64,000 nucleotides of DNA from positions 128,001 through 192,000 of IMG/VR virus record IMGVR_UViG_3300048672_000970. One strand, written 5' to 3'. The notes below the pieces were generated by a model that had not been told where the DNA came from, did no database searches, and saw only the letters and a program-made list of their open reading frames with translations. Position 1 is the stretch's first letter; the number at the start of each line of letters is the position of its first letter. This document shows positions 1-64,000 of this stretch, one piece after another. The translations under genes and the position numbers were made by a program. Origin of the DNA: a virus (taxonomy: Duplodnaviria > Caudoviricetes).

Positions 1-1248
1 CGGCCCATTATTTCCGGGGATGGTGCAACTACTCGTCCTCAACTGCTGACTCTGTACGGTAACTCAGCATATACCCAAGACATTTTTCAAACTCGTGGTA
101 TCGTGACCATTAAGCAAAACCATTCAGCGCCTGATTATTGGACAGCTTATCCGCAATACATTCAAATCGACGGCCTGAATATCACTAAGTCACATCCGCA
201 ATATTCATTTACGGATGCAGGCGGTGTTAAAAAGGCTTACATTGATTTTGGGGCGGCTATTTGGGTAGAACGTGGTAAATTCATCACCATCACTGATAAC
301 GAAATTTCAGATGCTCAACAAGGCATTTACACGAAGGCTACTGACGATGGTACTTTTGCGGTAACGTCCGATATCACCATCTCAAATAATTATTTCTGGG
401 GTCATGGTATTGTTAATGACGTTCACATGCATGCAACTTATACCGAAAGTCAACGGATTCTGCTAGAAGGTAATCATTACGGTATGATGCGTACTGGTGC
501 ACTTGGCAATTCCATCAAAGACCGTTCAGCCGGCCTGACCGTCCGTTACAATTTCATTGAAGATGGCGCACATGCTATTGACCTTGTGGAAGCGGAAGAT
601 TTCCCGAATACGGCTCGTGCTGATGCCAGCTATCGTTCCACTTACGTGTATGGCAACATTATCACGAAGCGCGGCTCTACTGGTTCGACCATCCATTATG
701 GCGGCGACCATTATGGTTCAACGCCGGGTGCTGCTTGGGGTGAAGACCTGTTCCGAAAGGGCAATCTTTATTTCTACAATAACACCGTTTCAATGTATGG
801 CACTAGTGATGCATGGATTTTCCAAACAGCCACTACTGATGAACATGTTAATGCATGGAATAACGTCATTTACTTCGCGCCAACACTCGTGAACAAGAAT
901 CTGCGCATGGATACTGGTGGCATTGGCACTTCATGGACTTCTGGTGGTATCAACGACCTTTACACCAATTTCATTTCTACTGGTTGGCAAGATTCTGACC
1001 AATATCATGCGGTGAATGGTACGCTCAATATGATTGGCCCGATTGTCACTTCGACCACGATGCCTTTCAATCCGACCACTTATTCGCCAACTGTCGGTTC
1101 ACCAATTGTCAATGTCGGGTCTAGCACGCCGCGTCAGGTTCCGGCACAGGTTCCACCTGTTGACAAGCAGTATGACGTAACGACTGGTAAGGTCATCCCT
1201 CGCCCGGTTAACGGCGGTTCTATCGACCTTGGCGCGGTAGAGCAATAA
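1..1248 (+). CDS. 5'-truncated right-handed parallel beta-helix (pectin-lyase-like) protein, putative polysaccharide lyase/depolymerase
   Basis: Frame is open from base 1 (RPIISGDGATT...). Repeated I(S)NNYF / LEGNHY / VRYNFI / VYGNII / FYNNTV / AWNNVI coils; C-terminal IDLGAVE resembles a choice-of-anchor-Q end. Confidence 0.7.
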   Translation, partial: RPIISGDGATTRPQLLTLYGNSAYTQDIFQTRGIVTIKQNHSAPDYWTAYPQYIQIDGLNITKSHPQYSFTDAGGVKKAYIDFGAAIWVERGKFITITDNEISDAQQGIYTKATDDGTFAVTSDITISNNYFWGHGIVNDVHMHATYTESQRILLEGNHYGMMRTGALGNSIKDRSAGLTVRYNFIEDGAHAIDLVEAEDFPNTARADASYRSTYVYGNIITKRGSTGSTIHYGGDHYGSTPGAAWGEDLFRKGNLYFYNNTVSMYGTSDAWIFQTATTDEHVNAWNNVIYFAPTLVNKNLRMDTGGIGTSWTSGGINDLYTNFISTGWQDSDQYHAVNGTLNMIGPIVTSTTMPFNPTTYSPTVGSPIVNVGSSTPRQVPAQVPPVDKQYDVTTGKVIPRPVNGGSIDLGAVEQ

Positions 1249-1279
1249 AAAAGGGGCCAAGTGCCCCTTTTTCTTTTTT
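1248..1279 (+). terminator. intrinsic terminator
   Basis: GGGGC-caagt-GCCCC stem with A-run before and T-run after. Confidence 0.85.
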
Positions 1280-1281
1280 GA

Positions 1282-1290
1282 TGGTAGACT
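1282..1290 (+). promoter_or_regulatory. extended -10 sigma70-type promoter (TGGTAGACT)
   Basis: TGn + TAGACT upstream of a strong SD (GAAAGGAG) and ATG 1326. Confidence 0.5.
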
Positions 1291-1325
1291 AACTACCGGG
1301 TTGTTCTAGTTGAAAGGAGAAATCT

Positions 1326-1547
1326 ATGTTTACTGGTCTGATTAACGAAGTTCCATACATTACTGATGAATCAAAACGCAAGGTTGAAATCGAACTATTT
1401 CACGCCGTCCATCCAGTATCGTATGGATTGGCCGAAATAATTTCGCCCGTCATGGAAGAAAATCATCCGTATAACTGGACGCAAGAACATCATTCTGGTG
1501 TGCCATGTATCGTAAAAATCGTGGAGGTATCTGAATATGACATTTGA
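1326..1547 (+). CDS. hypothetical protein
   Basis: 73-aa ORF with a strong SD. Confidence 0.75.
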   Translation: MFTGLINEVPYITDESKRKVEIELFHAVHPVSYGLAEIISPVMEENHPYNWTQEHHSGVPCIVKIVEVSEYDI

Positions 1548-1833
1548 ACCAATTGTTTCTTTTGAAGTAGATGATTCACTCAATGTAGTCGTCACTTGTC
1601 CGTCTACTGGTTCTGATTCCGTTCATCCATTTTCGGTCACAGACATTTTCAAACAGGAAATTAACGCACGGTTGATTCCTTGCCTTGACGGTCAGTTTAA
1701 GCTGTATGAAGAAGATAAACAAGAACTGCTCGAATTGCTGAATCAGCTTGAAGGTCAGATTTTAGATATGAAAACTCTTTTACATGAATACCAATTCACC
1801 ATCTCAAAAACAACGCCACTCAATCCCGGATAA
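1537..1833 (+). CDS. hypothetical protein
   Basis: 98-aa ORF, GGAGG SD, overlaps the previous stop. Confidence 0.75.
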   Translation: MTFEPIVSFEVDDSLNVVVTCPSTGSDSVHPFSVTDIFKQEINARLIPCLDGQFKLYEEDKQELLELLNQLEGQILDMKTLLHEYQFTISKTTPLNPG

Positions 1834-1836
1834 ATA
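1830..1836 (+). promoter_or_regulatory. late promoter (ATAAATA)
   Basis: Matches the NTAAATA motif seen before structural genes; 22 nt before ATG 1859. Confidence 0.5.
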
Positions 1837-1858
1837 ACTAGACGTTCTTTTGATATCA

Positions 1859-2005
1859 ATGAAACTTCTGGTACAATTGATTTTAGCAATGATGCTAATT
1901 TCTTGTGGGGGTGGCGACACTGAGTTACCACCTCCTGAACAACAAACGGATGTGTCATGGGAGCCATTACCATTAGACATGTCGAAATATGATTCCACCC
2001 TTTAA
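1859..2005 (+). CDS. small lipoprotein (48 aa), absent from the ORF track
   Basis: MKLLVQLILAMMLISCGGGDTELPPPEQQ...: basic N-terminus, hydrophobic core, lipobox-like LISC, Pro-rich tail. Confidence 0.7.
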   Translation: MKLLVQLILAMMLISCGGGDTELPPPEQQTDVSWEPLPLDMSKYDSTL

Positions 2006-2020
2006 CCTATAGGATTTTTA

Positions 2021-2620
2021 ATGAAGAAACTTCTCGCATCACTTTTCATGACCCTGGCCGCATTTTCAGTCAGCGCGCAAACCACTGAATTTGTCACGAA
2101 TGGTGATATTGAAACTTTTACCACCGTTACTGGCGGTTCACCCATTTCAACTAAGACCGTGCCGGTTGGTTGGACTAGCATGAATTATCCGTTCCGCGCT
2201 CAATGTGTTGGCGTGTATGGCGACAGTGCAACTCCGACCAATCACTATCTGGCACTGGTCGATCAAATGCCCCCTAACTCCGTTGCCGGCCGGGCTAATT
2301 GCCCCGTAGTGAAGGCGTGGACTCATCCAGCTATCACCCTACCTGCTGGCACTTACACGCTCTCATACGACGTTGTAGGCTTCCGTAACACCAATTCAAC
2401 TACTGGCACTGGTGTTGCCGTTGAACTGAGTGGCGCGACTAACATCCAACTGCTCGTTCCTTGGAATAAGCTGGCTAACTGCACTTACTCAGTGAAATTC
2501 AACATGGCACAGGCTGGTTCTGTTAACCTGCGTGCACTGCTGGTTAACGGTTCGTCCAATCCGAGTTCCGCCGCGAACTATGTCTATCTGGACAATATCA
2601 GTATTAAGCCGGCTCTGTAA
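2021..2620 (+). CDS. exported protein with a putative carbohydrate-binding (jelly-roll) domain
   Basis: Signal peptide MKKLLASLFMTLAAFSVSA/Q; NGDIE...VYLDNISI pattern of CBM4/9-like modules. Confidence 0.6.
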   Translation: MKKLLASLFMTLAAFSVSAQTTEFVTNGDIETFTTVTGGSPISTKTVPVGWTSMNYPFRAQCVGVYGDSATPTNHYLALVDQMPPNSVAGRANCPVVKAWTHPAITLPAGTYTLSYDVVGFRNTNSTTGTGVAVELSGATNIQLLVPWNKLANCTYSVKFNMAQAGSVNLRALLVNGSSNPSSAANYVYLDNISIKPAL

Positions 2621-2635
2621 TACGAGTCACAAATG

Positions 2636-2666
2636 AAAAAGGAGCCAAAAGGCTCCTTTTCTTTTT
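2636..2666. terminator. bidirectional intrinsic terminator
   Basis: AAAAAGGAGCC-aaaa-GGCTCCTTTT between convergent genes. Confidence 0.85.
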
Positions 2667-3273
2667 AGCTGACCGAAATAGTCAAACTGTACACGATGGT
2701 AAATTCTCGATTGCCCGTATGTTCAATTGGAGAAAATACGTAATGGGTTAGAAGCATTTCATCGGTTTGATTCAGTAAATCAACTCCAGAGCCTTGCGTA
2801 AACAATCCTAGTTCATCGAAGAAAAAGGAAGATTGCGGATTGGTTGTGCCACCAGCGGGAATGGTGTCAGTAGATGCATTGATAGCTTCAGTCGCGTCAA
2901 CCACGCAAGTAATGACCACTCGGGTGTTATTCGTGTTAGGAATATTGGTATAAGTCACTGAGTTGCCAATACCAACTGAAGAAGAACTGTCATCAACTAC
3001 TTCTGCATAGGTTGGATTATAAAGGTCTGCATCCAATGCACTGACATTAGGCGCCCGGAAAACAATTTGCTGAGTGGCATCAATGTACGTACCTTGATTG
3101 CCAAGTTTCAGTTTGAATACTTGCCCGTTAGCTGCATTACTCAGACCACGTGCGAGTGCCGTTGCCATATTTCGCGGATGGACAGCATTCTTGCCTTCAG
3201 AGATTAATGCACCAGTTTGGTTATCATAAATCTTGATATTGGTTTGATAAGAAACGTTGAAAGTTTGTTCCAT
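2665..3273 (-). CDS. putative virion structural protein
   Basis: Lies in the tail gene block behind a late promoter; KNAVHPRNM...FFFDELGLF...LLTHYVFSP pattern recalled from large T4-like phages. Confidence 0.55.
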   Translation of the reverse strand: MEQTFNVSYQTNIKIYDNQTGALISEGKNAVHPRNMATALARGLSNAANGQVFKLKLGNQGTYIDATQQIVFRAPNVSALDADLYNPTYAEVVDDSSSSVGIGNSVTYTNIPNTNNTRVVITCVVDATEAINASTDTIPAGGTTNPQSSFFFDELGLFTQGSGVDLLNQTDEMLLTHYVFSPIEHTGNREFTIVYSLTISVS

Positions 3274-3288
3274 AGGATTCTTTTTTGT

Positions 3289-3759
3289 TTATTTACGCTT
3301 AGGGGTTCGGGCTTTAGTCTTTTTAGGAGCGCCCTGAAAGAAGATTGATTTCTCAGTAAGCACTTGAAACTGTAATCCGTTCGCGTTACAAAATTTTTCT
3401 GCTGCTTGCCATTTAGCTTGATTGACGACATACGTTTTAACAGCTAGTTCAGTTTGTTTCCTGGGCGGTAAAGTTTCGTGATGAGGTTTGATTTCAATTA
3501 ACATCTTTTGAATAGCGCCTGCACGGTCTTTATAGACGACCAACAAATCGGGAAAGTATTGGTGAACTTGTCCATCAACGGGAGACATGTACGGAATGGA
3601 AAATAACTCACTGCCCCATTTTAGAATAGATGGTTCATTGTCGAAAGCTGAGAATACTCTCAACTCGTATGAACTACGAAAGATGATTCTGTTAACGTTC
3701 CCTAGATACTTTTCAGGATTTTTCGGTTTGAAAAATCCTTGCACAAATCCTTTTGCCAT
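3289..3759 (-). CDS. head completion nuclease, T4 gp4-like (TnsA-type PD-(D/E)XK fold)
   Basis: QGFFKPKNPEKYLGN...RSSYE...WGSE...YFPD...IEIKP...NQAKWQAA. Confidence 0.85.
   Translation of the reverse strand: MAKGFVQGFFKPKNPEKYLGNVNRIIFRSSYELRVFSAFDNEPSILKWGSELFSIPYMSPVDGQVHQYFPDLLVVYKDRAGAIQKMLIEIKPHHETLPPRKQTELAVKTYVVNQAKWQAAEKFCNANGLQFQVLTEKSIFFQGAPKKTKARTPKRK
3290..3296 (-). promoter_or_regulatory. late promoter (GTAAATA)
   Basis: NTAAATA 16 nt before ATG 3273. Confidence 0.55.
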
Positions 3760-4965
3760 TTATTTCCCCAATGCTCGAAGTGCATTCATTCCGGCTGTTG
3801 TCGCCATATCAACGGCTTGTCCGGCCAAATTAGAACCGACGTTTCCTAGCGATTTTGAAACAAGCCCGGCCACTTGCTGTCCACCTGGGATACTTTTCAA
3901 AACTTTGTTCAGTTGGTCAGATGTCACTTTTTGAACTACTCGACTGGCTGCACCAGTTATCAAATTAGTTAATGGAGATGAAGTAGAACCAAATGAACTG
4001 GAAGGCACTGAAATATCACCTGGGGCACCAGTTCCTGCACGGATGTTAGAAAAATTCCGCTCAGGAGTATTCATTTGGGTAATAGGCTCTAATCGCAAGA
4101 AATCATAATCGAACGACATATTAACTTCGGCCGGAGCAGATTCATCATGCCCTAATGAATTCATTCCGATGGAAGTAATTTTTGGATTGATGAAAGTAAA
4201 CGAGTTCATGCTAACGGCTTTTGAAAGATCCCCTGCTACCGGATTGACCATGAACTGATTGATTCTGATAAAATCAATCAGGCCACCCGTATCAGTATTT
4301 GTGAAACTTGAAGTTGATAGCGGGCCGATGCCAGCAGTAACCCCTTCGCCAAAAGTCATGCCGTTAGCTCGCTGATACGCTTTGCGCACTTCAGCGAAAC
4401 TTAAAAGGTCGTTAACACCTGTGCCAGACTTTGCCCGCATCACCGGAATATGTGTTAGTAACATCGCTCTGAGAAACATCATCACCTTTTGCCCAACATC
4501 ATCATGGAATTTGAGATTGACGGGCTGGTGAGTTATCTTCTTCAAAATTTTGGTGCGGAAGTTATACATGTTTACCTCTTGATATTCAAAATCAAATTGT
4601 GGCCTGTCGATACTTTGTACCATGAACATAAATTCGTTATTTGGGCTTTTGCTTTTAACGGATCTGAACGGGTCAAATTGTAAAGCACCGGAAGCTTTCG
4701 GGTCTTTCAGAACGATTTCAACTGAAAACAGAAACTTGAGTGCCGGCCGGTATTCAGTGTTATACGCCATCGCATAACTCGACGCATAGAAGTTCTGGTC
4801 GTTACTGATATCAGTAGTCGCAGATGAAATACCGCCTCCTGGCAATAGAGTTTCACCCCCACCTAAAAAGTCCCCTACGGCCGCGCCAAAAGCTTTAGCC
4901 GCTTGTTTTTCCAAATTAACGCCAGCGCCCCCTAAAACACCGGAAATTTCACTTTTGTATCCCAT
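3760..4965 (-). CDS. tail-tube-fold baseplate/tube-junction protein (gp48/gp54-like)
   Basis: VQSIDRPQFDFEYQEVNMYN...VNLKFHDD tube-fold motif; adjacent to the tail tube gene. Confidence 0.55.
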   Translation of the reverse strand: MGYKSEISGVLGGAGVNLEKQAAKAFGAAVGDFLGGGETLLPGGGISSATTDISNDQNFYASSYAMAYNTEYRPALKFLFSVEIVLKDPKASGALQFDPFRSVKSKSPNNEFMFMVQSIDRPQFDFEYQEVNMYNFRTKILKKITHQPVNLKFHDDVGQKVMMFLRAMLLTHIPVMRAKSGTGVNDLLSFAEVRKAYQRANGMTFGEGVTAGIGPLSTSSFTNTDTGGLIDFIRINQFMVNPVAGDLSKAVSMNSFTFINPKITSIGMNSLGHDESAPAEVNMSFDYDFLRLEPITQMNTPERNFSNIRAGTGAPGDISVPSSSFGSTSSPLTNLITGAASRVVQKVTSDQLNKVLKSIPGGQQVAGLVSKSLGNVGSNLAGQAVDMATTAGMNALRALGK

Positions 4966-4986
4966 TCGATACTTTCATTAAAACAG

Positions 4987-4993
4987 TATTTAC
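4987..4993 (-). promoter_or_regulatory. late promoter (GTAAATA)
   Basis: NTAAATA about 21 nt before ATG 4965. Confidence 0.6.
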
Positions 4994-5002
4994 TTCCCAA
5001 AG

Positions 5003-5027
5003 AAAAAGCCACCCGAAGGTGGCTTTC
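5003..5027 (-). terminator. intrinsic terminator of the tail tube gene
   Basis: On the minus strand AAAGCCACC-TTCG-GGTGGCTTTTT. Confidence 0.85.
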
Positions 5028-5045
5028 ATTTAGACTGAATCTAAA

Positions 5046-5642
5046 TTAGAGAGAGACACCACCACCCAACGACCCACCATACGAATCGGCGGATGCGATG
5101 GAATACGCATGGTCAATCGAAATCGTCAGATCCATGTTGATTGCGTCAGCAGAAGCGTACTCAAGGGTGTTGAACCGCGCGTTTTTAATCCAGCAGCCTT
5201 CATAAGCCCACGTTTCAAGAACGTTCTCGTCACCATCAAGCATTTCAACCTTCATGCCGAATTTATAATCTGAACCAGTGGCGGCAGTAGCCATCCAGCG
5301 GCCGTCAAGATTAACACCCACCAGACGCTGTTGAGTATCAAGCTGATTCTTAATCACAGTGGAAGCAAGACTACCAATGTCGTCTTCAACAATCATGTTG
5401 ACATCAGAGAAATCATGGTCGGTCATGATTTTCGCCACTGAGTTATACCGACGCTGCGTGAACGAATTGTAAGTTAAATCAGGGCGGTCAACTTGAATCG
5501 CATTCATCGACACATCCCGACTATTTGAGCCAGGAACTAGACGGCCAAGACCGATGAAAAGCACTCTATATTTATTCTTGTGCTTCGGATGCATGATGCC
5601 TGAGCCAACGCCAGGGATACCAATATTAGAAATGTTTGCCAT
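5046..5642 (-). CDS. tail tube protein (T4 gp19-like)
   Basis: KYRVLF...VDRPDL...VEDD...KVEMLDG...ETWAYEGCWI...LEYASADAINMDLTISID. Confidence 0.8.
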   Translation of the reverse strand: MANISNIGIPGVGSGIMHPKHKNKYRVLFIGLGRLVPGSNSRDVSMNAIQVDRPDLTYNSFTQRRYNSVAKIMTDHDFSDVNMIVEDDIGSLASTVIKNQLDTQQRLVGVNLDGRWMATAATGSDYKFGMKVEMLDGDENVLETWAYEGCWIKNARFNTLEYASADAINMDLTISIDHAYSIASADSYGGSLGGGVSL

Positions 5643-5665
5643 ATCCTACATTACCTATTTCTCAT

Positions 5666-5672
5666 TATTTAG
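5666..5672 (-). promoter_or_regulatory. late promoter (CTAAATA)
   Basis: NTAAATA 23 nt before the tail tube ATG. Confidence 0.6.
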
Positions 5673-5710
5673 AGAAGTGATGCGGGAATTTTCTTTTCTG
5701 TTTCACCAAG

Positions 5711-5717
5711 CTAAATA
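5711..5717 (+). promoter_or_regulatory. late promoter (CTAAATA), divergent partner
   Basis: NTAAATA upstream of ORF 5801. Confidence 0.5.
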
Positions 5718-5800
5718 ATCATGAGTTAACAACTCTGCAGGTTATTTTATAAAACGTTCACCGTTCCCCTGCTGCCACTTTTTATAGAAGGAGAAATAAA

Positions 5801-6244
5801 ATGGCTATTGAAACTATTGAAAAGCGTCCCGTTCCCGGCCTGAAGCACGTTTACCTGATTGATTGGTATGACACTGGCATCTTCAAGGAATTTGCTATCG
5901 TGAAGGAAGATGAAGATGGTACGCTGCGCGGCATTGACATTGACCAGATGCATCAGATTGATAAAGTCCGTCTGAAGAAGGTTATCACCAGCGTGCACGC
6001 GGACAAGTATCCGCTGTGGCAACTGATGGATCAAGTACGTCTACCGAACGGCATGAACATGCTTGACTTTTTCCACATCAACCACGTCAAGGTCAAGCGG
6101 CCGAAGGGCGCAGTTGTCTCCGGTTCCCTGTCAGGTATTTCTACCTCACTGGCAGATCCGCTGCTCGGCGCGAACTTTACGGACATTTCACACGCTTCGG
6201 CGCAAAATGCGAACGAAACGCCATCGAAGGGTGGACTGTGGTAA
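5801..6244 (+). CDS. conserved hypothetical phage protein
   Basis: 147-aa ORF with SD GAAGGAG. Confidence 0.75.
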   Translation: MAIETIEKRPVPGLKHVYLIDWYDTGIFKEFAIVKEDEDGTLRGIDIDQMHQIDKVRLKKVITSVHADKYPLWQLMDQVRLPNGMNMLDFFHINHVKVKRPKGAVVSGSLSGISTSLADPLLGANFTDISHASAQNANETPSKGGLW

Positions 6245-6261
6245 TGCCCACGTGATATAAT
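6232..6261 (+). promoter_or_regulatory. sigma70 promoter (TGGACT-N18-TATAAT with TG extension)
   Basis: Near-consensus hexamers upstream of the SLT-primase-helicase run. Confidence 0.55.
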
Positions 6262-6277
6262 CACACCCCCGCAACGG

Positions 6278-6307
6278 AAAAATCGGCCTCGTGCCGATTT
6301 TTCATTT
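6278..6307 (+). terminator. hairpin/intrinsic terminator
   Basis: AAAAATCGGC-ctcgt-GCCGATTTTT. Confidence 0.65.
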
Positions 6308-6322
6308 TTACAGGACTGAAAA

Positions 6323-6856
6323 ATGAAAAAGGCGATAATCTTTTGCGCAATTCTTTGCTGCGCTGAGTTAGCAATCCCGAAAACGTATGACCACGCACCC
6401 ACGTCATATGTTCAAAAACAGGCGGTGCTAAATTACGCGCATCAAGTGGCGAAACGAGATGGTCATCATCCTAACTTAGTTAAAGGAATCATCCTGCAAG
6501 AATCTGATGCGGGTCAAGACCCTAAGATGAATTCCCATCCTGCATATTTCGGCGTGGGTCAAATTAAAATCGTGGCCGCGAAAGATGTGTTAGAAACTTA
6601 CCCGTCTATTCAGCGGAAATATAACATCACTTCCAATTTGGTGTTGAAAGACAAACTGAAGCATGACGCTAAGTTTAACGTCGATGTCGTCTCCAAGTAC
6701 CTCGAAATTTTGCAAGACAGGTACAAGCTGCGCGGCATTCGCCTCGTTGAAGGCTATAATAAAGGGCCGAATGCTGTCAAGCACGTGCAGCAGTTCCCTT
6801 ATGCGAGGGCCATTCAACGAAAACTAGCCGAAAATGGAACAACTATACCTTGGTGA
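6323..6856 (+). CDS. lytic transglycosylase (SLT domain) with an N-terminal signal/anchor
   Basis: ILQES (catalytic Glu), GVGQI, GYNKG motifs; hydrophobic N-terminus. Confidence 0.75.
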   Translation: MKKAIIFCAILCCAELAIPKTYDHAPTSYVQKQAVLNYAHQVAKRDGHHPNLVKGIILQESDAGQDPKMNSHPAYFGVGQIKIVAAKDVLETYPSIQRKYNITSNLVLKDKLKHDAKFNVDVVSKYLEILQDRYKLRGIRLVEGYNKGPNAVKHVQQFPYARAIQRKLAENGTTIPW

Positions 6857-7805
6857 TTTAATAAGACAACGTATCCAAATGGGAAACCCGACTGCAAAGG
6901 GTTTCCATCCTGTCATTTGTCAAGTATGTAACGACCATTCCCCTCGGGCTGGATTCATCATTCAGCCGGAGTCGGTCGGGTATAACTGCTTCAACTGTAA
7001 GGCAGTATTCAAGTATCAGGAGTTATCTGGTCAACTGTCCAAATCGTGTAAATCCATCTTGCACGATTTTGGTTTCTCTTATCAAGAGCTTGATAATTTT
7101 TCTAACGCCCTTTGGTTTCACAATAAAGGGGAACGGTATGAAGAAATAACTACGCTCGAATCTTTGAAACAAGTTAAGTTGGATACGCCGGAAATTTCAT
7201 TGCCGAGCAAATGTATTCAACTATCAAGGCAGGATAAGTTAGCTAACCCATTTATCACCTATCTCGAAAACAGAAAAATCGATTGGCAGAAACTGCGATG
7301 TTTGTATTCACTGGACGAGAAATTTGCCAATCGAATCGTTATCCCGGTGTACAGGAATAACAAAGTGATTTATTGGCAAGCGAGAACGATTGGAGCTGAA
7401 AAGCCCAAGTATAAGATGGCCTATGCGTCGAGAGAAGCTGTCCTCTGGGGATATAACAATTTCTTCAACGATAACAAAGTGTTGTTTCTAACTGAAGGAA
7501 TTTTTAATGCCAGTCATGTAAATGGCGTGGCATTACTCAGTTCCACCATCAGTCCCGCCCAAAAAGAGATTTTGACGAAGGTGAAAAAAGACAAAGTGGT
7601 CATCGTGGACAGGGATGAAAATGGCGTATCATTAGCTTCTCAGGCGTTGGCTTACGGGTGGAAAGTGGCGTTACTGCCAAATGGGGCAAATGACGTTAAT
7701 CACTCAGTAACGAAATTTGGCATCGTTCACACCGTTCATTATTTGATGACTCATATCATGGCACCAAGTATGCAAACCGAAATGGAACTGAAATTTTATG
7801 TGTAA
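6834..7805 (+). CDS. DNA primase (T4 gp61-like)
   Basis: Zn ribbon CQVCNDH...CFNC; YWQARTI; TOPRIM LTEGIF and VDRDENG. Confidence 0.85.
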   Translation: MEQLYLGDLIRQRIQMGNPTAKGFHPVICQVCNDHSPRAGFIIQPESVGYNCFNCKAVFKYQELSGQLSKSCKSILHDFGFSYQELDNFSNALWFHNKGERYEEITTLESLKQVKLDTPEISLPSKCIQLSRQDKLANPFITYLENRKIDWQKLRCLYSLDEKFANRIVIPVYRNNKVIYWQARTIGAEKPKYKMAYASREAVLWGYNNFFNDNKVLFLTEGIFNASHVNGVALLSSTISPAQKEILTKVKKDKVVIVDRDENGVSLASQALAYGWKVALLPNGANDVNHSVTKFGIVHTVHYLMTHIMAPSMQTEMELKFYV

Positions 7806-7813
7806 GGAGAACT

Positions 7814-9148
7814 ATGGTAGAAGACCTACTATCAGAAGAAAACCAGCTAATGTACATTGAGGCCATTGCCTCCAATCCAACAATTTTCACGAAAGTTAAC
7901 CCTATTCTGAAAGCAGAGTATTTTGCGGCAGTACATCAACCTGTCGTCAATTTCCTGATGTCTTATTATGCAGAGTATCGCAAACTTCCCCATAACTCAT
8001 TTATCAAACTGTCCACTGGACAGCAGTTAACTCCGTTTGAGTATTCAAAAGAAGATAGTCAATTTCTAGTTGATACCATTGAAGAATTTTGCAAGTTCAC
8101 GGCTGTTAAACAGCATGTCCTCAATTCAGCTAAACTGATTCAAGAAGGTAAACTTGATTTACTGGTTCAGAATCTGACGAAGGCAGTATCTATCAAAGTT
8201 GATGCAGATGTCGGCATCGAGTATTTTGAAGGTGTTGCTGAACGACTTACTCATACTGAAGAATCATCTGTCACCATTCCTACTCTTTGGAAAGATGTTG
8301 ATTCACTGTGCGATGGTATTGGGCGAAAACAACTGATTCTATTCCTCGCCCCATCTGGCGGCGGCAAGTCGGTTGGCATGATTAACTTAGCGTTCAATCT
8401 TCTTAAACAAGGTTTGAACGGTATCTATGTTTCTCTGGAAATGGACGATTTGCTTGTTGCCAATCGTCTAGATTCCATCATCACCCGCATGAAGAAACAG
8501 AATCTGTTCGCCGACAAGCAATTGGTCGAAGATAAAGTTTTATCGTTCAAGAGTGAAGGTAGTGGTAAATTCTTCATCAAGCGGATGCGAGAAAATACGA
8601 CAACTGCCAATGATGTCCATGCGTATGCTCAACGAATTTCAGAATCCCGTGGTATCAAAATTGATTTCATTGTCGTGGATTACTTGGATATCATGTGTCC
8701 AAATTCTCGGCAAAACTCTGATAATCTGTTCATCAAAGAAAAACAAATTGCTGAAGAAGTTCGGGCAATTGGTTTCGACCTAGATTGCATCATGATTTCA
8801 GCGGCGCAGCTTGGTCGAGCTTCGCACGAAATTATTGCTGATAACAAATCATTGGGACAGCAGCACATTCAGGGCGGTATCAGTAAAATTAACACCAGTG
8901 ACTTAGCAATCGCGCTAGTCAAACGTGAAGAAGCTGGCGAATACCAGATAGAATTTCTCAAGTCTCGCAACTCAAGTGCAGTCGGCAAGAAGACGGTCTT
9001 AGCATGGCACAGTGACTGCCTGCTGATGACGGACATTGATGCGAAAGTACAAATTTTTACACAATCGGTGCTTGAGAAAAAGCTGACAACCTATGCTAAA
9101 ATTCCCGGCGCAAGTTCATCAACTTCAATCGATTCTTTGTTCAACTAA
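7814..9148 (+). CDS. replicative DNA helicase (DnaB/T4 gp41-like)
   Basis: Walker A APSGGGKS, SLEM, Walker B IVVDYLD, SAAQL, LKSRN. Confidence 0.92.
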   Translation: MVEDLLSEENQLMYIEAIASNPTIFTKVNPILKAEYFAAVHQPVVNFLMSYYAEYRKLPHNSFIKLSTGQQLTPFEYSKEDSQFLVDTIEEFCKFTAVKQHVLNSAKLIQEGKLDLLVQNLTKAVSIKVDADVGIEYFEGVAERLTHTEESSVTIPTLWKDVDSLCDGIGRKQLILFLAPSGGGKSVGMINLAFNLLKQGLNGIYVSLEMDDLLVANRLDSIITRMKKQNLFADKQLVEDKVLSFKSEGSGKFFIKRMRENTTTANDVHAYAQRISESRGIKIDFIVVDYLDIMCPNSRQNSDNLFIKEKQIAEEVRAIGFDLDCIMISAAQLGRASHEIIADNKSLGQQHIQGGISKINTSDLAIALVKREEAGEYQIEFLKSRNSSAVGKKTVLAWHSDCLLMTDIDAKVQIFTQSVLEKKLTTYAKIPGASSSTSIDSLFN

Positions 9149-9164
9149 CACCCGAAAGGCACAC

Positions 9165-9848
9165 ATGACGCATATCATTTCAGACGAAGCTCGGCAAGCG
9201 ATGACCGACGTTATCAACACCATTGGGGCGCAGCAAATGGTTCTATTTCTTTCCTCGGCCGGCGGTGGTAAGACCACTGGACTGATTAATCTGTCCTCCA
9301 AATTCATGCAAAAGGGAATGAACGGCCTTTTCATTTCGTTTGAAGAAGATGCTGCATCTGTAGCGAATCGCTTCACTACCAGCGGGGATGAGAACTTCAT
9401 TGCTGAATCAATGATTACCGTACAGGTGCAAAACGGTAGCAAGATTTGTGTTAAGCATCTGCCTCTCGAAGAAGCTTCCACTGAAACCATTAAACAGCAT
9501 GCAGTTGATATTACTACAGCAACTGGTGTTAAATTTGATTTCATCGCAGTGGATTCACTGGACATGATTCGGCCCAATGTATCTTATACGAGTGATACTT
9601 ATACCTCGGCTACGGCTCGCATTGCTAAGGAGATGTGCGCAATCGGTTTTGAACTAGATTGCCGCATCCTTACTGCAAAAACTACATCCCGGAATGCGCC
9701 ACTTGGTCGCACGTTCTCGGAAATCGGCGCAGCAGACGTAGTAATGAAAATTGAAAATACCCGTGATGGGGTATGCTCCATGCATCTACTTAAGTGCCGT
9801 TCGGCCACGCCGTTGCGTGATAACATCCTGCTGCTCGATAATCAATAA
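9165..9848 (+). CDS. truncated DnaB-like helicase paralogue (RecA-fold ATPase domain only)
   Basis: SSAGGGKT, ISFEE, FDFIAVDSLDMIRPN, LKCRS parallel the upstream helicase C-terminal domain; ATG 9165 follows GAAAGG. Confidence 0.75.
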   Translation: MTHIISDEARQAMTDVINTIGAQQMVLFLSSAGGGKTTGLINLSSKFMQKGMNGLFISFEEDAASVANRFTTSGDENFIAESMITVQVQNGSKICVKHLPLEEASTETIKQHAVDITTATGVKFDFIAVDSLDMIRPNVSYTSDTYTSATARIAKEMCAIGFELDCRILTAKTTSRNAPLGRTFSEIGAADVVMKIENTRDGVCSMHLLKCRSATPLRDNILLLDNQ

Positions 9849-9875
9849 CTCTAACACACCAACTAAAAGGAAACT

Positions 9876-10316
9876 ATGACTCAAACCCTCAAGCTCAAAA
9901 AGATTTACCCGGACGTTATTGAACCAAAGTATGCCACTGCCGGCTCCAACTGCTTTGACATCCATGCATATATCAAAGAGCCAGTAATTATTCAGCCGGG
10001 TCAATCTGTCATGATTGAATCTGGCCTCGCAATGGGTATCCCGCCCAATTATGTAGTCCTCATTTTCAGCCGGTCTGGACATGGGCACAAGCATCGTATC
10101 CGCCTGTCAAATACAACCGGCGTCATTGACTCTGATTATGTCAATCAAGTTTATATCCCGGTATGCAATGATTCTGCAGACACGGCCTACACTATCAGAC
10201 CGGGTGATCGAATTGCGCAGGCGATGCTGATTTACGCCCCTCAAGCCAGTTTTGAATGGGTGGAGCAACTGGAAGTGACTACTCGTGCCGGTGGATTTGG
10301 GTCAACTGGTAAATAA
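9876..10316 (+). CDS. dut: trimeric dUTPase
   Basis: Motifs AGSNCFDI, SRSG, GVIDSDY, GDRIAQ, RAGGFGSTG. Confidence 0.95.
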   Translation: MTQTLKLKKIYPDVIEPKYATAGSNCFDIHAYIKEPVIIQPGQSVMIESGLAMGIPPNYVVLIFSRSGHGHKHRIRLSNTTGVIDSDYVNQVYIPVCNDSADTAYTIRPGDRIAQAMLIYAPQASFEWVEQLEVTTRAGGFGSTGK

Positions 10317-10334
10317 CGGAAACCTGCATAATTC

Positions 10335-10685
10335 ATGCTCCTTGATAAAATCATTTCCGACCAGCCAACCGAAGTTTTAGAAGAAAGCTCGAACCAAATG
10401 TCAATTAGTTCGCTGTGCAAAATCGGCATCAATATGAGTGATGCTGATTTCTGGCTCACCCGTAAAGGGTCTGAAAAAGTGGTTGGCAAACCTGTAAAGG
10501 AATTTAACGCGGAGAACATTGGTATCAAAGTGACTGCCACTGACAAAATCTATCCGGATTATTTGTTCTATGTGTTCATGCATTTGCACACGACCGGCTA
10601 TTGGCAAGCTAACTCACGTGGCACGCTCGCTCTTAAAAATATTTCGGTGTCAGATGTGAAAGCACTGTCTTTCGGGTTACAATAA
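10335..10685 (+). CDS. stand-alone protein resembling part of a type I R-M specificity (HsdS TRD) domain
   Basis: PDYLFYVF...GYW...GTLALKNISVSDVKAL resembles a TRD C-terminal motif. Confidence 0.45.
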   Translation: MLLDKIISDQPTEVLEESSNQMSISSLCKIGINMSDADFWLTRKGSEKVVGKPVKEFNAENIGIKVTATDKIYPDYLFYVFMHLHTTGYWQANSRGTLALKNISVSDVKALSFGLQ

Positions 10686-10744
10686 CATTTGTTAGGCTTT
10701 CCCCGCTTGCCTGTAAAAGCGGGACTCATTAGGAGAAAAACACA

Positions 10745-10984
10745 ATGAATGAAACTTTCACTTTTGAAGGTGTTGAATACACTGTCAGCCAATTTTCACA
10801 AGATGTTCAAAATTCCATCGCGCTCATGAAGCTGATTCAGCAAGATCGGGCGAAGGCGGAAGTTGAACTGGTCAAGTGTAATGGTGCGCTTGAAACCCTC
10901 AATCAACGGGTTTCCGGTATGGTTAAAACCGAACTTGAGGCGAAGAAGACTCCGAAGGTTGAAGCGGAAGTGGTCGGCGAGTAA
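10745..10984 (+). CDS. small coiled-coil hypothetical protein
   Basis: 79 aa, SD AGGAG. Confidence 0.75.
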   Translation: MNETFTFEGVEYTVSQFSQDVQNSIALMKLIQQDRAKAEVELVKCNGALETLNQRVSGMVKTELEAKKTPKVEAEVVGE

Positions 10985-11017
10985 AGTAAGGGGAGTTAAA
11001 ACTCCCCTTAAAACATT

Positions 11018-12412
11018 ATGGACAATAACCTTTTCATTCCAAAAACCATTCGAGTTGGGTTTCAAAAGCGCGATGATACATTTACCGGAAAACTGGCGTA
11101 TGTGATTTATTTTGATGCTCAAGGAAATCTGCGTCAAGAAAAGTCGTGGCATCAGCGGCGTGACCGAGAAATTAATTTCATCGATTTTGAAAACACACCA
11201 AAGCCCAATTTCGTTTTGAACAAGGGTGTTCATCGGCAAGGATATTTTGGCTCAGGAAGAAATGTCATTCGAGTGTATGACCAGAGAGATTTCGAGTTTG
11301 AAATCACTGTCGATAATTTGCTAGGTATCCTAATGCATTCAGACGTTTCTAAACGAGACATCATGGAAGAATGCGTTTATGCTTGGAGTGGCAAAAATCT
11401 TGTTCTGTTACCAGTTAATTCGGTTGAGTATCAAAATTCAGTGAAGCATACTGAAAAACAGGCAGTTAAAATGTCCACGAAGGATTTTGTCAAGGGTTAT
11501 ACGTACATCAAAAAGAAAAGTGAGCAACACTGTGTCTATCTAGGATATTACCATTTTTACGAACCTCAACCCGACTACGTGTATGGAAAAGACGGGAAGC
11601 AATATTTTACGGCTTATGGATGGCAAAAAGAAAAGGGCAAGAAGCATGTTTTCGCTATTCAACTTCCGGAAACATCCAGCATCCGATTTGAGTACCTTTC
11701 GCCTGCACAACTAGGGGGCGTAGTTGATGCAAACGTCCATGACGAATATGCTTCAATCCTTGATGAGTTTCTAACCAGTTTCAGTGGTGCGCAAGTTGCC
11801 AAGTATGAGGTGTTCATGCCTGATAACGAAACGATTAAGAAGAAACTAGAAGGTAAAATCCGACTGCATATCCAGCAAATGAGAAGCAACCATGGCGGAA
11901 ACATTACAGGTTACCTCAACAATGGTAGCTATGTGAGGTATTTTTTCAGCGAGCACAATGGGATGGAGATTGTGTATGGTAGATTTGACGAGAATAATCA
12001 GGAAGGGTTGATTCCGGTACGAAGCGAATATTCAGACCTGTTTTATAATTACGGCACATACTTTGTAAAAGAGGGTTCGGCCGGAGATTTCCTGACCCGA
12101 ATTGCTGAAGGGCAACCGTGGAGTCTTGATGAGATTGAATTGTCATTTATCCATTCGCGGAGTATGAACCGTGACCAGGCGAAAATCATCCAAGAGTTTT
12201 TGAACAAGCGCGGTCGTAACATTTCGGTGATTGATAAACAATATGAAAAATATGGTTCGGTCAAATATAATGTCCTTACCAACACCGACGGTTCAGAGAA
12301 CATTACTTTCTCTTATACTGAAATGCTAGATTTGCTTAGAGAGCAGAACGTTGGCCGGGGTCTTCGGGCCTATTTTGAAGGGTGTGAAACCCCTGTAACT
12401 TTGAAGGAATAA
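11018..12412 (+). CDS. conserved hypothetical phage protein
   Basis: 464-aa ORF, N-terminal LFIPKTIRVGFQKR...GKLAYVIYFD. Confidence 0.8.
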   Translation: MDNNLFIPKTIRVGFQKRDDTFTGKLAYVIYFDAQGNLRQEKSWHQRRDREINFIDFENTPKPNFVLNKGVHRQGYFGSGRNVIRVYDQRDFEFEITVDNLLGILMHSDVSKRDIMEECVYAWSGKNLVLLPVNSVEYQNSVKHTEKQAVKMSTKDFVKGYTYIKKKSEQHCVYLGYYHFYEPQPDYVYGKDGKQYFTAYGWQKEKGKKHVFAIQLPETSSIRFEYLSPAQLGGVVDANVHDEYASILDEFLTSFSGAQVAKYEVFMPDNETIKKKLEGKIRLHIQQMRSNHGGNITGYLNNGSYVRYFFSEHNGMEIVYGRFDENNQEGLIPVRSEYSDLFYNYGTYFVKEGSAGDFLTRIAEGQPWSLDEIELSFIHSRSMNRDQAKIIQEFLNKRGRNISVIDKQYEKYGSVKYNVLTNTDGSENITFSYTEMLDLLREQNVGRGLRAYFEGCETPVTLKE

Positions 12413-12415
12413 CAA

Positions 12416-12820
12416 ATGGAATTTAAGATTACCCTTGAAATGACAGGAGAGCAATTGCGTGAACATGCACTTCAAACCATCTTTGCGGAACAGATGGAAA
12501 AGAATACTCCCTGTGATGGAATTTATCCAACATCGTTTTCAGAGTTCAAATCGAATTTTGATGCGATGATTGACATACTCAATCCGAGTAAAGCTAAATC
12601 AATTGAAGAAATTCAGTCGCTGTATAACGGGAAAGTTAAGCAATGGGCCGAGCATAAAGGAGCAACCCTGCTTTTCTACATGCTGACAACCAATGAACCT
12701 AAAGCCATTTCAACCAGTGTTTATAAGATTTGGTCTGACGAAATCACCCGTGAAACTTTCAAAGATAAAATGTTCACCGAAATGGCATCTGAAATCATGC
12801 CACGCTTTGTAAAGGAATAA
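12416..12820 (+). CDS. hypothetical protein
   Basis: 134 aa, SD GAAGGA, tight operon spacing. Confidence 0.75.
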   Translation: MEFKITLEMTGEQLREHALQTIFAEQMEKNTPCDGIYPTSFSEFKSNFDAMIDILNPSKAKSIEEIQSLYNGKVKQWAEHKGATLLFYMLTTNEPKAISTSVYKIWSDEITRETFKDKMFTEMASEIMPRFVKE

Positions 12821-12823
12821 AAC

Positions 12824-13270
12824 ATGACTGATACCATTGACTCGAAAATTGGTACGTTGCTTGAAGAACTTCGCAAGCGTCAACAAGACGTTAAACAGGC
12901 TGAGAGGGAATCACAGCAGAAATGGCAAACCAATTGCTCGTTTACGGGAATTTTCCCCAAGCCGCGCCCGATCAATCTTCAAACGGCTACCCCTGAAGGG
13001 CTTAAAGCGGTCGTGCGGGAACTCATCGTTATCCGAAACGCCGAACTAGAATCCTCAGCTATTCTTGAGCAGCCGGCCGATTATTCAGTGGATGGCTATT
13101 CGATTGATGCTTGGCTGGCTGATTGTAAGAAGCGTGCAGCTATTCAGAACCTGCGAGAAAAACAGAACAAGCTGGAACAACTGCAAACTCGGCTAGACGC
13201 CATTGTGTCACCTGAACAAAAACGACAGATGGAACTGGATGCCATCTCGAAAGAGTTTGATGGAATGTAA
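12824..13270 (+). CDS. coiled-coil hypothetical protein
   Basis: 148 aa, KWQTNCSF motif, heptad-rich. Confidence 0.75.
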   Translation: MTDTIDSKIGTLLEELRKRQQDVKQAERESQQKWQTNCSFTGIFPKPRPINLQTATPEGLKAVVRELIVIRNAELESSAILEQPADYSVDGYSIDAWLADCKKRAAIQNLREKQNKLEQLQTRLDAIVSPEQKRQMELDAISKEFDGM

Positions 13271-13295
13271 AAGAGGGGGCAATGGCCCCTCTTTT
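13269..13295. terminator. bidirectional intrinsic terminator
   Basis: AAAAGAGGGG...CCCCTCTTTT between convergent genes. Confidence 0.85.
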
Positions 13296-14037
13296 ATTGT
13301 GGGTGAATGACCCAGCAATCGGCCACTAACGAACTTGCCGAATCAATTCCATCGAACCATTGGTAATCCATTTGGAAATCGCCGTTCAGTCCCCAATCCT
13401 TACCCCATGAATTACGCACCCAGATAATTTGCTTGGTATCATCGTAACCTACAGCCACGACAGCATGGCCGCCAATAATCGAATCTAATGCAGTAGGAAA
13501 TCTAACATAGCCAGTATTTGCCACTTCAGCAGATTCAAAATAATCAGGTACTGAGAATCCAAAAATAACTGGCAAACCGGCTGCTAACGCAATTTTGAAT
13601 TGAGTTAAACTGGTGACACGTTCATACGATTTGATTTTAGCTTGAATGGCTAAAGCCTTCTTGTAAGCAGATTTAGTCGGCTTCGTCTTGAATTTCTTGA
13701 TGATGTACGGCCAATTAATTTCCTCACAAACACCATAGGTTTGAAATCCTTTAATGACATCTCGCAGTTCTGCCCCGGCATCTTGGCGAGTAGTTCCTTC
13801 AAAAATTCTCGCATTGTAATAAGCCATCAGCCGGGAAAGTGGATTAGACTTCGTAACAATTTCTAAAGCGGTGGTAGATGAATTGCCTGTACAAGAACCA
13901 AGTTGACCTTGGTCTTCTACCGGATTGTTCCCGTCAAAGGGAGGCACGATGGATGGTAAAACTGCAGGTGCTTGGAGGCTGAAAGCGTAGTCTCGGTGGT
14001 CGGGTGTGCTGGCTTTCCATGTGTAACGAACGGTCAT
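13294..14037 (-). CDS. papain-family (C1A) cysteine peptidase
   Basis: QGQLGSCTG (Cys), GGHAVVAVGY (His), VRNSWG (Asn). Confidence 0.92.
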   Translation of the reverse strand: MTVRYTWKASTPDHRDYAFSLQAPAVLPSIVPPFDGNNPVEDQGQLGSCTGNSSTTALEIVTKSNPLSRLMAYYNARIFEGTTRQDAGAELRDVIKGFQTYGVCEEINWPYIIKKFKTKPTKSAYKKALAIQAKIKSYERVTSLTQFKIALAAGLPVIFGFSVPDYFESAEVANTGYVRFPTALDSIIGGHAVVAVGYDDTKQIIWVRNSWGKDWGLNGDFQMDYQWFDGIDSASSLVADCWVIHPQ

Positions 14038-14056
14038 CAAATTTTTCCTTTTCTTT

Positions 14057-14063
14057 TATTTAA
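14057..14063 (-). promoter_or_regulatory. late promoter (TTAAATA)
   Basis: NTAAATA about 19 nt before the peptidase ATG. Confidence 0.5.
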
Positions 14064-14181
14064 GGGAGTTTAAGATGTGGTGAATGGAATGGGTGCAATT
14101 TGTTAAGGTGTAACAGAATGCAACGGCTCTTGACCACTTTGATGAATCAGATAGAATAGCGTCATCAACAAGGAGAACACG

Positions 14182-14400
14182 ATGACTGCAGAAATTTTCG
14201 ACCCGAAGCGTTACGTTGTTATCGGTTTTAATGCCACCCGGCGTCAAGTGAATTCCGGCCGAGTGCTGCCGGTCGAGAGGGCAGCTACGGAAAACATTCA
14301 ATCGGCAACCCTGTACGTGAAGCAGTTTCAGAAGGATCACAAATTTGTTATCCTCGTTGATAACCAAACCGGCGACCGTCAATATTTCCAAGGAGAGTGA
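14182..14400 (+). CDS. hypothetical protein
   Basis: 72 aa, SD AAGGAG. Confidence 0.75.
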   Translation: MTAEIFDPKRYVVIGFNATRRQVNSGRVLPVERAATENIQSATLYVKQFQKDHKFVILVDNQTGDRQYFQGE

Positions 14401-14403
14401 ATC

Positions 14404-14574
14404 ATGCGACCGAACCTGAAGGCTTTCATCATTACTCGCAACGGACGTTGCGGCATCGTCACCAACCATGACCGACTGGACATGAATGGTTTCATTGTCG
14501 ATATCGTTGACTTCGTGGCGCCGGACGGAAAGGTCTGGTGGACGAGTCTGGAACAAATTGAATTTGCGTCTTGA
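14404..14574 (+). CDS. hypothetical protein (56 aa), absent from the ORF track
   Basis: MRPNLKAFIITRNG...; SD AAGGAG. Confidence 0.65.
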   Translation: MRPNLKAFIITRNGRCGIVTNHDRLDMNGFIVDIVDFVAPDGKVWWTSLEQIEFAS

Positions 14575-14584
14575 CTCATTAAAG

Positions 14585-14611
14585 AAATGCCGCCCCATAA
14601 CGCGGCATTTT
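14585..14611 (+). terminator. hairpin/intrinsic terminator
   Basis: AAATGCCGC-N8-GCGGCATTTT. Confidence 0.55.
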
Positions 14612-14637
14612 GCTAGAAACTTACTTAAGGATGAATT

Positions 14638-14817
14638 ATGATTGATGAAAATGTTGAAGATGCTTTTGTAGAGGCATTTCTAATTGAGCACATTGCTAGC
14701 CGAGGTGAAGAAATCAATCAAGAGTGTTTTGACAAAGCTATTGCTGCATGTAAAAGTAATGTGGCTGATGCATGTATTCTTTATGATATTTTTAAACTTG
14801 CAAAGGAAAAATCGTGA
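14638..14817 (+). CDS. hypothetical protein (59 aa), absent from the ORF track
   Basis: MIDENVEDAFVEAF...; SD AAGGA; stop overlaps the next GTG. Confidence 0.6.
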   Translation: MIDENVEDAFVEAFLIEHIASRGEEINQECFDKAIAACKSNVADACILYDIFKLAKEKS

Positions 14818-15320
14818 AAGTGTTTATTGGGGAATACCCAACGTACATTACGCCATTCACCATCGCTGAATGGATTCTCTTTTGGAAGCATCCTGACCAC
14901 GATGCGGTATTTGAACTCGGGCTGAAGCTTTGCGGTTCTGATGAAAATCGCTCATGGCTGGCCCGACTTTGTAACTGGTATAACAACCGCCAGCAGCGGA
15001 AAATCAAGGTTAGTGTTGACCGCTCGGATTCTTATTCCGCATATCACACCCTGGCGCTCATTATTGCGCCCACGCTTATTCGACTGAAACAGGATAAATT
15101 CGGAAGCCCAGTCACTGATGATGCCGATGCTCCCGAAAATCTCGCTGGTGAAGAACTGATGCACGAGCGGTGGAATTGGATTCTTGACGAAATGATTTGG
15201 GCGTTCACGCAAATTGCAGAACAAGCTGACCCAGAACTTGATGAAATTGAAGCATGGGATGCTCGTGTCAAAAACGGGCAACGTCTATTTGGTAAGTATT
15301 ACCAAAACCTTTGGTGGTAA
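14814..15320 (+). CDS. conserved hypothetical phage protein
   Basis: ERWNWILDEMIWAF...NGQRLFGKYYQNLW; related to 58410-58988. Confidence 0.75.
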   Translation: MKVFIGEYPTYITPFTIAEWILFWKHPDHDAVFELGLKLCGSDENRSWLARLCNWYNNRQQRKIKVSVDRSDSYSAYHTLALIIAPTLIRLKQDKFGSPVTDDADAPENLAGEELMHERWNWILDEMIWAFTQIAEQADPELDEIEAWDARVKNGQRLFGKYYQNLWW

Positions 15321-15335
15321 ATGAAAGGAAGAAAA

Positions 15336-15572
15336 ATGAATGAAAATAACCCGATGACCAACTATCTCCGGTTCAAGTCGCAAATTGTCAAGCGACTCGC
15401 CGCCGAATGTGGGCTGCATGTTGATGAACATAACTTGGAAGTGGCTGTTAAGGAACTGGAATTCCTGCTAGACCAACTAGATGACGAACTCTACCATATG
15501 GAGCTGGATGTTTACGAACTCTACCATATGGAGCTGGATGTTGAGCTGGACGCTAGAGCAAACGTCCGTTAA
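15336..15572 (+). CDS. hypothetical acidic protein with an internal tandem duplication
   Basis: ELYHMELDV occurs twice. Confidence 0.65.
   Translation: MNENNPMTNYLRFKSQIVKRLAAECGLHVDEHNLEVAVKELEFLLDQLDDELYHMELDVYELYHMELDVELDARANVR
15484..15542 (+). repeat. 30-nt-period perfect tandem duplication
   Basis: ACGAACTCTACCATATGGAGCTGGATGTT at 15484 and 15514. Confidence 0.95.
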
Positions 15573-15615
15573 CACATTTTTACACTCCTGATACACGGCT
15601 CACTTGATGAGCCTA

Positions 15616-15622
15616 ATAAATA
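15616..15622 (+). promoter_or_regulatory. late promoter (ATAAATA)
   Basis: NTAAATA 21 nt before ATG 15644. Confidence 0.5.
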
Positions 15623-15643
15623 CAAGATGAATCAGGAGTGTAA

Positions 15644-16075
15644 ATGAAGCGTTTGATTGCAGGTCTAGCCATTTTTTGCGGGACAGTGTTCGCCACTGTC
15701 CCTATTGTCATTAAACCCGCTGGAGGGCCGATGCAGCCCTCTGACGTGGTTGTTTCTGCGATGCTCAATCGAACACTGGATTACCGGGTGTGTGGCGAGC
15801 CTACGAGAGACAAATTCGGAAACATCCTTCGCAGCCAAGCGGTCTTGAATGCTTTCAAACGAATTCATCCGTGTCCTATTACTGGATTGAGCACGGGTGC
15901 TTGTCCTGGCTGGCAAATCAATCATACCATTCCGTTAGCAAAGGGTGGATGTGATGCAGTCTACAATTTAGACTGGATGCCTGAACAAATCAAAACATGC
16001 ACCGACCCGTGGTGTCGAGATAGGTGGGAACGACTTTATAACGGAGATCCGCACGGTGTCATCAAATTTCAGTGA
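15644..16075 (+). CDS. HNH-like protein with a signal peptide
   Basis: MKRLIAGLAIFCGTVFA/T; FKRIHPCP.TG...GACPGWQINHTIPLAKGGCD..NL. Confidence 0.7.
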   Translation: MKRLIAGLAIFCGTVFATVPIVIKPAGGPMQPSDVVVSAMLNRTLDYRVCGEPTRDKFGNILRSQAVLNAFKRIHPCPITGLSTGACPGWQINHTIPLAKGGCDAVYNLDWMPEQIKTCTDPWCRDRWERLYNGDPHGVIKFQ

Positions 16076-16081
16076 ATACTG

Positions 16082-16090
16082 TGGTAGAAT
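16082..16090 (+). promoter_or_regulatory. extended -10 promoter (TGGTAGAAT)
   Basis: TGn-TAGAAT before ORF 16119. Confidence 0.55.
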
Positions 16091-16118
16091 TGCTCCATCA
16101 TAACTTTTTGGAGTTCTA

Positions 16119-16328
16119 ATGTACTCAAACGATTTTGAAGACCTAATCGAACATGCTTATTGGGTATTTGATGCCCGACGAAATGGATATCCACCCTATA
16201 AAAATGATACGGCTTATTCTGAACGAGATGATTTCAAAATGGCTTTACGAGAAGCTTTGTCGAAGTTGATGGGTCACCCCGGTGATGATGACCCATCTGT
16301 GAAACAATCATCACCATCCACTAACTGA
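16119..16328 (+). CDS. hypothetical protein
   Basis: 69 aa, SD GGAG. Confidence 0.7.
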   Translation: MYSNDFEDLIEHAYWVFDARRNGYPPYKNDTAYSERDDFKMALREALSKLMGHPGDDDPSVKQSSPSTN

Positions 16329-16339
16329 AAAGGTAAAAT

Positions 16340-16636
16340 ATGCTTTTTGAAACTCAACTTGCGGCTATTAATAGCGCTCCTATTTTCATGCTCAAATTTT
16401 ATGTGATGCATCCATATGAACCGCAAACAATTGCTTTGCAAAGCCCCACTGTAACTTCTGACGAGCTATATCAATACATTGATGTTCTCAAATCTAAATT
16501 TGAAACCGTTAATGATTCAGTGCGAATTCCAATTCTGAAGGTGAAGCCCGAAATGGATGAGAACTGGCCGAAAATGTTCGATTTTTTCCAGACCTTTGAG
16601 CCACTGGTAGACCCTAAGACGGTGGAAGGGCTATAA
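16340..16636 (+). CDS. hypothetical protein
   Basis: 98 aa, SD AAGG. Confidence 0.7.
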   Translation: MLFETQLAAINSAPIFMLKFYVMHPYEPQTIALQSPTVTSDELYQYIDVLKSKFETVNDSVRIPILKVKPEMDENWPKMFDFFQTFEPLVDPKTVEGL

Positions 16637-16682
16637 TAAAGTAAAAGCGGGCTTGGCCCGCTTTACGCTTTGAAAGCAGAAC

Positions 16683-17306
16683 ATGAAATACCCTCGCACA
16701 TTTCACCACCCTGAAAGTCCAGGGGTTTCGTCGGATGATAAAGTCATCAAAACCCTGGATGCGTTCATTGGGCAGCAAATTATCATTTCTCTGAAATACG
16801 ATGGCGAAAACACCACTGGTACTAACTCCGTTTGTCATGCTCGCAGTCTAGATTCGGCCAACCATCCATCACGTAATTGGGTTAAGAACTTTCATGGTTC
16901 ATTCAAGCACCTGATTCCTGATGGGTGGCGTATTTGTGGAGAGAACCTTTATGCGACTCATTCCATTCATTACCAAGACCTTGAATCCTATTTCTTTGGG
17001 TTTTCTGTTTGGGATGATAGGAATGTTGCACTAGATTGGGACTCTACACTTTTATGGTTTGAGGAATTTGGTATCACCCCGGTGAAAGAACTTTACCGAG
17101 GCGAGTATAATGATGCAGTGATTACGAACCTCATCAAAAACTTTGACACTAAGCTACATGAAGGTTTTGTCTGTCGAGTTATTGGGGAAATCCCATATGA
17201 GGACTTTAACAAATTGGTCTTCAAGTGGGTCAGGCCAAATCATGTGCAAACGGAAACTCACTGGATGCATTCTGAAATGAAAGTTAACAAACTGAAAGGA
17301 ATATGA
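16683..17306 (+). CDS. RNA ligase family nucleotidyltransferase
   Basis: KYPRT; motif I LKYDGEN, III GENLY, IIIa FGFSVW, IV EGFV, V KWVR. Confidence 0.85.
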   Translation: MKYPRTFHHPESPGVSSDDKVIKTLDAFIGQQIIISLKYDGENTTGTNSVCHARSLDSANHPSRNWVKNFHGSFKHLIPDGWRICGENLYATHSIHYQDLESYFFGFSVWDDRNVALDWDSTLLWFEEFGITPVKELYRGEYNDAVITNLIKNFDTKLHEGFVCRVIGEIPYEDFNKLVFKWVRPNHVQTETHWMHSEMKVNKLKGI

Positions 17307-18322
17307 TGGAACCAGCCAAGTATATCGAACGGGTGGCCGCGACACAATTTTTAACATCATTGTTTAAGTTTATTGCGACGAACAAAAACGCAAAAACGGA
17401 TAAACAGATTGCTGCTGAAACCGCAGTTGATATTAATTTCGTCCAGGCTTTTTTAGAATGTGTTGCTGCCACCGACTATCTGTTACCTGAGTATTCGCCG
17501 TCAGGTAGATTCAAAAGTGTCAAATTTAACATATGGTCTAAAGGTATTTGTTATCTCGGGGCACGGCAAATCATAGTCATGGGAAAAGAGACGTACAGGG
17601 TTCACCCACGTGAGATGATTTATGATTATGAAGGAAAACGGCTCGCCAGTGAACTTCCGGATGTGGCTCGACGTAATGAAGTATTTCTTATCGAATATAC
17701 ATTTACACAAGAAAATTTCATCGATATTTTCACCAAAGAAATGGGGCTGATATTCCCTAACGTTCCTGAAGAAAATGGTTCGATAATTGACGATTTCCGT
17801 GATTACCCATTGGTGAAGGCCGAGTTGAATAAAGTTGAATCACAAATCGAAACACTGAAAAAAGAACTGGAAGATGAGATTAGAGTAAATGTAGAAAACG
17901 AAGAATGGTTTAAGAGAGAAACTAAACTCGCCGAAACTGGTAAACGAACAAAAACTCATTTTGAACTTGTCCAGAATGGGACAAAGAAAGTGGTCACACC
18001 ATATACATCAAAATATTGGTTTGATGATGAGCCATCAACAAGTTATGATGTGACATATGTACCCGATTACAGACGGGAAGCACGGCAAATTCCAGACTTC
18101 CCAACCAAACGCGAACCCATTTTCAAGTGCCAACGCTCGCACCCTAATAAAATCAGCGGTTTGGAGTGTTATGCTAAAGAGCTGCGAGAAAAACGAATGA
18201 TGCATGAACAGCGACTGGTGCAGGATGCTGAATTGAAAACTCAGCTTGAACTGCTGGAAAAACAGAAAATGCAGCTTGATACCAAAATTACCAATTTGAA
18301 ATTGAAACTAAAGGGAAACTAA
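17303..18322 (+). CDS. hypothetical protein with coiled coils
   Basis: 339-aa ORF, ATGA overlap with the ligase gene. Confidence 0.75.
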   Translation: MMEPAKYIERVAATQFLTSLFKFIATNKNAKTDKQIAAETAVDINFVQAFLECVAATDYLLPEYSPSGRFKSVKFNIWSKGICYLGARQIIVMGKETYRVHPREMIYDYEGKRLASELPDVARRNEVFLIEYTFTQENFIDIFTKEMGLIFPNVPEENGSIIDDFRDYPLVKAELNKVESQIETLKKELEDEIRVNVENEEWFKRETKLAETGKRTKTHFELVQNGTKKVVTPYTSKYWFDDEPSTSYDVTYVPDYRREARQIPDFPTKREPIFKCQRSHPNKISGLECYAKELREKRMMHEQRLVQDAELKTQLELLEKQKMQLDTKITNLKLKLKGN

Positions 18323-18323
18323 A

Positions 18324-18668
18324 ATGGAATTTGAAGTGCGTGTAAAAACTAAACCGACAGAGTTTAACAGTAATGAACTAGCGGGGCATCCTATTGCAAT
18401 TGACAACCCATCCCTTGAACTAGATTTTCCGTGTGACGAACATAACCGTATTTCCAAGAAACTACTTCAGGATTGGGTTGATGCCCGAACTAAGGGTTTC
18501 ATTAAAAGCATTGAACATGGCAAAGCAGTGATAAAGATTACTGATGAAAAATTTGCTGAAGTGTTTTCACAACTTAGATACTTTCATGGCGAAAATGTAA
18601 TGTCACTAACGGTGCAGCATTTTCATTTTGAGGGTGAAGACCCGTTGACCGTTTGTTTTCTTTTCTGA
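18324..18668 (+). CDS. hypothetical protein
   Basis: 114 aa, tight coupling. Confidence 0.7.
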   Translation: MEFEVRVKTKPTEFNSNELAGHPIAIDNPSLELDFPCDEHNRISKKLLQDWVDARTKGFIKSIEHGKAVIKITDEKFAEVFSQLRYFHGENVMSLTVQHFHFEGEDPLTVCFLF

Positions 18669-18777
18669 AAGGATAAAAATGGATGTCTACTATAGTGTAA
18701 AAGTTATTTGGCGATAGGCACCTGACATGAATTTTTGGCAACTGTTACACTTTTGTTAACACACATGACCCGCCATG

Positions 18778-18786
18778 TGTTAAAAT
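18778..18786 (+). promoter_or_regulatory. extended -10 promoter (TGTTAAAAT)
   Basis: TGn-TAAAAT a few nt before ATG 18793 (near-leaderless). Confidence 0.45.
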
Positions 18787-18792
18787 TCACCC

Positions 18793-18984
18793 ATGAACAA
18801 ACATCTCAAGATTGAACGCCGTATCCGTGAACACACTGACCACTATGGGAAAGCCGGAGAAGTGGAGTGGTTCGTTGTGGACTTAAGTGTCCCTGATTGT
18901 CCGCAGGTCGTTGATGTGTTCAGAAAACGATATCTTGCAAAAGAGCTGATTGACTATCTCAACCGGAGCCTTCCATGCACTTGA
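18793..18984 (+). CDS. hypothetical protein
   Basis: 63-aa ORF. Confidence 0.6.
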   Translation: MNKHLKIERRIREHTDHYGKAGEVEWFVVDLSVPDCPQVVDVFRKRYLAKELIDYLNRSLPCT

Positions 18985-19241
18985 ACCTTCAAACCTTTAT
19001 TGACGAATACGGTCTTCCCAATCTGCGAGTGCAGTATTGGGAGAAGTACGTTCAGCGGGGCTACTTCAATGAGAAGGTTCCGGTTCAATTCTTCACCGAA
19101 GGTGGGTCGGCATCTGAACTGCGCATGTTCAATTCCACGGCCATTCCGAGTATTCAGGCAGATATCGATGCTGCCATCGCTCGCATCGTGGTGGTTTCGG
19201 GAGTTGGTGAGGAAATCTGGTTTACTGTTCTGAAAGGGTGA
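18975..19241 (+). CDS. hypothetical protein
   Basis: 88 aa, SD GGAG. Confidence 0.65.
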   Translation: MHLNLQTFIDEYGLPNLRVQYWEKYVQRGYFNEKVPVQFFTEGGSASELRMFNSTAIPSIQADIDAAIARIVVVSGVGEEIWFTVLKG

Positions 19242-19244
19242 AAA

Positions 19245-20063
19245 ATGAAATTCCAATTTGATTATGATGAAATTTTTGCGTTGAACGCGGGGCTACTGAA
19301 ACTACCGCAAAATCCTGTCAGTGAAAAGCTGCTCAATACACATCCGTTTGTCAAGCAGTTCTATCAGCAAATTCTTGGCAGCAAAAACCCTCAATTGATG
19401 CTTGATCGGCTCGAATCGGCTTACGCACTGTTTGAACCCAGGCAAGAAGAAATCTTGGCAAAAATCAATGCGGTTGATTTTCGACAAGTGCTAGATGATA
19501 TTCTTTCCATGCCGTGTCAGCTAGATGTTGACATCATCGAAGAATGCATCACCAGGGAAATCAAAAAAGGGAAAATTGAACGGGTGCTGGTTGATTATCA
19601 GCAGTTGATGTTTGCCATCTATTACGGATACTCCATTAATTACAATGGAGACGTTTTGGGAAATGCGTATGAGCGAGCGAACATTAACCTTGATACCATC
19701 GTCAGTGAAATTTTTGGCATTTCGGCAGATGAATTTTACCTGCAGTCACGGCGCGTGGGTGTTTATAACTATCTTCGCCAATTCATTCTTGAGTTCGTCA
19801 AACAGCATAAACAATCAGCATTCTTCGATGATTACATTAACGACGAACTTGAAGTAAGTTATGATGGCGGTGCGTCATTGTTGCTTATCACTACGTTAGA
19901 AGAACTGGATTACGAATCTCCAGACGATGTAATTGAATGTCTTGGCATTGGTAATGCTATCTGCTTGGCTCTGTCCTTGGCAGTTGCTAAAGAACTGAAA
20001 CAGCATCCTGATTTTCAACATGCGGAAGAAGTAAAGTTTCTTCTTTGTAACCAGAGGGTATGA
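19245..20063 (+). CDS. hypothetical protein
   Basis: 272-aa ORF. Confidence 0.75.
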   Translation: MKFQFDYDEIFALNAGLLKLPQNPVSEKLLNTHPFVKQFYQQILGSKNPQLMLDRLESAYALFEPRQEEILAKINAVDFRQVLDDILSMPCQLDVDIIEECITREIKKGKIERVLVDYQQLMFAIYYGYSINYNGDVLGNAYERANINLDTIVSEIFGISADEFYLQSRRVGVYNYLRQFILEFVKQHKQSAFFDDYINDELEVSYDGGASLLLITTLEELDYESPDDVIECLGIGNAICLALSLAVAKELKQHPDFQHAEEVKFLLCNQRV

Positions 20064-20284
20064 TGTCCAATCAAGCTTGCGAAAATTGTAAATCGAACAC
20101 CGTCCGTTATTGTGACGGGTTTGTCTACCGAAACTGGTCTGGGAAGTATGCTGGTGACCCGGCGTTACTTCCTAACCCTCCTGATAAAGTAGCTTTCTGG
20201 ACTTACAGTGAATGTAAGAAGAATGCTAAAGGGCTGAAATTTATTAACCTGCACGACAAATGCCAAGGATTTGAGAAAGCTTGA
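20060..20284 (+). CDS. small Cys-containing hypothetical protein
   Basis: CENC...C...C...C; ATGA overlap. Confidence 0.65.
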   Translation: MMSNQACENCKSNTVRYCDGFVYRNWSGKYAGDPALLPNPPDKVAFWTYSECKKNAKGLKFINLHDKCQGFEKA

Positions 20285-20302
20285 TTACACTTCCAATATC
20301 CG

Positions 20303-20311
20303 TGGTAGAAT
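20303..20311 (+). promoter_or_regulatory. extended -10 promoter (TGGTAGAAT)
   Basis: Same 9-mer as 16082; SD AAAGGAG and ATG 20337 follow. Confidence 0.55.
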
Positions 20312-20336
20312 TGGTATCATCCAAAGGAGTATCCAA

Positions 20337-20720
20337 ATGACATTAGAAATCCATTTCGGGCAACAAACATATATCCCATCAGCAAAACCCTGTAAAAATT
20401 TCTCGGCCGACAGTGGCAAACATTTGACGTTCAGCCAGTTCAAAAAGGCTTTTAATCCTGGAACAATAAATGTTGTAACATTTGAAAATATTCCGCCAAT
20501 GGCGGCTGATGAGTATCGCCGTTATTATGAAAATTCAGTTTACAGCGTCCGGCTCCACCTAAATGAACGCTACTTGTCATACATCATCCGGAACAACGGT
20601 AAAGACCAAATGAATTTTGCATGGGAATCATCGATTACAGCAGAGTTCTATGATAGGTTTGATTTCATTGATATGGAAAATCACATACCTAGATTTAGTG
20701 AAGCGCGGCGTGAAAAGTGA
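20337..20720 (+). CDS. hypothetical protein
   Basis: Start moved to ATG 20337 on SD evidence. Confidence 0.7.
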   Translation: MTLEIHFGQQTYIPSAKPCKNFSADSGKHLTFSQFKKAFNPGTINVVTFENIPPMAADEYRRYYENSVYSVRLHLNERYLSYIIRNNGKDQMNFAWESSITAEFYDRFDFIDMENHIPRFSEARREK

Positions 20721-20980
20721 CTGACTGCTTCTTTTCACAGAAACAAACTGCACACCTTCATGATGGGAATTGCTCGCTTTCTCGTTCTGAGCATGCTAGA
20801 TTTTTCCCAAATGTCAATTATAATGAAGCTTATCAACGAGCCAAATCGTTAGTGGGATGCCAATTGCTTTACGCAATGATTGATGGCGTCTTAGTAAAAA
20901 TTGTCTCATCTTCGGTAGACTCTGTTCTCAAGGGTTTACATTTTCAAACCATGCGCGGCGATGTACCCCGAATTTACTAA
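20717..20980 (+). CDS. hypothetical protein
   Basis: 87 aa, GTGA overlap. Confidence 0.6.
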   Translation: MTDCFFSQKQTAHLHDGNCSLSRSEHARFFPNVNYNEAYQRAKSLVGCQLLYAMIDGVLVKIVSSSVDSVLKGLHFQTMRGDVPRIY

Positions 20981-20992
20981 AGGAAACTAAAC

Positions 20993-21199
20993 ATGGAATT
21001 TTCACCAAACCTCAAAATCGTTCAAATGCGCGGGCCGGTAGACGTTATTACTGTAAACGGTAAAGACCATGCAATTGCCGCTATGGCCTACCCATACAGT
21101 TCTTTTAAGGAAATGGAACCTGAGATTGAAACGTTCTATCTGTGGCAAAACCTACCTGAACGAGAATTGGTTCGGGGTTACATTGTGAAGAAAACGTAA
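20993..21199 (+). CDS. hypothetical protein
   Basis: 68 aa, SD AAGGA. Confidence 0.7.
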   Translation: MEFSPNLKIVQMRGPVDVITVNGKDHAIAAMAYPYSSFKEMEPEIETFYLWQNLPERELVRGYIVKKT

Positions 21200-21232
21200 A
21201 TTCTATTCCCCATTCTCTCAAAATGAACGGCG

Positions 21233-21239
21233 GTAAATA
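21233..21239 (+). promoter_or_regulatory. late promoter (GTAAATA)
   Basis: NTAAATA 19 nt before ATG 21259. Confidence 0.6.
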
Positions 21240-21258
21240 ATCAAAACGAAAGACATTC

Positions 21259-21885
21259 ATGAGACTTTCATCAATCATTCCCCTTTACGAAATGCCGCAA
21301 ATCGTTGGAGATGTTGATTGGTTTTTGAGCACGGACGAATCCAATGAAAAGCATGCGTTAGGATTAATGAAGAATGCCGATATTGAATTTTTGGAAGACT
21401 ATAACCAATTAAAATTATACCGTCTTAGGAACCAGTTCTTTGCCGTCAATCGAGCCGGCGACCGCATGGCGTACTGGATTAACACCGTTCACAAATATCA
21501 GTCAATGATTAAAGAAACCTGTGTTACTCAAGTTGCCCTTTGGCGAGATTCTGATAACCCACATGCAAAAGATTTGCCGGCGCATGTGTTTTTCAACTAC
21601 CTTCTACCAGAAAATCATAACATCATGATTGATGGGCAACAGACCACCGATGGTAAACGGTTCTGGGTCAATCGGATTGCCGATGCATTTGATAAAGGGT
21701 TACACGTCTATTATGCGAACGTGATGGCACCGAGAGAGTTGATTAAATTAGTGGATAAAGACGATTTCATGAAAAACGCCAAGTCTATTCCAATCTGGGG
21801 AGACAACTATCATTTTCGAGATAAGAAAATCATCATCAGTGACCATTTACTAACGCCCAAACCAGACGTTAAATTTGAAGACTGA
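21259..21885 (+). CDS. late protein, possible GNAT-like fold
   Basis: HVFFNYLL...IMIDGQQTTDGKRFW resembles the SD..Q(T/S)..G..(F/L)W motif of phage GNAT-like proteins. Confidence 0.4.
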   Translation: MRLSSIIPLYEMPQIVGDVDWFLSTDESNEKHALGLMKNADIEFLEDYNQLKLYRLRNQFFAVNRAGDRMAYWINTVHKYQSMIKETCVTQVALWRDSDNPHAKDLPAHVFFNYLLPENHNIMIDGQQTTDGKRFWVNRIADAFDKGLHVYYANVMAPRELIKLVDKDDFMKNAKSIPIWGDNYHFRDKKIIISDHLLTPKPDVKFED

Positions 21886-21887
21886 CC

Positions 21888-21915
21888 AAAGCTCCTTCGG
21901 GAGCTTTTTCTTTTT
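21888..21915 (+). terminator. intrinsic terminator
   Basis: AAAGCTCC-TTCG-GGAGCTTTTT. Confidence 0.9.
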
Positions 21916-21920
21916 GTCCG

Positions 21921-21927
21921 GTAAATA
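21921..21927 (+). promoter_or_regulatory. late promoter (GTAAATA)
   Basis: NTAAATA 25 nt before ATG 21953. Confidence 0.6.
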
Positions 21928-21952
21928 ACTCCATACTCAATAATTTTCCTAC

Positions 21953-24121
21953 ATGTCAATCAAGCACATTGAAGATTTACCGATTACTGACCTAATCCAT
22001 GTTCTAGAAAACATGAAGGATTATGACATCCGTGAAAAGATGGATGGGGCTAACTTAGGATTCGGTATCGATGATTCTAAAAAACTATTCACCAGTCGTG
22101 AGCTGAAAAACAGTCGAGCGAACCGAATTTACAAGGCGACCGACTGGCCGAATACCAATGCTTCCACTCAATTTCAAGCTGCCCATCTAGCCCTTGAACA
22201 GCAATTACCTATCATTCAAGCGGTTTTAGAACCGAACGACCTCATTCAAATCGAGGTGATGTTTTCTAATCAGCCAAATACTGTCAACTATAACAAAGAT
22301 GATAACTCATATATCGTCCTTATCAATACTCTCTTACCTGAAAAAGTTTCTGAGCTGGTTTCAAAACTGAAAACAACTGAGAGTAAAGTGGAGGTATTGG
22401 TTCCAGCATCCTCGGACGGTAAAACCATCACATCCTCTAAAGAAACTTTCACGTTCAAATTCATCGAACCAGTCAAGATTGATAACGGAAAAATCCCTCA
22501 ATCGGTAGTTCAAAAAACTGTAAAGGACTTGAAAGAATTTTTGTCCAAAACAACCGACTCCATTTCTAACGAAACGATTCTGTGCACGCCACTCAACAAA
22601 ATTGATGCTGCCCAGCGAGAGAAAGTGAAACAGATACGCGCTCAAGTTCAGAAGGAAGTTGATGACTCTATCATCCTGCCGTTCAAGAAAGAGCTGTTAG
22701 AGCAATTCATCCATAAGTTACCTTCCGAATTATCAAATGACCAGTTCGGCATTGAAGGGGTGGTTTTAACTAATGGAGATTCAGTTGTCAAAATTGTTGA
22801 CAAGGACTTGTTCACGAAGCGAAACGAATTCAATCAATCGTTCAGAAAGCAGATTTCATCTACTATCAAATCCACTGACCCGAATGCTGAGTTAGAACTG
22901 AAAGGTGGCCTGATTGGTGATTTGAAACTGAAAATGGCTGATTTACTCGGTAACATTGAGTGGGCGCATATATCAAAAGTTGCTGCTGCTATTGAAGATG
23001 TGAAAGGCGAGACGACTGTCAACACTATCAAAAACTTTGCCGAAGAACTAGCTAAACACAATCCTGATTATCAGGGGGTGAGAATCAAAATGTTATCTCT
23101 CATCAAAGCCACTAAAGAAGCTTTGGAAAAGTCATTAGAAGAATTTTCCGGGCAAGAGCATCAGCTCGATGAGTACAAGATGACGGACACGGTGAAGGGT
23201 AGAACGTTGTTAAGCTATGCAGAAGCCGTTAATCGGCTCTCAGAGCTGTACAAACAGGTCGATGCCAGTCACACCTACCAAGACTTCGTAAAAATCCAAT
23301 ACGGGCCGATTGTGAGCCTTCTGCACGGTGTTGAACCTGTTGAAGAAATGAAGGGTTCCAATCAGACGTTAAGTTGGTTCAATCACAAATCCGCTTTTTA
23401 TGTCGTGTCAAGTTATTTGTCCACCTGCCTCATTTCCTGGCTCATCTTCGAGATGAAAGATGGAAATGGATTAGCGATTCTGGACGACAGGCGTTTTCTC
23501 GGTCTGAAGAAATTTAACAGATTGATGTCTCCGTTAAATTTTGCAGGGTATGTTACCACTCAGTATAAAAACAAAGATGTATTCTCGGTGATTGGTAAAG
23601 ATACTGCCAATGATTTGAACAAGATTTTCAAGCGCATTCCGAAACAGTATGTTACTGATTTCCATTTTGATTTTTCTAATCAGATGCGAACGAAAATCAA
23701 GTGGAAGCAGCACGAAACTTACCTGAAAAAGATAATGAAGTTTTCCCATCTCAATCTGGATAGAATTGAAAACTTATTCGAGAGGGTGAAAACGTATAAC
23801 GAACTGTCGGCCGATGAGCAGAAAAAATGTCTACATGATTTGATTTTCTATTCAGCGCAATTTATAAATAAGAGCATTCTGTATAGAAAACTGTTACGAA
23901 TGGAAGGGACTCAGATGAAAAAAGAGGTAGTAGAGGAAAATTTCTCGCTTAAGAAGTTACTCGAAGACGAAGGTGCTGCTAATTCAGTGACAAGCACGAT
24001 GGCAACTTCTGCTGATGTAGCGAAGATTGAACAACCCATCTTCAAAGATGGCAAGAAGATTGTTCGCCGGAGACGAAATCCATCCCTGAAGTTTTACCAA
24101 TTCAAAAAGGACACTAAATGA
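21953..24121 (+). CDS. late 722-aa protein with an N-terminal ligase-like nucleotidyltransferase domain
   Basis: REKMDGAN (motif I), IQIEVM (III), GIEGVVL (IV), VKIVDK (V). Confidence 0.6.
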   Translation: MSIKHIEDLPITDLIHVLENMKDYDIREKMDGANLGFGIDDSKKLFTSRELKNSRANRIYKATDWPNTNASTQFQAAHLALEQQLPIIQAVLEPNDLIQIEVMFSNQPNTVNYNKDDNSYIVLINTLLPEKVSELVSKLKTTESKVEVLVPASSDGKTITSSKETFTFKFIEPVKIDNGKIPQSVVQKTVKDLKEFLSKTTDSISNETILCTPLNKIDAAQREKVKQIRAQVQKEVDDSIILPFKKELLEQFIHKLPSELSNDQFGIEGVVLTNGDSVVKIVDKDLFTKRNEFNQSFRKQISSTIKSTDPNAELELKGGLIGDLKLKMADLLGNIEWAHISKVAAAIEDVKGETTVNTIKNFAEELAKHNPDYQGVRIKMLSLIKATKEALEKSLEEFSGQEHQLDEYKMTDTVKGRTLLSYAEAVNRLSELYKQVDASHTYQDFVKIQYGPIVSLLHGVEPVEEMKGSNQTLSWFNHKSAFYVVSSYLSTCLISWLIFEMKDGNGLAILDDRRFLGLKKFNRLMSPLNFAGYVTTQYKNKDVFSVIGKDTANDLNKIFKRIPKQYVTDFHFDFSNQMRTKIKWKQHETYLKKIMKFSHLNLDRIENLFERVKTYNELSADEQKKCLHDLIFYSAQFINKSILYRKLLRMEGTQMKKEVVEENFSLKKLLEDEGAANSVTSTMATSADVAKIEQPIFKDGKKIVRRRRNPSLKFYQFKKDTK

Positions 24122-25500
24122 AGTTTTTACAACAACTAGAAGAATCGGTGGCAAAGAACACCATTCTCATCAATGGGAAACGGCATGCCGTTCATAACTC
24201 GAAAGGATTGAAGATTGCTGAATCGGAAGCCGGGCTGAAAAAGTTTTACAAGTGGTTTGGCAATTCAGTAGTTCTTGACTCGAAGCAGCGGCCAATGATT
24301 GTCTATCCGGCTGTCTATGCTGGGGAGAAAAGAAATAAAATCTTCACGACGAAAGAACCATCTTCAGCGACGTTAGTGCATGATACGGACATTACGCTGG
24401 ATGATGCGCACATTTCCGGTAAGACGCCGTTCTATCTGAAAATTGAAAAACTGTTCGATACTCGGCATCCTGAATGCAAGAAGATTTTCGACAAGCATAT
24501 TTTCAAGAAGGTTGATTCGGTAAAAACCCTTGAACATGATTTGCCACGGGCTGAAGATGCAGAAGAAATTGAACAGTTTCTGAATGAGACTTATCCTGAA
24601 TATGACGGAGTAGTTGTTCATGATACGGGTCGATTCGTCAAGTACATTTCGTTCAAGGATAGGAAATCTTCCATTGCCCATGCTGAAAAATGGGATGGGG
24701 AAAAACCTGTCCATGAGGGAACGACTGTTCAAGCCGGATTCAAAACTTATCTGAAAGAAGAAGAACAGAAGAAAGTTGATTCAACCAGTGCGGGGGCAAA
24801 GGATGTTAAAGGTACTTCTGACGTGTCATTCAATCTGATGCGTAATTATATCAATACTTCTGGCCTGTCCGGCGCCTCTATCAAAGATTATCTGGAAAAG
24901 GCCCATGACATCAATGATGAAATTGACACCGTTTGTTATGGTCTGGAAACAGATGATGGACAAGTCGTTAAAGTATATGTCAATGCAGCACAAGCAGACG
25001 ATTTTGAAACGAAGATGGCGGCGATGCTTGGCACGGAAGATAACGTCGAAGACGCCATCAATAACCTTGCGCAAGAGTTTGATATCGTGGATGTCGTCTG
25101 GCCCCGAGATGAAGAAGGAAAAACCGGCTCAACCGACACTACTGATAACGAAGGTGAACCCGATTCAACAGCTCCTACAACTACTCCCGAAACTGACATG
25201 ACGATTGATTCTTCAGCCAGTTTATTCGCCGATGATGAAATTCCACCGGAAGATGCACCAGAGCATGTCGAACCATCATCTACCGAAAATGAACCTGAGA
25301 AATCTGAAAAGACTGAGAAACCGGAAGATGAAAGTTCTACTGAAGACGAACCTGAGCACGAAGACAGTGAAGAACCTGATGGCGAATCAACTGAGAAATC
25401 TGATGATGAAAAAACTGACGATGAAAATGATGAAAGTGAAGATGATGAAAAATCTGATAAAACTAAAAAAGGTGGGAAGACCGCTAAAGTGAAATCTTAA
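24118..25500 (+). CDS. probable head-internal protein: degenerate ADP-ribosyltransferase-like (ART-PolyVal) domain, conserved middle domain and acidic tail
   Basis: MKFLQQLEES leader; FYKWFGNSVVLDSKQRPMIVY...PFYLKIE...YDGVV; D/E-rich C-terminus. Confidence 0.55.
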   Translation: MKFLQQLEESVAKNTILINGKRHAVHNSKGLKIAESEAGLKKFYKWFGNSVVLDSKQRPMIVYPAVYAGEKRNKIFTTKEPSSATLVHDTDITLDDAHISGKTPFYLKIEKLFDTRHPECKKIFDKHIFKKVDSVKTLEHDLPRAEDAEEIEQFLNETYPEYDGVVVHDTGRFVKYISFKDRKSSIAHAEKWDGEKPVHEGTTVQAGFKTYLKEEEQKKVDSTSAGAKDVKGTSDVSFNLMRNYINTSGLSGASIKDYLEKAHDINDEIDTVCYGLETDDGQVVKVYVNAAQADDFETKMAAMLGTEDNVEDAINNLAQEFDIVDVVWPRDEEGKTGSTDTTDNEGEPDSTAPTTTPETDMTIDSSASLFADDEIPPEDAPEHVEPSSTENEPEKSEKTEKPEDESSTEDEPEHEDSEEPDGESTEKSDDEKTDDENDESEDDEKSDKTKKGGKTAKVKS

Positions 25501-25513
25501 TGTAACCATCCTC

Positions 25514-25544
25514 AAAAAGCCGGGCATTGCCCGGCTTTTTCTTT
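25514..25544 (+). terminator. intrinsic terminator
   Basis: AAAAAGCCGGGC-att-GCCCGGCTTTTT. Confidence 0.9.
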
Positions 25545-26220
25545 GGGTGTCCAAACGAGCTAAAACGGCCTAGGAGCGATTTGATAGTGGAAGGTGGGCA
25601 CAGGTAGCTTGACGGATGAAATCGGCTCTAAAGCCCGTTAACCGCGTCCTGGCTGCATGTTCTTATTTGCCACCTAAAGGAATTTACTGAATGGATGGAA
25701 AAGCCGGTAGGTCAGTCGGTTGTCGGTTGGTTCCGTTCAGAGAAAGGTTCGTAGCCGGTTCTTAGTTGGTTAGCTCAAGTTTCAGGTTGGCTTCCGGAAT
25801 TGATTTAACGGCTGTTAGCGCGTTCTTAAGCTGCATAGACTACCTAGGTAGCTCATTGAAAGAAAACGGCTCTAACGTCCGTTTAAGCCCCTTCCTAGTC
25901 AATTCCTTATTTGTCACCTAAAGCAATTTCTCAGAATTGGTTAGAAAAGCCGGTAGGTCAGTCAGTCAGGCAGTCAGTCAGTCAGTTCACTTGAGTTAGT
26001 TCACTTGAGTTAGTTCAGTTCAGATGTGTGCAAACAGATTGACTAAACGGACGTTAGAGCTTCTGATTAGGTAGATAGCTACCCATGTAGCCAGATGAAC
26101 AAAAATGGCTCTGAAGCCCGTTAAACGCGTTCTAGAGGTACTTCCTTATTTGTCACCTATAGGTATTTCTCAAAAGAAGTGAGGAAGGGGCTGGTAGGTC
26201 TGTTAGGTTGATTGGTTCAG

Positions 26221-26322
26221 AGAAAGACTCAGTTGACTGAATGCAGGGCTGGCTTGACTGCTTGTTAGAGCAGCAAACAGCGAATGTGGTCGGTCAACTG
26301 CTGAAGCCCGTTAGGGCTGAGG
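26221..26322 (+). ncRNA. candidate structured RNA/ssDNA module A1
   Basis: CAGTTGACTGA(26230-40) pairs with TCGGTCAACTG(26290-300), followed by CTGA-AGCCC-gtta-GGGCT-GAGG. Confidence 0.5.
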
Positions 26323-26542
26323 TTATGAGTACAGAAGTAGTTGACTAACGCGCTGTTAGACATCTGTTAAACGGGCCATAGCGCGATTAGAAAGGGTGGT
26401 AGCTACGTGGGTAGCCTAGCGGATGAAATCGGCTCTATGACCCGTTTAAGCCCCTTACAAGTCAATTCCTTATTTGTCACCTAAGGGTATTTTACAAATG
26501 AGTGGAGAAAAGCTGGGTAGGTGGCTTGGTTGGTTAGCTCAC

Positions 26543-26641
26543 AGAAAAGCTTAGTTGAGTAGTGGCTTGAGACAGCTTGCTGCCGGTAGGCTCAAGATGC
26601 GAAAGGACTACTCAACTACTGAAGCCCTGTAAGGGCTGAGG
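26543..26641 (+). ncRNA. candidate structured RNA/ssDNA module A2
   Basis: TAGTTGAGTAGT(26552-63) pairs with ACTACTCAACTA(26607-18), followed by CTGA-AGCCC-tgtaa-GGGCT-GAGG. Confidence 0.55.
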
Positions 26642-26684
26642 TTAGGTAATGAGATGGATTAGGTATTGGTTCAAAAAATGCTGA

Positions 26685-26691
26685 GTAAATA
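26685..26691 (+). promoter_or_regulatory. late promoter (GTAAATA)
   Basis: NTAAATA 15 nt before ATG 26707, inside a TGAGTA/TACTCA hairpin. Confidence 0.6.
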
Positions 26692-26706
26692 ACTACTCAT
26701 GAAGGA

Positions 26707-29700
26707 ATGACACAAATGACCAAAAAAGATTACACATTGCCTTATCAGGAACTAGCCAAGTTCATTTCCCCTAACTTACGTAATTCAGTTAACGTCTCTA
26801 TTACCAAGAACTTGTTCGACCGATTCCTCACTCAAAATGAATCAGCTCCTTTTTACGGGTATGTGGGTAACAATCCTGGCACGGTCACGCAACGTTTGGC
26901 AACTGATGTAGAACAAGATATCAATCACATCGTTCCCCTGTTTTCGTTCAATCAAGGGAAAGAGGAATTTATTTTCACTGAACAGGATTTGGTCAACAAA
27001 GCGAAAGCGATTGGTCTGACGGCCAATTTAGAAGATTGGCTAGCTGCCCAAGGGAACAACTTCTGTCCGCCAATCTCACTGGACAAATTTACCAATTTCT
27101 TCAATTACTACTACACGGCAAATGCGCTTGATTACAAACCAGTGATGGGATGGAATCAGACGAACGCGCCTGAATACTACTGCATTGAAAAGCCGGCTAA
27201 TGGAAGTTTAACCAAACTGAACGTTGATGTGGCGACAACCGAATTTATTGTCCCTACTGGTACTGGTTTTGCCAATCAACTTTTCACGGTCACTTGTGTC
27301 AATAACACCGTATCTGAGTTACAATTCAGTGTAGCCAATGTGGGTGCCCTCGGGGGATGGGTTCCTGTCAGTGGTGCCAATTCGTTCACTATGCCTAAAA
27401 TTAACTCAGGGTTAGTGAATACATATACTCATTCATTTGCCGTCTCAAAAAACGGCGTGACTAAAACTCTTATCACGTTCGACATCGTATGCGACCCGTT
27501 ATTTGATACTGAATCCAATCTCATTGGTTATGAATCCTTTAACGTCGGTGACACTTTATCGATTGATGCGAAATTTATCTCATCAGTCTATTCTGTTTCA
27601 TTTACCGGCTCAACGGGCATCAAGGGTAAAGTGAAAAATGTCAAGACCCTCGCTGCTTATCAAGTCATCAATAATGTCCAGTTGCAAAAGGGTATGCGAG
27701 TTCTTGTCAAGAATAACGCCGGTTCAGAAAATGGAATTTATACGGTGTCTGAACAGAGCTGGTCATTTGCGGAAGATTTTACTGCCGGTTCTAATGTCAA
27801 TGCGGAAGTATTTGACATTCACGGGCAAAGCCGGTATCGAGCTGTTTCGGTTACCGGGGGCTATTCATTTGTCCAATCCGGTTCAACTTCATTGACAAAT
27901 GATTGGCAAGAGCATAATTACTGGATGCATATTTCAGAAGTGAATGCACGTGGGTTAGACTTGGCTAAAATCCAACAGGCAGTTCGACCGATTATCGAGT
28001 ACAAGAATTCAGTTCAACTGAATTCATTTGTGGCTAACGGCCGCCCAGCTTCTTCCGGAACGGCTTACCAGCAAACTAAGCAAAAGTTCAATCAGTTTCC
28101 GCTGTTCGATTTATTCAATCATGATGGCACTCATTCCGGATTCGTATCACCAATTTTCTTCTATGAAGAATCAGTGAATGGACAACTGGACGTTAAGTTA
28201 CAGAAGCGAGTTGCCAAGTCAGATTTCCTGTCCGCTGATTTCCTTTTCAATCACGGCCTAATGGATGGCGATAAGGCATTATTCTTCAAAGAAGCTGGTC
28301 AGATGAAATCCATTTGGACGGATGGCTATTCCAGTTCAACTATCATTTCTTCCTCTTTCACCGGAACTGGTAACGGAACTATTTCTGTTCAGCTAACAGG
28401 TAAAAATATCCCTGAACAAATTTGGACGTTGAATGCATTGAATGCATCTTCGTTCAAACTGACTGGTAATTCATTTTCAGGTAATGAATTGGTGTCAATT
28501 GGGCAACTGTACTCGAATGAATATTTCACCATTCAAATTGTTAATGGAAGCATTCCGTTTCAAGTGAATGATTCGTACACGTTCGTTACTGCCGGCAAAA
28601 ATATTCCGGAATGGGTTGTTAAGCAGAACGACAAAACGAACATGGTGTTACTGAGCGAAAATGGCACTTATACCGTGCCAATGTCTTTTGTTCATAATGT
28701 TAAAAATGAACATCAGGCGACTTTGCAGGAAGGGGCGTTATATTCTCACTTCAGAGATATTCTTAATAAGGGAGTATCGAACAAGTTTGGCGGCGCCATC
28801 AAATCATGGAATGACCCGGTGAATATTTTCATCGGATTGATGATGCAAAAAGACATTAACCCATTGTCATTGATTGATTATGCGCAGCGTAGTTATGAAT
28901 CGGCTTCTAACTCAGTTATCGATTTATACGTGTCAAAAATTCTGCAATATGTCGCTGATGTCAAAATTCCTTCCGCGAAAGAATTTGCCGACTATGCGTT
29001 AAGTGAACTGCTGAAAAGTCGAGATGTCAAGCAAGTGTTTTATGATACGACCAGTCTGGCAGGGTTTCCGATTACGTTGCCAATGATGGGATTTACTGCG
29101 CCAGTGATGCCGCAAATCGTCCATGTGAACGAACTGGACGGGCAATTTATCCAGCATCACGATGGACACAAGAGTCCGTTATTTGCCGACACCTATCAAT
29201 TATTCGAGCGGATGTTTTCTAACAAGACGACTGTCAATAAAAACGGTGCTGAAGTTGAAATCCTGTTGTCAACGACTGTCGAGCCAACCACCCCGTTCAA
29301 GGGCGCGATGTGGATTAATAACACCAGTTCCGCGTCTTCTATCAAACTGTTTGATGTAACGTCAGATGCGAATAATGCGCCGAGCAATCCATCAGCCGGA
29401 ACGACTTGGCTGAATACTCAGACTAATCAAGCATTTGAGTATGATGGCACTGGTTGGATTTACAAAAACAAATCTGACCTATGGAAAGAAATGAAGTTTG
29501 GTGAATTACTCAACTCAATCATCATCGAAATTGAATCGAGACTGTATGACAGGTGTTATGCCAGTCCGATAAATCTTTCCATTCCGAATATGGAACAGGA
29601 ATACATTTCGTGGGCGACCGCTAACAAATATAAGCCATACGCTTCCATCGCCAGTGAAGACCCGTTCTCTTGGAATTATTCATCAATTGGTCAAGCTCGC

Positions 29701-32700
29701 TGGTTCGATGTTATCACGGCTTATCAATCAACTCATGGTATCAGTTATCCAACGGCTCGACCCGATCTGGCGCCGTGGCAACTACTCAACCATGCTTCTA
29801 AGCCGGCCAATTGGGATATTCAGTATAAGGCGAAGTTGACAGACTTAACTGGTTATACCAATTCAATTACTGTGTCAGCAGTTTCGTTCAGTGAAACGCC
29901 GACGAACGTTACCCGATTTGGATTACCAGTGATGGACGGAGTTCAATTGAGTAATGGCGACTATATTCTGTTAGCGTCCGAAGCACTACCTTCCAATAAT
30001 GGCATCTGGCAAGTATCTACCGGAAGTTGGACTCAAGTATCATTTGATTTCAATACCAAGCTACTTTTCACTGTTCGATATGGCTCAGTATTTGCTAACA
30101 CCATTTGGGGCAATATCACCAATCAAGAATTTGCCCAATACAGAAAGTGGTCTAACAAAATGTGGGCGGACATTAAAGCCGTTACTTCGGTCAAGTTATT
30201 TGTCAATACGGTCACTGATGAAAATTTACCTCCTTATCTGCCAGCTTCTGACCGATGGGCGAATGAAGTTTTGACGAACGTCATTCCGACCAGTTGGCAA
30301 GATGAGTATCAATTTGGGGATAATTCGTTACTTGAATCCGTGTGGAAAAATTCTATTGATTACAAGTATAACGAAGTAAAAGCCTATTGCAAAGTCAATC
30401 CGTTAGGATTTATTGAAAACCTGTGGGGAATCAATTACTTAATTATCGACGGCATTCGATATGACTATAACGCACAGTCGCTGGTCAGTCTGTCCAATCT
30501 GAAAATGCACGGTGATGCTATCGATTCAACTCGCACTCATCAAGTAGTCGGCACTGTTAACAAGGATGTTAAATTAGTTAATCACACTCGGTCAGTTGGT
30601 TATCCAGAATTCTGCGTATTCGACGGAGATGTATTTGTCGGCAAACTGATTGCCAATCAAATCACTAACGGGACAATGAATGGCGTCACGTTCACTAACT
30701 TTGGCATCAAAGATAACGGGTCTGCCTTCCAACAGGGCGACATGTTCATCATTGCTAATTCAGTTGTTTCATTTGTCCCAGCGACGACGAAACAATATAT
30801 TGGTTTTGGTCAATTGTTCGCTAATGCGTTAAGAAGTATGAGCGTGGACACTAACAGAAGTTATGCCGTATCCGCTTTCAAAAATTGGCAGACAACTATT
30901 GGCTATCGAACTGGCCGAATGATTGCGGAAAATTGCGTAGTTGAAACAGGGACGACCGTCATCCCGGAATCTGCCTACTCGCTAAAGCTGAAAAAGAATA
31001 GGGTCAGTAACTCACTCTGGATGCAAGCACTGAACGTGTCCGTCCTCTCTAACTCAGGCCCGAAAGAAAACTGGACGTATCAAATTGATGGCTTTAACCC
31101 CAATCAAACTGAATTCCAATATTATCATCTTGACCCTTCTTCAGAAGAAATTACGTTTAACGTCCTTGACACTGAATTAGTCCTCTCCCACTATTCAGAA
31201 ATTGCCAATTTGGTAAAAACGACGTTTCCAACCACAATCCAAGGGCTATTACCCTTGGTTAACGTATTGTTCGGATATTCGATGTTTTTAGAAGCAAATG
31301 GCTTCACGATGGACGACAATGACAACAAGATAGAAGCAGATAGCGGAAGATTCCGTAATTGGCAGTTAGAGATTGAAAAAATGGTATCTAATTTGGATAC
31401 GGTTGGATTGAATGACCCTATTCAGATGAATCCGTTCATGGATGGATTTACGATTGAGCATGGTGATGGATTGACTGCTGAATTTGTTGACACGGACATT
31501 TTTGATGTGAAGTCGCATCCGGCCATTTTTGATTTGGTTGGGGCGAAAATCAGTGTGAGAGATTTGTTCGTGGTCAGAACGGCGGACAAGACTGTTATCA
31601 AGTCGGAAGTACCTATCTATTCAGCTCATGTTCAGTTTGACGAGTATGAGAACATTTTCAAGTTTGAAAAGCAGATTGGCACTGATAAATTACTGTTTGA
31701 TGAGTTTTCAGGTGCGCGGATTTCAACTCTAACGTTCAATGGGCGAGGTTCTGCCAATGAAACGATGCGCCCTGAATTTGGTGGCCATTTCATCTCGGAC
31801 AATGCATCGAAACTTAATTTACAGGCGTCGATTGATGCGATAGCTAACGCGTACAATCCTGATAAGCAATTTGACCCGACCATTTCAAAACATGCTTTGG
31901 CATTACTTGGATTTTCTCAGAAAGACTACCTGAGTAACATCGGTGTCGATATGAATACGCAACTGGCTTTCTGGCGTGGAATGATTCAGATGAAGGGAAC
32001 TACTTCGTCTGTTAATGCGTTACTCAATCACAAGAATTATTCCGGCGCGAAAATTGACGAGTATTGGGCGGTGAAGATTGCCGAGTATGGTGACGCCCGC
32101 GAAAAAACTTATCCAGAGCTGAAAGTATTTGCGGCAGATACTTATCAGCATTTTACCAAGTATCAATTTGGTGATAATTCGTTATCAGGATTCACGTTCA
32201 TCGACCCGATTGATGACAATCGATGGTTTGCTCTCCCCGATTTGAACAAAGATATGACTTTTTCATCGAAGACAACTTACTACTCGAATAACTCAGCTTC
32301 CGGATTGATTACCATTCCTTCTGGTGATTCATTCATCAATGGAACAGCTACTTATCAAAAGCTGAACGATACCACATTGAAAATTACTGGAACGGGGACA
32401 GTTAATGTCTCATCACTCAATCCAGATGTGGACAAGTATAATCCGATTAAACTGTTCAACTATCAAGCTAATGAGCATGTCACCGATATTTGTTATTGGC
32501 ATCCGAAGGCGGGTTATCATTCAGCAGCTATTTCGGCAGTGGACATTATTTCAAATACTGACCCGGCGAAATATTCTAACTTAGTGACAACGGACGTTAA
32601 TGAATATTTTTCATGGAGTGATAAGGAAATTGGACGTATCTGGTTTGATACTGATAAGGTAGCTTATCAGCCGTATGATGATTCATCCATCTATCCGGAC

Positions 32701-34923
32701 ATTGACCAGCGGTTGATTAGATGGGGTGGACTGGCTGATTATGCGTCAGTCAGTATCAATGAATGGGTTGAATCGGATGTCATTCCGTCCGCTTACACCA
32801 CTTACTACCCGGCGGAATATGGTCAGCCGAGTAACGAAGCTGTCTATCAGCGTGAGAAAGCTTGGCAAGTTCGTCCGATTGCGTGGAGTCAGGCGGGCGT
32901 GGCTATTGCAGCCGCTCATCCAGCCTTTAACGCCGCTTTCTTCCCTTCAATCACGTTCGACAACCAATCAGGGACTGCATGGCTGGAAAGCGGCTCTTTC
33001 GCCGATTTGGGCATCAAGGCTAATATGCATGTCGGCACTTGGACAAATACGCCGGTTGAAAAACCGTTGTCTGAGTACAAAATTATTGCTAATGATTCTA
33101 AGACGGTGTTACTCGATAACATCCTGCCCAATCAGCAAACTATCACGAAGAATGGATTGACAGTTAATGTTTCTATCAAAGCAATTGGCTCTACCAAGAA
33201 ATTAGGCCAACTGCTTTTCGTCGGGCCAAATTCTAACGCCAGTTTGATTCAATCTGTTCAACGAATCGCCATCGAAGGGACGTTAGTCAACCAATGGGAA
33301 GTGACAGCAAGTATTCGGGTCATTGAAATTGATACGGGTGATTTTGTCGATGTACCAATTAACACAGCTATCGGGTCAGTTAATTCCGCTCCTTATTATG
33401 GCACGTCCGATTCAATGGTGCAAAATGACACGGTAGTTGGCACTATCGAAAATTTCAATCTGCAAATTACGTTAACGGCTCTTAACTCAGTTAATAACAT
33501 GCCGATTGATACTTTAGCCAATATCATTGAAGAAGCGTTTTCGAGCAGAGTGACTTTACATGATACCATTTCCATTCAGCAAATTGTGCCGAATACTGTC
33601 AACGGCGTTATTTGCAATGACCCGCAATCTCCGGATTACACAGGTATCGAATGGCGTTCTTGGTCAATGCCCGCGCAAGCTGATTTGGATGATGATTCAC
33701 CGGCTCCCAACTCAAAGTGGAAACCTTATATTGGTGATTATGTCTCCGTGCAACCAGTGACTTTTGCGATGATTGCCGATGCCACTAACCCTGATTTGGT
33801 TCTGTCTGATTCAACTATTATTCCTCGGTATAAGACCAGTTGGAATGATTGGGTGGAATTGACGCCGACTCATTATGATTTTGTCGCACAAACAACGGTG
33901 TCAACTATTCAAGTAATGGATGTTGATTCAGCCCGTATCGCGGTTTATTTCAATGGCATTGCGCAATCGAATACTTACTCAAAGATTGGCACGACGATGA
34001 CGATTAATTGCCCGATTGGCACGTTTGTCAAAGTTATCATTTCCGTCTATCAACCAACTCAGAAAGAACTGGCATTCAATCCGGACGTGGCAGATGACGT
34101 AAAAGTTCAAACACAGTTTAAGAGAGATTTCAAGTATGTGACGAAGATGGTCAGAGATAACACCGGCCTCGTCAGTGGAAACAAGTATTATTTCTGGGTA
34201 ACTAATCGCAACCTGGGTTCGGGTCAATTGTCTGTCAATCAAATCAAGCAGCAATTGACGACTGCGCCAAGTGCTTATTTCATCATTCACCATCTGGTCA
34301 ATGGTAAATATGATTCGGTCATCATTTCCGGTCTTAACTATCTTGTCCCCAATTCGGATGAGTATAAGTTACGTTTCACCCGTGATTACACCCTTCGTAC
34401 AGATTCTAATGATTTGGACTTGAAAGATGTGCACACGGAATGGACGTTAATTCGTCCCGGTCAACGGACTAAAATCCCTGAGCAACTGTGGAACAAGTTG
34501 GTCGATAGTGTTTGTGGACAAGATAGCGCCGGCAACTCAGTGCCATACGAAAAGTTTGTTTCATACGATGCGAAGTATGGCAAGAATTCAAAGTATGGAT
34601 TTGGTGTTGGACAAGTGTTAGCTGACAAAAACATTCTCATTGAAACCATCAAGTACGTGGTGCAAAATACGTCCTTGGTCGTGGAAGGTGATTATCCAAT
34701 TCCCGACTATATCTCTTTCATTGATTTCGCTGAGTTAGATTCGCTGTTCAGTGGGGCAAATATTCGGGAGACGATGAACAGAATTTGGAACCTTGCGTCA
34801 GTGGCGCAAATCAACGAAGTGTTTTTCGCCTGTTTGGAAGATGTCATCGCCAGTAATTATGAGTTGACGGACGTGTTCAAAACCAGTAGACTTTCTGCCT
34901 ACGGAATTAGGGTGGTTTCTTAA
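26707..34923 (+). CDS. giant virion structural protein (baseplate-wedge-like), 2738 aa
   Basis: Late promoter; two (I/M)(N/D).VQL..G..(V/I)L(V/L)...NG(I)(Y/W).V...SW modules typical of tail/baseplate proteins; beta-rich repeats. Confidence 0.65.
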   Translation: MTQMTKKDYTLPYQELAKFISPNLRNSVNVSITKNLFDRFLTQNESAPFYGYVGNNPGTVTQRLATDVEQDINHIVPLFSFNQGKEEFIFTEQDLVNKAKAIGLTANLEDWLAAQGNNFCPPISLDKFTNFFNYYYTANALDYKPVMGWNQTNAPEYYCIEKPANGSLTKLNVDVATTEFIVPTGTGFANQLFTVTCVNNTVSELQFSVANVGALGGWVPVSGANSFTMPKINSGLVNTYTHSFAVSKNGVTKTLITFDIVCDPLFDTESNLIGYESFNVGDTLSIDAKFISSVYSVSFTGSTGIKGKVKNVKTLAAYQVINNVQLQKGMRVLVKNNAGSENGIYTVSEQSWSFAEDFTAGSNVNAEVFDIHGQSRYRAVSVTGGYSFVQSGSTSLTNDWQEHNYWMHISEVNARGLDLAKIQQAVRPIIEYKNSVQLNSFVANGRPASSGTAYQQTKQKFNQFPLFDLFNHDGTHSGFVSPIFFYEESVNGQLDVKLQKRVAKSDFLSADFLFNHGLMDGDKALFFKEAGQMKSIWTDGYSSSTIISSSFTGTGNGTISVQLTGKNIPEQIWTLNALNASSFKLTGNSFSGNELVSIGQLYSNEYFTIQIVNGSIPFQVNDSYTFVTAGKNIPEWVVKQNDKTNMVLLSENGTYTVPMSFVHNVKNEHQATLQEGALYSHFRDILNKGVSNKFGGAIKSWNDPVNIFIGLMMQKDINPLSLIDYAQRSYESASNSVIDLYVSKILQYVADVKIPSAKEFADYALSELLKSRDVKQVFYDTTSLAGFPITLPMMGFTAPVMPQIVHVNELDGQFIQHHDGHKSPLFADTYQLFERMFSNKTTVNKNGAEVEILLSTTVEPTTPFKGAMWINNTSSASSIKLFDVTSDANNAPSNPSAGTTWLNTQTNQAFEYDGTGWIYKNKSDLWKEMKFGELLNSIIIEIESRLYDRCYASPINLSIPNMEQEYISWATANKYKPYASIASEDPFSWNYSSIGQARWFDVITAYQSTHGISYPTARPDLAPWQLLNHASKPANWDIQYKAKLTDLTGYTNSITVSAVSFSETPTNVTRFGLPVMDGVQLSNGDYILLASEALPSNNGIWQVSTGSWTQVSFDFNTKLLFTVRYGSVFANTIWGNITNQEFAQYRKWSNKMWADIKAVTSVKLFVNTVTDENLPPYLPASDRWANEVLTNVIPTSWQDEYQFGDNSLLESVWKNSIDYKYNEVKAYCKVNPLGFIENLWGINYLIIDGIRYDYNAQSLVSLSNLKMHGDAIDSTRTHQVVGTVNKDVKLVNHTRSVGYPEFCVFDGDVFVGKLIANQITNGTMNGVTFTNFGIKDNGSAFQQGDMFIIANSVVSFVPATTKQYIGFGQLFANALRSMSVDTNRSYAVSAFKNWQTTIGYRTGRMIAENCVVETGTTVIPESAYSLKLKKNRVSNSLWMQALNVSVLSNSGPKENWTYQIDGFNPNQTEFQYYHLDPSSEEITFNVLDTELVLSHYSEIANLVKTTFPTTIQGLLPLVNVLFGYSMFLEANGFTMDDNDNKIEADSGRFRNWQLEIEKMVSNLDTVGLNDPIQMNPFMDGFTIEHGDGLTAEFVDTDIFDVKSHPAIFDLVGAKISVRDLFVVRTADKTVIKSEVPIYSAHVQFDEYENIFKFEKQIGTDKLLFDEFSGARISTLTFNGRGSANETMRPEFGGHFISDNASKLNLQASIDAIANAYNPDKQFDPTISKHALALLGFSQKDYLSNIGVDMNTQLAFWRGMIQMKGTTSSVNALLNHKNYSGAKIDEYWAVKIAEYGDAREKTYPELKVFAADTYQHFTKYQFGDNSLSGFTFIDPIDDNRWFALPDLNKDMTFSSKTTYYSNNSASGLITIPSGDSFINGTATYQKLNDTTLKITGTGTVNVSSLNPDVDKYNPIKLFNYQANEHVTDICYWHPKAGYHSAAISAVDIISNTDPAKYSNLVTTDVNEYFSWSDKEIGRIWFDTDKVAYQPYDDSSIYPDIDQRLIRWGGLADYASVSINEWVESDVIPSAYTTYYPAEYGQPSNEAVYQREKAWQVRPIAWSQAGVAIAAAHPAFNAAFFPSITFDNQSGTAWLESGSFADLGIKANMHVGTWTNTPVEKPLSEYKIIANDSKTVLLDNILPNQQTITKNGLTVNVSIKAIGSTKKLGQLLFVGPNSNASLIQSVQRIAIEGTLVNQWEVTASIRVIEIDTGDFVDVPINTAIGSVNSAPYYGTSDSMVQNDTVVGTIENFNLQITLTALNSVNNMPIDTLANIIEEAFSSRVTLHDTISIQQIVPNTVNGVICNDPQSPDYTGIEWRSWSMPAQADLDDDSPAPNSKWKPYIGDYVSVQPVTFAMIADATNPDLVLSDSTIIPRYKTSWNDWVELTPTHYDFVAQTTVSTIQVMDVDSARIAVYFNGIAQSNTYSKIGTTMTINCPIGTFVKVIISVYQPTQKELAFNPDVADDVKVQTQFKRDFKYVTKMVRDNTGLVSGNKYYFWVTNRNLGSGQLSVNQIKQQLTTAPSAYFIIHHLVNGKYDSVIISGLNYLVPNSDEYKLRFTRDYTLRTDSNDLDLKDVHTEWTLIRPGQRTKIPEQLWNKLVDSVCGQDSAGNSVPYEKFVSYDAKYGKNSKYGFGVGQVLADKNILIETIKYVVQNTSLVVEGDYPIPDYISFIDFAELDSLFSGANIRETMNRIWNLASVAQINEVFFACLEDVIASNYELTDVFKTSRLSAYGIRVVS

Positions 34924-34933
34924 AAATCGACAT

Positions 34934-34965
34934 GTAAATATGGGTTTCAAAGGCTGAAACCCATA
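34934..34965 (+). promoter_or_regulatory. late promoter overlapping an 11-bp hairpin that ends at the ATG
   Basis: GTAAATA 34934-40; TATGGGTTTCA-aaggc-TGAAACCCATA 34939-65. Confidence 0.6.
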
Positions 34966-37900
34966 ATGTCGAATAACACCTATATTCAAAGTCTGATTGA
35001 CTACATTAATGATACCAAGCCCTTCAGGTCTAAACTATCTGAAGTGGTCGAAGAATATCATTTCACTGATGTGGTCAATGCGGCCATCACAGACAAACTT
35101 GTCCTGAAAGAAATATCTAGACCAGTATCAAAGTTCGACTATTATTCAAATGGTGTGCCTATCAGCATGCAATTACATCCTTTGAATTTGGTTGGTGATA
35201 CTGGTTGGTTTTACGGCCCCGGACAAAATTCAGCCTATACTGTCGGGGTCAGTGAATCAACCGAACTGGCTAACATCCCTTTCCAATATGGCAAGAAACA
35301 TTATACGTATTCGTCCGATGCGTCAATTTTTAGGCAGGGGACGTTAGCGGAAGAAGAACTGTTAGAAAATCATGATTTCCTGAACGTCAGAGGAAGCATG
35401 CAGTTTCAAATCAATCAGACGCACAATCCGGATGGGTCAGCAAACCCTCTTTATACGTTGACCGACGAAGTGAATTTGATTTCTGATGCAGCCAGTCAAA
35501 AAGCTGGTTGTATCAATTTTCTCATCGCTCTTTTTACCTATGTGCTCAATTACACACAGAACGTTTCGGTTTATTCAGCCGTCAATGCTGAACTGCATCT
35601 GCTTCTCATCGATTTAGATAACAACGTTTTGCCGACTGATTTTACCGCGTTGCAATATGCTTTCTCGTTAATTTCCGCACCTGATTTAGCTCTCATCCCC
35701 GATTTCACGTTGACTTGGTTTAACAGCCAGTTGCAAAAATCCAGCTCTGGATTATTCACGGGTATGTATTCAAATGAAGCAGTCAAACATGCAGCTTCAT
35801 ACTCGTTCAATAACTATGCTGATTCAGTGATTGGTATCAGTTCAATTACTGTCCCAGCTAACACTTTGTTAGAAGAATTTTCCCTTGTCGCTGTTTCACC
35901 CACTCAATTTCAAGTGTATGGTTCTGATTCAGGATTCCTCGGTTCATTTATAGCTGGGGCTTCTTTCACGTCCGCGAAAGTGTCATTCAATACCTCGATG
36001 GTCGGTAGTCCGACCATCGGTTATACGGTCAAATTGACGGCCAAGAATACCATCTCCATTCACCCTGATGCCAATTTGGAAACGTGGAACATTGTCAAAA
36101 TCAATCCTAAGAATTATACTCGTCCAGTGGTTGACTCGGATTCGTATGGCTATTTCACCTCTGCTAACGGAAAAAATACCATTCAGTTTTTAACTGAGAC
36201 TATCAGCGGAATGATGATTTTTGAGGCGCAGTCTGCTTCCACCTTCAAAATTGAATGTGGTTCTTATCAATCAACCTTTTCTTGCAATACTCCTTTCAAT
36301 GACGGTGTACTCAGTTTCACGTTCGTCAAGGGAAGTTATGATTACCAAGTAGGTGACAGGTTTTATATCGAAGTAGTCAATCCGGCTCCAGTCATTCGAG
36401 ATTTCGGACTGTATTTTGGCTATGATGCATTTGGTTATGATGGCTTTGATGCCAATTCACCGGCTTGGCTCAAAAACTTGAACGTGACGAATGATTCACG
36501 ATTTCCGGCCGTGTCATCAATAGATGTTAGTTTATCAGTTGTTCCAACCGCTCTATCAAAATCATACCGGCTCGTTGCCTTACCTGACGAAACCAATCCG
36601 TATAACATCTTGCAAAAAGATGGGACGACTAATAACAAATTTGACATCACTTCCCCAGACCCTTCAATCAGTCAAGCTGTTTATGATGCAGTTGCTTTCC
36701 AAGTTAATTCACATGTCAGTTCCACCCATTCACCGGCCACTGGAACAGACATTACTTTATGGCATGTCGCTCAATTCAGTGTGCAAGCGTTTGAAAATAA
36801 TGGATGGGTTGAAAAGCAAATTGCCAATATCGGTGATACAGTTTCTATCGATGGTGTCACACTAACTATTCCCGCCAAACCCTACTTGGCGACGAAAGTT
36901 TTCTATTCACAATATTTGACCGATGATGTCAATTCATTATTCACTGAGACAGTTACTAATGGTGACATGTATTTTTTCACGGTGGACAATCAGCCAACAT
37001 CCATTAAAGAATGGTACAAGAGTAGTGTCAATTTCCCTCATGTCATCATTCATGCTAAAAACATGGGAGCAGCTATTGATGCGAAATGGACGATTACTAA
37101 GCAAAGTTCAGGATTCTTGCTCGCCGGCCTTTACACGTCTGGCAATAACGCCGGCTCACAAATCTATGCGAAGAATTTAACCGAACTGAGTTATCAAGAT
37201 TCTTATCTACATTTCACCATTGATGCCGGTAAAATTGGCATGCAAAATGGAGATAAGCTTGAGTTTGAAACGCATGCTTCACCTTTTGAGTATGCCGTTT
37301 ATGGTAGTTATTCAGGATTTACCGGCTATGCCAAATTCAATGAATGGTTCTCTAACGGAAAAATTGGATTCAAGTTAGTTCCGCCAACTATCAATCTATT
37401 CGAGAATAACACTTTGATAACCAATGGTATTTCAGCTGCTGGTCAAATTGGTGTTCAGGGAAATAAAGTGGGGACGTATGTATTGAAAGGAATGGGGTCG
37501 AAATGGGCGCTATACCTTGGTACTCAGTTGCTGGGCATTGGTGTTAATTCCATTCAAACGACTGATATTTCAGTGACGATGCCCAATCCAACGATGGCAA
37601 CCGTCATCATTCAAATTCTTTCCCCGTTTGATTTTCCTTTCGGGCACAACTCAAGTATTGTCATTAACAAACTGCCGCAAACTGGTAATGTAGTCAATCT
37701 GAAAAAGACATCGTTTGATTATATGCAACTGGCATTTTCTGCGCCGATTACAGCCGTTACTCCACTGATTCCTGAATCGATTGACCTTCGATTCATTGAC
37801 CAAGTGCTTGTGTCAGATTTGACGAAGTATAACGTTACTAGCCCAGAATTATACTTGAACAGAAATTTCATTCCGCTAGATGTCAAACGACCCACTTATG

Positions 37901-38868
37901 CCAATAACCAAGTATCAACCGAAATTAACGCATTGACTGGAGAACGAATTGGTAATATCAACTCGAACGGGTTGTTTAGCTGGGATACTTCTTTCCACGA
38001 TAGTTACCTGCCGGTCAATACGCAAATTTCTTTCCTGTACGGAAATACGGGGACGAATGAGATGGTGAAAGTTAACATGACTGAACGCATTCATTTCTTT
38101 GTCGATGCAGGTAATTTGATTACTGATTCATTCAAAGAAGAAACTGTATCAGTCACGATGGTTGAATCGGTAGTGACGAAAGTTAAATCAACGTATGATG
38201 ATGCTTTTTCGGGTATCGTCTTGGATGGTGATTTTAACGGATTCTTGCCCGGCTATTCAAATTTACCATACGATGCTGAACTATTGTCCGGTGTTGGTTA
38301 TTATGACTATGGCTATGCCTTGTCAGAAAATTTCCAGAAGGCGAAAGAGCTGTTAGCAAAGCCGTCCTTGACTCAGGATGAAGAACAGCTTTTACGGGCG
38401 TTAGAAGGGGCTGTGGGCGCGTTTGTTAACGGGACGGTAGCTAACACCACCTTCGCCCAATTCGTCACCAATTTGGACATCATGCTGCCCGCCAGTCAAA
38501 CGCCAAATTTCGGTATTCCGGCGTTAGGTGTTGCGATGGATTTGCAAGACAATCCGGCAGAAACTTCGGCAACTGGTATCAATGAAGCGTTAGTGCTAGT
38601 TGATGGAACGGTGGGCATCATTTACTTGTCGAGTAAAAACGTGACTGGAAATCCATTAGGAATAGCTTATGCGGCAATTGACAGTAACATCGTCATGCCG
38701 ATAGGTGTTACGTCTGTAGAAATAAATTTCACTCAAGACATTGCTTCGCCAGTTTTTTACAAGTGTGAAGTGGGAGGGGTGGTTTCTATTTTGGTTGCGA
38801 CACAGTTAAATTCACGTAAATACTCTTTGAGTGGTGTTGGCTCGAATTGTAAATTATTTGTGGGCTGA
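34966..38868 (+). CDS. large virion structural protein, 1300 aa
   Basis: LIDYINDTKPFRSKL start; repeated F.V.GS.SG..G...F beta-domains shared with the upstream protein. Confidence 0.65.
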   Translation: MSNNTYIQSLIDYINDTKPFRSKLSEVVEEYHFTDVVNAAITDKLVLKEISRPVSKFDYYSNGVPISMQLHPLNLVGDTGWFYGPGQNSAYTVGVSESTELANIPFQYGKKHYTYSSDASIFRQGTLAEEELLENHDFLNVRGSMQFQINQTHNPDGSANPLYTLTDEVNLISDAASQKAGCINFLIALFTYVLNYTQNVSVYSAVNAELHLLLIDLDNNVLPTDFTALQYAFSLISAPDLALIPDFTLTWFNSQLQKSSSGLFTGMYSNEAVKHAASYSFNNYADSVIGISSITVPANTLLEEFSLVAVSPTQFQVYGSDSGFLGSFIAGASFTSAKVSFNTSMVGSPTIGYTVKLTAKNTISIHPDANLETWNIVKINPKNYTRPVVDSDSYGYFTSANGKNTIQFLTETISGMMIFEAQSASTFKIECGSYQSTFSCNTPFNDGVLSFTFVKGSYDYQVGDRFYIEVVNPAPVIRDFGLYFGYDAFGYDGFDANSPAWLKNLNVTNDSRFPAVSSIDVSLSVVPTALSKSYRLVALPDETNPYNILQKDGTTNNKFDITSPDPSISQAVYDAVAFQVNSHVSSTHSPATGTDITLWHVAQFSVQAFENNGWVEKQIANIGDTVSIDGVTLTIPAKPYLATKVFYSQYLTDDVNSLFTETVTNGDMYFFTVDNQPTSIKEWYKSSVNFPHVIIHAKNMGAAIDAKWTITKQSSGFLLAGLYTSGNNAGSQIYAKNLTELSYQDSYLHFTIDAGKIGMQNGDKLEFETHASPFEYAVYGSYSGFTGYAKFNEWFSNGKIGFKLVPPTINLFENNTLITNGISAAGQIGVQGNKVGTYVLKGMGSKWALYLGTQLLGIGVNSIQTTDISVTMPNPTMATVIIQILSPFDFPFGHNSSIVINKLPQTGNVVNLKKTSFDYMQLAFSAPITAVTPLIPESIDLRFIDQVLVSDLTKYNVTSPELYLNRNFIPLDVKRPTYANNQVSTEINALTGERIGNINSNGLFSWDTSFHDSYLPVNTQISFLYGNTGTNEMVKVNMTERIHFFVDAGNLITDSFKEETVSVTMVESVVTKVKSTYDDAFSGIVLDGDFNGFLPGYSNLPYDAELLSGVGYYDYGYALSENFQKAKELLAKPSLTQDEEQLLRALEGAVGAFVNGTVANTTFAQFVTNLDIMLPASQTPNFGIPALGVAMDLQDNPAETSATGINEALVLVDGTVGIIYLSSKNVTGNPLGIAYAAIDSNIVMPIGVTSVEINFTQDIASPVFYKCEVGGVVSILVATQLNSRKYSLSGVGSNCKLFVG

Positions 38869-38891
38869 CCCTAAGTTAAAGGAGTGATGAA

Positions 38892-39287
38892 ATGGCTGAT
38901 CGTAAAGAACTTATCCGTGCAATGATTAATGCACTAATTTTTGACAAGACTGATGAGGCGAAGCCGAATCTGGCGGCGGCGATGACTGAGCATGCCAAGG
39001 AGTTTTATGGCATGGCGCAAGCGGACGTGAAGGAAGCCGTTAATGAAGCTAAAGATCCAGTGGCTGACGTAACTGTATCAGTAGCAAAGCCGTTCGGTTT
39101 TCAAGATGAAACGTCTGAAGAAGTGGCGGAAGAATATGGTGTTGAAGTGAAGGTGATGAAAAGCAAGCTGAAGGTGTCAGGTTCTGCCAAGTCGGTGAAG
39201 AAGTTTCTGAAGGCGGTGGTTTTCGCTGATCTGAAGTCGAAGGAATTTGCCGTGAAGTGCGAGGAAGAATTCCCCGAACTGTGCTAA
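38892..39287 (+). CDS. putative prohead core/head-internal protein
   Basis: SD AAGGAG; charged helical N-terminus reminiscent of T4 prohead core proteins. Confidence 0.45.
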   Translation: MADRKELIRAMINALIFDKTDEAKPNLAAAMTEHAKEFYGMAQADVKEAVNEAKDPVADVTVSVAKPFGFQDETSEEVAEEYGVEVKVMKSKLKVSGSAKSVKKFLKAVVFADLKSKEFAVKCEEEFPELC

Positions 39288-39304
39288 TCTGAAGTCGATG
39301 GAAT

Positions 39305-39342
39305 AAAAGGGTTGGGATGAAAGTCTCAACCCTTTTTGTTTT
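39305..39342 (+). terminator. intrinsic terminator
   Basis: AAAAGGGTTGGGA...TCTCAACCCTTTTT. Confidence 0.8.
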
Positions 39343-39351
39343 GTGAATCAA

Positions 39352-39358
39352 GTAAATA
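39352..39358 (+). promoter_or_regulatory. late promoter (GTAAATA)
   Basis: Heads the 39.4-42.5 kb operon. Confidence 0.6.
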
Positions 39359-39382
39359 ATGGAAATGAACTTAGTGAAATCT

Positions 39383-39910
39383 ATGCCCACTCCCTTACTG
39401 AAAAAATTAGCGCATCAATCCGGCCTGTCACTGAAAGAAGTGGAAGACAAATGGGCTGAAGCTAAACACACCATTCCGATGAATAAGTATTACTGGCCGG
39501 AAGTCGTTTCATTGACAAAAAAGTTGATTGGTCTGAAAGAGAGTATGGAAAATACCTCTTACGAAGAACTACTCGGATTTCTGTTATACGCCAGAAATGT
39601 TGCTCATATTCAGCATTGGAAGACGACCAGTTTTTCTGAACACATGGCACTAAATGATTTATACGATTTGCTGTCAGAAATGACTGATTCACTGGCCGAG
39701 ATGTATATGGGCGTTTATGAGCTTGGCAACATCCCCCAAGCCAGTGCAGATTTTGACACCAAGACTCCTGTTGCATTTGTTACACAATTGATGGTTGACT
39801 TGAAAGAATTTAAGAGTAAACTACCGGATGATGGCTTCATCGTGAACAAGTTTGAAGAACTGCAGGGCGAGATTAGTCAAGTCCTTTACAAGCTGAAGAA
39901 CCTGAAATGA
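39383..39910 (+). CDS. two-domain late protein: small helical N-domain plus ferritin/Dps-like domain
   Basis: MPTPLLKKLA...KWAEAK...YWPEV; then AHIQHWKTTSFSEHMALNDLY...DSLAE...LYKL four-helix metal-binding pattern. Confidence 0.65.
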   Translation: MPTPLLKKLAHQSGLSLKEVEDKWAEAKHTIPMNKYYWPEVVSLTKKLIGLKESMENTSYEELLGFLLYARNVAHIQHWKTTSFSEHMALNDLYDLLSEMTDSLAEMYMGVYELGNIPQASADFDTKTPVAFVTQLMVDLKEFKSKLPDDGFIVNKFEELQGEISQVLYKLKNLK

Positions 39911-40596
39911 AACTGGTAAATTTATTTGAATCCTCTCAGAAGGTTATCTCATGCACCCTTGATGGCGGGTCAATTGATTCCACAAGTATTGAAAATTTCT
40001 TTTCCGTCTGGCATCCGGAATTTGCTAGTAATACATCTTTTCCCCTAGTGTGCAATCAGCAAAAGGCGCCATCTATCTTGACCGGGCAAATTGCGTGCTT
40101 GATTGATACTTTGTGGTTTTGTAGCGGAAAATTAGTCAAATATTATCCACCTTCAGAATGTTCTTTCAAAGATATTGTGTATATTGAAATTGATGGCTTG
40201 GCTGAGGCACTTGATTATATGCGGGTTCATACTGCCATGAACTCGGATGCATTTACTATCAACAGCGGTGCGCCACGCAGCCCCTTGCGCAATTTTGTCG
40301 TTGAGGGTATCAAAGAGGTGGGATATGTCGATCAGGAATATTTGGCAACTTTACTAGCCGCCGAAAAATACGTGAAAGAACATTTCAATGATTCTGATGC
40401 ATATGATGCACTAGAAGATGGTTTCAGTCACGCTGTCAAACTGTTCCCATCCCTTCGAGAACACGGCATGACCCCGCAGGAATTTTATGGCTCGGTCAGT
40501 GTTGGGGGCTGGCGGAAGAATTTTTTAGACCGTATCAAAACTTTCATTCCATATGCTATAACGACCACCATTATTAACGACCAGTCACAGAAGTAA
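39907..40596 (+). CDS. LFES-tagged paralogue 1
   Basis: MKLVNLFES; ...DSDAYDALEDGF...EFYGSVSVGGWRK. Confidence 0.75.
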   Translation: MKLVNLFESSQKVISCTLDGGSIDSTSIENFFSVWHPEFASNTSFPLVCNQQKAPSILTGQIACLIDTLWFCSGKLVKYYPPSECSFKDIVYIEIDGLAEALDYMRVHTAMNSDAFTINSGAPRSPLRNFVVEGIKEVGYVDQEYLATLLAAEKYVKEHFNDSDAYDALEDGFSHAVKLFPSLREHGMTPQEFYGSVSVGGWRKNFLDRIKTFIPYAITTTIINDQSQK

Positions 40597-40608
40597 AAGG
40601 AAATATAT

Positions 40609-41250
40609 ATGAAACTGGAATCTTTATTTGAATCGGCTGCATCTTCTATCGACTTGCTCGATTACTGTTATCGGACAGAAGCAGGTACTCTTGCTTGGCT
40701 GGGTAAGGATGGAAATCCGGAAGGCGACATTGACACTTATAGTCAAGGGTACAGGTTCCTTGATAGCAGTAATCCGATTACGGATATGTCAATGTGGGTG
40801 CATATTTTTTATAACAACCCGACAGAACGGATTGGCGGTCAAATAGTGAAGCTTTTTTCCGCACCAACCGTAGGCAAAGGCATTCTGATTTTTGATGATT
40901 CTGCCAAAACCATTAAATCGGTTGAAATGGGTAGATTGGACTCACCGGCTAGCAAAGAGTATGACGCAAAATGGAAAATCGCCAGGGCGGCGCCGCACTT
41001 GAATAACCCGCGTGATGCGAGTCATGTAAAAGAAATGGCTAATTTGCTCGAAGAAGATGATGAATACCGTGACGCGATTGATGCATATTTTGTTGAAATG
41101 CTGCGCGTAGTTGAAGGGTTGGAACTACCGCGATTTGTCATGTATGGAAATAAAAGCGTGAGTGCTATCCGCAAAATATATGAACAGCGGAAGCTTGGTG
41201 ATACTGTACCGTCGATGGTGGCGTACAACAAAGTAATGCAAGGGAAATGA
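40609..41250 (+). CDS. LFES-tagged paralogue 2
   Basis: MKLESLFES; EDDEYRDAIDAYF...VMYGNKSVSAIRK. Confidence 0.8.
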   Translation: MKLESLFESAASSIDLLDYCYRTEAGTLAWLGKDGNPEGDIDTYSQGYRFLDSSNPITDMSMWVHIFYNNPTERIGGQIVKLFSAPTVGKGILIFDDSAKTIKSVEMGRLDSPASKEYDAKWKIARAAPHLNNPRDASHVKEMANLLEEDDEYRDAIDAYFVEMLRVVEGLELPRFVMYGNKSVSAIRKIYEQRKLGDTVPSMVAYNKVMQGK

Positions 41251-41251
41251 T

Positions 41252-41905
41252 ATGAAACTGGAATCTTTATTTGAATCGGTGGCAGTGGATTTGCTCGATT
41301 ACCTTCTACCCGATGCGGACGGTCATGGTGGGTATGGATGTATTGTTTCAAAACTTTCAAATGTGGTTACTCGCGTCAAGCGGGGATGGTATTCTAATGG
41401 ATGGCAATCTTACAATTATATGCAACCGAAACTATATGGCGAACCTTTTCTTGTCCCATCTTCTCAAGGAATTGCAGGTCAAATGGCATTACTGCTGGTT
41501 TTAGACTGCCATGCTGTTATAGACGTTGTTGATGAAAAACAGCATGAGCTGACGGTTATTAAAACGGAAAAACTGGCAGATATTTTTGAAAAGATGCTAG
41601 CACGAGTTGAGGTGTTAGCACATGAATATATACAAACATCACCTTCCCAGCAATTTCCCGAAAGCACATTCAAACAAATCCTTGAAGATGATGAAGTATT
41701 CAACGATTTCATAGATGCGTTTTTTGCAGAAGCCACTAGACTGATTAATACTACCACACTTTCATATGGGATGAAGTACGGGAAAAATACACCAGCTTCC
41801 ACCAAGAAATTATTCAAAAAGTATTGCATTGAAACCCACACTGCGATCGCTTTTGCTGCCGCGAACCAATCTCAAGAAGTATCAGACGAGGATTACGAGG
41901 AATAA
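41252..41905 (+). CDS. LFES-tagged paralogue 3
   Basis: MKLESLFES; DDEVFNDFIDAFF...MKYGKNTPASTKK. Confidence 0.8.
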   Translation: MKLESLFESVAVDLLDYLLPDADGHGGYGCIVSKLSNVVTRVKRGWYSNGWQSYNYMQPKLYGEPFLVPSSQGIAGQMALLLVLDCHAVIDVVDEKQHELTVIKTEKLADIFEKMLARVEVLAHEYIQTSPSQQFPESTFKQILEDDEVFNDFIDAFFAEATRLINTTTLSYGMKYGKNTPASTKKLFKKYCIETHTAIAFAAANQSQEVSDEDYEE

Positions 41906-41906
41906 T

Positions 41907-42554
41907 ATGAAACTTAATACTATTTTAGAATCTTCAAGCAAGATTGACCTGCTTGATTATACAGACCGTAAATATGCTAACGGGCCGGTTAAATGGATAG
42001 ACGCTTTGCGTCCTTTGCACGACCAAATTAGCCGGGACGTTACCAACGGATTATACGATGGAATAGACGCAGTTCGTTCCATTGCGGGTGGGTTTATAGC
42101 ATATAACCCAGACAGTTTATCAGTTGGTGGGTTTGTTGCGATTTTGTTCAGTTTCGGATTCCGGGACATCCAAGTATTTAACATGGGTGATAAAACCGCC
42201 ACAGTACGAAACATGCCACATCTTGCGAAAACACTTTCGCATTTAGGTGAAGTAAGTCGTAAAATCGGTGAAAATCATTCAGAATTAACAGACGAGAACG
42301 ATACCACCCAATATAAAAAGATGGTAGAGTATCTGAAAAATGATGATGAGTATCAAGATGCGCTTGATGCGAGTTTCGCCGCCATCATGGATTTCGCCAG
42401 AAGTTTAGAACTACCACATTTCGTCATGTTTGGAAATAAATCGGTGGGGGCCATTAGAAAACTATTTGACAGGTACGGGATTGAAGACCGGGCCAAACAT
42501 CTGATTGGGAATAATAAATTTTACCAGCAGACTGTTGTTGAATGGGATAGCTGA
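41907..42554 (+). CDS. ILES-tagged paralogue 4
   Basis: MKLNTILES after SD GAGGA; NDDEYQDALDASF...VMFGNKSVGAIRK. Confidence 0.8.
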   Translation: MKLNTILESSSKIDLLDYTDRKYANGPVKWIDALRPLHDQISRDVTNGLYDGIDAVRSIAGGFIAYNPDSLSVGGFVAILFSFGFRDIQVFNMGDKTATVRNMPHLAKTLSHLGEVSRKIGENHSELTDENDTTQYKKMVEYLKNDDEYQDALDASFAAIMDFARSLELPHFVMFGNKSVGAIRKLFDRYGIEDRAKHLIGNNKFYQQTVVEWDS

Positions 42555-42626
42555 GTTGAAGCAGCCCCTTCAAAAACCCGCTGAACAAATGGAAGCTTAA
42601 TTTTGTAACAAAGTGTAAAAGGTTTC

Positions 42627-42655
42627 TTGACTGGCTTGCTACCAGTCGTTATACT
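42627..42655 (+). promoter_or_regulatory. near-consensus sigma70 promoter TTGACT-N17-TATACT with AT-rich upstream tract
   Basis: Exact 17-bp spacer; precedes ORF 42686. Confidence 0.85.
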
Positions 42656-42685
42656 CTACCCATACCAATTTACTGAGAGAAAAAC

Positions 42686-43294
42686 ATGGCTGTTCATCTG
42701 TTTCGCACTTTCGCTGCTGACCTTGACAAAGAGACTGGTAATCCGTTCGGCGAGTTTCATAATTTTGTCCGCGCGCAAACCGCCACACCCGAATATGATC
42801 ACCGTAATATATACACGCTGTATCCCAGCGCGATGGTGGCCGAACCGTTGTATGGGCAAGTGTTCGCGCTCGTGAATGGATACGGTTCGCCGATTTTGCG
42901 CATTGGTACGTCATTTGAAGAAGCAACTCAGTTGTTTCCCGGACTGAGTGACGCTGTTAAGAAAGTGTGCGATCTGAAGTCTGCTCTCACAGCCCAACTG
43001 ACGGTGGAACAAGAAAATGTACCCGAGTTCAAGGAATGGAAACACCTCAGTGCTTGGGATTATAACGAGCCGCGCCCTGCTAATTTGATCACTATTGTCC
43101 AAGCCCATATGGCTGACGATGAGGAATACCTCGACACGATTGATGCATTTTGTACTGCCGCCATTCGTCTCACACAGGTATCTGACGTGCTGACGTTCCA
43201 AGAATGGTTTGATAACGCATCTGTTGGTCAGGCGCGCAAAACTCTTGAAAAATATTTCATGGGTAAATTCTTCTTCAATTCGTGGGTGATTTAA
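42686..43294 (+). CDS. untagged paralogue 5 (sigma70-driven)
   Basis: ADDEEYLDTIDAFC...EWFDNASVGQARK; no LFES leader. Confidence 0.75.
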   Translation: MAVHLFRTFAADLDKETGNPFGEFHNFVRAQTATPEYDHRNIYTLYPSAMVAEPLYGQVFALVNGYGSPILRIGTSFEEATQLFPGLSDAVKKVCDLKSALTAQLTVEQENVPEFKEWKHLSAWDYNEPRPANLITIVQAHMADDEEYLDTIDAFCTAAIRLTQVSDVLTFQEWFDNASVGQARKTLEKYFMGKFFFNSWVI

Positions 43295-43296
43295 TC

Positions 43297-43881
43297 ATGC
43301 TCATCGAATTGTTTGAGCGCCTTGCTACCAATACGGCTTCAGCAGAAGATTGGGCAGCATTTGAAGTAGAGAAATGCCTAAGAGTTGTTTTTGATGCAGA
43401 TAATCTATCGCAAGGGATTATTTTTTATTTCAACACTTCAAAACACTTCACGCATTCTGGGCAGGTGGTATTTTTCCCATTAGTATCACCACTAATAGCT
43501 GTTCACGATGCAGACGCAGGATTTGGAAACATGCCGAAATTTTCAGCCGGAGCTATTTCGGGCATCATCCAATGCAGGGGAACGATGGATGAAATATGCA
43601 AGAACGAAATAGCTAAACTAGATAACCGAGATGAATCTACCCAACCTAACTATACCCGTCTCGCCAGTGAGTTAAAATCGTGTGAACAGTATGAAGAACT
43701 GGTTGAATCAATGTGCGCTAAAATCATTGCGTTTACCAGACAGCCACACGTTCCATTAACCCATGATGAATGGTTTGGCGGCGCGAGTATTGCCCACATC
43801 CGCACTCTCCTTCATAAATTTCTTTTCAGTGAATACTACCTGAGAAATCGGGTACAAAAGTTCCACACCAAATCATTGTGA
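43297..43881 (+). CDS. paralogue 6 (MLIELFER leader)
   Basis: SCEQYEELVESMC...EWFGGASIAHIRT. Confidence 0.7.
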   Translation: MLIELFERLATNTASAEDWAAFEVEKCLRVVFDADNLSQGIIFYFNTSKHFTHSGQVVFFPLVSPLIAVHDADAGFGNMPKFSAGAISGIIQCRGTMDEICKNEIAKLDNRDESTQPNYTRLASELKSCEQYEELVESMCAKIIAFTRQPHVPLTHDEWFGGASIAHIRTLLHKFLFSEYYLRNRVQKFHTKSL

Positions 43882-43912
43882 TACAATGAGCTTTCTTGTA
43901 TCTTTTTGAAAG
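43879..43912 (+). promoter_or_regulatory. extended -10 promoter/leader cassette, copy 1 of a 34-nt direct repeat
   Basis: TGATACAATGAGCTTTCTTGTATCTTTTTGAAAG; two mismatches to 44563-44596. Confidence 0.7.
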
Positions 43913-43919
43913 AGGTAAT

Positions 43920-44549
43920 ATGCACCAACGTAAATTAAATTTACTTGATATGGTTAAACTACCCTCAACCCCTTTTATTAAGCCGCCGTGGTATGATTCG
44001 CTGAAAGCGGTGAGCGCGCGAATTGAAGCCGCGCTGCCACCCCCATTAAAATATGATGCATGGGTTGAGTGCAATTGGTTCATCCCAATCAACGATAGGG
44101 ATGCATCTGTAACTGGATTTATAGTTTTATTTTTCCTTAACGTCTATCACCTCCCCGACGACCCGGCGACGAAGATCGCGGTGTATGACATGGATACTTT
44201 ATCGCGTCGGGTCATCAAATTGACTCCATTAGAAGCAGCGATAAACGCTATACAATTATCTACGCAGAAAATAGTAGATGATTGTATATCAGATGCGTCA
44301 AACTACAAAGAACGTGCTGAAGCCATTGAAAATGTAAAGAATGTTTTGCAAGAAAACGATGCATATAATGATGCCATTGACACTTACTTTCGTGAAATAC
44401 TTTATTTGTGTAGAGTTAATGACCTCCCGTATAACGTGATGTATGGAGATAAAAACATCGCGGACGTTAGAAAAGCATTCTTTTTCCATATGTTTGAAAC
44501 GTTCGCTGCAGATTTGGTTGATATTCATGGTCTTTACCAAGCAGCCTAA
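43920..44549 (+). CDS. untagged paralogue 7
   Basis: ATG 43920 after GAGG; ENDAYNDAIDTYF...VMYGDKNIADVRK. Confidence 0.75.
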   Translation: MHQRKLNLLDMVKLPSTPFIKPPWYDSLKAVSARIEAALPPPLKYDAWVECNWFIPINDRDASVTGFIVLFFLNVYHLPDDPATKIAVYDMDTLSRRVIKLTPLEAAINAIQLSTQKIVDDCISDASNYKERAEAIENVKNVLQENDAYNDAIDTYFREILYLCRVNDLPYNVMYGDKNIADVRKAFFFHMFETFAADLVDIHGLYQAA

Positions 44550-44562
44550 CGCGACCTTAACA

Positions 44563-44596
44563 TGATACAATGAGCTTTCTCGTAACTTTTTGAAAG
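44563..44596 (+). promoter_or_regulatory. extended -10 promoter/leader cassette, copy 2
   Basis: TGATACAATGAGCTTTCTCGTAACTTTTTGAAAG before the M16 gene. Confidence 0.7.
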
Positions 44597-44604
44597 GACT
44601 ACAC

Positions 44605-45927
44605 ATGGCAACTCTATCCATTATTCATCCGCGCTACCATAACATCGAATACTCTGTTATGGATTTGCCCGGAACAAACTTCTTCAAGTTTGAAATCCAT
44701 TCTGAAATGGGTGCTCATATTGAACGGTCTTATCCAAAGACGTTACCGGAACATGAAACCAAGAACATTTATGGCATTTCTCATTTGATTGAGCATATGT
44801 CGTTCAAGAGTCCGGCTGATTACACGACCGACGGGCTGATGGCTAATCTGAAACGGTATGGCACTTATAACGCCTGGACAAACTTTGAAGAAGTGGCTTA
44901 TTACTTTGAAACACTCGCCGACCGAGAAAATGTCATGTGGGCGATTAGTATGGTGTTTAACATCGCTTTCAATGATTTGAGCAAAGTTACTCAAGAAGAA
45001 TTTGAAACTGAACGAAATGTCGTCTATAACGAAATCAAACGTTATCATGATGATGCCCAAACTATGTTCAGTTTCAGGTTTTCACCTAATATCTATGGCA
45101 ACAATGAATTTGACGACATTCTCGGCGACCCGGAAACCCTCATCAAATTCGACCTTGAAACTTTGCAAGAAGTGAAGCGCATCTTTATTAACGAAGCGCC
45201 GCTGACGATGACCATCACCTATGATTCTACACGTATGAATCTGGATGATATTTTCAGCATGATTGACGCTGAACGGGAAAAACTGAACCCAATGCATCCG
45301 AAGCTGGAGTACACGTATGACATGTACCTAGAAGGCATCAAATCGGTCGAATGGGACTACCGGATTAAGCAGGTGGCTTCAGATGCTTCCCAGCACCTTT
45401 ACATGGCTGCTATCCGCGTTCCTGTGCCTGAGATGTCAGTTCTAGCCCGCGCATGCGCTTCTTACATCGGACAATCTGCCCATAACGAAAGTTTGAACGA
45501 AATCATTCGTGAACAGCATGGCCTCACCTATGGCATTTCATTCAGTGTTGAAGAAATGACAAATAAAGAACTGGCGATGGTTTTCTCATGCGATGTCGAA
45601 CCTCAGAATGCTGATTTACTCGACACTCTGTTTGTTGATACTCTCCGGGCAGTAGTTGAAAATCTGACTGAAGAAAAATTCAACAACTATAAAGAAACTT
45701 TGCTGCTGAAAGATACGATGGCTCTTTTGAACCAACGTGCGCTGATGAATCTACACAACTGGCCTAATAATTGCACTGATTTTGGCAAGTATGAAGAACT
45801 GTTCAAGGAAGATGGCATGAAGGGGCGGGAGAAGGTTTTTGCCGAAGTGTTGACTTATCCTAAATTCCTGAGTTACTGCCAACGAGTAGTTGCGGGGATG
45901 GATAGTATGATTCGCATTCACACTTAA
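44605..45927 (+). CDS. M16 (insulinase/pitrilysin) family zinc metallopeptidase
   Basis: GISHLIEHMSF (HxxEH), YNAWT, ERNVVYNEI; C-terminal EIIREQHGLTYG. Confidence 0.9.
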   Translation: MATLSIIHPRYHNIEYSVMDLPGTNFFKFEIHSEMGAHIERSYPKTLPEHETKNIYGISHLIEHMSFKSPADYTTDGLMANLKRYGTYNAWTNFEEVAYYFETLADRENVMWAISMVFNIAFNDLSKVTQEEFETERNVVYNEIKRYHDDAQTMFSFRFSPNIYGNNEFDDILGDPETLIKFDLETLQEVKRIFINEAPLTMTITYDSTRMNLDDIFSMIDAEREKLNPMHPKLEYTYDMYLEGIKSVEWDYRIKQVASDASQHLYMAAIRVPVPEMSVLARACASYIGQSAHNESLNEIIREQHGLTYGISFSVEEMTNKELAMVFSCDVEPQNADLLDTLFVDTLRAVVENLTEEKFNNYKETLLLKDTMALLNQRALMNLHNWPNNCTDFGKYEELFKEDGMKGREKVFAEVLTYPKFLSYCQRVVAGMDSMIRIHT

Positions 45928-45928
45928 C

Positions 45929-45954
45929 AAAGGGGCTTCGGCCCTTTACTTTTT
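45929..45954 (+). terminator. intrinsic terminator
   Basis: AAAGGGGC-TTCG-GCCCTTT. Confidence 0.8.
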
Positions 45955-45961
45955 GTAAATA
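45955..45961 (+). promoter_or_regulatory. late promoter (GTAAATA)
   Basis: 17 nt before ATG 45979; restarts the tagged run after the peptidase. Confidence 0.65.
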
Positions 45962-45978
45962 CTGATTTGGACAAGTCT

Positions 45979-47223
45979 ATGAAACTATCACATTTATTTG
46001 AATCTACATCCGGGGGAACTGATTGGTCAGAATGCTGGAAAAATCCGACTGGAAATGATGTTTCATCGTTGATATCGAGCGAATTTGTATTATCAAAAGA
46101 TGAAGGGTTCCTAGGTCTGCTGTTTGCGCATGTGCAAGATTTGGTGATTAAATTCGATTCGCAGCGAACCATCAACGGCTGGTCTACGGATACAGTATCA
46201 CTGAATTCTATTTGCTATGATGGCTCGGATATGGGGCACTTTCTATTCACTCAAACGGAAACACTTAAAGGGCTCTACCAACAAAATAAAGAAATTACGG
46301 ATGAAGAATCGGCAGAAGATTTCCAAGACAAAGTGGAAGACTTTGCCGGCAAAATTATCAAGCATCGAATTGAAATTGCCGCAAAGTTATTTGGTATGAC
46401 GCAGAAACAGTTGTTCGGTAGTTTACCTTCCACCACGGGTGGTCTGTCAAGGAAACTGATGGAAATGTTCCTGATGCTCCGTGAGCATAAACAGGTGTTA
46501 GTTCATGAGTCAGATGAACTGAAAGTGTATAAAATCATGCCAGGACACGCTAAAATCGTAACAAATATCGTTGAAAAGAAATTTGGCGATAACGTATCTT
46601 TCTCTTGGTACGATTTCCGGTCAGAGTTTGGATTTGGCATCTGCATCAATCAGGGTGACGCTGTTCATACTTATGATTTGAGTAAATCTGAATACATCAC
46701 TTACACTAAATTCTATACCGTACAGATAAATCACAAACCCAAAATCATGCGTGGTCAATATCAATTCAAAACGGTGGCTGATTTGAAAAAGTTCGATAGT
46801 GTCCATTGTGAACATGTTGTTGACTTTGCCAAATCTATCAAATCCGATTTCAAGCTGACTGAATTTGGTCATCCACGCGGACCAAGTGTATTTCTAGGTC
46901 TTGTACCGGACAGTGCCTTCAGCGACTATATCAAACGAATTAGTATTAAGATGGAATCTTACACGCTTTCCAGACTTGAAGAACTTGAAGAAAGCCAAGG
47001 GTTCAAATTTGATGACATTAACAAAATTGCTGAGTTCTTCGCCGACCGATCACGTAAAACTAAATTACTGACCGCCATCAAATCGGTCATCAAATCGGGT
47101 AATACTGGAATGTTTGAAAAGGGGCTGAAATCCTTTATGACAGAGCTTGCAGCAAAGCAAGGTTTTTCTGCGCATGACCTATCATCCGTCAACCACTATA
47201 TCAATACGTGTTTCGGCTATTAA
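45979..47223 (+). CDS. LFES-tagged paralogue 8 (extended C-terminus)
   Basis: MKLSHLFES; EDFQDKVEDFA...QLFGSL. Confidence 0.75.
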   Translation: MKLSHLFESTSGGTDWSECWKNPTGNDVSSLISSEFVLSKDEGFLGLLFAHVQDLVIKFDSQRTINGWSTDTVSLNSICYDGSDMGHFLFTQTETLKGLYQQNKEITDEESAEDFQDKVEDFAGKIIKHRIEIAAKLFGMTQKQLFGSLPSTTGGLSRKLMEMFLMLREHKQVLVHESDELKVYKIMPGHAKIVTNIVEKKFGDNVSFSWYDFRSEFGFGICINQGDAVHTYDLSKSEYITYTKFYTVQINHKPKIMRGQYQFKTVADLKKFDSVHCEHVVDFAKSIKSDFKLTEFGHPRGPSVFLGLVPDSAFSDYIKRISIKMESYTLSRLEELEESQGFKFDDINKIAEFFADRSRKTKLLTAIKSVIKSGNTGMFEKGLKSFMTELAAKQGFSAHDLSSVNHYINTCFGY

Positions 47224-47230
47224 GGAATAT

Positions 47231-47926
47231 ATGAAACTGACCAACATATTTGAATCTTCCACCCCTTCTGCAATCGATTTTATTGAAAAGTTCAATAGCG
47301 TCTACAAAGGGAAATCGGTACCAGGGCTGCATACCATGTTCTACGGACTATCTCATAATCCATTACAGTGGGGGAATATGCGAATTGATAGATATACCAT
47401 CCTGTACGATAGTTCATCCCGTGACCAACGACTTTCGCCAGTGCTTAAAGAGCATCTTCCATCGGGGCATCATATTATCACTGGACATCTGTATGGATTG
47501 TTTGAGGCGGTATGTTTCGGCAGCGCGCAGCTTAATAATGCTGCTGCATTCATCGATTTAAGTAAATCAAATCACATTACAGATATTCCACTTTCAAAAT
47601 TACATAATGTCTTGTCGGCGCTAGCCCGCCAAATGATAGTCACCCTGGATGAAATGCGAAATGAAGGCATGCACCCGGATATGGATGATTTGCTTGCTGA
47701 TGAAGAAGTGAGTGACTGCCTTGATGAAGTGATTGACGTATCAGAGCAAATCTGCCACAATGCCATTGTGAAACTTGGCATTCCGATGCAAGTAATGTTA
47801 GGTGAATACCGACCAATGCAAATTGGCAAATTAGTCAGAGATTATTTCAAATATTGCGGGATGATTGATTTGGAAGAAGACGCTGATGCCGCCGATGATA
47901 GCGGCGAGTGGGAACCGGAGGATTAA
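47231..47926 (+). CDS. IFES-tagged paralogue 9
   Basis: MKLTNIFES after SD AAGGA; ADEEVSDCLDEV...VMLGEYRPMQIGK. Confidence 0.75.
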   Translation: MKLTNIFESSTPSAIDFIEKFNSVYKGKSVPGLHTMFYGLSHNPLQWGNMRIDRYTILYDSSSRDQRLSPVLKEHLPSGHHIITGHLYGLFEAVCFGSAQLNNAAAFIDLSKSNHITDIPLSKLHNVLSALARQMIVTLDEMRNEGMHPDMDDLLADEEVSDCLDEVIDVSEQICHNAIVKLGIPMQVMLGEYRPMQIGKLVRDYFKYCGMIDLEEDADAADDSGEWEPED

Positions 47927-48322
47927 ATGAATGTGCATACCATTGCTGATAACTTACCTTGCAATTTGATTGACATTGCCAATCAATGTAAAAGTTCGGC
48001 TGAGTTTTCGGCAGTGAATGAGCATTTCAATTTGTTATCATCTGGAGGCGACATTAAAGTCCTTCCAGATGATTTCAGATTCTCAGGTATTCTGGCTCTG
48101 ATGTCTACTCGCAAATTTCAGAATAGTAACCCTTCGTTAAGTATCAGTCGGCAATTGGATAAAGATACTGAAGAAGCGGTTGATACATGGCGAGAAAATT
48201 TGACCGAGTATTTTATGCGAATGAAGCGGCTCGGGTTCACTCATACTCAGTTGTTCGGAAATCTGTCGGCAGTTGATTTCAAATACTGGCTGAAAAAACA
48301 ACAAACGCGCAGCATGCCATAA
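47927..48322 (+). CDS. short untagged paralogue 10
   Basis: DKDTEEAVDTW...QLFGNLSAVDFK. Confidence 0.6.
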   Translation: MNVHTIADNLPCNLIDIANQCKSSAEFSAVNEHFNLLSSGGDIKVLPDDFRFSGILALMSTRKFQNSNPSLSISRQLDKDTEEAVDTWRENLTEYFMRMKRLGFTHTQLFGNLSAVDFKYWLKKQQTRSMP

Positions 48323-48344
48323 AAACTGATTTACTGGATACACA

Positions 48345-49364
48345 ATGAAACTTACTTCACTATTTGAATCGGCAGGTAAAAATTGGGCGGATGCTCATCT
48401 TGAACCTGTATTGGCGGATGGCATCAAGCAAGGCGATAAAATAACTTTCGATACTGCCACCGACACTGGTTTGATTTATCTGATTGTCAAGTCTTTTGGC
48501 GATTTTCAAGCTGTTTACATTGATGACGCCCTGCTGATGGACATTCCAGAGTATGAAAACTTCTTAACAGAACATAACGAGTTTGATGAATTCTTCACGT
48601 TCAGGCATTTCTCTGGTTCAGATGAGGATGATGAACTGATTGAAAATGCTGCTACCGATTTGCTCAAACTGGCGCGGCGATTGCAAGATGCTATAAACCT
48701 TCCACGAGGAAAATATTTTGGTAATTTAGCTCAAACTGTTGGCGCGATTGAGAAATTACTCCGGGCTGCAATCGTGCAGTATCAGAAAGGTGTCACACTG
48801 AAAGTGCAGCATGCCGAAGATGAAAAAATGCATGTTGAACTGTTCAAAGACGGCGACGGGCAGTTACGACCTAGACTGATGTCCCTCTGTGGATTCTCGG
48901 AGGAACAAGCATCAACGGCAGTTAGATTGCTTCGCACTAGATATTTCGTTTCAGCCCGGTCGTGCAACCTGCTAGTGATTAAGGAAAATATCCCTTACTT
49001 TATTATGCTGGGTGGAGTAGCAGCGACTATAGATGTTGTCAGATTGGATGCATCATCTGAGCAAACTACTTTTGAGTTCTCTGCGGAGAACTATCCCGGT
49101 CTTGATAAAATGTTCCCAGGTATCACCACTACTATCAAGAATCTGACTAAAAATGGAGAGTACATAAATAATTACCTGTATTTTGAACATACTACCTTTA
49201 ATCATTTCCCGATGGTGTTCCTACATGGCGATGTTCTCTCCAGACTGATTATAAATCGTAGCATTGATTTGGAAAAACTTAAAGTTGCCATTCCAAAAGC
49301 GTATACGCAGGGTGATAAAATCTTCCCGCTGCAAAGGGTGATAAAATCTTCCCGCTGCTGCTAA
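48345..49364 (+). CDS. LFES-tagged paralogue 11 (extended; C-terminus altered by a duplication)
   Basis: MKLTSLFES; DEDDELIENAA...KYFGNLAQTVGAIEK. Confidence 0.75.
   Translation: MKLTSLFESAGKNWADAHLEPVLADGIKQGDKITFDTATDTGLIYLIVKSFGDFQAVYIDDALLMDIPEYENFLTEHNEFDEFFTFRHFSGSDEDDELIENAATDLLKLARRLQDAINLPRGKYFGNLAQTVGAIEKLLRAAIVQYQKGVTLKVQHAEDEKMHVELFKDGDGQLRPRLMSLCGFSEEQASTAVRLLRTRYFVSARSCNLLVIKENIPYFIMLGGVAATIDVVRLDASSEQTTFEFSAENYPGLDKMFPGITTTIKNLTKNGEYINNYLYFEHTTFNHFPMVFLHGDVLSRLIINRSIDLEKLKVAIPKAYTQGDKIFPLQRVIKSSRCC
49309..49358 (+). repeat. 26-nt-period tandem duplication causing a frameshift
   Basis: AGGGTGATAAAATCTTCCCGCTGC at 49309 and 49335. Confidence 0.95.
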
Positions 49365-49442
49365 AACTTGAGTGGCGGACGGAATATAAGTAGAATGGGT
49401 AAATCATTCTCGCACCTGCGTTATTAGAATTTGACAGAAACT

Positions 49443-49480
49443 AATGGAGGTTGATAAATACTTGTCAACCTCCATTTTTC
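49443..49480 (+). promoter_or_regulatory. 12-bp hairpin with TAAATA in its loop, followed by a T-tract
   Basis: AATGGAGGTTGA-taaatacttg-TCAACCTCCATT-TTTC. Confidence 0.65.
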
Positions 49481-49483
49481 CAT

Positions 49484-51439
49484 TTGGCTCGAAACGAACA
49501 AATCAAGCGCGCAGGTACTGAATGTGAATATACACCTGAGCAAGTGCAAGAGTTGCGCAAGTGTATTACAGACCCTATCTATTTCATTACCAACTATGTC
49601 AAGGTATCACACCCCACTAAAGGGCTAGTACCTTTCGCCCTATACGAATACCAAGAGCGACTGATTAGGCATTTGCACTCAAGTAGATTCTCGATTCTAA
49701 ATCTACCTAGACAACAAGGTAAAACAATCACATCAGCCATTTATCTATTCTGGAAGTCACAGTTTACCAGTAATGGCACATTTCTCATCGCATCAAAAAA
49801 CGAATCTCACGCGAAAGAGATTGCAGCCAGAATTCGAGTCGCATATGAAAATTTACCAAATTGGCTGAAAGCGGGTGTCAAACTGTATAACATGCACATG
49901 ATGGAATTTGACAATGGTTCAAAAATTATCTGTGAAGCAACTACCGATAAAACCGGGCGCGGGCTTGCTATCACTTGTGTAAGTGGTGATACTGAAATCA
50001 CCACTCGGCCAAAAGACTGCCCAGAATATCTGCAAGCTGGAACTACCATTCAAATCTCGCAACTGGCGTTAGGTAACTTTCCAGATACAGACCAGCTAAA
50101 AATTGACATAGCTGAATTAGAAATTCTAACACCATCTGGTTTTGAATCTTTTGATGGCATCGTCATCACGCCTGACAAGCCGTTACTTGAAATACAATTC
50201 AATGATGGGTCACATCTGAAATGCACCCCTAATCATTTACTTTTAGTTGATGGTGTATTCAAATCGGCTGACCTGCTAACGCCCGAAGAAAATGTTAACG
50301 GATTATATGTAATCAGCATTACTCAACTACCTGGACTACATCCGGTCTACGATTTGATAAACGTTGCTGACCACCATACTTACAAAACAAATAACGTCTA
50401 TAGCCATAATTGCATCTATCTTGATGAGCTTGCATTCATCAGTAAAACCATTCAGCAAGAGATGTGGACTTCGTTACAACCGGCTATCTCGACTGGTGGG
50501 TCAATCATTATTTCTTCTACACCTAACGGAGATACCGACCTTTTCGCTAATCTGTGGCGTGGCGCTCCAGAAAATGATTTCATGCCATTTTCTACTCATT
50601 GGAGTGACCATCCAGATAGAGGGCCAGAGTATTATGATCTGATGCTCAAACAGCTCGGCCCGGTTAAAGTCCGTCAAGAAGTTGATTGCGAATTTCTATC
50701 ATCAGACGCATTGCTTATCAATTCAATCGCACTCAATAACATCCGTTCAGTAAAACCTACTTTCACTTCGTTAGGGTTCGATTTCTGGATTCCTGACAAT
50801 TCAGTGAAGGGTGAAGGGACGACTTACCTTATCACTCTCGACCCGTCTACCGGTTCATTACAAGATTCATCAGTTATTGAAGTATTTGAATTCCCTTCGT
50901 TGAATCAGGTGGCTGAACTACACCTAGATGATGTTAACATCCCTTTAATCTATTCTAAACTGAAATGGATTATCAAGTATTTTGCTGTCAATGGGGCAAA
51001 TGTGTTATGGACGTTTGAACGTAATGGAATTGGCGAAGCAGTTGGCGCATTACATTTCAATGACGAGAACTTTGAGTTCCCTGGCTCTGATAACGTCTCA
51101 ATCGTCTCAGATTTGGACAAGATTGGTTTATTCACTACCCCGGCTAAAAAAATTACGTTCTGTTTGCAATTGAAACAGTTGGTCGAACAAATGAACGGAT
51201 TGAACATCCGTTCAGATTATCTGTTGAAAGAACTGAAAAACTTTGTCGCTGCTGGTGGAACCTATAAAGGAAAATCTGGATATCATGATGATGCCGTGAT
51301 GGCAACTGTCCTGACGATGCGATTGCTAAAATATTTGGCAGAGTACGATGAAGCTGCATTCAACCAAGTGAACACTTACATTGATGAGGAAGCAAGTATT
51401 GACGATTCGGATGCGTGCGTTCCATTCATGATTAGTTAA
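49484..51439 (+). CDS. terL: terminase large subunit (T4 gp17-like), intein-containing; start uncertain (TTG 49451 or 49484)
   Basis: DPIYFI, LYEYQ, Walker A PRQQGKT, Walker B IYLDE, coupling SSTPNG, nuclease TLDPS and HDDAVMA. Confidence 0.95.
   Translation: MARNEQIKRAGTECEYTPEQVQELRKCITDPIYFITNYVKVSHPTKGLVPFALYEYQERLIRHLHSSRFSILNLPRQQGKTITSAIYLFWKSQFTSNGTFLIASKNESHAKEIAARIRVAYENLPNWLKAGVKLYNMHMMEFDNGSKIICEATTDKTGRGLAITCVSGDTEITTRPKDCPEYLQAGTTIQISQLALGNFPDTDQLKIDIAELEILTPSGFESFDGIVITPDKPLLEIQFNDGSHLKCTPNHLLLVDGVFKSADLLTPEENVNGLYVISITQLPGLHPVYDLINVADHHTYKTNNVYSHNCIYLDELAFISKTIQQEMWTSLQPAISTGGSIIISSTPNGDTDLFANLWRGAPENDFMPFSTHWSDHPDRGPEYYDLMLKQLGPVKVRQEVDCEFLSSDALLINSIALNNIRSVKPTFTSLGFDFWIPDNSVKGEGTTYLITLDPSTGSLQDSSVIEVFEFPSLNQVAELHLDDVNIPLIYSKLKWIIKYFAVNGANVLWTFERNGIGEAVGALHFNDENFEFPGSDNVSIVSDLDKIGLFTTPAKKITFCLQLKQLVEQMNGLNIRSDYLLKELKNFVAAGGTYKGKSGYHDDAVMATVLTMRLLKYLAEYDEAAFNQVNTYIDEEASIDDSDACVPFMIS
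49976..50410 (+). mobile_element. mini-intein (145 aa, no homing endonuclease) in TerL
   Basis: Begins CVSGDT; block B LKCTPNH; block F VYDLINV; ends NNVYSHN followed by Cys+1. Confidence 0.92.
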
Positions 51440-51442
51440 ATA
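51436..51442 (+). promoter_or_regulatory. late promoter (TTAAATA)
   Basis: Overlaps the terL stop; 17 nt before ATG 51460. Confidence 0.5.
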
Positions 51443-51459
51443 AGTTTTTGGGGTAGGGT

Positions 51460-51948
51460 ATGATAGCAAGTCAGAGTATTAAAAACATGATGTGGCGAAG
51501 GGGATTTATTCAATCACTTGGTGGGCAAAGTTTATCTCCAGTGGAAACAAAAACCGTTACCATTATGATTTTGGGAGGAACCCCTCCAGCTAATCTGGCT
51601 ACCGCTAAAGCCAATTGGTCGATGTATAACGCCACTACCCCAAATTTATTAGGATTTGTCCAAGTGACTTTATCTGAAGTTCAATTGGGGAAATATATGG
51701 TGGCAACTGATTGGGCGAGAACAGGTATTAACGCCATGAATAATGGTATCGCATCATGGGCAGTATGTTTTGGTGATTATGGCGATGCGAGTGCAGCATG
51801 GAGTGCTGCAACTATCCCTGATACAGTGGCGTTAGCAATGATTTCAGTTTCTGACATCACCGGCACTGCACCCTTAAGATTACTGACCACCACTTTGCAA
51901 AGTGGTGAACCCTTTTTTATCACTGACATGGGATTCATGAACGTATGA
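51460..51948 (+). CDS. virion structural protein
   Basis: IMILGGTPP...GIASWA...SVSD pattern; paralogue of the next gene. Confidence 0.55.
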   Translation: MIASQSIKNMMWRRGFIQSLGGQSLSPVETKTVTIMILGGTPPANLATAKANWSMYNATTPNLLGFVQVTLSEVQLGKYMVATDWARTGINAMNNGIASWAVCFGDYGDASAAWSAATIPDTVALAMISVSDITGTAPLRLLTTTLQSGEPFFITDMGFMNV

Positions 51949-52466
51949 ACAAAGTAGAAATTTATTCACCTGAATACAGTTCGTCCATCACCCATTTTAA
52001 CGGTATCTCCATTGCCATTCCTGGTTTAGAAGAATTACAAGGGCTGTTATCCGGTAATGCAGCGTCATCGACCAACTACACCTACATCAAAATAATGAAG
52101 GGAACGGTGCCAACGTCGTTAGCCGGCTTCAACCTTGATTATCGCGCATCAGATGAGTTGATGCGGTTTTCAACTGGTCAAGGGCGCATTCCTAGTGGTT
52201 CGCAAGATTTCTCGGTATCATTTCCGTCCTGGCATGAAGTTAACATTTCTTCCAATGTCTTACCGGCCGTTAACGGAGGGACTGCCACTTGGTTCTTGCT
52301 TGAATCGATAAGCAGTGTGGGCAATATTTGCCATCAGTTGATTGGGACGGTTGGCTTGCCAAACTCGGGTGCAGACCTTGAGTTATCAAATACTACACTC
52401 ATTCAAGGGTCTTCATATCACATCGTCAAGTTTTATATCAATTTCAACTATTTTTGGAGCGTGTAA
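51945..52466 (+). CDS. virion structural protein
   Basis: IKIMKGTVP...GTATWF...IGTVG...SGADLEL. Confidence 0.6.
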   Translation: MNKVEIYSPEYSSSITHFNGISIAIPGLEELQGLLSGNAASSTNYTYIKIMKGTVPTSLAGFNLDYRASDELMRFSTGQGRIPSGSQDFSVSFPSWHEVNISSNVLPAVNGGTATWFLLESISSVGNICHQLIGTVGLPNSGADLELSNTTLIQGSSYHIVKFYINFNYFWSV

Positions 52467-54529
52467 TGTACAGCGCAGGCATCGGCATTTACGCCGCATT
52501 AAAAAAGTATAACGTTGTTTCGTTCAATGTTCAGTATTCGGTCAGCAACTTCAATCAACCATATAGGAATATATTCACGGTTAAGTCTGGTAACATCGTT
52601 TTCGATGTCGATGCCAGACTGAGTTATAGAGGGTTGAATTTCCAAACTACCGACATGCCGTTTGTCAAAAACCGCACCTACATTCCGGCTGATGGACAGT
52701 ATTACAAAAACTACTATTTCTATCGAGGGACAAATTCCACGTTTGAAAATGATGCTTCGGAAGGAGGCATTGCCGATTTCTATTCGACGTACAATTATGG
52801 TGCGATGAGATTTTCGGGCGCATCAATGGTCACGGCCAATAAGAAAACTCCGTTTCTGAATAGCATGCATTCTTCCACTGGCAAATACACCATTATCATG
52901 TGGGTTAGATTAGGCGATAGAACGGTATCTAACGGCGGTGTGTTGTTTGATAGCGGAACGAACAACGGATTCAACGGCATTCAAATAGGCGAGATTGGTA
53001 ATGCATCTGGCCTCAATTTGAATAACTTATCATTCACTATCAAAAACTCTGACACTATCTTTGATTTGAGTTCCATTAGTAACGTCAACTTGGGTACACA
53101 TCGGGTGCAAGGTATTGCGTTAAGTATCGATTGCACCGGTGCATCCAATTCATTTGTCAGAACTTTTAGAGGTGGTAATGAATATCCAGTTTTCAATCTA
53201 GCTTCATATTTTGCTTCAGCTACTGGTTCTTATTCCGCATGCCCAAATTTCGCTCGGATTGGTGCTGATGCAAATGGAACTAGAATTGTTCCTGATGGCA
53301 CGACTGTTTTCAGTGTGAGAACCTATAACACCAATTTGACGGCTTCAGAAGTCTATGATGAATTTTTGCAGCAAGCACATCAGTTTGACCCGTTACTCAT
53401 TTTAGATGCGTCCAATTCGCCAACCATCACTAACAATTTCATCACTGATAATTCAAACTATGCGGTGGAATCATTACTCCAAAATACTGCTCCTGAAACT
53501 GCCCCTGCTGAGTTATTTTGTGCAACATCAATTCCAGTGGGAAGTAGTGCGAAATCAATCAGGTTGCGTCTCGGCTTGATGGCTAATGAATTGATGTCGA
53601 ATGACTACACGATGAAATTTGTGTTCAGTATGCCGTCTGCTTCATCAACCTCCGTTTTTTATGCGAGTGATGATGGCAGTATGGAAATTTATTATCGCAC
53701 TTTTTCAAACGAGATAGTTATCAATCATTCAAACGGAACAGCAACATTTCCAGTGACGTTATCCGCCAATACGAAATACATGCTGACTATCACGTATCGG
53801 CATTCATATTTCTATGTTCATCTGAACGGTGTTGCCATCTCTGGCACAGTAGCTGTCAATAGACCCGCACTCAGACTGGCTACGGCCGCATATGCATACA
53901 TCGGTTCATCACCAAACCGAAACTCATCTTCACAAATCAATTTGAAGTATGTCGTCTTTTACCCATATGCCAAATTTGATTCATACGATTACAATGCGAC
54001 GTTACATGAAGATGATAACGCCCCTTTCCAAATTTCTGCACCCGCTTATCCAGTTGGCATGAAACGTTATCTGAAGTTATCCAATTTCATTTTCGCCACT
54101 GGAACTTCAATGCAATTGGTCGGCATCGAACTCATTAGCATCTATGGGTCAAATATGGAACAAGAAGCAGGATTGATGGCTACTGAACTGCCGGACAACT
54201 ATGATTTCAATATCTTACAAGATTCCATGCCATTTTCAAAACTAGAAACTCTATATGGTGCTACCACCTATTATGTCTCCAAGACAGTATCCACCAATAC
54301 AGTCCTTGTATATGATTTTGGGTTATCTCGAACCACACTTGAACCTTTAGCCGGAATTCGCATATCTTGCAAGAACGACAACTATCCCACTTCGTACACT
54401 GTATGGCGAAGTGATGACGGAATTGTTTGGGATTCTCAAATTGTCGTAACTGGTCAAACCAACCCCGGAAACCAATGGAACAACGTAGCCATCGGTTCAT
54501 TAATGTCCGACCCATTACTCAGTGCTTGA
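52466..54529 (+). CDS. tail-fibre/adhesin-like protein with LamG (ConA-like) and C-terminal discoidin-like domains
   Basis: YTIIMWVR...GVLFD...SVRTYNTNLTASEV; YPTSYTVWRSDDGIVW. Confidence 0.6.
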   Translation: MYSAGIGIYAALKKYNVVSFNVQYSVSNFNQPYRNIFTVKSGNIVFDVDARLSYRGLNFQTTDMPFVKNRTYIPADGQYYKNYYFYRGTNSTFENDASEGGIADFYSTYNYGAMRFSGASMVTANKKTPFLNSMHSSTGKYTIIMWVRLGDRTVSNGGVLFDSGTNNGFNGIQIGEIGNASGLNLNNLSFTIKNSDTIFDLSSISNVNLGTHRVQGIALSIDCTGASNSFVRTFRGGNEYPVFNLASYFASATGSYSACPNFARIGADANGTRIVPDGTTVFSVRTYNTNLTASEVYDEFLQQAHQFDPLLILDASNSPTITNNFITDNSNYAVESLLQNTAPETAPAELFCATSIPVGSSAKSIRLRLGLMANELMSNDYTMKFVFSMPSASSTSVFYASDDGSMEIYYRTFSNEIVINHSNGTATFPVTLSANTKYMLTITYRHSYFYVHLNGVAISGTVAVNRPALRLATAAYAYIGSSPNRNSSSQINLKYVVFYPYAKFDSYDYNATLHEDDNAPFQISAPAYPVGMKRYLKLSNFIFATGTSMQLVGIELISIYGSNMEQEAGLMATELPDNYDFNILQDSMPFSKLETLYGATTYYVSKTVSTNTVLVYDFGLSRTTLEPLAGIRISCKNDNYPTSYTVWRSDDGIVWDSQIVVTGQTNPGNQWNNVAIGSLMSDPLLSA

Positions 54530-54544
54530 GTAGTGATTATACAT

Positions 54545-55430
54545 CAACCTTCTCTGAACCCACCAACCCAACCAGCCCCTTCCCTCACTTCTTTTGTGAA
54601 ATACCCATAGGTGACAAATAAGGAATTGACTAGGAAGGGGCTTAAACGGACGTTAGAGCTGTTTTTGTTCATCAGGGCAACACGGGTAGCTAACTGAGCT
54701 AACACCTGTTCTAAAGCCCGTTAAACGCAACCGAACCAACCGACTGACCTGCTGGCTTTTCTATCCATTCATAGAAACTGCTTTAGGTGACAAATAAGGA
54801 ACTACCTCTAGAACGTGGTTAACGGGCTTTACAGCCATTTTTCTCTTTCAGGCTACCCTGGTAGCCATCCGTTATCCAATTCGTCTTAGAGCCTGTTTTT
54901 AGCCATTACCTAACCCAACCCTCAGCCCTTACAGGGCTTCAGCAGCCAAGCAGTTCTTTCGCATCTTGAGCCTACCGGCCACAAGCTGACTCACGCCACT
55001 GCTTGACTGAGTTTTTCTGTGAGCTAACCAATCAAGCCACCCACTAAGCTCTTTCCGCTCAATTCTTCAGTTCATTTGAGAAATACCTATAGGTGACAAA
55101 TAAGAACATAGGTCTAAAACGCGTTTAACGGGCTTTAGAGCCGTTTTATCTCATCAGTCTACCTGGGTAGCCAACAGGTCTTCAAACGCGCTAACAGCCG
55201 TTAAATCAATCAAGAACTAATGAACAAGCAACCATTCAATGAACCTTTTTCTGAATGGAACCAACCGACTGACCTACCGGCTTTTCTAACCAATTCAGTG
55301 AAACTGCTTTAGGTGACAAATAAGGGAATGCCTCTAAAACGCGTTTAACGGCCCGCTACAGCCGATTTCATCCAACAGGCTACCTATGCCTACCCTCCAC
55401 CTACAAAACGCTCCTAGCGCGTTTTAGCTG
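54545..55430 (-). repeat. non-coding repeat cluster B: inverted homologue of cluster A, four units
   Basis: TAGGTGACAAATAAG at 54608, 54784, 55090 and 55310; 54608-54659 is the exact reverse complement of 25869-25920. Confidence 0.92.
54920..55018 (-). ncRNA. candidate structured RNA/ssDNA module B
   Basis: Minus strand: CAGTCAAGCAGT pairs with ACTGCTTGGCTG, followed by CTGA-AGCCC-tgtaa-GGGCT-GAGG. Confidence 0.55.
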
Positions 55431-55527
55431 GTTTGCTTCTACCTTCTATCCGTCCACCCATCACCCTCCTTCTCACGAAACAAAGTTACAAAAAAGTTGG
55501 TGGAAGATGAAGCAAATGCTGAAACGA

Positions 55528-55536
55528 TGATACAGT
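55528..55536 (+). promoter_or_regulatory. extended -10 promoter (TGATACAGT)
   Basis: Similar to TGATACAAT at 43879 and 44563. Confidence 0.4.
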
Positions 55537-55566
55537 GGAGTCCTTCGCAACAGAACAAGGACAGGT

Positions 55567-55692
55567 ATGACTGAATTTGTACACATCGCCCATAGCAACC
55601 CTTCAACTTTTTGTTTCACCACCATGCAAGAAATTGAGGATTTCATGATTACAATGATGGCTCTGCAGCAATGGATCGCGCCAAAGCAATAA
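55567..55692 (+). CDS. small hypothetical protein (41 aa)
   Basis: ATG after AAGGA/CAGG; absent from the ORF track. Confidence 0.4.
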   Translation: MTEFVHIAHSNPSTFCFTTMQEIEDFMITMMALQQWIAPKQ

Positions 55693-55907
55693 AAACAGTA
55701 ACGCGCCAATTCGCCACCATCTCAGTCCAGTATCAAGAAGGAAAAACAAAACTGGAATCTGCTCACAATGAATACAATGCCATTCTGGCAATTTTGTTCA
55801 AAATGGAAGCAGCGAGATTGACCAGCGCCGGTGTGAAATTTACACCAACCTCTGTTACAATTACACAAATGGTAAACAGACTTACAGAGCTGAAATGTAC
55901 TAAATAA
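55671..55907 (+). CDS. hypothetical protein
   Basis: 78-aa ORF. Confidence 0.55.
   Translation: MDRAKAIKTVTRQFATISVQYQEGKTKLESAHNEYNAILAILFKMEAARLTSAGVKFTPTSVTITQMVNRLTELKCTK
55900..55906 (+). promoter_or_regulatory. late promoter (CTAAATA) upstream of the SSB gene
   Basis: NTAAATA about 100 nt before ATG 56003. Confidence 0.4.
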
Positions 55908-56002
55908 TTTTGCCTAACGGCTCAATCTGGAGACGATTCCGCGCCAGTGAAAAGACGGGACATTAAACTTTAACTGCCTACTAATTGAAAAAGGAAATTG
56001 AA

Positions 56003-56896
56003 ATGACTGCACAAAAACAAACCCTCGCCGAACTGACCGCCCGTTGGAAGCGCGAAACCGAAAAGCAAGAAACTGACTCAAATAACACGAATGCGCTCTG
56101 GAAGCGTAAGTTTGACTTCTGGAAGGCAGACTTTGACACCACGACCGTTTTCCGTTTCCTGCCAGACAAGAACACTGACAATCTCGACCAATTCTTTGTC
56201 CGCTCTTATTACCATGAACTCTGGGTTGGTGGTAAGAAGAAGGTTTTTGCTTGTAACAAGCATATGAACGGTGGAAAGGGTCATTGCCCGCTCTGCGAAC
56301 TGTCAGCCAAGTATTATGACCAAAAGAATCCTGAGCATAATCCGGTTCTTGGCAAGAAGTATTATCGCAAGCTTGATTACGTCTCGCAAGGTCTGATTCT
56401 TGAAACTCCACTTGAGCATGATGCCAATCTGCTTGTCAAGTACATCACTTATTCGCAAGCGATGCATGCTCGCATTCTTGCCAATCTTGGCACGGGTGAT
56501 CTGGATGACATTCCGTGGAACATGAAGGATGGATACAACTACCGTATCACGAAGACTGTCAAGAAGACTGATAAGGGTGATGTTGGTGATTATTCAACGT
56601 CATCTTTCCGTCCGAAGATGCATTCTCTTGACGATGAACTAATTGAACAAGTGACGACCGAGCTGCGCGACCTGCGTGACTATCTGCCGCAAACTCTGTC
56701 TAATGAAGAAATTGAAGGGCTGCTGCTGGCTTCGATGAACAATGATTCGATGCCAAGTTCAAAGGCGCCGACTGAACATACTGGTGACGAAAGTCATGAA
56801 CCTGTTCCTCAAGCTCCTGCTCAACCGGCTTCATCCAGTGCAGATCGCTTCGCCAATCTGCGCAATCGTCTAAACGGCGCTCGGGCTACCGAGTAA
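56003..56896 (+). CDS. single-stranded DNA-binding protein (T4 gp32-like)
   Basis: VFRFLPD...H...C...CPLCE Zn site; YNYRITKT...YSTSSF. Confidence 0.85.
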   Translation: MTAQKQTLAELTARWKRETEKQETDSNNTNALWKRKFDFWKADFDTTTVFRFLPDKNTDNLDQFFVRSYYHELWVGGKKKVFACNKHMNGGKGHCPLCELSAKYYDQKNPEHNPVLGKKYYRKLDYVSQGLILETPLEHDANLLVKYITYSQAMHARILANLGTGDLDDIPWNMKDGYNYRITKTVKKTDKGDVGDYSTSSFRPKMHSLDDELIEQVTTELRDLRDYLPQTLSNEEIEGLLLASMNNDSMPSSKAPTEHTGDESHEPVPQAPAQPASSSADRFANLRNRLNGARATE

Positions 56897-56901
56897 TTAA
56901 C

Positions 56902-56928
56902 AAAACGGGGAATTAACTTCCCCGTTTT
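56902..56928 (+). terminator. intrinsic terminator
   Basis: AAAACGGG(G)AA...TTCCCGTTTTT. Confidence 0.75.
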
Positions 56929-56948
56929 TATTCCAACGGAACAAAAAT

Positions 56949-58004
56949 ATGGCATTAGGATTTCTTAAAGATTTTCGTAAGAACGTGGAAAAGCTTTCTA
57001 AAAGCATTTCACTTGGTCTTCGCCCACCGCGCGGTTGGTGGTCTACTGGTAATTACGCGCTGAACAAAGCGTTTTCAGGGAGTTTTACTCGCGCAATTCC
57101 AATCGGTCGAATGGTGCTGCTTGCAGGCCCATCTGCATCCGGTAAATCATTTATGGCAAATAGCATTGCTAAACATGCACAGGTGGCCGGCGCTCACGTT
57201 CTTTACATGGATTCTGAAAATGCAGTTGATACTGACTACATGACAAAAATCGGTATGAAGGTAGATGAAGAAAATCTGACTTATGTGCAAGTTGATACGG
57301 TAGAAGACGTTAACCGAGTTATCTCAGAATTCTTCGATGGATACATCAAAACTTATGGTGTTGATAACGACAATCAGCCACCCGTCCTAGTAATCCTTGA
57401 TTCAATCGCAATGCTTTCGACAGAAACTGAGCAAGAAAATTTCGACAAGAAGGGTGAAATCAAGGCTGACCAAGGTATTCGGGCGAAGCGCATTAAAGCA
57501 ATGCTGCGTATGATGGTTAAGAAGCTGGCTCGTGTCAATGGTGCTGGCATCGCCACCGACCACGTTTATCCGCAAGATGTCATGGCGGGTGATGGAGCAT
57601 GGGCTATCACTAATTCGATTAAGTTTGCGATGAGTATCATTGGTATTGTGACCAAACTGAATCTCAAGGAAGATACGGATATTGTGGGTGTTAGAATGCG
57701 TTTCATGACTTACAAGTCACGATTCGCAAAAAATGGTACTAAAGTTGAACTTGAAGTGCCTTATGACCGTGGCATGTCACCTTTCACTGGATTGGAAGAA
57801 ATGTTAACAGACATGGGCGTTATTGTCAAGGAAGGCCATAGTTATGTCAGCAACCTGCCCACTGGACAAATCAAATTCAAGTGGAAGGATATTGACCAGA
57901 CTATTTTTGATAAGCTGCTCACCCATCCACTAATTCAGAAATCCGAATCTGACGGGACGGAAACGTTTGACGAGTCGGACAAGGATGATGAATCAGAAGA
58001 ATAA
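56949..58004 (+). CDS. uvsX: RecA-like recombinase UvsX
   Basis: STGNYALN, Walker A GPSASGKS, YMDSE, ILDSIAML, YKSRF. Confidence 0.92.
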   Translation: MALGFLKDFRKNVEKLSKSISLGLRPPRGWWSTGNYALNKAFSGSFTRAIPIGRMVLLAGPSASGKSFMANSIAKHAQVAGAHVLYMDSENAVDTDYMTKIGMKVDEENLTYVQVDTVEDVNRVISEFFDGYIKTYGVDNDNQPPVLVILDSIAMLSTETEQENFDKKGEIKADQGIRAKRIKAMLRMMVKKLARVNGAGIATDHVYPQDVMAGDGAWAITNSIKFAMSIIGIVTKLNLKEDTDIVGVRMRFMTYKSRFAKNGTKVELEVPYDRGMSPFTGLEEMLTDMGVIVKEGHSYVSNLPTGQIKFKWKDIDQTIFDKLLTHPLIQKSESDGTETFDESDKDDESEE

Positions 58005-58006
58005 TT

Positions 58007-58029
58007 GAAAGGGCTTCGGCCCTTTTCTT
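58007..58029 (+). terminator. intrinsic terminator
   Basis: GAAAGGGC-TTCG-GCCCTTTTC. Confidence 0.85.
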
Positions 58030-58040
58030 AAGGAGATTAT

Positions 58041-58409
58041 ATGAACTGTTCTAATTGCCTAAACGAAGATTGCACTAAAGAAACATGCATGAATACGGTG
58101 TGTAATAATTGCGCCAATTGTGAGAATGGAAGCATTCAACCATCCATTATCGAGCCGTTGATGGCTTCATCAACCGTCGCGTCTTTCAGGCTACCAAAGT
58201 ATGAGCACATCACTCTTGATTTGGAGAAAATCAAAACCGTCGCCGATTGTGTTAAGTTGTTCAAGCTGTTTGTCGGCACTGCTGGAATGCAGTCTCGGTA
58301 CGTGAATTGCTCCGTGCTGGAATCATCTGTCCCCGAATACGTCGATTTGATGAAGGATGAAGAAGTTGATTCAAGTAAAATTAGTGTGGTGGATAATCCA
58401 TTCAACTGA
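58041..58409 (+). CDS. hypothetical protein with a Cys-rich N-terminus
   Basis: Seven Cys in the first 27 aa; SD AAGGAG. Confidence 0.75.
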   Translation: MNCSNCLNEDCTKETCMNTVCNNCANCENGSIQPSIIEPLMASSTVASFRLPKYEHITLDLEKIKTVADCVKLFKLFVGTAGMQSRYVNCSVLESSVPEYVDLMKDEEVDSSKISVVDNPFN

Positions 58410-58988
58410 ATGAGATTTCGCCTAGATTGGCCGGAAAAGTCGGTTACACCCTATGATGTGTTTTCTATCAGATGGTGTGACCGATTTTACAGATGGTGCC
58501 CTAATTTTCTAACATTCTGTTTTCGCTGGTATAACCAATGGACAAAATCTAAACAAGAAATTTCCATTTCAGTTGAAGACAAAGATTGGCAGAATGCTAA
58601 TGCATGTCTAGCACCTATTGCCATCACGTTACTTACTGAACTGAAATTGAATCATAGACATGTGCCATTTTCCTTTTCAGCAAAGTATGGAAAACAAGCT
58701 GATGTCGAATATCGGCACATGCTTGATAAAATCATTTTTTCAATGCAGATGACCACTAAAGATTATCGGGCTGAATGTAAGTTAAGATATTTTGAGCCGG
58801 TATTGAAAGGTGATGATGAAACGGGTGTATGGACTGAATACGTTCCTAAAAACGGTTTGACAACTGCGCAAGCACATCAAATGGAAAATGCTGCTGTAAC
58901 GGACGTTACCCATCGAATTAACGAAGGGTTAGAACTGTTCGCAAAGCACTTTAACGAACTAGCAGATGGGGATTTTGACCATGATTAA
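58410..58988 (+). CDS. conserved hypothetical protein related to 14814-15320
   Basis: LAPIA...EYRHMLDKIIFSM...RINEGLELFAKHF. Confidence 0.7.
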   Translation: MRFRLDWPEKSVTPYDVFSIRWCDRFYRWCPNFLTFCFRWYNQWTKSKQEISISVEDKDWQNANACLAPIAITLLTELKLNHRHVPFSFSAKYGKQADVEYRHMLDKIIFSMQMTTKDYRAECKLRYFEPVLKGDDETGVWTEYVPKNGLTTAQAHQMENAAVTDVTHRINEGLELFAKHFNELADGDFDHD

Positions 58989-59265
58989 TGCGGATGATTA
59001 TACTTTCAGTGAGTTTTGGGAAAGTCAGTTCAAGCAGTATTCGCTGAATGAATCTGATTATTCTGACTATGTTTCGTTCCGATGTGCGTTCGATTCGGTC
59101 ATGCTGGCGTATGATAGATATATTGACGCTTATTTTGACAAGCCATTTTCCACGTGGCTCAGGAAAAATTTTGCCGATGCGAATTATGGCGTATCGGTTG
59201 AGTTGTATGACGAGCTATCTAAGCAAATGATTGAGGAAGCATGGGAACGAAAGTTCGATGACTAA
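58981..59265 (+). CDS. hypothetical acidic protein
   Basis: 94 aa from ATG 58981. Confidence 0.65.
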   Translation: MINADDYTFSEFWESQFKQYSLNESDYSDYVSFRCAFDSVMLAYDRYIDAYFDKPFSTWLRKNFADANYGVSVELYDELSKQMIEEAWERKFDD

Positions 59266-59291
59266 AAAAGCCGGGCCAAGCCCGGCTTTTT
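59264..59291 (+). terminator. intrinsic terminator
   Basis: AAAAAAGCCGGGC-caa-GCCCGGCTTTTT. Confidence 0.9.
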
Positions 59292-59302
59292 CACAAGGCC
59301 AA

Positions 59303-59311
59303 TGGTAAAAT
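59303..59311 (+). promoter_or_regulatory. extended -10 promoter (TGGTAAAAT)
   Basis: Precedes SD AAGGAG and uvsY. Confidence 0.55.
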
Positions 59312-59335
59312 GTAACATTCTAAGGAGAGAATTTT

Positions 59336-59803
59336 ATGGACATCTTTGACTTGAAAGATACGACTGATGAGTTGTTCGACCAACTACCAGACTACTTTAT
59401 CAAGTGGTCGAAAGCAATTGCTGAAGCAGAACCCATATTCAAAATGGAGGGTAAAACTCTGTTAGCGGTATTGCGCGAAGTATCATACCATCAATATCAG
59501 TACGGGCTGAAATGCTCGGATGCGGATATGGTGGCCGACTGGCTGACGGTGCTTAAACAAAAATCGGAAGCCAGATATCTGAAAAACTATCAGCAGCATA
59601 ATCCACGGGCATTATCTATCTCTGAATCAAGAGCTTTACTGGCCGGCGAGAAAGAAGTTGTCGAACTTAGCCAACTCATCGTACAAGTGCAAAAATATAA
59701 ACGGGAACTGAAAGAGATTCGTGACGCCATTCTGCAAATGAATTATGTCCTCACTAATCTGACGCGACTGAAAGTTGCAGAAATGGAAGACTACATTCTA
59801 TGA
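59336..59803 (+). CDS. uvsY: recombination mediator UvsY-like
   Basis: Helical 155-aa protein directly before uvsW; ARYLKNY...RALS...LAGE pattern. Confidence 0.7.
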   Translation: MDIFDLKDTTDELFDQLPDYFIKWSKAIAEAEPIFKMEGKTLLAVLREVSYHQYQYGLKCSDADMVADWLTVLKQKSEARYLKNYQQHNPRALSISESRALLAGEKEVVELSQLIVQVQKYKRELKEIRDAILQMNYVLTNLTRLKVAEMEDYIL

Positions 59804-61212
59804 AGTGCAAAATTTATATCAGCGATGAAGTATTCATGCGTTTTGAAGGGCTGTCCGATGCTCACCACCGAGTTTTGTATGATAAGTTAGGATTGCCAGT
59901 AGACGGCGCATTTTTTACCAAACAGTATAAGCTAGGTATCTGGGATGGTAAGCAACGGTTTTTTGACAAACAAGGAAGAATGCCCATCCGGTTATTTTCA
60001 TTGGTTGAACAGCAGTTAGCTGCATGGCCGTATAAATATGAATTTGTCGATACCAGGCCGCCTCTTAACGTCATTTCGGAACGTGTCTCTGAAAATTATT
60101 TCGCCCACACTGCACCTCATATGCAGCTACGTCCGTATCAAATTAACATCGTTAACTCCTGTTTGGAACATGGCTCAGGATTGATTGATGCGTGTACAGG
60201 GGCTGGAAAGACATTAATTTGTGCCGCCCTTTCGTCAGTATTGGCGGCCAATCATCAGCGGGTGTTACTGATTGTACCGTCAGATGATTTAGTTCAGCAA
60301 ACAGCGGAAACGTTTACTGAAGTGGGTCTAGAGCATGGCATCTATTCAGGGTCGCATAAAAACCTTCGGCCGATGATTGTCATTGCGACGTGGCAAGCGT
60401 TGCAATATAATCCAGTTATCATTGAACAATTTCAAGCGGTCATTAATGACGAAACGCACGGTTTGAAAGAAAATGTGCTAGGGAACATGATGAAGACGCA
60501 TGGCGTCAAGATTCCTTATCGATTCGGATTCACCGGTTCAATTCCTAAAAACGAAGTTAACAAATTACACCTGCAAAGTGTGTTCGGAGACATACTGCAT
60601 TCTGTCACTACTGACGAGCTAATTAAAGCTGGCTATCTATCTAAACTTGAAATCGAACCTATTGAAATTCAAGAAGACGTTAATGAAAACTTTCCGGATT
60701 ACACGTCCGAGAAAGCCTTTCTTGGTAAGAGTAGTAAGAGAATTAGTTTCATAGCTGACTTGATTATTAATAGGCAGCAAATGTACGGAAACACGCTCGT
60801 CCTCGTCAACTCGAAAGACATGGGGAAAAAGTTACAAAAACTTATCAAGGGAAGCGTCTTCCTTCATGGTGAAAACAACACTGATGAGCGCAAGGAGTGG
60901 TATGATCAGTTTGCTAACCGAGATGATTTGATTGTCATCGCCACTTACGGTATCGCCTCGACCGGCATTTCAATCAATCGGATTTTTAATTTAGTATGTG
61001 TTGACATCGGGAAAAGTTTCACGCGTGTCATCCAGAGCATCGGTCGATCATTAAGAAAAGCGCCAGACAAAGAGTATGCCCATGTTGTTGACTTGCATTC
61101 GAGTTTGACATGGGGCAAAAAACATTATAAGCTACGAGTGAAGTATTACAAAGACGCGAGGTATCCGCTGCTCAAACTTGTTAAACCCAACCTTAAGGAA
61201 TATGAACTATGA
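59800..61212 (+). CDS. uvsW: SF2 DNA helicase UvsW
   Basis: QLRPYQ, CTGAGKT, NDETH, GFTGS, STGISI, IQSIGRSLR. Confidence 0.92.
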   Translation: MKCKIYISDEVFMRFEGLSDAHHRVLYDKLGLPVDGAFFTKQYKLGIWDGKQRFFDKQGRMPIRLFSLVEQQLAAWPYKYEFVDTRPPLNVISERVSENYFAHTAPHMQLRPYQINIVNSCLEHGSGLIDACTGAGKTLICAALSSVLAANHQRVLLIVPSDDLVQQTAETFTEVGLEHGIYSGSHKNLRPMIVIATWQALQYNPVIIEQFQAVINDETHGLKENVLGNMMKTHGVKIPYRFGFTGSIPKNEVNKLHLQSVFGDILHSVTTDELIKAGYLSKLEIEPIEIQEDVNENFPDYTSEKAFLGKSSKRISFIADLIINRQQMYGNTLVLVNSKDMGKKLQKLIKGSVFLHGENNTDERKEWYDQFANRDDLIVIATYGIASTGISINRIFNLVCVDIGKSFTRVIQSIGRSLRKAPDKEYAHVVDLHSSLTWGKKHYKLRVKYYKDARYPLLKLVKPNLKEYEL

Positions 61213-61694
61213 ACATTTTGAGTGATAACGAAATCGTCAATGTGACAGATTTTTCATCCCAATTTCCCGCCGCCCATTACTGGACTTTCAACGGAATCGA
61301 AGTTGATTTCATGTACGGTAAAATCACCCATGTGGAAGAATATACCGGAGCATCAGTAACTATCAAGTGCGATAACCATCCTGAACCCATTATCATTCCT
61401 GCCAATTGGTTTATTCTCGCCCTCGACCGAGAATCATATCGAATTGACATGGTGCCGATTCTTGCTTGTTCAACCTATGAACATGATGCGTATGTTTTTT
61501 GTTCTACTCACCAACGAGTAGAAACCGTCAAAATTCGTATCCTTGAATTTAATAATGACAGTGTGGTGTATGCGCCGAACATCCCGAAGGCGAGTGCTAT
61601 CGTTTGCCCGTTCAGCGATACGAAGGGAATTATCGTCGGGCCAGTTGACCTGCACCGATATCTGAAAGAAAAAGTGGTCGGTGACCTAGTGTGA
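61209..61694 (+). CDS. conserved hypothetical protein
   Basis: 161 aa, ATGA overlap with uvsW. Confidence 0.75.
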   Translation: MNILSDNEIVNVTDFSSQFPAAHYWTFNGIEVDFMYGKITHVEEYTGASVTIKCDNHPEPIIIPANWFILALDRESYRIDMVPILACSTYEHDAYVFCSTHQRVETVKIRILEFNNDSVVYAPNIPKASAIVCPFSDTKGIIVGPVDLHRYLKEKVVGDLV

Positions 61695-61725
61695 AAAAGG
61701 GGGGGCGTATGACCCCCTTTTTCTT
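61694..61725 (+). terminator. intrinsic terminator
   Basis: AAAAAGGGGG...CCCCCTTTTT. Confidence 0.8.
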
Positions 61726-61730
61726 AAATA
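61724..61730 (+). promoter_or_regulatory. late promoter (TTAAATA)
   Basis: 21 nt before the endolysin ATG. Confidence 0.55.
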
Positions 61731-61751
61731 CTGCTAAACTAAAATGAAAAC

Positions 61752-62309
61752 ATGACTGAAGCAGTATTTGACAAAGCATATGGATTCACCTTAGGGGCGG
61801 AAGGCGGGTATAGTAACGTCGCTGGGGATAAGGGTGGAGAGACAATTTATGGCATTGCACGAAATGCCAATCCTGAATGGGCCGGATGGACGTTAGTCGA
61901 TTCGTACAAGCATGAAAATGGAATGGATGTTAAAGGGTTAGTTACTGACCAAATATTGAAATCGGCCGCGAAAGTATTTTACAAACAGAAGTATTGGGCA
62001 GCAGTCAATGGTGATGCATATCAGGCAGATGTCGCCTGCGTGCTTTTTGATTGTGCAGTCAATCATGGCGTTACCAGAGCGAATAAGATTCTTCAAGAAG
62101 CGGCGGGTGTAACAGTGGATGGGGTAATTGGCCCTATCACCATGTCTCAAGTGAATTTGTATAACGGAAAAGCATTAGCTGGATTGATGTTGAACGTCAG
62201 AACCCGACTTTACAAAAACATCGTTGTGGCAAATCCTACTCAGACTAAGTTTCTCAAAGGATGGCTGAATAGAGTGGCAAATCTGAAGCGATTTTTGAAC
62301 ATCGCTTAA
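61752..62309 (+). CDS. endolysin, glycoside hydrolase family 108 with C-terminal peptidoglycan-binding motif
   Basis: EGGYSN...DKGGETIYGI; FDCAVNHG; FLKGWLNRV. Confidence 0.9.
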   Translation: MTEAVFDKAYGFTLGAEGGYSNVAGDKGGETIYGIARNANPEWAGWTLVDSYKHENGMDVKGLVTDQILKSAAKVFYKQKYWAAVNGDAYQADVACVLFDCAVNHGVTRANKILQEAAGVTVDGVIGPITMSQVNLYNGKALAGLMLNVRTRLYKNIVVANPTQTKFLKGWLNRVANLKRFLNIA

Positions 62310-62318
62310 TTAGATTGT

Positions 62319-62325
62319 GTAAATA
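62319..62325 (+). promoter_or_regulatory. late promoter (GTAAATA)
   Basis: Upstream of ORF 62353. Confidence 0.55.
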
Positions 62326-62352
62326 ATAAACCAACCACTCTAGGAGAAAGAA

Positions 62353-62622
62353 ATGTCCTTTAAGGAACATCTGAAAAACACCAAGAGTAACACGCCGGCT
62401 CCAGCACCAGTCAAGAAGACGGATGTTGCAACTGCTGTTACAAAAATTACTGAGGCAAAGAAGCACCGGGATGCCAAAAAAGCTGAAGCTGATGATACAC
62501 TCCCTGTCGTTCCTCACATGCATGAGGGTGCAGAAGGGTTTTCTGACCTTCACCGTCGTCATCTAGCGGTCATTGCTAAGAATGACCCAGACCGTATCAA
62601 GTCAATGCAAAATTGGGATTAA
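62353..62622 (+). CDS. small late protein
   Basis: MSFKEHLK..., SD AGGAG. Confidence 0.7.
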   Translation: MSFKEHLKNTKSNTPAPAPVKKTDVATAVTKITEAKKHRDAKKAEADDTLPVVPHMHEGAEGFSDLHRRHLAVIAKNDPDRIKSMQNWD

Positions 62623-62624
62623 AC

Positions 62625-64000
62625 ATGGATCAAAATAACACTACTCCAGACAACAGCCAGGACGAACAGGACGTTAAGCACGAAATCAAGCATTTTGATG
62701 CTAAGACCGTTGATCCGATGAGTTCGCAGCGTGTACGCATTTATAAAGCCGTTTTCGGCAACATGCGCACTCATATGTCAGACCAAGCTTCTATCACGGG
62801 CGTTATGCTCAAGGGTAACGCCGGTACGGGTAAGACTTCGTTCGCCCGTGACCTGCAAGCGATGCTTGGTATCGCGCTCGTCGTGATTGAAGCGCCGCAC
62901 GTCACTGAAGAACACCTGCTGAACATTCCGTTCATCGTTTTCCCCGATGCAGAAGCAAAGGGTAAGACCCTGCACGACCAGCATGAGAAGGAATTGGATT
63001 ATGAACTGACCCTTGCTAATTCAGTGTTGTACACGCAACTGATGCGCGGCAAGAAGCAATCTGATGCACAACTGCTGGAAAACATTTACGAAAATCCGAA
63101 GCATGCTTCGCTGATTCCGGTGTGGGAAGCTTTTGGCGGTAAACCGAACGTTATTCCGGCACTGTTCAAGAGCATTCGGTCTAAGTTCTCTTGCCTACTT
63201 TTCATTGACGAATATTATCGCCAGCCGAAGAAGCGTATTCGCAACATTCTTCGTGGTCTGCTGAATAAGCAACTTGGTATGCATGACATGCCAGCTCACG
63301 TTTATACCCTGTATGCAACGAACGTTGATGATGAAGGCGTGACGACTGGTGATACCAACGAAACGTTCAATTGGCACACGGTTGAAGTTCCTGAGAAGGA
63401 TGAATGGTTCGCCCACATGGTTAACAAGTATGCCCATACGGGTGAACTGAAAGATGAAGTGGTGCAAAAGTTCTACAATGCGATTGAGCAAGAGCACCTA
63501 TCGCATAACGACATGGACAACCTGCAAGAATCGGTTCGCTCATCTCCCCGTCGCTGGGAACAGATTTTGGCGTATGTCAGTGCTGCCCTGCCAGTGAAGG
63601 ATGCTCATGAAGCCGAGCAACTGATTAAAAACGTCCGTATTCAATTCCGGCATTATAAGACTGGTCAGTTTGGTAAGCTTGAAAGTATTGTTGCTGATGC
63701 GGTGCGTGAGCTGATTAACGAAACGTCCGGTGTTACTGCGTCGAGTGGTGGACTATCCGATGATGACTGGCGTGAAACGCTTGACCATCAGATTAAGATG
63801 AAAATGCGCATGGGTGTAACCCGTAAGAACATTCCGGTTATTGCTGGTCTGCCGGGTGTTGGTAAGACTTCTGAACTGCAAAAGGTCGCCGATAGCAACC
63901 ATATGGTACTGGTGATGATTAACTCATCTAATCTGTCCGCAGAAGAAATTATCGGTTCACCTGTCACTGAAAAGGATAAGTCGCAAGGTCTGAATGTTTC
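62625..64000 (+). CDS. 3'-truncated tandem AAA+ (MoxR-like) ATPase, absent from the ORF track
   Basis: Open to the window end; GNAGTGKT ... LFIDEYYR ... YATN, and a second Walker A GLPGVGKT. Confidence 0.85.
   Translation, partial: MDQNNTTPDNSQDEQDVKHEIKHFDAKTVDPMSSQRVRIYKAVFGNMRTHMSDQASITGVMLKGNAGTGKTSFARDLQAMLGIALVVIEAPHVTEEHLLNIPFIVFPDAEAKGKTLHDQHEKELDYELTLANSVLYTQLMRGKKQSDAQLLENIYENPKHASLIPVWEAFGGKPNVIPALFKSIRSKFSCLLFIDEYYRQPKKRIRNILRGLLNKQLGMHDMPAHVYTLYATNVDDEGVTTGDTNETFNWHTVEVPEKDEWFAHMVNKYAHTGELKDEVVQKFYNAIEQEHLSHNDMDNLQESVRSSPRRWEQILAYVSAALPVKDAHEAEQLIKNVRIQFRHYKTGQFGKLESIVADAVRELINETSGVTASSGGLSDDDWRETLDHQIKMKMRMGVTRKNIPVIAGLPGVGKTSELQKVADSNHMVLVMINSSNLSAEEIIGSPVTEKDKSQGLNV

Follow-up and report, generated by a model that had tools for sequence, protein, structure and literature searches.

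The window, a stretch of 64,000 nucleotides from an uncultivated freshwater jumbo phage, contains two gene-free arrays of ~1 kb, each built of four tandem units. In every unit an imperfect palindrome of ~85 bp (P) precedes a 15-nt core (CTTATTTGTCACCTA), and this control module is followed by further, non-coding sequence. Array A4 (25551–26660, + strand) lies between an intrinsic terminator (25510–25540) and the late-promoter box and start codon (26707) of the gene for a 2738-aa virion protein; neither an ORF nor a sigma-70-like promoter was found in it. The unit 1 control module (25561–25676) consists of P (25561–25646), a 15-nt linker, and the core variant CTTATTTGCCACCTA (25662–25676). It is followed by a short GU-rich module (25677–25804; AAAGCCGGTAGGTCAGTCGG...TTCCGTTCAGAGAAAGG) that is conserved in sequence and has weak predicted structure. 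In unit 2 (control module 25805–25920; P 25805–25890; core 25906–25920), the short module (25921–26043) carries a (TCAG)n microsatellite and TTCACTTGAGTTAG direct repeats. The other two units end in long RNA modules. In unit 3 (control module 26044–26159; P 26044–26129; core 26145–26159), the long module (26160–26325) contains a structured 3′ domain with a type-2 insert (26218–26325; E 2.4e-7). In unit 4 (control module 26368–26483; P 26368–26453, a perfect 25/25-pair palindrome; core 26469–26483), the module spans 26484–26644 and its 3′ domain 26542–26644 (E 1.1e-22). A covarying stem of 12 bp, an inner hairpin with the loop GGTA, and the terminal hairpin CTGAAGCCC-TGTAA-GGGCTGAGG make up this last domain.

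Array A5 (54530–55430), on the − strand, has the promoter region of the SSB gene (55985) on its 5′ side and converges on the 3′ end of a + strand gene (52454–54529). Unit 1 (control module 55310–55425; P 55340–55425; core 55310–55324) continues into a short GU-rich module (55206–55309), and unit 2 (control module 55090–55205; P 55120–55205; core 55090–55104) into a long RNA module (54917–55089) with a structured 3′ domain (54917–55019; E 4.4e-22). Unit 3 has its control module at 54784–54899 (P 54814–54899; core 54784–54798) and unit 4 at 54608–54723 (P 54638–54723; core 54608–54622), after which a truncated module rich in G (about 54530–54607) extends into the stop of the convergent gene. Of the neighbors assigned to A5 in the preliminary description, SSB, a RecA/UvsX-like protein, and UvsW were confirmed, but UvsY was not.

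The eight cores first reported in the window, four on each strand, were all found at the reported positions (7/8 exact, the remaining one being the A4 unit 1 variant), compared with 0.19 expected by chance; eight or more copies occurred in 0/100 shuffles. They had been described as a twin pair of clusters. This description fails, as the 200-kb phage contig carries 17 exact or near-exact cores that make up five arrays of 3–4 units, in both orientations, and a second contig (L031) bears one further array. Within the 200-kb contig, cores are confined to arrays, with no degenerate copies outside them: a search allowing up to 3 mismatches returned 19 matches (the 17 real cores and two others), versus 7–11 in shuffled sequence. 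No solitary P was found outside the arrays of this contig. Units are 176–349 bp long; corresponding units of different arrays are 71–86% identical, and the remaining unit pairs 50–65%. The family is very narrowly distributed. Short contigs from runs of four other studies were 80–99% like the array with the core unaltered, the single difference being a return to the consensus T.

We examined the geometry of the units. A gapless alignment of all units held register from about −105 to +15. P comprises a left arm, a central dyad (GCTACC-N4-GGTAGC), and a right arm (GAAAaCGGCTcTAAaGcCCGTT). The right-arm CCRTT lies 27 nt upstream of the core in 16/17 units of the contig and 28 nt upstream in one, and the 3′ half of the central dyad lies 59 nt upstream in 14/17 units and 60–61 nt in three. 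The linker that runs from CCGTT to the core has a constant length of 22 nt, and the sequences between arm and core sort into two or three families. In units that share only 50–86% identity, the core is invariant in 18/19 copies and the spacing, originally described as rigid, is kept to ±1 nt; the placement of GCTCTA 37 nt from the core was also correct when read from the sequence. The linkers had been called free. This holds for the left one (0.54 bits per column), but the right one contains a conserved GGATGAAA (1.08 bits). On the oriented strand, G (28–31%) exceeds C (16.5–19%), in line with its description as G-rich.

The palindrome itself is real, since 77% of cells are paired in register versus 26–51% in slid controls. 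For most P elements, the single strand folds as a long hairpin. However, the folding energy of the P consensus is the same for both strands in every subtype, mismatches show no excess of G.T over A.C (20 versus 17), and RNAalifold returned no consensus structure for P over all units. Conservation is higher in the right, core-proximal arm than in the left, distal one (1.55 versus 1.12 bits per column). P is always 5′ of a core and is missing after the last module of an array. Thus, P behaves as a DNA-level site. The lack of strand preference, the better-conserved core-proximal arm, and the rigid spacing together suggest that P and core form a module read in DNA by protein. The DNA element of the preliminary description therefore stands for this part of the unit; what it left out is the strongest signal, a strand-specific, covarying structured RNA 3′ of the core.

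This RNA is a domain of ~103 nt that follows the core in 10 units. RNAalifold gave −35.1 kcal/mol for the sense strand and −23.3 for the antisense strand. Of the cells, 94.7% were paired, with double changes at 10 pairs; 0/500 shuffles scored as high. Across the 10 copies, 94.9% of cells were paired (slid controls, 23–44%), with compensatory changes at 15 pairs and in 40 cells; as the copies come essentially from one phage lineage, these are changes between paralogues and the independent events are modest in number. G.T mismatches outnumbered A.C 23 to 5 (p = 0.0009), an excess that owes partly to the G+T-rich composition. The fold combines a covarying stem (12 bp) with two hairpins, an inner one that ends in a GNRA-type loop (GCGA, GGAA, or GGTA) and a conserved terminal one. 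A covariance model found nine copies in the 200-kb contig, all within arrays and all in the orientation of the core, and one more in L031. No Rfam family matched, ribozyme and large-RNA families included. The strand-specific covariation of the 3′ domain is RNA-like, and the pairing, compensatory changes, sense-biased folding, and G.T excess indicate a structured RNA read in the core direction.

The modules downstream of the cores are of two types, short GU-rich (about 45–130 nt) and long (~160–175 nt), with no conserved ORF in either. Three of the six arrays point at the 5′ end of a gene and three converge on a 3′ end, 5/6 start beside a divergently transcribed gene, and the genes downstream keep a TAAATA late box of their own. 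Arrays are therefore independent of the orientation of the flanking genes.

Given the strong base-pair covariation of the RNA after each copy, we consider it most likely that the arrays represent an undescribed kind of tandem non-coding RNA gene rather than simply a twin pair of origins. We propose, with a probability of about one half, that each unit (~220–350 bp) is a control module (P and core) that drives a non-coding RNA. Such a unit would be a self-contained transcription cassette in which P and core make up a protein-bound control region, the core acting as promoter and P binding a regulator. P could be an activator or operator site held in fixed phase beside an unusual promoter of which the core is the key element, or a polymerase or sigma factor specific to the phage could recognize the core. 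Transcription in the core direction would then yield either a short GU-rich RNA or a longer RNA with a folded 3′ domain. As a guess, these might be abundant trans-acting decoy or regulatory RNAs whose GGU-rich tracts bind protein. With 3–4 tandem cassettes at each of at least five loci, the phage would have about 17 or more small RNA gene copies, a family independent of the neighboring protein genes.

Several observations count against such cassettes. The core matched none of the host promoter classes compared by eye and differs from the late box of the phage (GTAAATA), and a promoter that serves non-coding RNAs alone, and never protein genes, would be unusual. No gene for a T7-like RNA polymerase or a sigma-70-family protein was found in the 200 kb; 44% of the genome lies outside this contig. 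The predicted structure of the short modules is not significant (z about −1). Also, the 3′ half of the core (CACCTA) is complementary to a conserved TAGGTG box 35–45 nt downstream, so the core might sit inside the RNA and not upstream of it.

This complementarity is one reason to consider that a whole array is a single long multi-domain RNA or precursor, with the P hairpins and core as RNA motifs, perhaps a site of processing, or a self-cleaving ribozyme core, at which the precursor is divided into unit RNAs. The core can pair with TAGGTG(G), the variants TAGGTGGC and TGGGTGGC retain pairing through U.G, and the extreme invariance of a 15-mer beside hairpins is typical of an RNA core with catalytic or protein-binding function. 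We nonetheless consider a long RNA improbable, since P, unlike the 3′ domain, has no sense-strand preference and no consensus structure, always stands ahead of a core with none after the last module, and ribozyme and large-RNA families of Rfam gave no match; moreover, A4 begins directly 3′ of an intrinsic terminator. The covariation is what a second DNA-level reading leaves unexplained, namely that the arrays are dispersed sites with a role other than initiation. They could enhance late transcription in the manner of baculovirus hrs, for example by loading clamps or binding activators ahead of large late genes; they could be hot spots of recombination or substrates of inversion; or they could serve terminase or partition. 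Three arrays do lie just upstream of the late boxes of structural genes (1180, 536, and 2738 aa), the A1/A2 and A4/A5 pairs face inwards around blocks of structural genes, and the architecture fits that of hr regions, which are dispersed arrays of 3–8 palindrome-bearing repeats (PMC4535591). In an unrelated 37-kb phage contig (L040), P-like elements precede a gene weakly similar to TerS, and TerL. However, the TerS match is marginal (E 0.009), half of the arrays point away from gene starts, and at least five arrays are too many for pac or cos, making such sites, too, an improbable explanation. Least of all do we favor a selfish or neutral repeat family (MITE/REP-like) that spread in this phage lineage without function. 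Palindrome-bearing repeats restricted to intergenic DNA, a very narrow distribution, and (TCAG)8 and (TTGG)6 expansions within units, which denote slippage, would suit it. Against this, units are never single, their order is kept among arrays that are 15–30% diverged, array ends showed no target-site duplications, and the invariant core, fixed spacing, and compensatory changes imply purifying selection; we regard this reading as very improbable.

Paired replication origins had been the first interpretation, and transcription-primed origins, with the transcripts as primers, are a credible alternative, though an unlikely one. P would bind an initiator or helicase loader, or extrude as a cruciform, and a G-rich transcript from the core promoter would stay as an R-loop and prime leading-strand synthesis, perhaps with help from G-quadruplexes on the strand that is displaced; the dispersed arrays would be multiple origins resembling T4 oriF/oriG, the T7 primary origin (tandem promoters), and ColE1 RNA II. 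In favor of this, the arrays hold no genes and consist of tandem promoter-like units that neighboring genes do not need. On the non-template strand, a stretch of 60–76% A+T at core and leader gives way to ~40 nt rich in G from +30 (G−C +0.25 to +0.36). Of the origins of T4, which number at least five, three are close to sites where transcription diverges; oriF and oriG, each a promoter with a downstream unwinding element, act via R-loops that UvsW later removes (PMC3016281). Here, 5/6 arrays adjoin a divergent gene and UvsW is encoded next to A5. L040 has its two P-like elements, with a run of G3–5 tracts between them, in a single divergent control region between gene arms. Array A1 lies at the cumulative GC-skew minimum, but it coincides with the main gene-strand switch, so that this signal is confounded, and there is no inflection at the other four arrays. 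In the two arrays of the window, neither a sigma-70 promoter nor one of the MotA type was found. No long A+T-rich unwinding element and, beside any array, no recognized initiator gene was found, 17 initiation units per 200 kb would be many, and the spacing between units (176–349 bp) does not fit the suggestion that they are iteron-like. Finally, whereas R-loop formation at T4 oriF is independent of specific sequences (PMC3016281), the 103-nt fold here has been maintained through 15 compensatory pairs, and this points to a role for the folded RNA as such.

We compared the proposed RNA cassettes with known systems. The preliminary description recognized no such phage element, and we likewise found no described phage counterpart. 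In phage P4, the alpha primase-helicase binds TGTTCACC iterons that are repeated in two cis regions, ori and crr. The arrays likewise form separate cis regions in which short boxes recur, and we take the resemblance of the P4 box to TTGTCACC of the core to be possibly chance; P4 iterons are closely packed 8-bp boxes with no palindrome module or RNA domain. CsrB/RsmZ-type and Qrr-type sRNAs are families of paralogous genes, each with its own activator-dependent promoter, and carry repeated short G-rich motifs. There is no sequence or Rfam relationship to these families, the genes here form tandem arrays inside a phage, and the motif is GGUAGGU/GGUUGG, not GGA. The T7 primary origin consists of tandem promoters and, like T4 oriF/oriG, produces transcripts that do not have to serve as mRNA; for T4, the likeness extends to the presence of UvsW and to several origins per genome, of which some lie close to transcriptional divergence. 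However, T4 origins are about 100 bp, with a MotA/sigma-70 middle promoter, an A+T-rich unwinding element, and no sequence-specific RNA, whereas the two arrays of the window have no sigma-70-type promoter, A+T-rich stretches here are short, and the RNA fold is strongly conserved. Baculovirus hrs are bound by IE-1. Their units (~64 bp with a 24-bp palindrome, in an insect virus) differ from those described here, which have in addition an invariant 15-mer at fixed distance and a covarying RNA domain predicted to be transcribed; the resemblance is one of analogy, not homology. The hrs, with 3–8 tandem palindrome units, are proposed to be enhancers and origins (PMC4535591). Among elements of T4-type phages, PeSLs (promoter-early stem-loops) combine a consensus sigma-70 promoter with a G/C stem-loop (PMC2839356, PMC4122927). 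Like the units here, they are composite intergenic cassettes (~100 bp, many per T4-like genome) and possible recombination points. PeSLs are single and lie between the ORFs they serve, while our units are tandem and ORF-free, with no sigma-70 promoter in the two arrays of the window, an 85-bp tripartite palindrome in place of the G/C stem-loop, and a conserved non-coding RNA after each unit.

The 15-mer core (CTTATTTGTCACCTA) that closes the control module of each repeat unit occurs eight times in the window, four times on each strand, with seven exact copies and one carrying a single change. Shuffled sequence predicts 0.19 copies, and none of 100 shuffles reached eight. The preliminary description had located all eight cores exactly, as shown by a motif search of the window. 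It had also regarded the two clusters as a twin pair, a view that gave way when a core search of the whole contig revealed that they are merely two among at least five arrays. This 200-kb IMG/VR contig, from a freshwater jumbo phage (~56% complete, 44% G+C, 92% coding), carries 17 cores in five arrays of three to four units. These are A1 (51.9-52.8 kb, plus strand, three units), A2 (60.5-61.5 kb, minus strand, three units), A3 (122.5-123.4 kb, plus strand, three units), A4 (cluster A of the window, 25551-26660, plus strand, four units), and A5 (cluster B, 54530-55430, minus strand, four units). Neither the core nor the ~85-bp imperfect palindrome that precedes it (P) was found elsewhere in the contig, even in degenerate form. 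Arrays make up five of the eight ORF-free gaps longer than 500 bp. At least 17 copies of a single non-coding cassette take up ~5 kb of this densely coding genome. The contig also carries T4-like replication and recombination genes (a gp32-like SSB, a RecA/UvsX-like protein, UvsW, and TerL). Three members of the SSB-uvsX-uvsY-uvsW block previously described next to cluster B were found, but UvsY was not confirmed.

Reading both clusters and stacking all units without gaps bore out the proposed layout: left arm, 17 nt, GCTACC-N4-GGTAGC, 16 nt, right arm, linker, and core. The distance from the right-arm CCRTT to the core is 27 nt in 16 of the 17 genome units, while the central dyad lies 59 nt from the core in 14 of 17, the remainder differing by 1-2 nt. 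Alignment of 18 palindromes with MAFFT required merely 5 gap columns among 105. In the proposed register, 77% of P cells are paired, compared to 26-51% when the partner is slid. The core itself is invariant in 18 of 19 copies. Spacing is fixed only within the unit, with core-to-core distances varying from 176 to 349 bp. Since corresponding units across arrays are 71-86% identical, and the remaining unit pairs 50-65%, the maintenance of an invariant 15-mer and fixed distances points to strong purifying selection. The sole variant core of the genome lies at 25662-25676 of the window (T9C), where aligned contigs from two other metagenomes have the consensus T. We dropped the idea of a shared helical face for the three dyads of P (L, C, and R), as their centre-to-centre distance of ~29.5 bp is a non-integral number of turns.

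Several features suggest that P acts as DNA. RNAalifold found no common fold for all 18 palindromes, and the P subtypes had equal consensus energies on the two strands (-20.7/-22.0, -14.3/-14.2, -5.5/-4.0, and -12.7/-18.8 kcal/mol). The non-Watson-Crick cells of P comprise 20 G.T and 17 A.C, near-equal numbers that favour neither strand. Information per column is 1.55 bits in the core-proximal arm, 1.12 in the distal arm, and 0.54 in the left linker. This unequal conservation is unlike that of a plain hairpin, which would constrain both arms equally. In the first unit of every array, the right arm is kept and the hairpin is poor. We read P plus core as a putative protein-read DNA module, oriented towards the core. 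The strand-neutral P and its unequal arms therefore support the multi-site DNA module of the preliminary description, but the twin origins that it drew from this module were not demonstrated.

When the arrays were split at their cores, four successive elements were seen downstream of the core in every unit: a leader, (T/A)AGG(T/A)ATTTC...; a conserved GCYGGTAGGT box; a variable-length G+T-rich tract with microsatellites, such as (TCAG)8 and (TTGG)6; and a CAGAGAAAG box. Short units pass directly from this last box into the next palindrome, while long units gain a ~103-nt domain and a terminal hairpin (CTGAAGCCC-N3-5-GGGCTGAGGTT). The order of unit types is conserved, with a short unit first and long ones later. 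The modules contain no conserved small ORFs, and there are no ORFs between units. Microsatellite copy number in the short modules, up to eight for (TCAG)n and six for (TTGG)n, varies between arrays (window 25948-25992; L004, in unit 1 of A2; L001, in unit 1 of A1), and one metagenome contig seemingly ends at such a microsatellite.

Folding the seven type-1 copies of the long-module domain with RNAalifold gave -35.1 kcal/mol on the strand of the core and -23.3 kcal/mol on the opposite strand, where the sense G.U pairs turn into A.C mismatches. In these copies, 94.7% of cells are paired, a level that none of 500 shuffles attained and that fell to 22-45% when partners were slid, and 10 of the 30 pairs have changed on both sides. 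A covariance model built from them matches the contig nine times, twice with a different inner insert; all nine matches lie within arrays in the orientation of the core. The model also matches once in L031, another IMG/VR contig with a core array. A ten-copy alignment, which was fitted to the model and is thus biased towards the structure, has 94.9% of cells paired, again more than in any of 500 shuffles, with compensatory changes in 15 pairs and 40 cells; here, 11 of the 12 positions of the 12-bp outer stem vary yet stay paired. Unlike in P, G.T outnumbers A.C in this domain (23 versus 5, p = 0.0009), an excess that is partly due to its G+T-rich composition. The loops of the inner hairpin are GCGA, GGAA, or GGTA, and A1u3 retains the terminal hairpin with other sequence (ATCCC-GGAG-GGAT). 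Compensatory changes that keep helices and strand specificity, the generic marks of a structured non-coding RNA, are thus both present, and on this covariation the long modules are predicted to encode structured RNA. The same was not supported for the short modules, for which z-scores were near -1. Since the CACCTA of the core is complementary to the downstream TAGGTG box, the core may lie inside the RNA. Rfam 15 yielded no match in the whole window at gathering thresholds and, at E ≤ 1 on cluster A, merely weak matches to the upstream terminator (25452-25589). ARAGORN detected no tRNA or tmRNA in the window.

We examined how the arrays relate to neighbouring genes. A1, A2, and A4 aim at the starts of large structural genes (1180, 536, and 2738 aa, respectively), and A3, A5, and the L031 array converge on the 3' end of a gene. 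Genes that follow an array keep their own late-type GTAAATA(C/A) box between the array and the start codon, and there is no sigma-70-like promoter within the two arrays of the window. Taken together, the flank-independent orientation, the genes' own late boxes, and the lack of a sigma-70-like promoter reveal that the arrays are indifferent to their neighbours and autonomous. A divergently transcribed gene start adjoins the beginning of five of six arrays, and A4 starts immediately after an intrinsic terminator. Inspection of the stacked units revealed no TAnnnT at a fixed position after the core; P plus core is the sole conserved candidate start signal of the arrays. In the last RNA module of A3 (L007:2200-2225, genome ~123.3 kb), the terminal hairpin has changed to CTGAAAAGCCC-TTTA-GGGCTTAAGG. 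On the opposite strand, it reads as a hairpin with TTTT directly after it and coincides exactly with the stop of the convergent gene, for which it may double as intrinsic terminator.

Over the whole contig, the 80 nt preceding predicted starts are enriched 12-17-fold in GTAAATA(C/A), and 44 of 72 copies of TAAATA lie upstream of such starts, mostly 20-35 nt away. Found for example in GAGTAAATAAC at window ~26676, before the 2738-aa gene, GTAAATA(C/A) is probably the late promoter of the phage, a shortened version of the T4 TATAAATA. By eye, the core did not fit sigma-70, sigma-54, sigma-28, sigma-32, or ECF promoters, nor those of Bacteroidota, T4 (early, middle, or late), or SPO1 type. Its nearest resemblances we take to be T7-like TCAC..TATAGG and SPO1-late CGTTAGA-N18-GATATT. 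As in T7-type promoters, where a near-invariant sequence of 17-23 bp is present in ~10-20 copies per genome, the 15-mer is both near-invariant and repeated, and TCACCTATAGG resembles ...TCACTATAGG by eye alone. T7-type copies lie upstream of protein-coding operons; here, all cores are inside arrays. Neither PF00940 (T7-type RNA polymerase) nor PF04542 and PF08281 (sigma-70 family) was found in the 200 kb, which represent ~56% of the genome and leave ~150 kb of it uncovered. A search for candidate P-binders recovered no protein common to the three P-carrying contigs at E ≤ 1e-4.

The cassette is rare in databases. A blastn search in distant mode returned no match among annotated phage records, and we found no relatives via TerL. 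The exact core is present in 29 IMG/VR contigs, 28 of which have single chance matches in unrelated sequence; only L031 is real. When extended by 8 nt, the core had no matches in JGI metagenomes or in bacterial and archaeal genomes. Searches with the terminal-hairpin and type-2-insert patterns also recovered only L031. Eleven contigs with the inner-hairpin pattern were treated as chance, yielding only four marginal partial covariance-model matches (E ~0.9). In metagenomes, none of 23 loci with the right-arm pattern was credible, the best (L085) being within a coding sequence. L031, the only other IMG/VR contig with the core in context, has two units between two minus-strand genes; its 32.6 kb cover ~9% of a genome that is comparable in size and G+C. 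It shares no protein with the 200-kb contig at E ≤ 1e-4 and may represent a different portion of a genome of this kind. Four other studies, of which three are labelled freshwater and one seawater, provided short contigs that match stretches of the array at 80-99%; their cores are unaltered save for one difference, which restores the consensus. Of the sampled words of the array, 94% recur in one sequencing run (X1), and runs X2-X10 contain related arrays. No RNA dataset with the array was listed, and a run with two short contigs that was guessed to be RNA did not count as evidence, as it may be DNA.

In IMG/VR, the right-arm pattern identified L040 (IMGVR_UViG_3300037313_000101), a contig of 37 kb from an unrelated polymerase-A phage whose genome is ~48 kb. 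Two elements in it are P-like, one matching over the whole palindrome (nhmmer E 5.6e-7) and the other at E 9.7e-6. These elements lack the 15-mer but have TATTTC 17 nt after CCGTT, plus CTGGTAGG in the second copy. Both are in a 1.25-kb non-coding control region (2900-4150), the single such region, which separates the two divergently oriented gene arms; a weak TerS-like gene, a gene for a holin, and TerL lie downstream of both elements. The region also contains a GCTACC-N5-GGTAGC hairpin, further hairpins, a G3-5 run (GAGGGAGGGGTGGGGG...GGGG..GGG), TTAACAATNGTTAA operator-like palindromes, and, ahead of the late operon, a sigma-70 promoter close to consensus.

The best explanation of these data, to which we assign a probability of about 0.5, is that the arrays consist of non-coding RNA cassettes in tandem, and that P plus core is the control module dedicated to each. 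An origin of replication primed by transcription through an R-loop would be compatible with the same anatomy and differs solely in the purpose of the RNA; we consider it rather unlikely. Arguments for it are that the units are promoter-like, stand in tandem, and lack genes, and that the non-template strand turns G-rich beyond a short stretch rich in A+T (A+T over ~40 bp at and after the core is 58-76%, compared to 56% for the genome). The arrays also sit at divergent junctions. With regard to the GC-skew inflection that the preliminary description had proposed as a check, A1 does lie at the cumulative minimum, but this minimum coincides with the main strand switch and is thus confounded by gene strand, and no inflection is seen at the other arrays. 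T4, with at least five origins, offers an analogy: oriF and oriG consist of a promoter and an unwinding element that act via R-loops, later removed by UvsW (PMC3016281). However, neither a MotA/sigma-70 promoter, in clusters A and B, nor a long unwinding element was found, and none of the flanking proteins was recognised as an initiator. Moreover, R-loops in T4 require no specific sequence (PMC3016281), whereas the RNA fold of the arrays is kept by many compensatory changes. More doubtful still is a combined scheme in which the arrays form a new class of phage cis/trans element: activator-dependent promoters in dispersed batteries, recognised by a dedicated factor, would fire G-rich structured RNAs, and these, as R-loops, would prime replication or load clamps at six or more loci. 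If true, a T4-like jumbo phage would couple the firing of its origins to the activation of late genes, and the P-like elements of L040 would mark a wider, unrecognised origin type.

Comparison with known systems places the arrays among repeated regulatory cassettes and phage non-coding RNA genes, as a member of no named family. The nearest described phage repeats are the PeSL cassettes of T4-type phages, which combine a stem-loop and a promoter in ~100 bp and are present in many copies. PeSLs have a consensus sigma-70 early promoter and serve ORFs on both sides (PMC2839356), while the arrays have neither a sigma-70 consensus nor ORFs between units. Iteron-type origins have closely packed ~17-22-bp direct repeats in helical phase, unlike the 176-349-bp core spacings; nor do clusters A and B contain the MotA-box middle promoter with sigma-70 -10 element of oriF and oriG. 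The arrays resemble baculovirus hr elements in being dispersed tandem repeats with imperfect palindromes, a likeness of architecture only. The hr elements are bound by IE-1 and proposed to act as enhancers and origins; no phage counterpart of IE-1 was recognisable. The core sequence was not found in the literature searched.

Jumbo phages are known for protein novelties, and their non-coding repertoire is almost unexplored. Purifying selection on the cassette is clear both in the fixed-geometry DNA module and in the compensated RNA fold. If the units are RNA genes, they would constitute an abundant family of phage RNAs that is new and has a dedicated control element, and would provide a handle on an undescribed transcription factor or polymerase specificity. 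If they are origins, a repeated origin type would for the first time be defined by sequence in a T4-like jumbo phage. Either way, the invariant 15-mer and the covariance model can serve as probes for metatranscriptomes and wet-lab work.

Other features of the contig were also noted. A CRISPR-like array ~84 kb upstream of the window (G000:C1:43587-44165) has 10 exact repeats containing CTTTTAAGCCGCACGTATGGCGGCGAGG, with a 61-62-nt period and unique spacers; no cas genes were seen nearby. Directly downstream of cluster A are two giant ORFs. The first (26707-34923, 2738 aa) matches phrog_10938, a family of virion structural proteins (E 7e-49), as well as tail-fibre-like segments, and the second (34966-38868, 1300 aa) has no family match. 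Between the two arrays of the window, the structural-gene block includes tandem paralogues of ~200-240 aa (40609-44549), with at least six members that are 24-44% identical by blastp.

Follow-up and report, generated by a model that had tools for sequence, protein, structure and literature searches.

A covarying folded module in tandem intergenic arrays of a T4-like jumbo phage

Structured non-coding RNAs have been poorly charted in phages, and hardly at all in the jumbo phages of environmental bacteria. The closest architectural parallel to the repeats described here, as direct repeats of a small non-coding unit, is the NsiR1 array of heterocystous cyanobacteria. It comprises 12 tandem copies, each with its own promoter, of the sequence for a 60 nt RNA that has a known regulator and the transcripts of which have been demonstrated (PMC4030482). 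In T4, the origins oriF and oriG consist of a promoter and a downstream element that forms an R-loop, several such origins being found where transcription diverges (PMC3016281). The intergenic DNA of T4-type phages also harbours PeSL cassettes, which are short elements that flank ORFs and pair an early sigma-70 promoter with a terminator (PMC2839356, PMC4122927).

The sequence studied here is from an uncultivated, T4-like freshwater jumbo phage. The window, meaning the whole 64,000 nt stretch that was analysed, corresponds to bases 128001-192000 of a 200,363 bp IMG/VR record, estimated by CheckV to be around 56% complete. The phage carries genes of T4-like kind for replication and recombination, encoding a gp32-type SSB, a RecA/UvsX-like protein and a DnaB-like helicase, as well as a large terminase and a 2738 aa virion protein; the closest cultured phages are Ralstonia phage RsoM2USA and Pseudomonas phage PA5oct, with terminase identities of approximately 38-41%. 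Terminase profiles match two blocks of the large terminase (window positions 49451-51439), residues 14-177 and 311-645, and the approximately 130 residues between them, which have no profile match, may be an inserted domain. Comparisons were made with a relative in a Logan assembly from one freshwater run, the proteins of which are 49-88% identical to those of the phage, and with two other IMG/VR contigs, L023 and the more distantly related L034.

Tandem arrays and their component parts

Five intergenic arrays were found, at approximately 52 kb (+), 61 kb (-), 122.8 kb (+), 154 kb (+) and 183 kb (-) of the genome, containing 17 units of between 176 and 349 bp. A unit is composed, in order, of an inverted-repeat hairpin, a box, a G/T-rich leader and a module, the last being present in only nine units, or about half. 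Entire arrays in which the unit types follow one and the same order recur at the five places, in both orientations, and the genes flanking them are unrelated to one another. Arrays 4 and 5 lie within the window (25.5-26.7 kb and 54.5-55.4 kb, respectively) and are here called arrays A and B. Their features, in window coordinates, are:

25556-26700, + strand: array A (genome array 4), four tandem units
~25560-25639, 25804-25883, 26043-26122 and 26367-26449 (unit 4), + strand: long inverted-repeat hairpins of array A
25661-25679, 25905-25923, 26144-26162 and 26468-26486, + strand: boxes of array A
26487-26541, + strand: an example of the G-rich, C-poor leader, between box and module
26685-26692, + strand: GTAAATAA, late-promoter-like motif, 15-24 nt before the start of the 2738 aa gene
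54560-55420, - strand: array B (genome array 5), four units, the last of which ends before any module
54605-54623 (last unit), 54781-54799, 55087-55105 and 55307-55325, - strand: boxes of array B

Array A is bounded on its upstream side by an intrinsic terminator, a canonical terminator-like hairpin with a T tract at 25514-25544, and at its other end by the late-promoter-like motif of the giant gene; this motif, being downstream of the final module, is context rather than part of the element. The last unit of array B (54530-54623, - strand) ends after the leader and runs into the 3' end of a convergent gene encoding 691 aa. A perfect TATAAT is present at this end of the array, at approximately 54537-54542 on the minus strand.

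The box, YCTTATTTGYCACCTAWRG, is 19 bp long and occurs once per unit, around 60-75 nt upstream of the module where there is one. It is invariant in 16 of the 17 copies in the record, and exactly the same core is present in relatives whose proteins are 72-88% identical. A search of the whole record found it to be confined to the arrays, hence it is not a general promoter. In size and invariance it would suit a T7-type promoter (17-23 bp, read by a phage single-subunit RNA polymerase), and we take it to resemble CACTATAGG; as it contains a palindrome, its direction is ambiguous on its own. Pairing of the box with the leader motif GGTAGGT was rejected, since in a relative the box is kept but GGTAGGT is lost.

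Each long hairpin ends exactly 23 nt before the box and has the apex GCTACC-N4-GGTAGC. RNAalifold returned no consensus fold for these sequences, and their arms fit the arm of the neighbouring unit as often as their own, with no own-partner specificity. On these two results a covarying RNA stem was rejected; the hairpins may instead be inverted copies of a 20 bp protein site. The 3' arm at 25869-25885 is complementary at 17 of 17 positions to the next unit's 5' arm at 26044-26060, a better match than that of either arm to its own partner.

The leaders contain 33% G and 12% C, giving a GC skew of +0.48 against +0.02 genome-wide. They often carry (GTCA)n or (GGTT)n microsatellites, for instance at 25955-25990; the leader in question (25955-26021) has (GTCA)n and three 14 nt tandem repeats (AGTTAGTTCACTTG), and in other arrays (GGTT)6 or (GTCA)9 is found at the equivalent position. 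A two-tetrad G-quadruplex motif was detected in only 7 of 22 units. No small ORF was conserved between copies of the units when these were read by eye, and CsrA-type GGA motifs were not clearly enriched, according to a rough hand estimate from base composition.

Structure and covariation of the module

The module is a non-coding sequence of around 100 bases. It is closed by a stem, P1, of 9-14 bp (11-12 bp in most copies), inside which a purine-rich internal loop separates P1 from P2 (CUUG/CAAG) and the P3 hairpin; a further hairpin, P4, directly abuts P1 and is followed by GAGGTTA, with no U tract. Two types of inner domain are distinguished by P3, which reads GCC-GNNA-GGC in type 1 and CUGCU/AGCAG in type 2, whilst that of a relative is CAGGC/GCCUG; the stem has thus been swapped for fully compensated alternatives between types and in the relative. 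Within each type, the sequence of the inner loop and P2-P3 is fixed. Three copies lie in the window:

26218-26322, + strand: module A1, type 2 inner domain; P1 arms 26230-26240 and 26290-26300, P4 within 26301-26322
26542-26641, + strand: module A2, type 1; P1 arms 26552-26563 and 26607-26618, P4 within 26619-26641
54920-55019, - strand: module B, type 1; P1 arms 55009-54998 and 54954-54943, P4 within 54942-54920

The preliminary description of this DNA had placed three copies here, each with the order AGAAA, closing stem, inner domain, CTGA, AGCCC/GGGCT hairpin and GAGG, and on re-reading the window the copies were found where stated, with exactly the stem arm sequences given. The stems of A2 and B do indeed differ by four two-sided swaps and one change from U-A to U-G, and A1 does have a third pair of arms that still pairs, with one U-G. 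Relative to dinucleotide shuffles, the fold z-scores of the three copies range from -3.2 to -4.9. The copy number had to be corrected, from three to nine: a search with a covariance model built from seven copies found nine matches in the 200 kb record (E-values of 1e-23 to 4e-5, far beyond chance) and three more in relatives. All nine are inside the five intergenic arrays, with none elsewhere in the record, and seven have a type 1 and two a type 2 inner domain. Nine is a lower bound for the genome, the record being about 56% complete.

The full set therefore comprises twelve copies from three related phages: nine from the record, two from the Logan relative, the contigs of which end inside arrays (short-read assemblies break off at the box) yet still yield these modules, and one from L023, which has a two-unit array. 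All twelve share one architecture. Ten, those of the record and L023, fold unaided into the same shape, and the two Logan modules were placed on it by the covariance model and by eye. As eleven of the twelve come from just two phages, they are not independent.

In a MAFFT alignment built blind to structure, two-sided changes were observed at 9 of the 12 pairs of P1 and 94% of cells pair, a level of covariation matched by none of 500 shuffles; sliding the partner columns reduced pairing to 22-47%. When all twelve copies were placed on the model alignment, which leans towards structure, two-sided changes were found at 22 of 30 pairs, with 93.5% of cells pairing compared with 77% after shuffling. 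The arms of P1 are also specific to one another: duplexes with the own partner have a mean energy of -14.7 kcal/mol, against -6.4 kcal/mol with the arms of other copies, and in 9 of 12 copies the own arm is the best-fitting partner. Amongst the five core type 1 copies, which are near-identical, the P1 arms differ at 0.27-0.30 per site, whereas the flanks and inner domain differ at 0.04-0.10 per site, the divergence of the arms being around three times that of the flanks. The covariation, own-partner fit and fast divergence of P1 therefore indicate a helix that is constrained only to pair, and is free or even driven to change. A fixed inner domain joined to a changing P1 is the pattern that would be expected of a clamp presenting a specific binding surface.

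The wobble pairs had been taken to fix the polarity of the module, with the G-rich strand as the one that folds, and this is supported by the enlarged set. Of the non-Watson-Crick cells in the twelve copies, 27 are G-U and 7 are A-C, favouring the G-rich strand; P1 duplexes are at least as stable in the forward as in the reverse orientation in 11 of 12 copies, and the fold of the whole module is more stable forward than reverse in eight of ten. The positive GC skew of the leaders points to the same strand. However, C-to-T mutation bias on an often unpaired strand could mimic or add to the asymmetry of the wobbles, and G-T is the most tolerated mismatch in DNA hairpins; hence we infer, rather than observe, that the folded molecule is RNA. 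Selection on pairing in a single-stranded form, as originally proposed, is upheld by the covariation of P1 and by the exchanges of P3 across types, and persists with more homologues aligned. That the module is a real folded RNA-like element is well supported.

Known families, relatives and neighbouring genes

The suggestion that the element is new is borne out by Rfam 15, which gave no match at gathering score across the whole window; for array A, with E-values of up to 5 allowed, only chance-level matches were returned, all of them outside the module. No Rfam ribozyme model matched the window or array A. The hammerhead core consists of CUGANGA and GAAA around a three-way junction, and inspection by eye showed it to be missing, as CUGA is followed by AGCCC and GAAA does not come after the hairpin. 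An intrinsic terminator is ruled out by the GAGGTTA, in place of a U tract, that follows P4; for the same reason no 3' end is defined, though the phage uses ordinary terminators elsewhere, such as that at 25514-25544. A Cas-less CRISPR array with a 28 nt repeat is present outside the window, at 43560-44165 of the genome, and the flanks of its repeat, CCTC and GGCTT, loosely resemble P4 in reverse, which we judge to be coincidence. An RNA anti-CRISPR role for P4, as a mimic of the CRISPR repeat, was rejected, since only these flanks are shared and the likeness is gone in the P4 of a relative.

Relatives proved to be few. Arrays 2, 3 and 5 are at matching genome positions in the Logan relative. 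The covariance model found no module in more distant relatives, in which the giant protein is 41-44% identical, and no array precedes the giant gene of RsoM2USA. Searching a phage collection with blastn gave zero matches; pattern scans of IMG/VR for the box and the P4 hairpin retrieved only L023, besides chance or coding matches, and a pattern scan of JGI metagenomes gave chance matches only.

Two types of promoter-like sequence could be recognised in the genome. Of 72 copies of the late-promoter-like TAAATA motif, 47 lie on the sense strand within the 100 nt that precede an ORF, where 4.2 are expected, most of them 10-29 nt before the start codon. The early-type promoters have the form AAAGTGTAACA, N4, TTGAC, N17, TAcAAT, with around 15 clear sites, the majority of them between 62 and 107 kb and so not in the window. 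A scan of array A revealed neither a sigma-70-type promoter nor a terminator-like site within the units. The gene starts abutting arrays 1-4 each have a TAAATA of their own, so the arrays look self-contained; furthermore, array 3, array 5 and the L023 array are oriented into genes that converge on them, at the 3' ends of these. Hence the arrays are not simply there as promoters or leaders for the adjacent genes. Transcription diverges at arrays 1 and 2.

The record contained no match to a T7-type RNA polymerase, sigma-70 region 2, an Rpb1 domain or a reverse transcriptase. The T7-type family, PF00940, also lacked matches in five related records, of which one is 97% complete, although control genomes likewise gave no signal, and comparison of the giant virion protein with PDB chains showed no polymerase likeness. 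Neither a transposase nor any other consistent neighbour was found in the array flanks.

Possible roles and comparison with known systems

The explanation to which we tentatively incline, judging from the sequence, is that the module forms the folded core of short non-coding transcripts made from the G-rich strand of self-contained units. The 19 bp box would be the start site of each unit for a phage-directed transcription machinery, and P1 would act as a clamp by which the conserved inner domain is presented to a partner that is most likely a protein. P4 may protect or define the 3' side, and the differing sequences of P1 could prevent neighbouring modules on one transcript from mispairing. 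Such RNAs would function as abundant, multi-copy small RNAs rather than as leaders of neighbouring genes. Against this stand the absence of a U tract after P4 and of a sigma-70-type promoter in the array scanned, and no polymerase or sigma factor that might read the box was found in the 56% complete record.

A clearly less probable alternative, drawn by analogy with oriF and oriG of T4, is that the module belongs to a cis-acting origin RNA, in which the G-rich transcript started at the box would remain paired with the C-rich template in an R-loop and then prime the leading strand. The folded module might set the end of the hybrid or recruit processing or loading factors, making the arrays multi-copy, direction-specific origins, or clamp-loading sites beside late genes. 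The GC skew of the leaders relative to that of the genome is in keeping with this, and their microsatellites and depletion of C fit a strand that is often unpaired; the phage has the T4-like replication and recombination genes, arrays 1 and 2 are situated at points of divergence as are several T4 origins (PMC3016281), and the arrays are not needed as gene promoters. However, the downstream element in T4 is A+T-rich and needs no folded RNA, the G-quadruplex motif is restricted to a minority of units, and seventeen origins per 200 kb would be many. It seems unlikely, though the same observations could accommodate it, that the arrays represent a new control element linking replication and transcription, in which self-starting G-rich R-loop transcripts, with the hybrid end fixed by the module, would make primer-template junctions serving as origins or as sliding-clamp loading sites that switch on adjacent T4-type late promoters.

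The covariation and polarity would fit DNA hairpins equally well, and GNA and GNNA loops are stable in DNA. The module might fold in a displaced or lagging strand as a single-stranded DNA signal read by a primase, helicase loader, nuclease or polymerase, much like the single-strand initiation sites of plasmids or the promoters that phage N4 forms as hairpins. Neither a promoter nor a terminator of any known kind is found on either side of the module, and the adjacent long hairpins, given that their arms lack own-partner specificity, behave at the DNA level, as inverted copies of a 20 bp motif. We nevertheless consider a DNA signal distinctly unlikely: nothing points to regular exposure of one strand here, the conserved purine-rich loop and the P2-P3 architecture are features more often seen at RNA-protein sites, and no N4-type polymerase signal was found in the giant virion protein.

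Less probable again is a cis-acting element in the leaders of late operons, such as an RNase III-type processing site, a stabilising hairpin or a put-like antitermination RNA, in mRNAs that would start at the boxes. Arrays 1, 2 and 4 do point into structural-gene blocks, which include a predicted structural gene (its role deduced from the N-terminus only), a tail lysin with PAAR and the giant virion protein, and a helix of approximately 20 bp would result if P1 stacked on P4. Yet array 3, array 5 and the L023 array face convergent genes from the 3' side, a TAAATA lies between the module and the start codon of the downstream genes, and half of the units lack a module. A REP- or MITE-like hairpin repeat, selfish or neutral, with stems kept by its own copying mechanism, would account for arrays of the same order at five places in both orientations, but is highly improbable, with the nine copies confined to the five arrays, three array positions shared with relatives at 49-88% protein identity, the box and inner domain under strong purifying selection, and no transposase or consistent neighbouring gene found.

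The module offers unusually clean evidence of selection on pairing, in a stem that changes faster than the sequence around it yet always pairs, and has no known relative. Should the units prove to be autonomous transcription units, the box would constitute a third class of promoter, in a T4-like phage without a recognisable factor to read it; if they are R-loop origins, they would provide a sequence-defined handle on the start of replication in large T4-like phages.

Amongst described systems, the template RNA arrays of retron-like and UG27 reverse transcriptases share with these arrays their tandem structured units, of approximately 170-200 nt, their covarying stems and their occurrence in jumbo phages. 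However, such arrays adjoin their reverse transcriptase, whereas there is no RVT_1 (PF00078) match in the 200 kb record (56% complete) and no neighbouring gene shared between arrays. PeSLs, too, are composite regulatory motifs that recur between the genes of T4-type phages and can move as cassettes, but here there is no sigma-70 promoter, no ORF lies between units and the structured content is much larger. Both therefore fail as identities on their defining features.

The similarity to the T4 origins would lie in a promoter-like box followed by a non-coding stretch, the transcript of which could stay hybridised, in a T4-like replication setting. The T4 origins are single, with an A+T-rich unwinding element and no conserved folded RNA, whereas the downstream stretch here is G-rich. 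With the NsiR1 array, in which each repeat has one promoter, the arrays have in common the direct repetition of a small non-coding unit, and every unit here has a box; they differ in the 176-349 bp length of the units, their distribution over five phage loci, the covarying 100 nt module and the lack of a recognisable terminator.

The distant relative L034 also has tandem non-coding units in several intergenic gaps and on both strands, including before its orthologue of the giant gene, in front of which there is a related box-like sequence, CTAATTTGACACCTT. It differs in having other microsatellites and an invariant box of its own, AACCCGCTATYYGTCGGCTA, in 27 copies, and the module model has no match there. 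The L034 arrays, at 4140-5960 and six more places in the 161 kb record, contain runs of GAAGAATCCATTG and GC-rich hairpins, and one is directly upstream of the giant-gene orthologue. The architecture of box, hairpin and G-rich leader recurs in distant relatives with other sequences.

Follow-up and report, generated by a model that had tools for sequence, protein, structure and literature searches.

The genes described here lie on the plus strand of a contig (200,363 bp, 56% complete) from an uncultured freshwater jumbo phage; the window, i.e., the whole 64,000-nucleotide stretch of this contig that was analysed, contains an array of approximately ten related genes in a row within 9.5 kb (39907-49364; Table 1). 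Upstream of the array are genes for virion proteins of 2738 and 1300 amino acids, the larger one with tail-fibre-like PHROG matches, and the 3' boundary is formed by a large terminase gene. The DUF5856 gene, predicted to be the first gene of a late operon DUF5856-A-B-C-D, encodes a protein whose N-terminal 58 amino acids resemble a 75-amino-acid protein in the head module of phage RsoM2USA (BLASTP E 2e-10, L016:2375-2602). An M16 peptidase gene, which did not appear in an earlier note's account of the array, is supported by two Pfam domains (PF00675, E 1e-13, 51.8 bits with a cut-off of 22.3; PF05193, E 7e-7, 29.6 bits with a cut-off of 23) and has an intact HxxEH zinc motif (HLIEH, residues 60-64); a copy with 80% identity occupies the same position on the related contig L001. 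Other large phage-like contigs commonly encode homologues of this peptidase (33-41% identity), and no similar array was found in the two homologue neighbourhoods inspected.

Table 1. Genes and regulatory elements of the array and its borders, in window coordinates.
Feature	Position	Strand	Remarks
TAAATA late-promoter-like box	39353..39358	+	30 nt ahead of ATG 39383; heads operon DUF5856-A-B-C-D
DUF5856 (Dps/ferritin-like) gene	39359..39910	+	Pfam PF19174, E 1e-16; phrog_858; likely true start ATG 39383
Member A, 229 aa	39907..40596	+	Leader MKLVNLFES; C-module ~40378-40524; profile E 5e-4
Member B, 213 aa	40609..41250	+	Leader MKLESLFES; C-module 41041-41184; used for structure model
Member C, 217 aa	41252..41905	+	Leader MKLESLFES
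Member D, 215 aa	41907..42554	+	Leader MKLNTILES
Sigma-70-like promoter	42627..42655	+	TTGACT, 17 nt, TATACT; in 131-nt gap preceding E
Member E, 202 aa	42686..43294	+	No leader; N-terminus MAVHLFRTF
Member F, 194 aa	43297..43881	+	Degenerate leader MLIELFER
~40-nt element with extended -10 (TGnTACAAT)	43880..43919	+	Before G; second copy 44564-44604 before M16
Member G, 209 aa	43920..44549	+	No leader; ATG 43920 assumed as start
M16 (insulinase-type) zinc peptidase, 440 aa	44605..45927	+	Pfam; inside array, not a family member
Terminator-like hairpin	45930..45947	+	3' of M16; followed by TAAATA 45956-45961, 23 nt before H
Member H, 414 aa, 'long' subfamily	45979..47223	+	Leader MKLSHLFES; first gene of predicted late operon H-I-J-K
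Member I, 231 aa	47231..47926	+	Leader MKLTNIFES; profile E 3e-3
J, 131 aa	47927..48322	+	No leader; weak membership
Member K, 339 aa, 'long' subfamily	48345..49364	+	Leader MKLTSLFES; motif 48621-48764, then 200-aa extension
T4-type large terminase gene	49455..51439	+	Array boundary; TAAATA box 49455-49460; likely start TTG 49484, from relatives' N-termini

Members A to G together with I (n = 8) form a statistically significant family; B to G were significant in all phmmer pairings, and a profile search of about 940 open reading frames added A and I. Neither H nor J showed a significant direct match to the core family, and K was marginal (E 0.01-0.06; hhalign P 0.0024); H and K are linked to the family through a bridging relative, a tagged 445-aa protein of contig G003 that both of them match (phmmer E 4e-8 and 1e-6, respectively), while the link of J remains weak (hhalign over the motif columns, P 0.042; phmmer against a profile-matched G003 protein, E 0.0096). 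The original proposal of about eleven paralogues with one shared motif stands for A-G and I, extends to H and K by way of the bridge, and is weak for J. Pfam and PHROG yielded no match for any family member, and a Pfam scan of ten members did not find PF12699, the inner-body family A of phiKZ and SPN3US; no fold match was obtained in the PDB, BFVD, AlphaFold DB clusters or the ESM Atlas, and VIA-align returned just generic helical matches (Z ≤7). In an AlphaFold2 model of member B (pLDDT 79.7, pTM 0.76), residues 1-9 are disordered and precede two folded domains; the predicted architecture is a disordered nine-residue tag, followed by a rapidly evolving domain rich in beta structure and then by a helical, conserved C-module with the motif DDEYxDAxDxF...L(P/T)xxxW/YGxxSxxxxRK. 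The highly divergent N-terminal halves described previously were confirmed, and the suggested constant scaffold with a variable region fits the model, with the beta-rich N-domain as the variable part and the helical C-module as the conserved one. The family proteins are acidic (pI 4.7-6.8).

The entire contig was searched in six-frame translation for the N-terminal leader, with the pattern M[KL][LFI]x(1-3)[LI][FL]E[SR]; each of the eight matches coincided with the first codon of a long plus-strand open reading frame of the array. Every leader listed in the earlier note was present at the start of an open reading frame, and the 29 identical nucleotides at 40608 and 41251 (the starts of B and C) and the peptide MKFLQQLEES at 24118, also claimed there, are real. 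Seven leaders (A, B, C, D, H, I, K) conform to the strict form MKLxx(L/I)(F/L)ES and that of F is degenerate; E, G and J have none. The N-terminus of E lacks the Glu and therefore has no cleavage motif. An LFER leader on G was considered and rejected; it arises from a TTG inside a promoter-like element, and the ATG is the likelier start. Identity among the leaders averages 72% over residues 1-9, compared to 23% over the remainder; since the codons for Leu3, Leu6 and Ser9 vary synonymously and the DNA 5' of the leaders is not conserved, selection acts on the leader peptide. The protease-type end (L/I)-x-E occupies residues 6-8 in all seven strict leaders (as L-F-E, I-L-E or I-F-E), and Glu8 is invariant in an alignment of eight tagged 'long'-subfamily proteins (H, K, l10 of L001 and five from G003). 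In B, C and D, conservation continues past the leader and takes in an (I/V)DLLDY element belonging to the fold; some of the N-terminal identity within this subgroup is ordinary paralogy. A second tag class, MxxF(K/R)xFLxE, occurs in five copies on the contig, always N-terminally; its carriers are mutually unrelated, and one of them is a GNAT acetyltransferase.

Of 246 genes, 41 have the hexamer TAAATA at -21 to -33, those for the giant virion proteins included, against an expectation of about 2.4; the resemblance of this box to the T4 late promoter suggests that the tagged genes may be expressed late. Strict tags are confined to TAAATA operons in the window and also on L001, where the layout of the operon DUF5856-A-B-C-D recurs. 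Members E-F, member G and the M16 gene are placed behind sigma-70-like promoters, and the same split is found on L001, where TTGACA, 17 nt and TACACT precede the E-like gene l6; the ~40-nt element of G and M16 exists in just two copies in 200 kb. The untagged J lies within the TAAATA operon H-I-J-K.

A search of 1.84 billion proteins recovered relatives of the family on only one other contig, L001. Its flanking genes are 69-93% identical to those of the window and its array genes at most 37% (29% between E and its counterpart l6), which bears out the earlier description of a diversifying gene set; copy number and sequence of the array genes turn over rapidly between close relatives, and by these comparisons the array is hypervariable and lineage-specific. 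The tag is also present on H, K, l10 and l2, which resemble the core family little or not at all, and the leader of l1 reads MKIESLFGA, without Glu. When IMG/VR was scanned with a back-translated tag pattern, clustered in-frame matches at gene starts were found on five contigs; on four of these, leucine-rich-repeat proteins (Pfam LRR_4) are encoded in tandem arrays, all start with MKLKQLFES and are not matched by the family profile. In the more distant relatives L014 and L015, the variants MKIxELLxE, MKLQDLFEAR and MLLQHLFESD occur on non-family proteins. Across at least six contigs, the peptide MKLxxLFES heads the family, the leucine-rich-repeat arrays and further proteins, with bodies that are not linked by profile; the tag is portable between protein families. 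Some leucine-rich-repeat copies read LFG or LFD; with Glu lost in these and in l1, cleavage cannot be universal.

G003 (48 kb) has a T4-type head module with the gene order Portal_T4, the tagged 445-aa gene, Peptidase_S77, four tagged genes, T4_CASP scaffold and Gp23 capsid; after the leaders had been trimmed, a profile search of 62 proteins matched each of the four tagged genes over the C-module columns (E 3e-4 to 6e-3). The G003 scaffold is rich in [LI]xE (13 sites vs. 4.9 expected, z 4.1), and its capsid protein has L-M-E sites immediately ahead of the Gp23 domain; the family members show no such enrichment (z ~0), as expected if these proteins are cut once and then kept. Genes for an S77 protease, portal and capsid were not found on the window's own contig, an absence that is not decisive because this contig is only 56% complete; RsoM2USA and PA5oct, the cultured phages with the nearest terminases, both encode S77.

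On balance, it is somewhat probable that the array encodes lineage-specific head-internal proteins of a T4-like jumbo phage, which are loaded by means of the tag, cleaved from it and delivered to the host. Tagged copies would be made late from TAAATA promoters; the tag would bind the scaffolding core, bringing its cargo into the prohead, and a gp21-type (S77) prohead protease would cut it off after L-F-E; the mature proteins would stay in the head beside the DNA and enter the host upon infection, and the untagged copies (E, G, J, and F with its degenerate leader) would be made inside the cell instead. While the restriction of the tag to gene starts, its portability, the family with its hypervariability and the genomic contexts are observed, we infer late timing, packaging, cleavage, ejection and function of the tagged proteins. 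That the array turns over rapidly points to changing host targets for the variable domain; anti-defence activity is the leading guess, a doubtful one, and the least supported step. The view in the earlier note that the leader is a capsid-targeting tag gains comparative support from the portability of the tag, the G003 head module, the L-F-E end and the late-type operons; the acidity of the proteins, in contrast to the basic T4 IPI-III, the lack of a protease gene on their own contig and three or four untagged members weigh against it. As a caveat, further observations run against the head-internal reading: some tag copies are Glu-less, N-terminal identity among B, C and D is partly paralogy, an M16 peptidase, of a family with presequence peptidases, sits within the array, and the (L/I)-x-E rule is borrowed from T4, not from this lineage.

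Leucine-rich repeats are binding modules, and the tag could be an uncleaved docking peptide that places interchangeable binding modules (the family and the leucine-rich-repeat proteins) as adhesin-like accessories on the virion exterior, at the tail, the baseplate or the capsid surface; tagged repeat genes on contig G004 are interspersed with sheath- and baseplate-sized genes, the window array lies 3' of the two giant virion proteins, the first of them with tail-fibre-like PHROG matches, and some Glu-less copies have been retained. We consider this unlikely: a disordered stretch of nine residues is short for stable anchoring, the Glu8 invariant in the 'long' subfamily falls exactly at the predicted S77 cut position, the G003 genes are located between protease and scaffold, away from tail genes, and conservation within the body is central or C-terminal, whereas receptor-binding proteins are constant N-terminally and variable C-terminally. 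Alternatively, these could be ordinary non-virion late proteins, whose N-terminus is kept for translation initiation, a cytoplasmic partner or as a degradation signal and resembles a capsid targeting sequence (CTS) by coincidence; their acidity, unlike T4 internal proteins, and the frequency of short amphipathic N-termini are compatible with this reading. It is nevertheless improbable, given one peptide with an L/I-x-E end on unrelated families across contigs, a codon variation that argues against an mRNA-level signal, tagged genes within the G003 head module, and, at two loci, a correlation of the tag with the late-type promoter. A role in prohead assembly as core or scaffold-type components (like T4 gp67, gp68 or gp22), in which the proteins would be degraded and expelled at maturation and not delivered to the host, would account for the G003 position between protease and scaffold and for the acidity, as scaffolds are acidic; yet the z-score near zero against 4.1 for the G003 scaffold, the fast turnover in copy number and sequence between close relatives, unusual for assembly parts, and the folded two-domain model make this quite improbable. 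Very unlikely, finally, are cytoplasmic pro-proteins with a leader that is cut or recognised by the M16 peptidase and with no role in virion assembly: an M16 with intact HxxEH is found within the array in both window and L001, and the M16 family includes presequence and leader peptidases, but its homologues are common elsewhere, with no array in the two neighbourhoods inspected, no M16 gene was found on five other tag-bearing contigs, all of them fragments, its own sigma-70-like promoter and terminator set it apart from the tagged late operons, and the tagged G003 genes adjoin an S77 protease instead.

The head-internal reading has its nearest precedent in T4, whose capsid targeting sequence MKTYQEFIAE ends in an L/I-x-E type site (PMC8442874); this sequence is the sole common part of the diverse T-even internal proteins, and mature IPI* has 76 residues (PMC3012670). 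To the extent that the 1994 T4 work is related in these two sources (PMC3012670, PMC8442874), the array resembles it in a ~10-residue N-terminal tag with an (L/I)-x-E end (MKTYQEFIAE vs. MKLxxLFE) common to otherwise dissimilar proteins, in late genes (here predicted), in a lineage with T4-type S77 protease, scaffold and Gp23 capsid protein (here seen in G003), and in gene content that diverges strongly between close relatives. In contrast to T4 internal proteins, to which they have no sequence or fold similarity and which are basic, the array proteins are acidic, ~200-400 aa in size, and constitute a true tandem paralogue family with a conserved helical module, in which untagged, apparently early-expressed paralogues stand beside tagged ones.

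Paralogous head proteins of phage SPN3US fall into families that have N-termini in common, including an identical 15-residue N-terminus with protease motifs in gp53 and gp54; the SPN3US/phiKZ family A (PF12699, inner-body) and family B (20 members) are likewise tandem, numerically plastic head or ejection paralogues, but they come from another lineage, in which the protease is of the S80 type and the motif is A/S/G-x-E, and they were detected in virions (PMC5694885). In the P1 Dar anti-restriction system, which includes the N-terminal packaging signal of DarB, such a signal suffices to load a cargo protein into the head, and the packaged proteins counter host restriction; the P1 signal is more than nine and at most 30 residues long and serves one protein of 250 kDa, with neither an array nor homology (PMC9024508). 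The Ralstonia phage RsoM2USA (nearest cultured terminase, 41% identity) has tandem ~200-aa genes near its terminase, ORF274-280 and neighbours, with N-termini MKLSEI, MKLDEI, MSFKQWLKE and MNQTFKQFLTE; these proteins belong to a different body family with a C-terminal VFEFQD motif that the profile does not match, and the published virion analysis covered the ten most abundant bands only (PMC8504454). The array combines two features of a T4-type CTS at sequence level, a tag common to unrelated proteins and an (L/I)-x-E end; if the head-internal reading is true, it would represent T4-style internal proteins with capsid-targeting tags in a variant form.

The array comprises twelve co-directional genes, the eleven genes A to K and an M16 peptidase gene between G and H. 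A six-frame search of the whole contig for the N-terminal leader MKLxxLFES returned eight matches, each at the start codon of one of the genes A, B, C, D, F, H, I and K, and confirmed the leaders that an earlier note had described at the gene starts; as a property of the array, the leader is strict in A-D, H, I and K, degenerate in F, and absent from E, G and J. An LFER leader of G was rejected as an artefact of reading TTG within a 40-nt promoter-like element. The sequence upstream of the leader genes' ATG codons is not conserved, and synonymous codons vary at leader residues Leu3, Leu6 and Ser9, which points to selection on the leader peptide; B and C have 29 identical nucleotides. Mean identity is 72% in the leader vs. 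23% in the remainder of the proteins.

Pairwise similarity is significant among B-G, and a profile brings in A (E 5e-4) and I (E 3e-3) among ~940 ORFs; the family test was marginal for K, and H and J gave no significant direct match to the family. Pfam and PHROG scans matched no member, in agreement with the earlier note, which did not recognise the shared domain as a named family, and megablast and tblastn searches against 50,697 phage records found no relative of the array or of member B. When 1.84 billion cluster representatives were searched with a profile, five foreign proteins were recovered, all from L001, an 11.6-kb Logan contig syntenic with the array. Structure prediction, a check suggested in the earlier note, resolved a constant module and a variable N-terminal domain: in the confident AlphaFold2 model of B (16-sequence alignment; pLDDT 79.7, pTM 0.76), the first nine residues are disordered, a beta-rich domain that is the variable part spans residues 13-106, and residues 108-212 make up a helical module (pLDDT >90) bearing the shared motif. 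Foldseek searches of this model against PDB, BFVD and AlphaFold DB clusters yielded no convincing fold match, nor did the ESM Atlas, and a VIA-align comparison with 48,000 chains gave generic helical-bundle matches alone (Z <=7). The model of K (8-sequence alignment) reached a pLDDT of just 43, and ESM Atlas look-ups of H and K yielded nothing usable. The array proteins are acidic (pI 4.7-6.8).

In L001, a 1300-aa virion protein, a 131-aa protein and DUF5856 are followed by nine paralogues, an M16 gene and an H-like gene (l1 to l10 denote its array genes). The flanking genes of the two loci are 69-93% identical vs. 29-37% for the best array pairs, and BLAST does not align H with the gene in the corresponding position; by this comparison of sequences, the array is a hyperplastic region. 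With counterparts at most 37% identical, synonymous sites are saturated for dN/dS. In two more distant relatives (L014, L015), found through the DUF5856 anchor at ~42% identity, two to eight unrelated small genes lie between DUF5856 and the terminase, a variable interval that indicates a plastic insertion site lineage-wide; neither the M16 gene nor the 1300-aa protein nor the terminase led to relatives when used as the anchor of an IMG/VR scan.

The hexamer TAAATA occurs in 72 copies in the contig and lies within 60 nt upstream of 41 of the 246 genes (~2.4 expected), nearly always at -21 to -33; the genes that it precedes include those of the 2738-aa, the 1300-aa and other giant virion proteins. 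The box resembles the T4 late promoter TATAAATA and probably serves this phage as its own late promoter. It heads two units of the array, and E, G and M16 have promoters of other types (see the table); the ~40-nt element (GATACAATGAGCTTTCT..CTTTTTGAAAG) found before G and M16, which contains an extended -10, has just these two copies in 200 kb and resembles a promoter-plus-5'UTR cassette that has been duplicated. L001 follows the same plan, with TAAATA 5' of DUF5856-l1-l2-l3 and then a terminator, sigma-70-like promoters in its middle section and before M16, and a further terminator and TAAATA before l10. Strict MKLxxLFE leaders are confined to the TAAATA units in both loci.

Coordinates of the features discussed (window positions unless another contig is named)
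Feature	Position	Remarks
Array A-K with M16	39907-49364	
TAAATA boxes (examples)	26681, 34930, 39353, 45956, 49455	
Unit DUF5856-A-B-C-D		headed by TAAATA box 5' of DUF5856
Unit H-I-J-K		headed by TAAATA box 5' of H, preceded by terminator
Promoter of E		TTGACT, 17 nt, TATACT
Promoters of G and M16		extended -10 element before each
~40-nt element	43880-43919; 44564-44604	before G; before M16
M16 peptidase	44605-45927	
DUF5856, N-terminal 58 aa	39383-39556	
460-aa protein	24118-25500	starts MKFLQQLEES
Terminase start, listed	49451	TTG
Terminase start region	49443-49560	includes 15-bp hairpin with TAAATA box in loop region
Terminase start, probable	49484	TTG
MxxF(K/R)xFLxE genes	contig bases 94527, 104782, 117237, 117570, 118108	outside window; loci L005-L008
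DUF5856-terminase intervals	L014 10001-15807; L015 10001-13156	
Leucine-rich-repeat arrays	L047 9048-14492; L058 7053-11145; L042 5364-10368; L054 8644-11455	4 to 8 or more proteins
G003 head module with tagged members	bases 36690-46983	loci L135-L137
RsoM2USA ORF274-279	L013 27611-31280	
RsoM2USA cluster with ORF257	L013 16580-19721	

Four lines of evidence, all drawn from sequence, say that the leader is a portable tag. First, a second N-terminal class, MxxF(K/R)xFLxE, is close to the capsid targeting sequence (CTS) of T4, MKTYQEFIAE (PMC8442874), and has five six-frame matches in the contig, all of them N-terminal; four carriers compared after trimming of the leader have no mutual similarity, and one of the carriers is a GNAT acetyltransferase. 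A looser regular expression (hydrophobic-hydrophobic-x-Glu) was weakly enriched at N-termini (Fisher P 0.096) and was set aside for the two specific tag classes. Second, genes between DUF5856 and the terminase in L014 and L015 start with MKIHELIVE, MKISELLIE and MKVNELLEG, and MKLQDLFEAR and MLLQHLFESD starts occur 5' of DUF5856 in L015; none of these leader-bearing proteins matches the family profile. Third, the back-translated leader pattern has mostly single, chance-like matches in IMG/VR, and five contigs have two to eight in-frame matches at consecutive gene starts; four of the five, from related jumbo phages, encode tandem arrays of leucine-rich-repeat proteins, every one starting with MKLKQLFES. 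One of these arrays adjoins a terminase gene, and a second is surrounded by genes of sheath and baseplate size. The tag occasionally loses its Glu, in l1 and in some leucine-rich-repeat copies. Outside the array, a 460-aa protein (pI 4.6; 107 Asp+Glu) begins with a similar sequence containing L-E-E; its gene comes after a 722-aa gene with a TAAATA box, a Pfam match was not found, and the protein may be another tagged cargo.

The fourth line comes from G003, a 48-kb IMG/VR contig that encodes on one strand Portal_T4, Peptidase_S77, four tagged genes with MKL(Q/R/H)(H/Q/N)L(F/I)ES starts, a T4_CASP scaffold and a Gp23 capsid protein; on the opposite strand, between portal and protease, there is one more tagged gene, the fifth (445 aa). 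Stripped of their first 12 residues, the four proteins match the family profile in the columns of its conserved helical module (E 3e-4 to 6e-3, 62 proteins), and the 445-aa protein matches H (E 4e-8) and K (E 1e-6) over ~150 residues, which makes H and K real 'long' family members. The family therefore occurs inside a T4-type head-assembly module. Of the roughly eleven paralogues claimed previously, A-G and I stand on pairwise or profile similarity and H and K through this protein, and J lacks a significant direct match. The G003 scaffold contains 13 [LI]xE sites (4.9 expected, z 4.1), family members show no such enrichment, and two L-M-E sites lie just before the Gp23 domain of the capsid protein; enrichment in the scaffold only is what shredding of the scaffold and a single cut in each tagged protein would be expected to produce.

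The window covers bases 128001-192000 of its source contig (200,363 bp, IMG/VR; CheckV completeness 56%), which carries no gene for a gp23-type capsid, a gp20-type portal or an S77 or S78 protease; given this incompleteness the head module probably lies in the unrecovered part. The large terminase is T4-type, with the best cultured match in the Ralstonia jumbo phage RsoM2USA (41% identity); the PA5oct group and Xoo-sp13 rank next. The terminase gene is ~140 aa longer than its relatives and is split into two pieces by tblastn, so an intein is probably present; its listed start falls within a 15-bp hairpin, and the relatives' MA(K/T)N...EYTPE indicates that translation probably begins at the downstream TTG.

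RsoM2USA and PA5oct both encode S77. RsoM2USA ORF274-279 are six tandem paralogues of ~200 aa with a C-terminal VFEFQD motif and the N-termini MKLSEI, MKLDEI, MKLREI, MRFKKWLSE and MSFKQWLKE; MKLSEI, MSFKQWLKE and MNQTFKQFLTE are starts seen among these paralogues and other genes near its terminase. ORF257, reported as a virion protein (PMC8504454), is located in a leader-rich cluster near ORF274-279; its published mass of 17.57 kDa vs. 19.65 kDa calculated was rejected as evidence of processing because the paper is silent on the figure's origin. The PA5oct region around the terminase contains no leaders. At the position of the G003 tagged genes, between protease and scaffold, RsoM2USA has just 104-aa and 75-aa genes. 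The N-terminal 58 aa of the Dps-like DUF5856 protein share 34% identity (E 2e-10) with this 75-aa protein, and DUF5856 too may have a connection with the prohead. RsoM2USA is a good test system for the tags, and XacN1 is likewise a cultured relative that allows a direct test.

The best-supported reading is that the tag, carried by a new diversifying family, would be a CTS-like head-loading signal that an S77 protease strips after LFE; the untagged paralogues would be expressed from host-type promoters. The capsid-targeting character ascribed to the leader in the earlier note is favored by its portability and its siting in the G003 head module. Several points argue against head loading: the absence of an S77 gene from the phage's own, incomplete contig, the occasional loss of Glu, the acidity of the proteins, unlike the T4 internal proteins, the conservation of B, C and D past the tag, which is ordinary paralogy, and the M16 peptidase within the array. 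It is possible that the tag serves instead as an external docking tag, especially on the leucine-rich-repeat arrays. The alternative that M16 rather than S77 acts on the leader draws on the position of this zinc peptidase (insulinase-type, intact HLIEH, 80% identical copy in the same place in L001), and is weakened by the M16 gene's own promoter and terminator, by its absence from the other tag-bearing contigs (all fragments), and by homologs of 33-41% identity that are common in unrelated neighborhoods of other large phage-like contigs, two of which were inspected and lack arrays. An extension of head loading is more doubtful: MKLxxLFES could be a lineage-wide portable tag of a modular 'packaged proteome', in which late tagged copies would be preloaded into capsids to serve the next infection and early untagged paralogues, made from host-type promoters, would be used in the current infection.

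The principle of N-terminal head-packaging signals is already known: T-even phages have diverse internal proteins with the CTS alone in common (PMC3012670), SPN3US and phiKZ have plastic families of head-protein paralogues with N-termini in common (PMC5694885), and P1 DarB carries its packaging signal at the N-terminus (PMC9024508). At the level of sequence and prediction, the novelty lies in the uncultured lineage itself, in the sequence of its tag, in a protein family whose predicted fold has no match, in leucine-rich-repeat arrays that reuse the tag, and in the division between tagged-late and untagged-early copies, with its putative timing. An anti-defence role is proposed solely from the hypervariability of the array and the analogy with T4 IPI and P1 Dar. 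Tagged and untagged paralogues behind different promoter types provide a built-in control, and cargo proteins could be brought into large capsids with the 9-residue tag as a tool. Should the tag act in head loading, the injected proteins of an uncultured jumbo phage would be predictable from sequence alone, the array would be a candidate delivered host-interaction or anti-defence set, and the T4 capsid-targeting principle would reach a distant lineage whose tag differs and whose protein fold is new; if the tentative wider reading also holds, the packaged proteome of uncultured T4-like jumbo phages would include a new-fold family, leucine-rich-repeat arrays and others.
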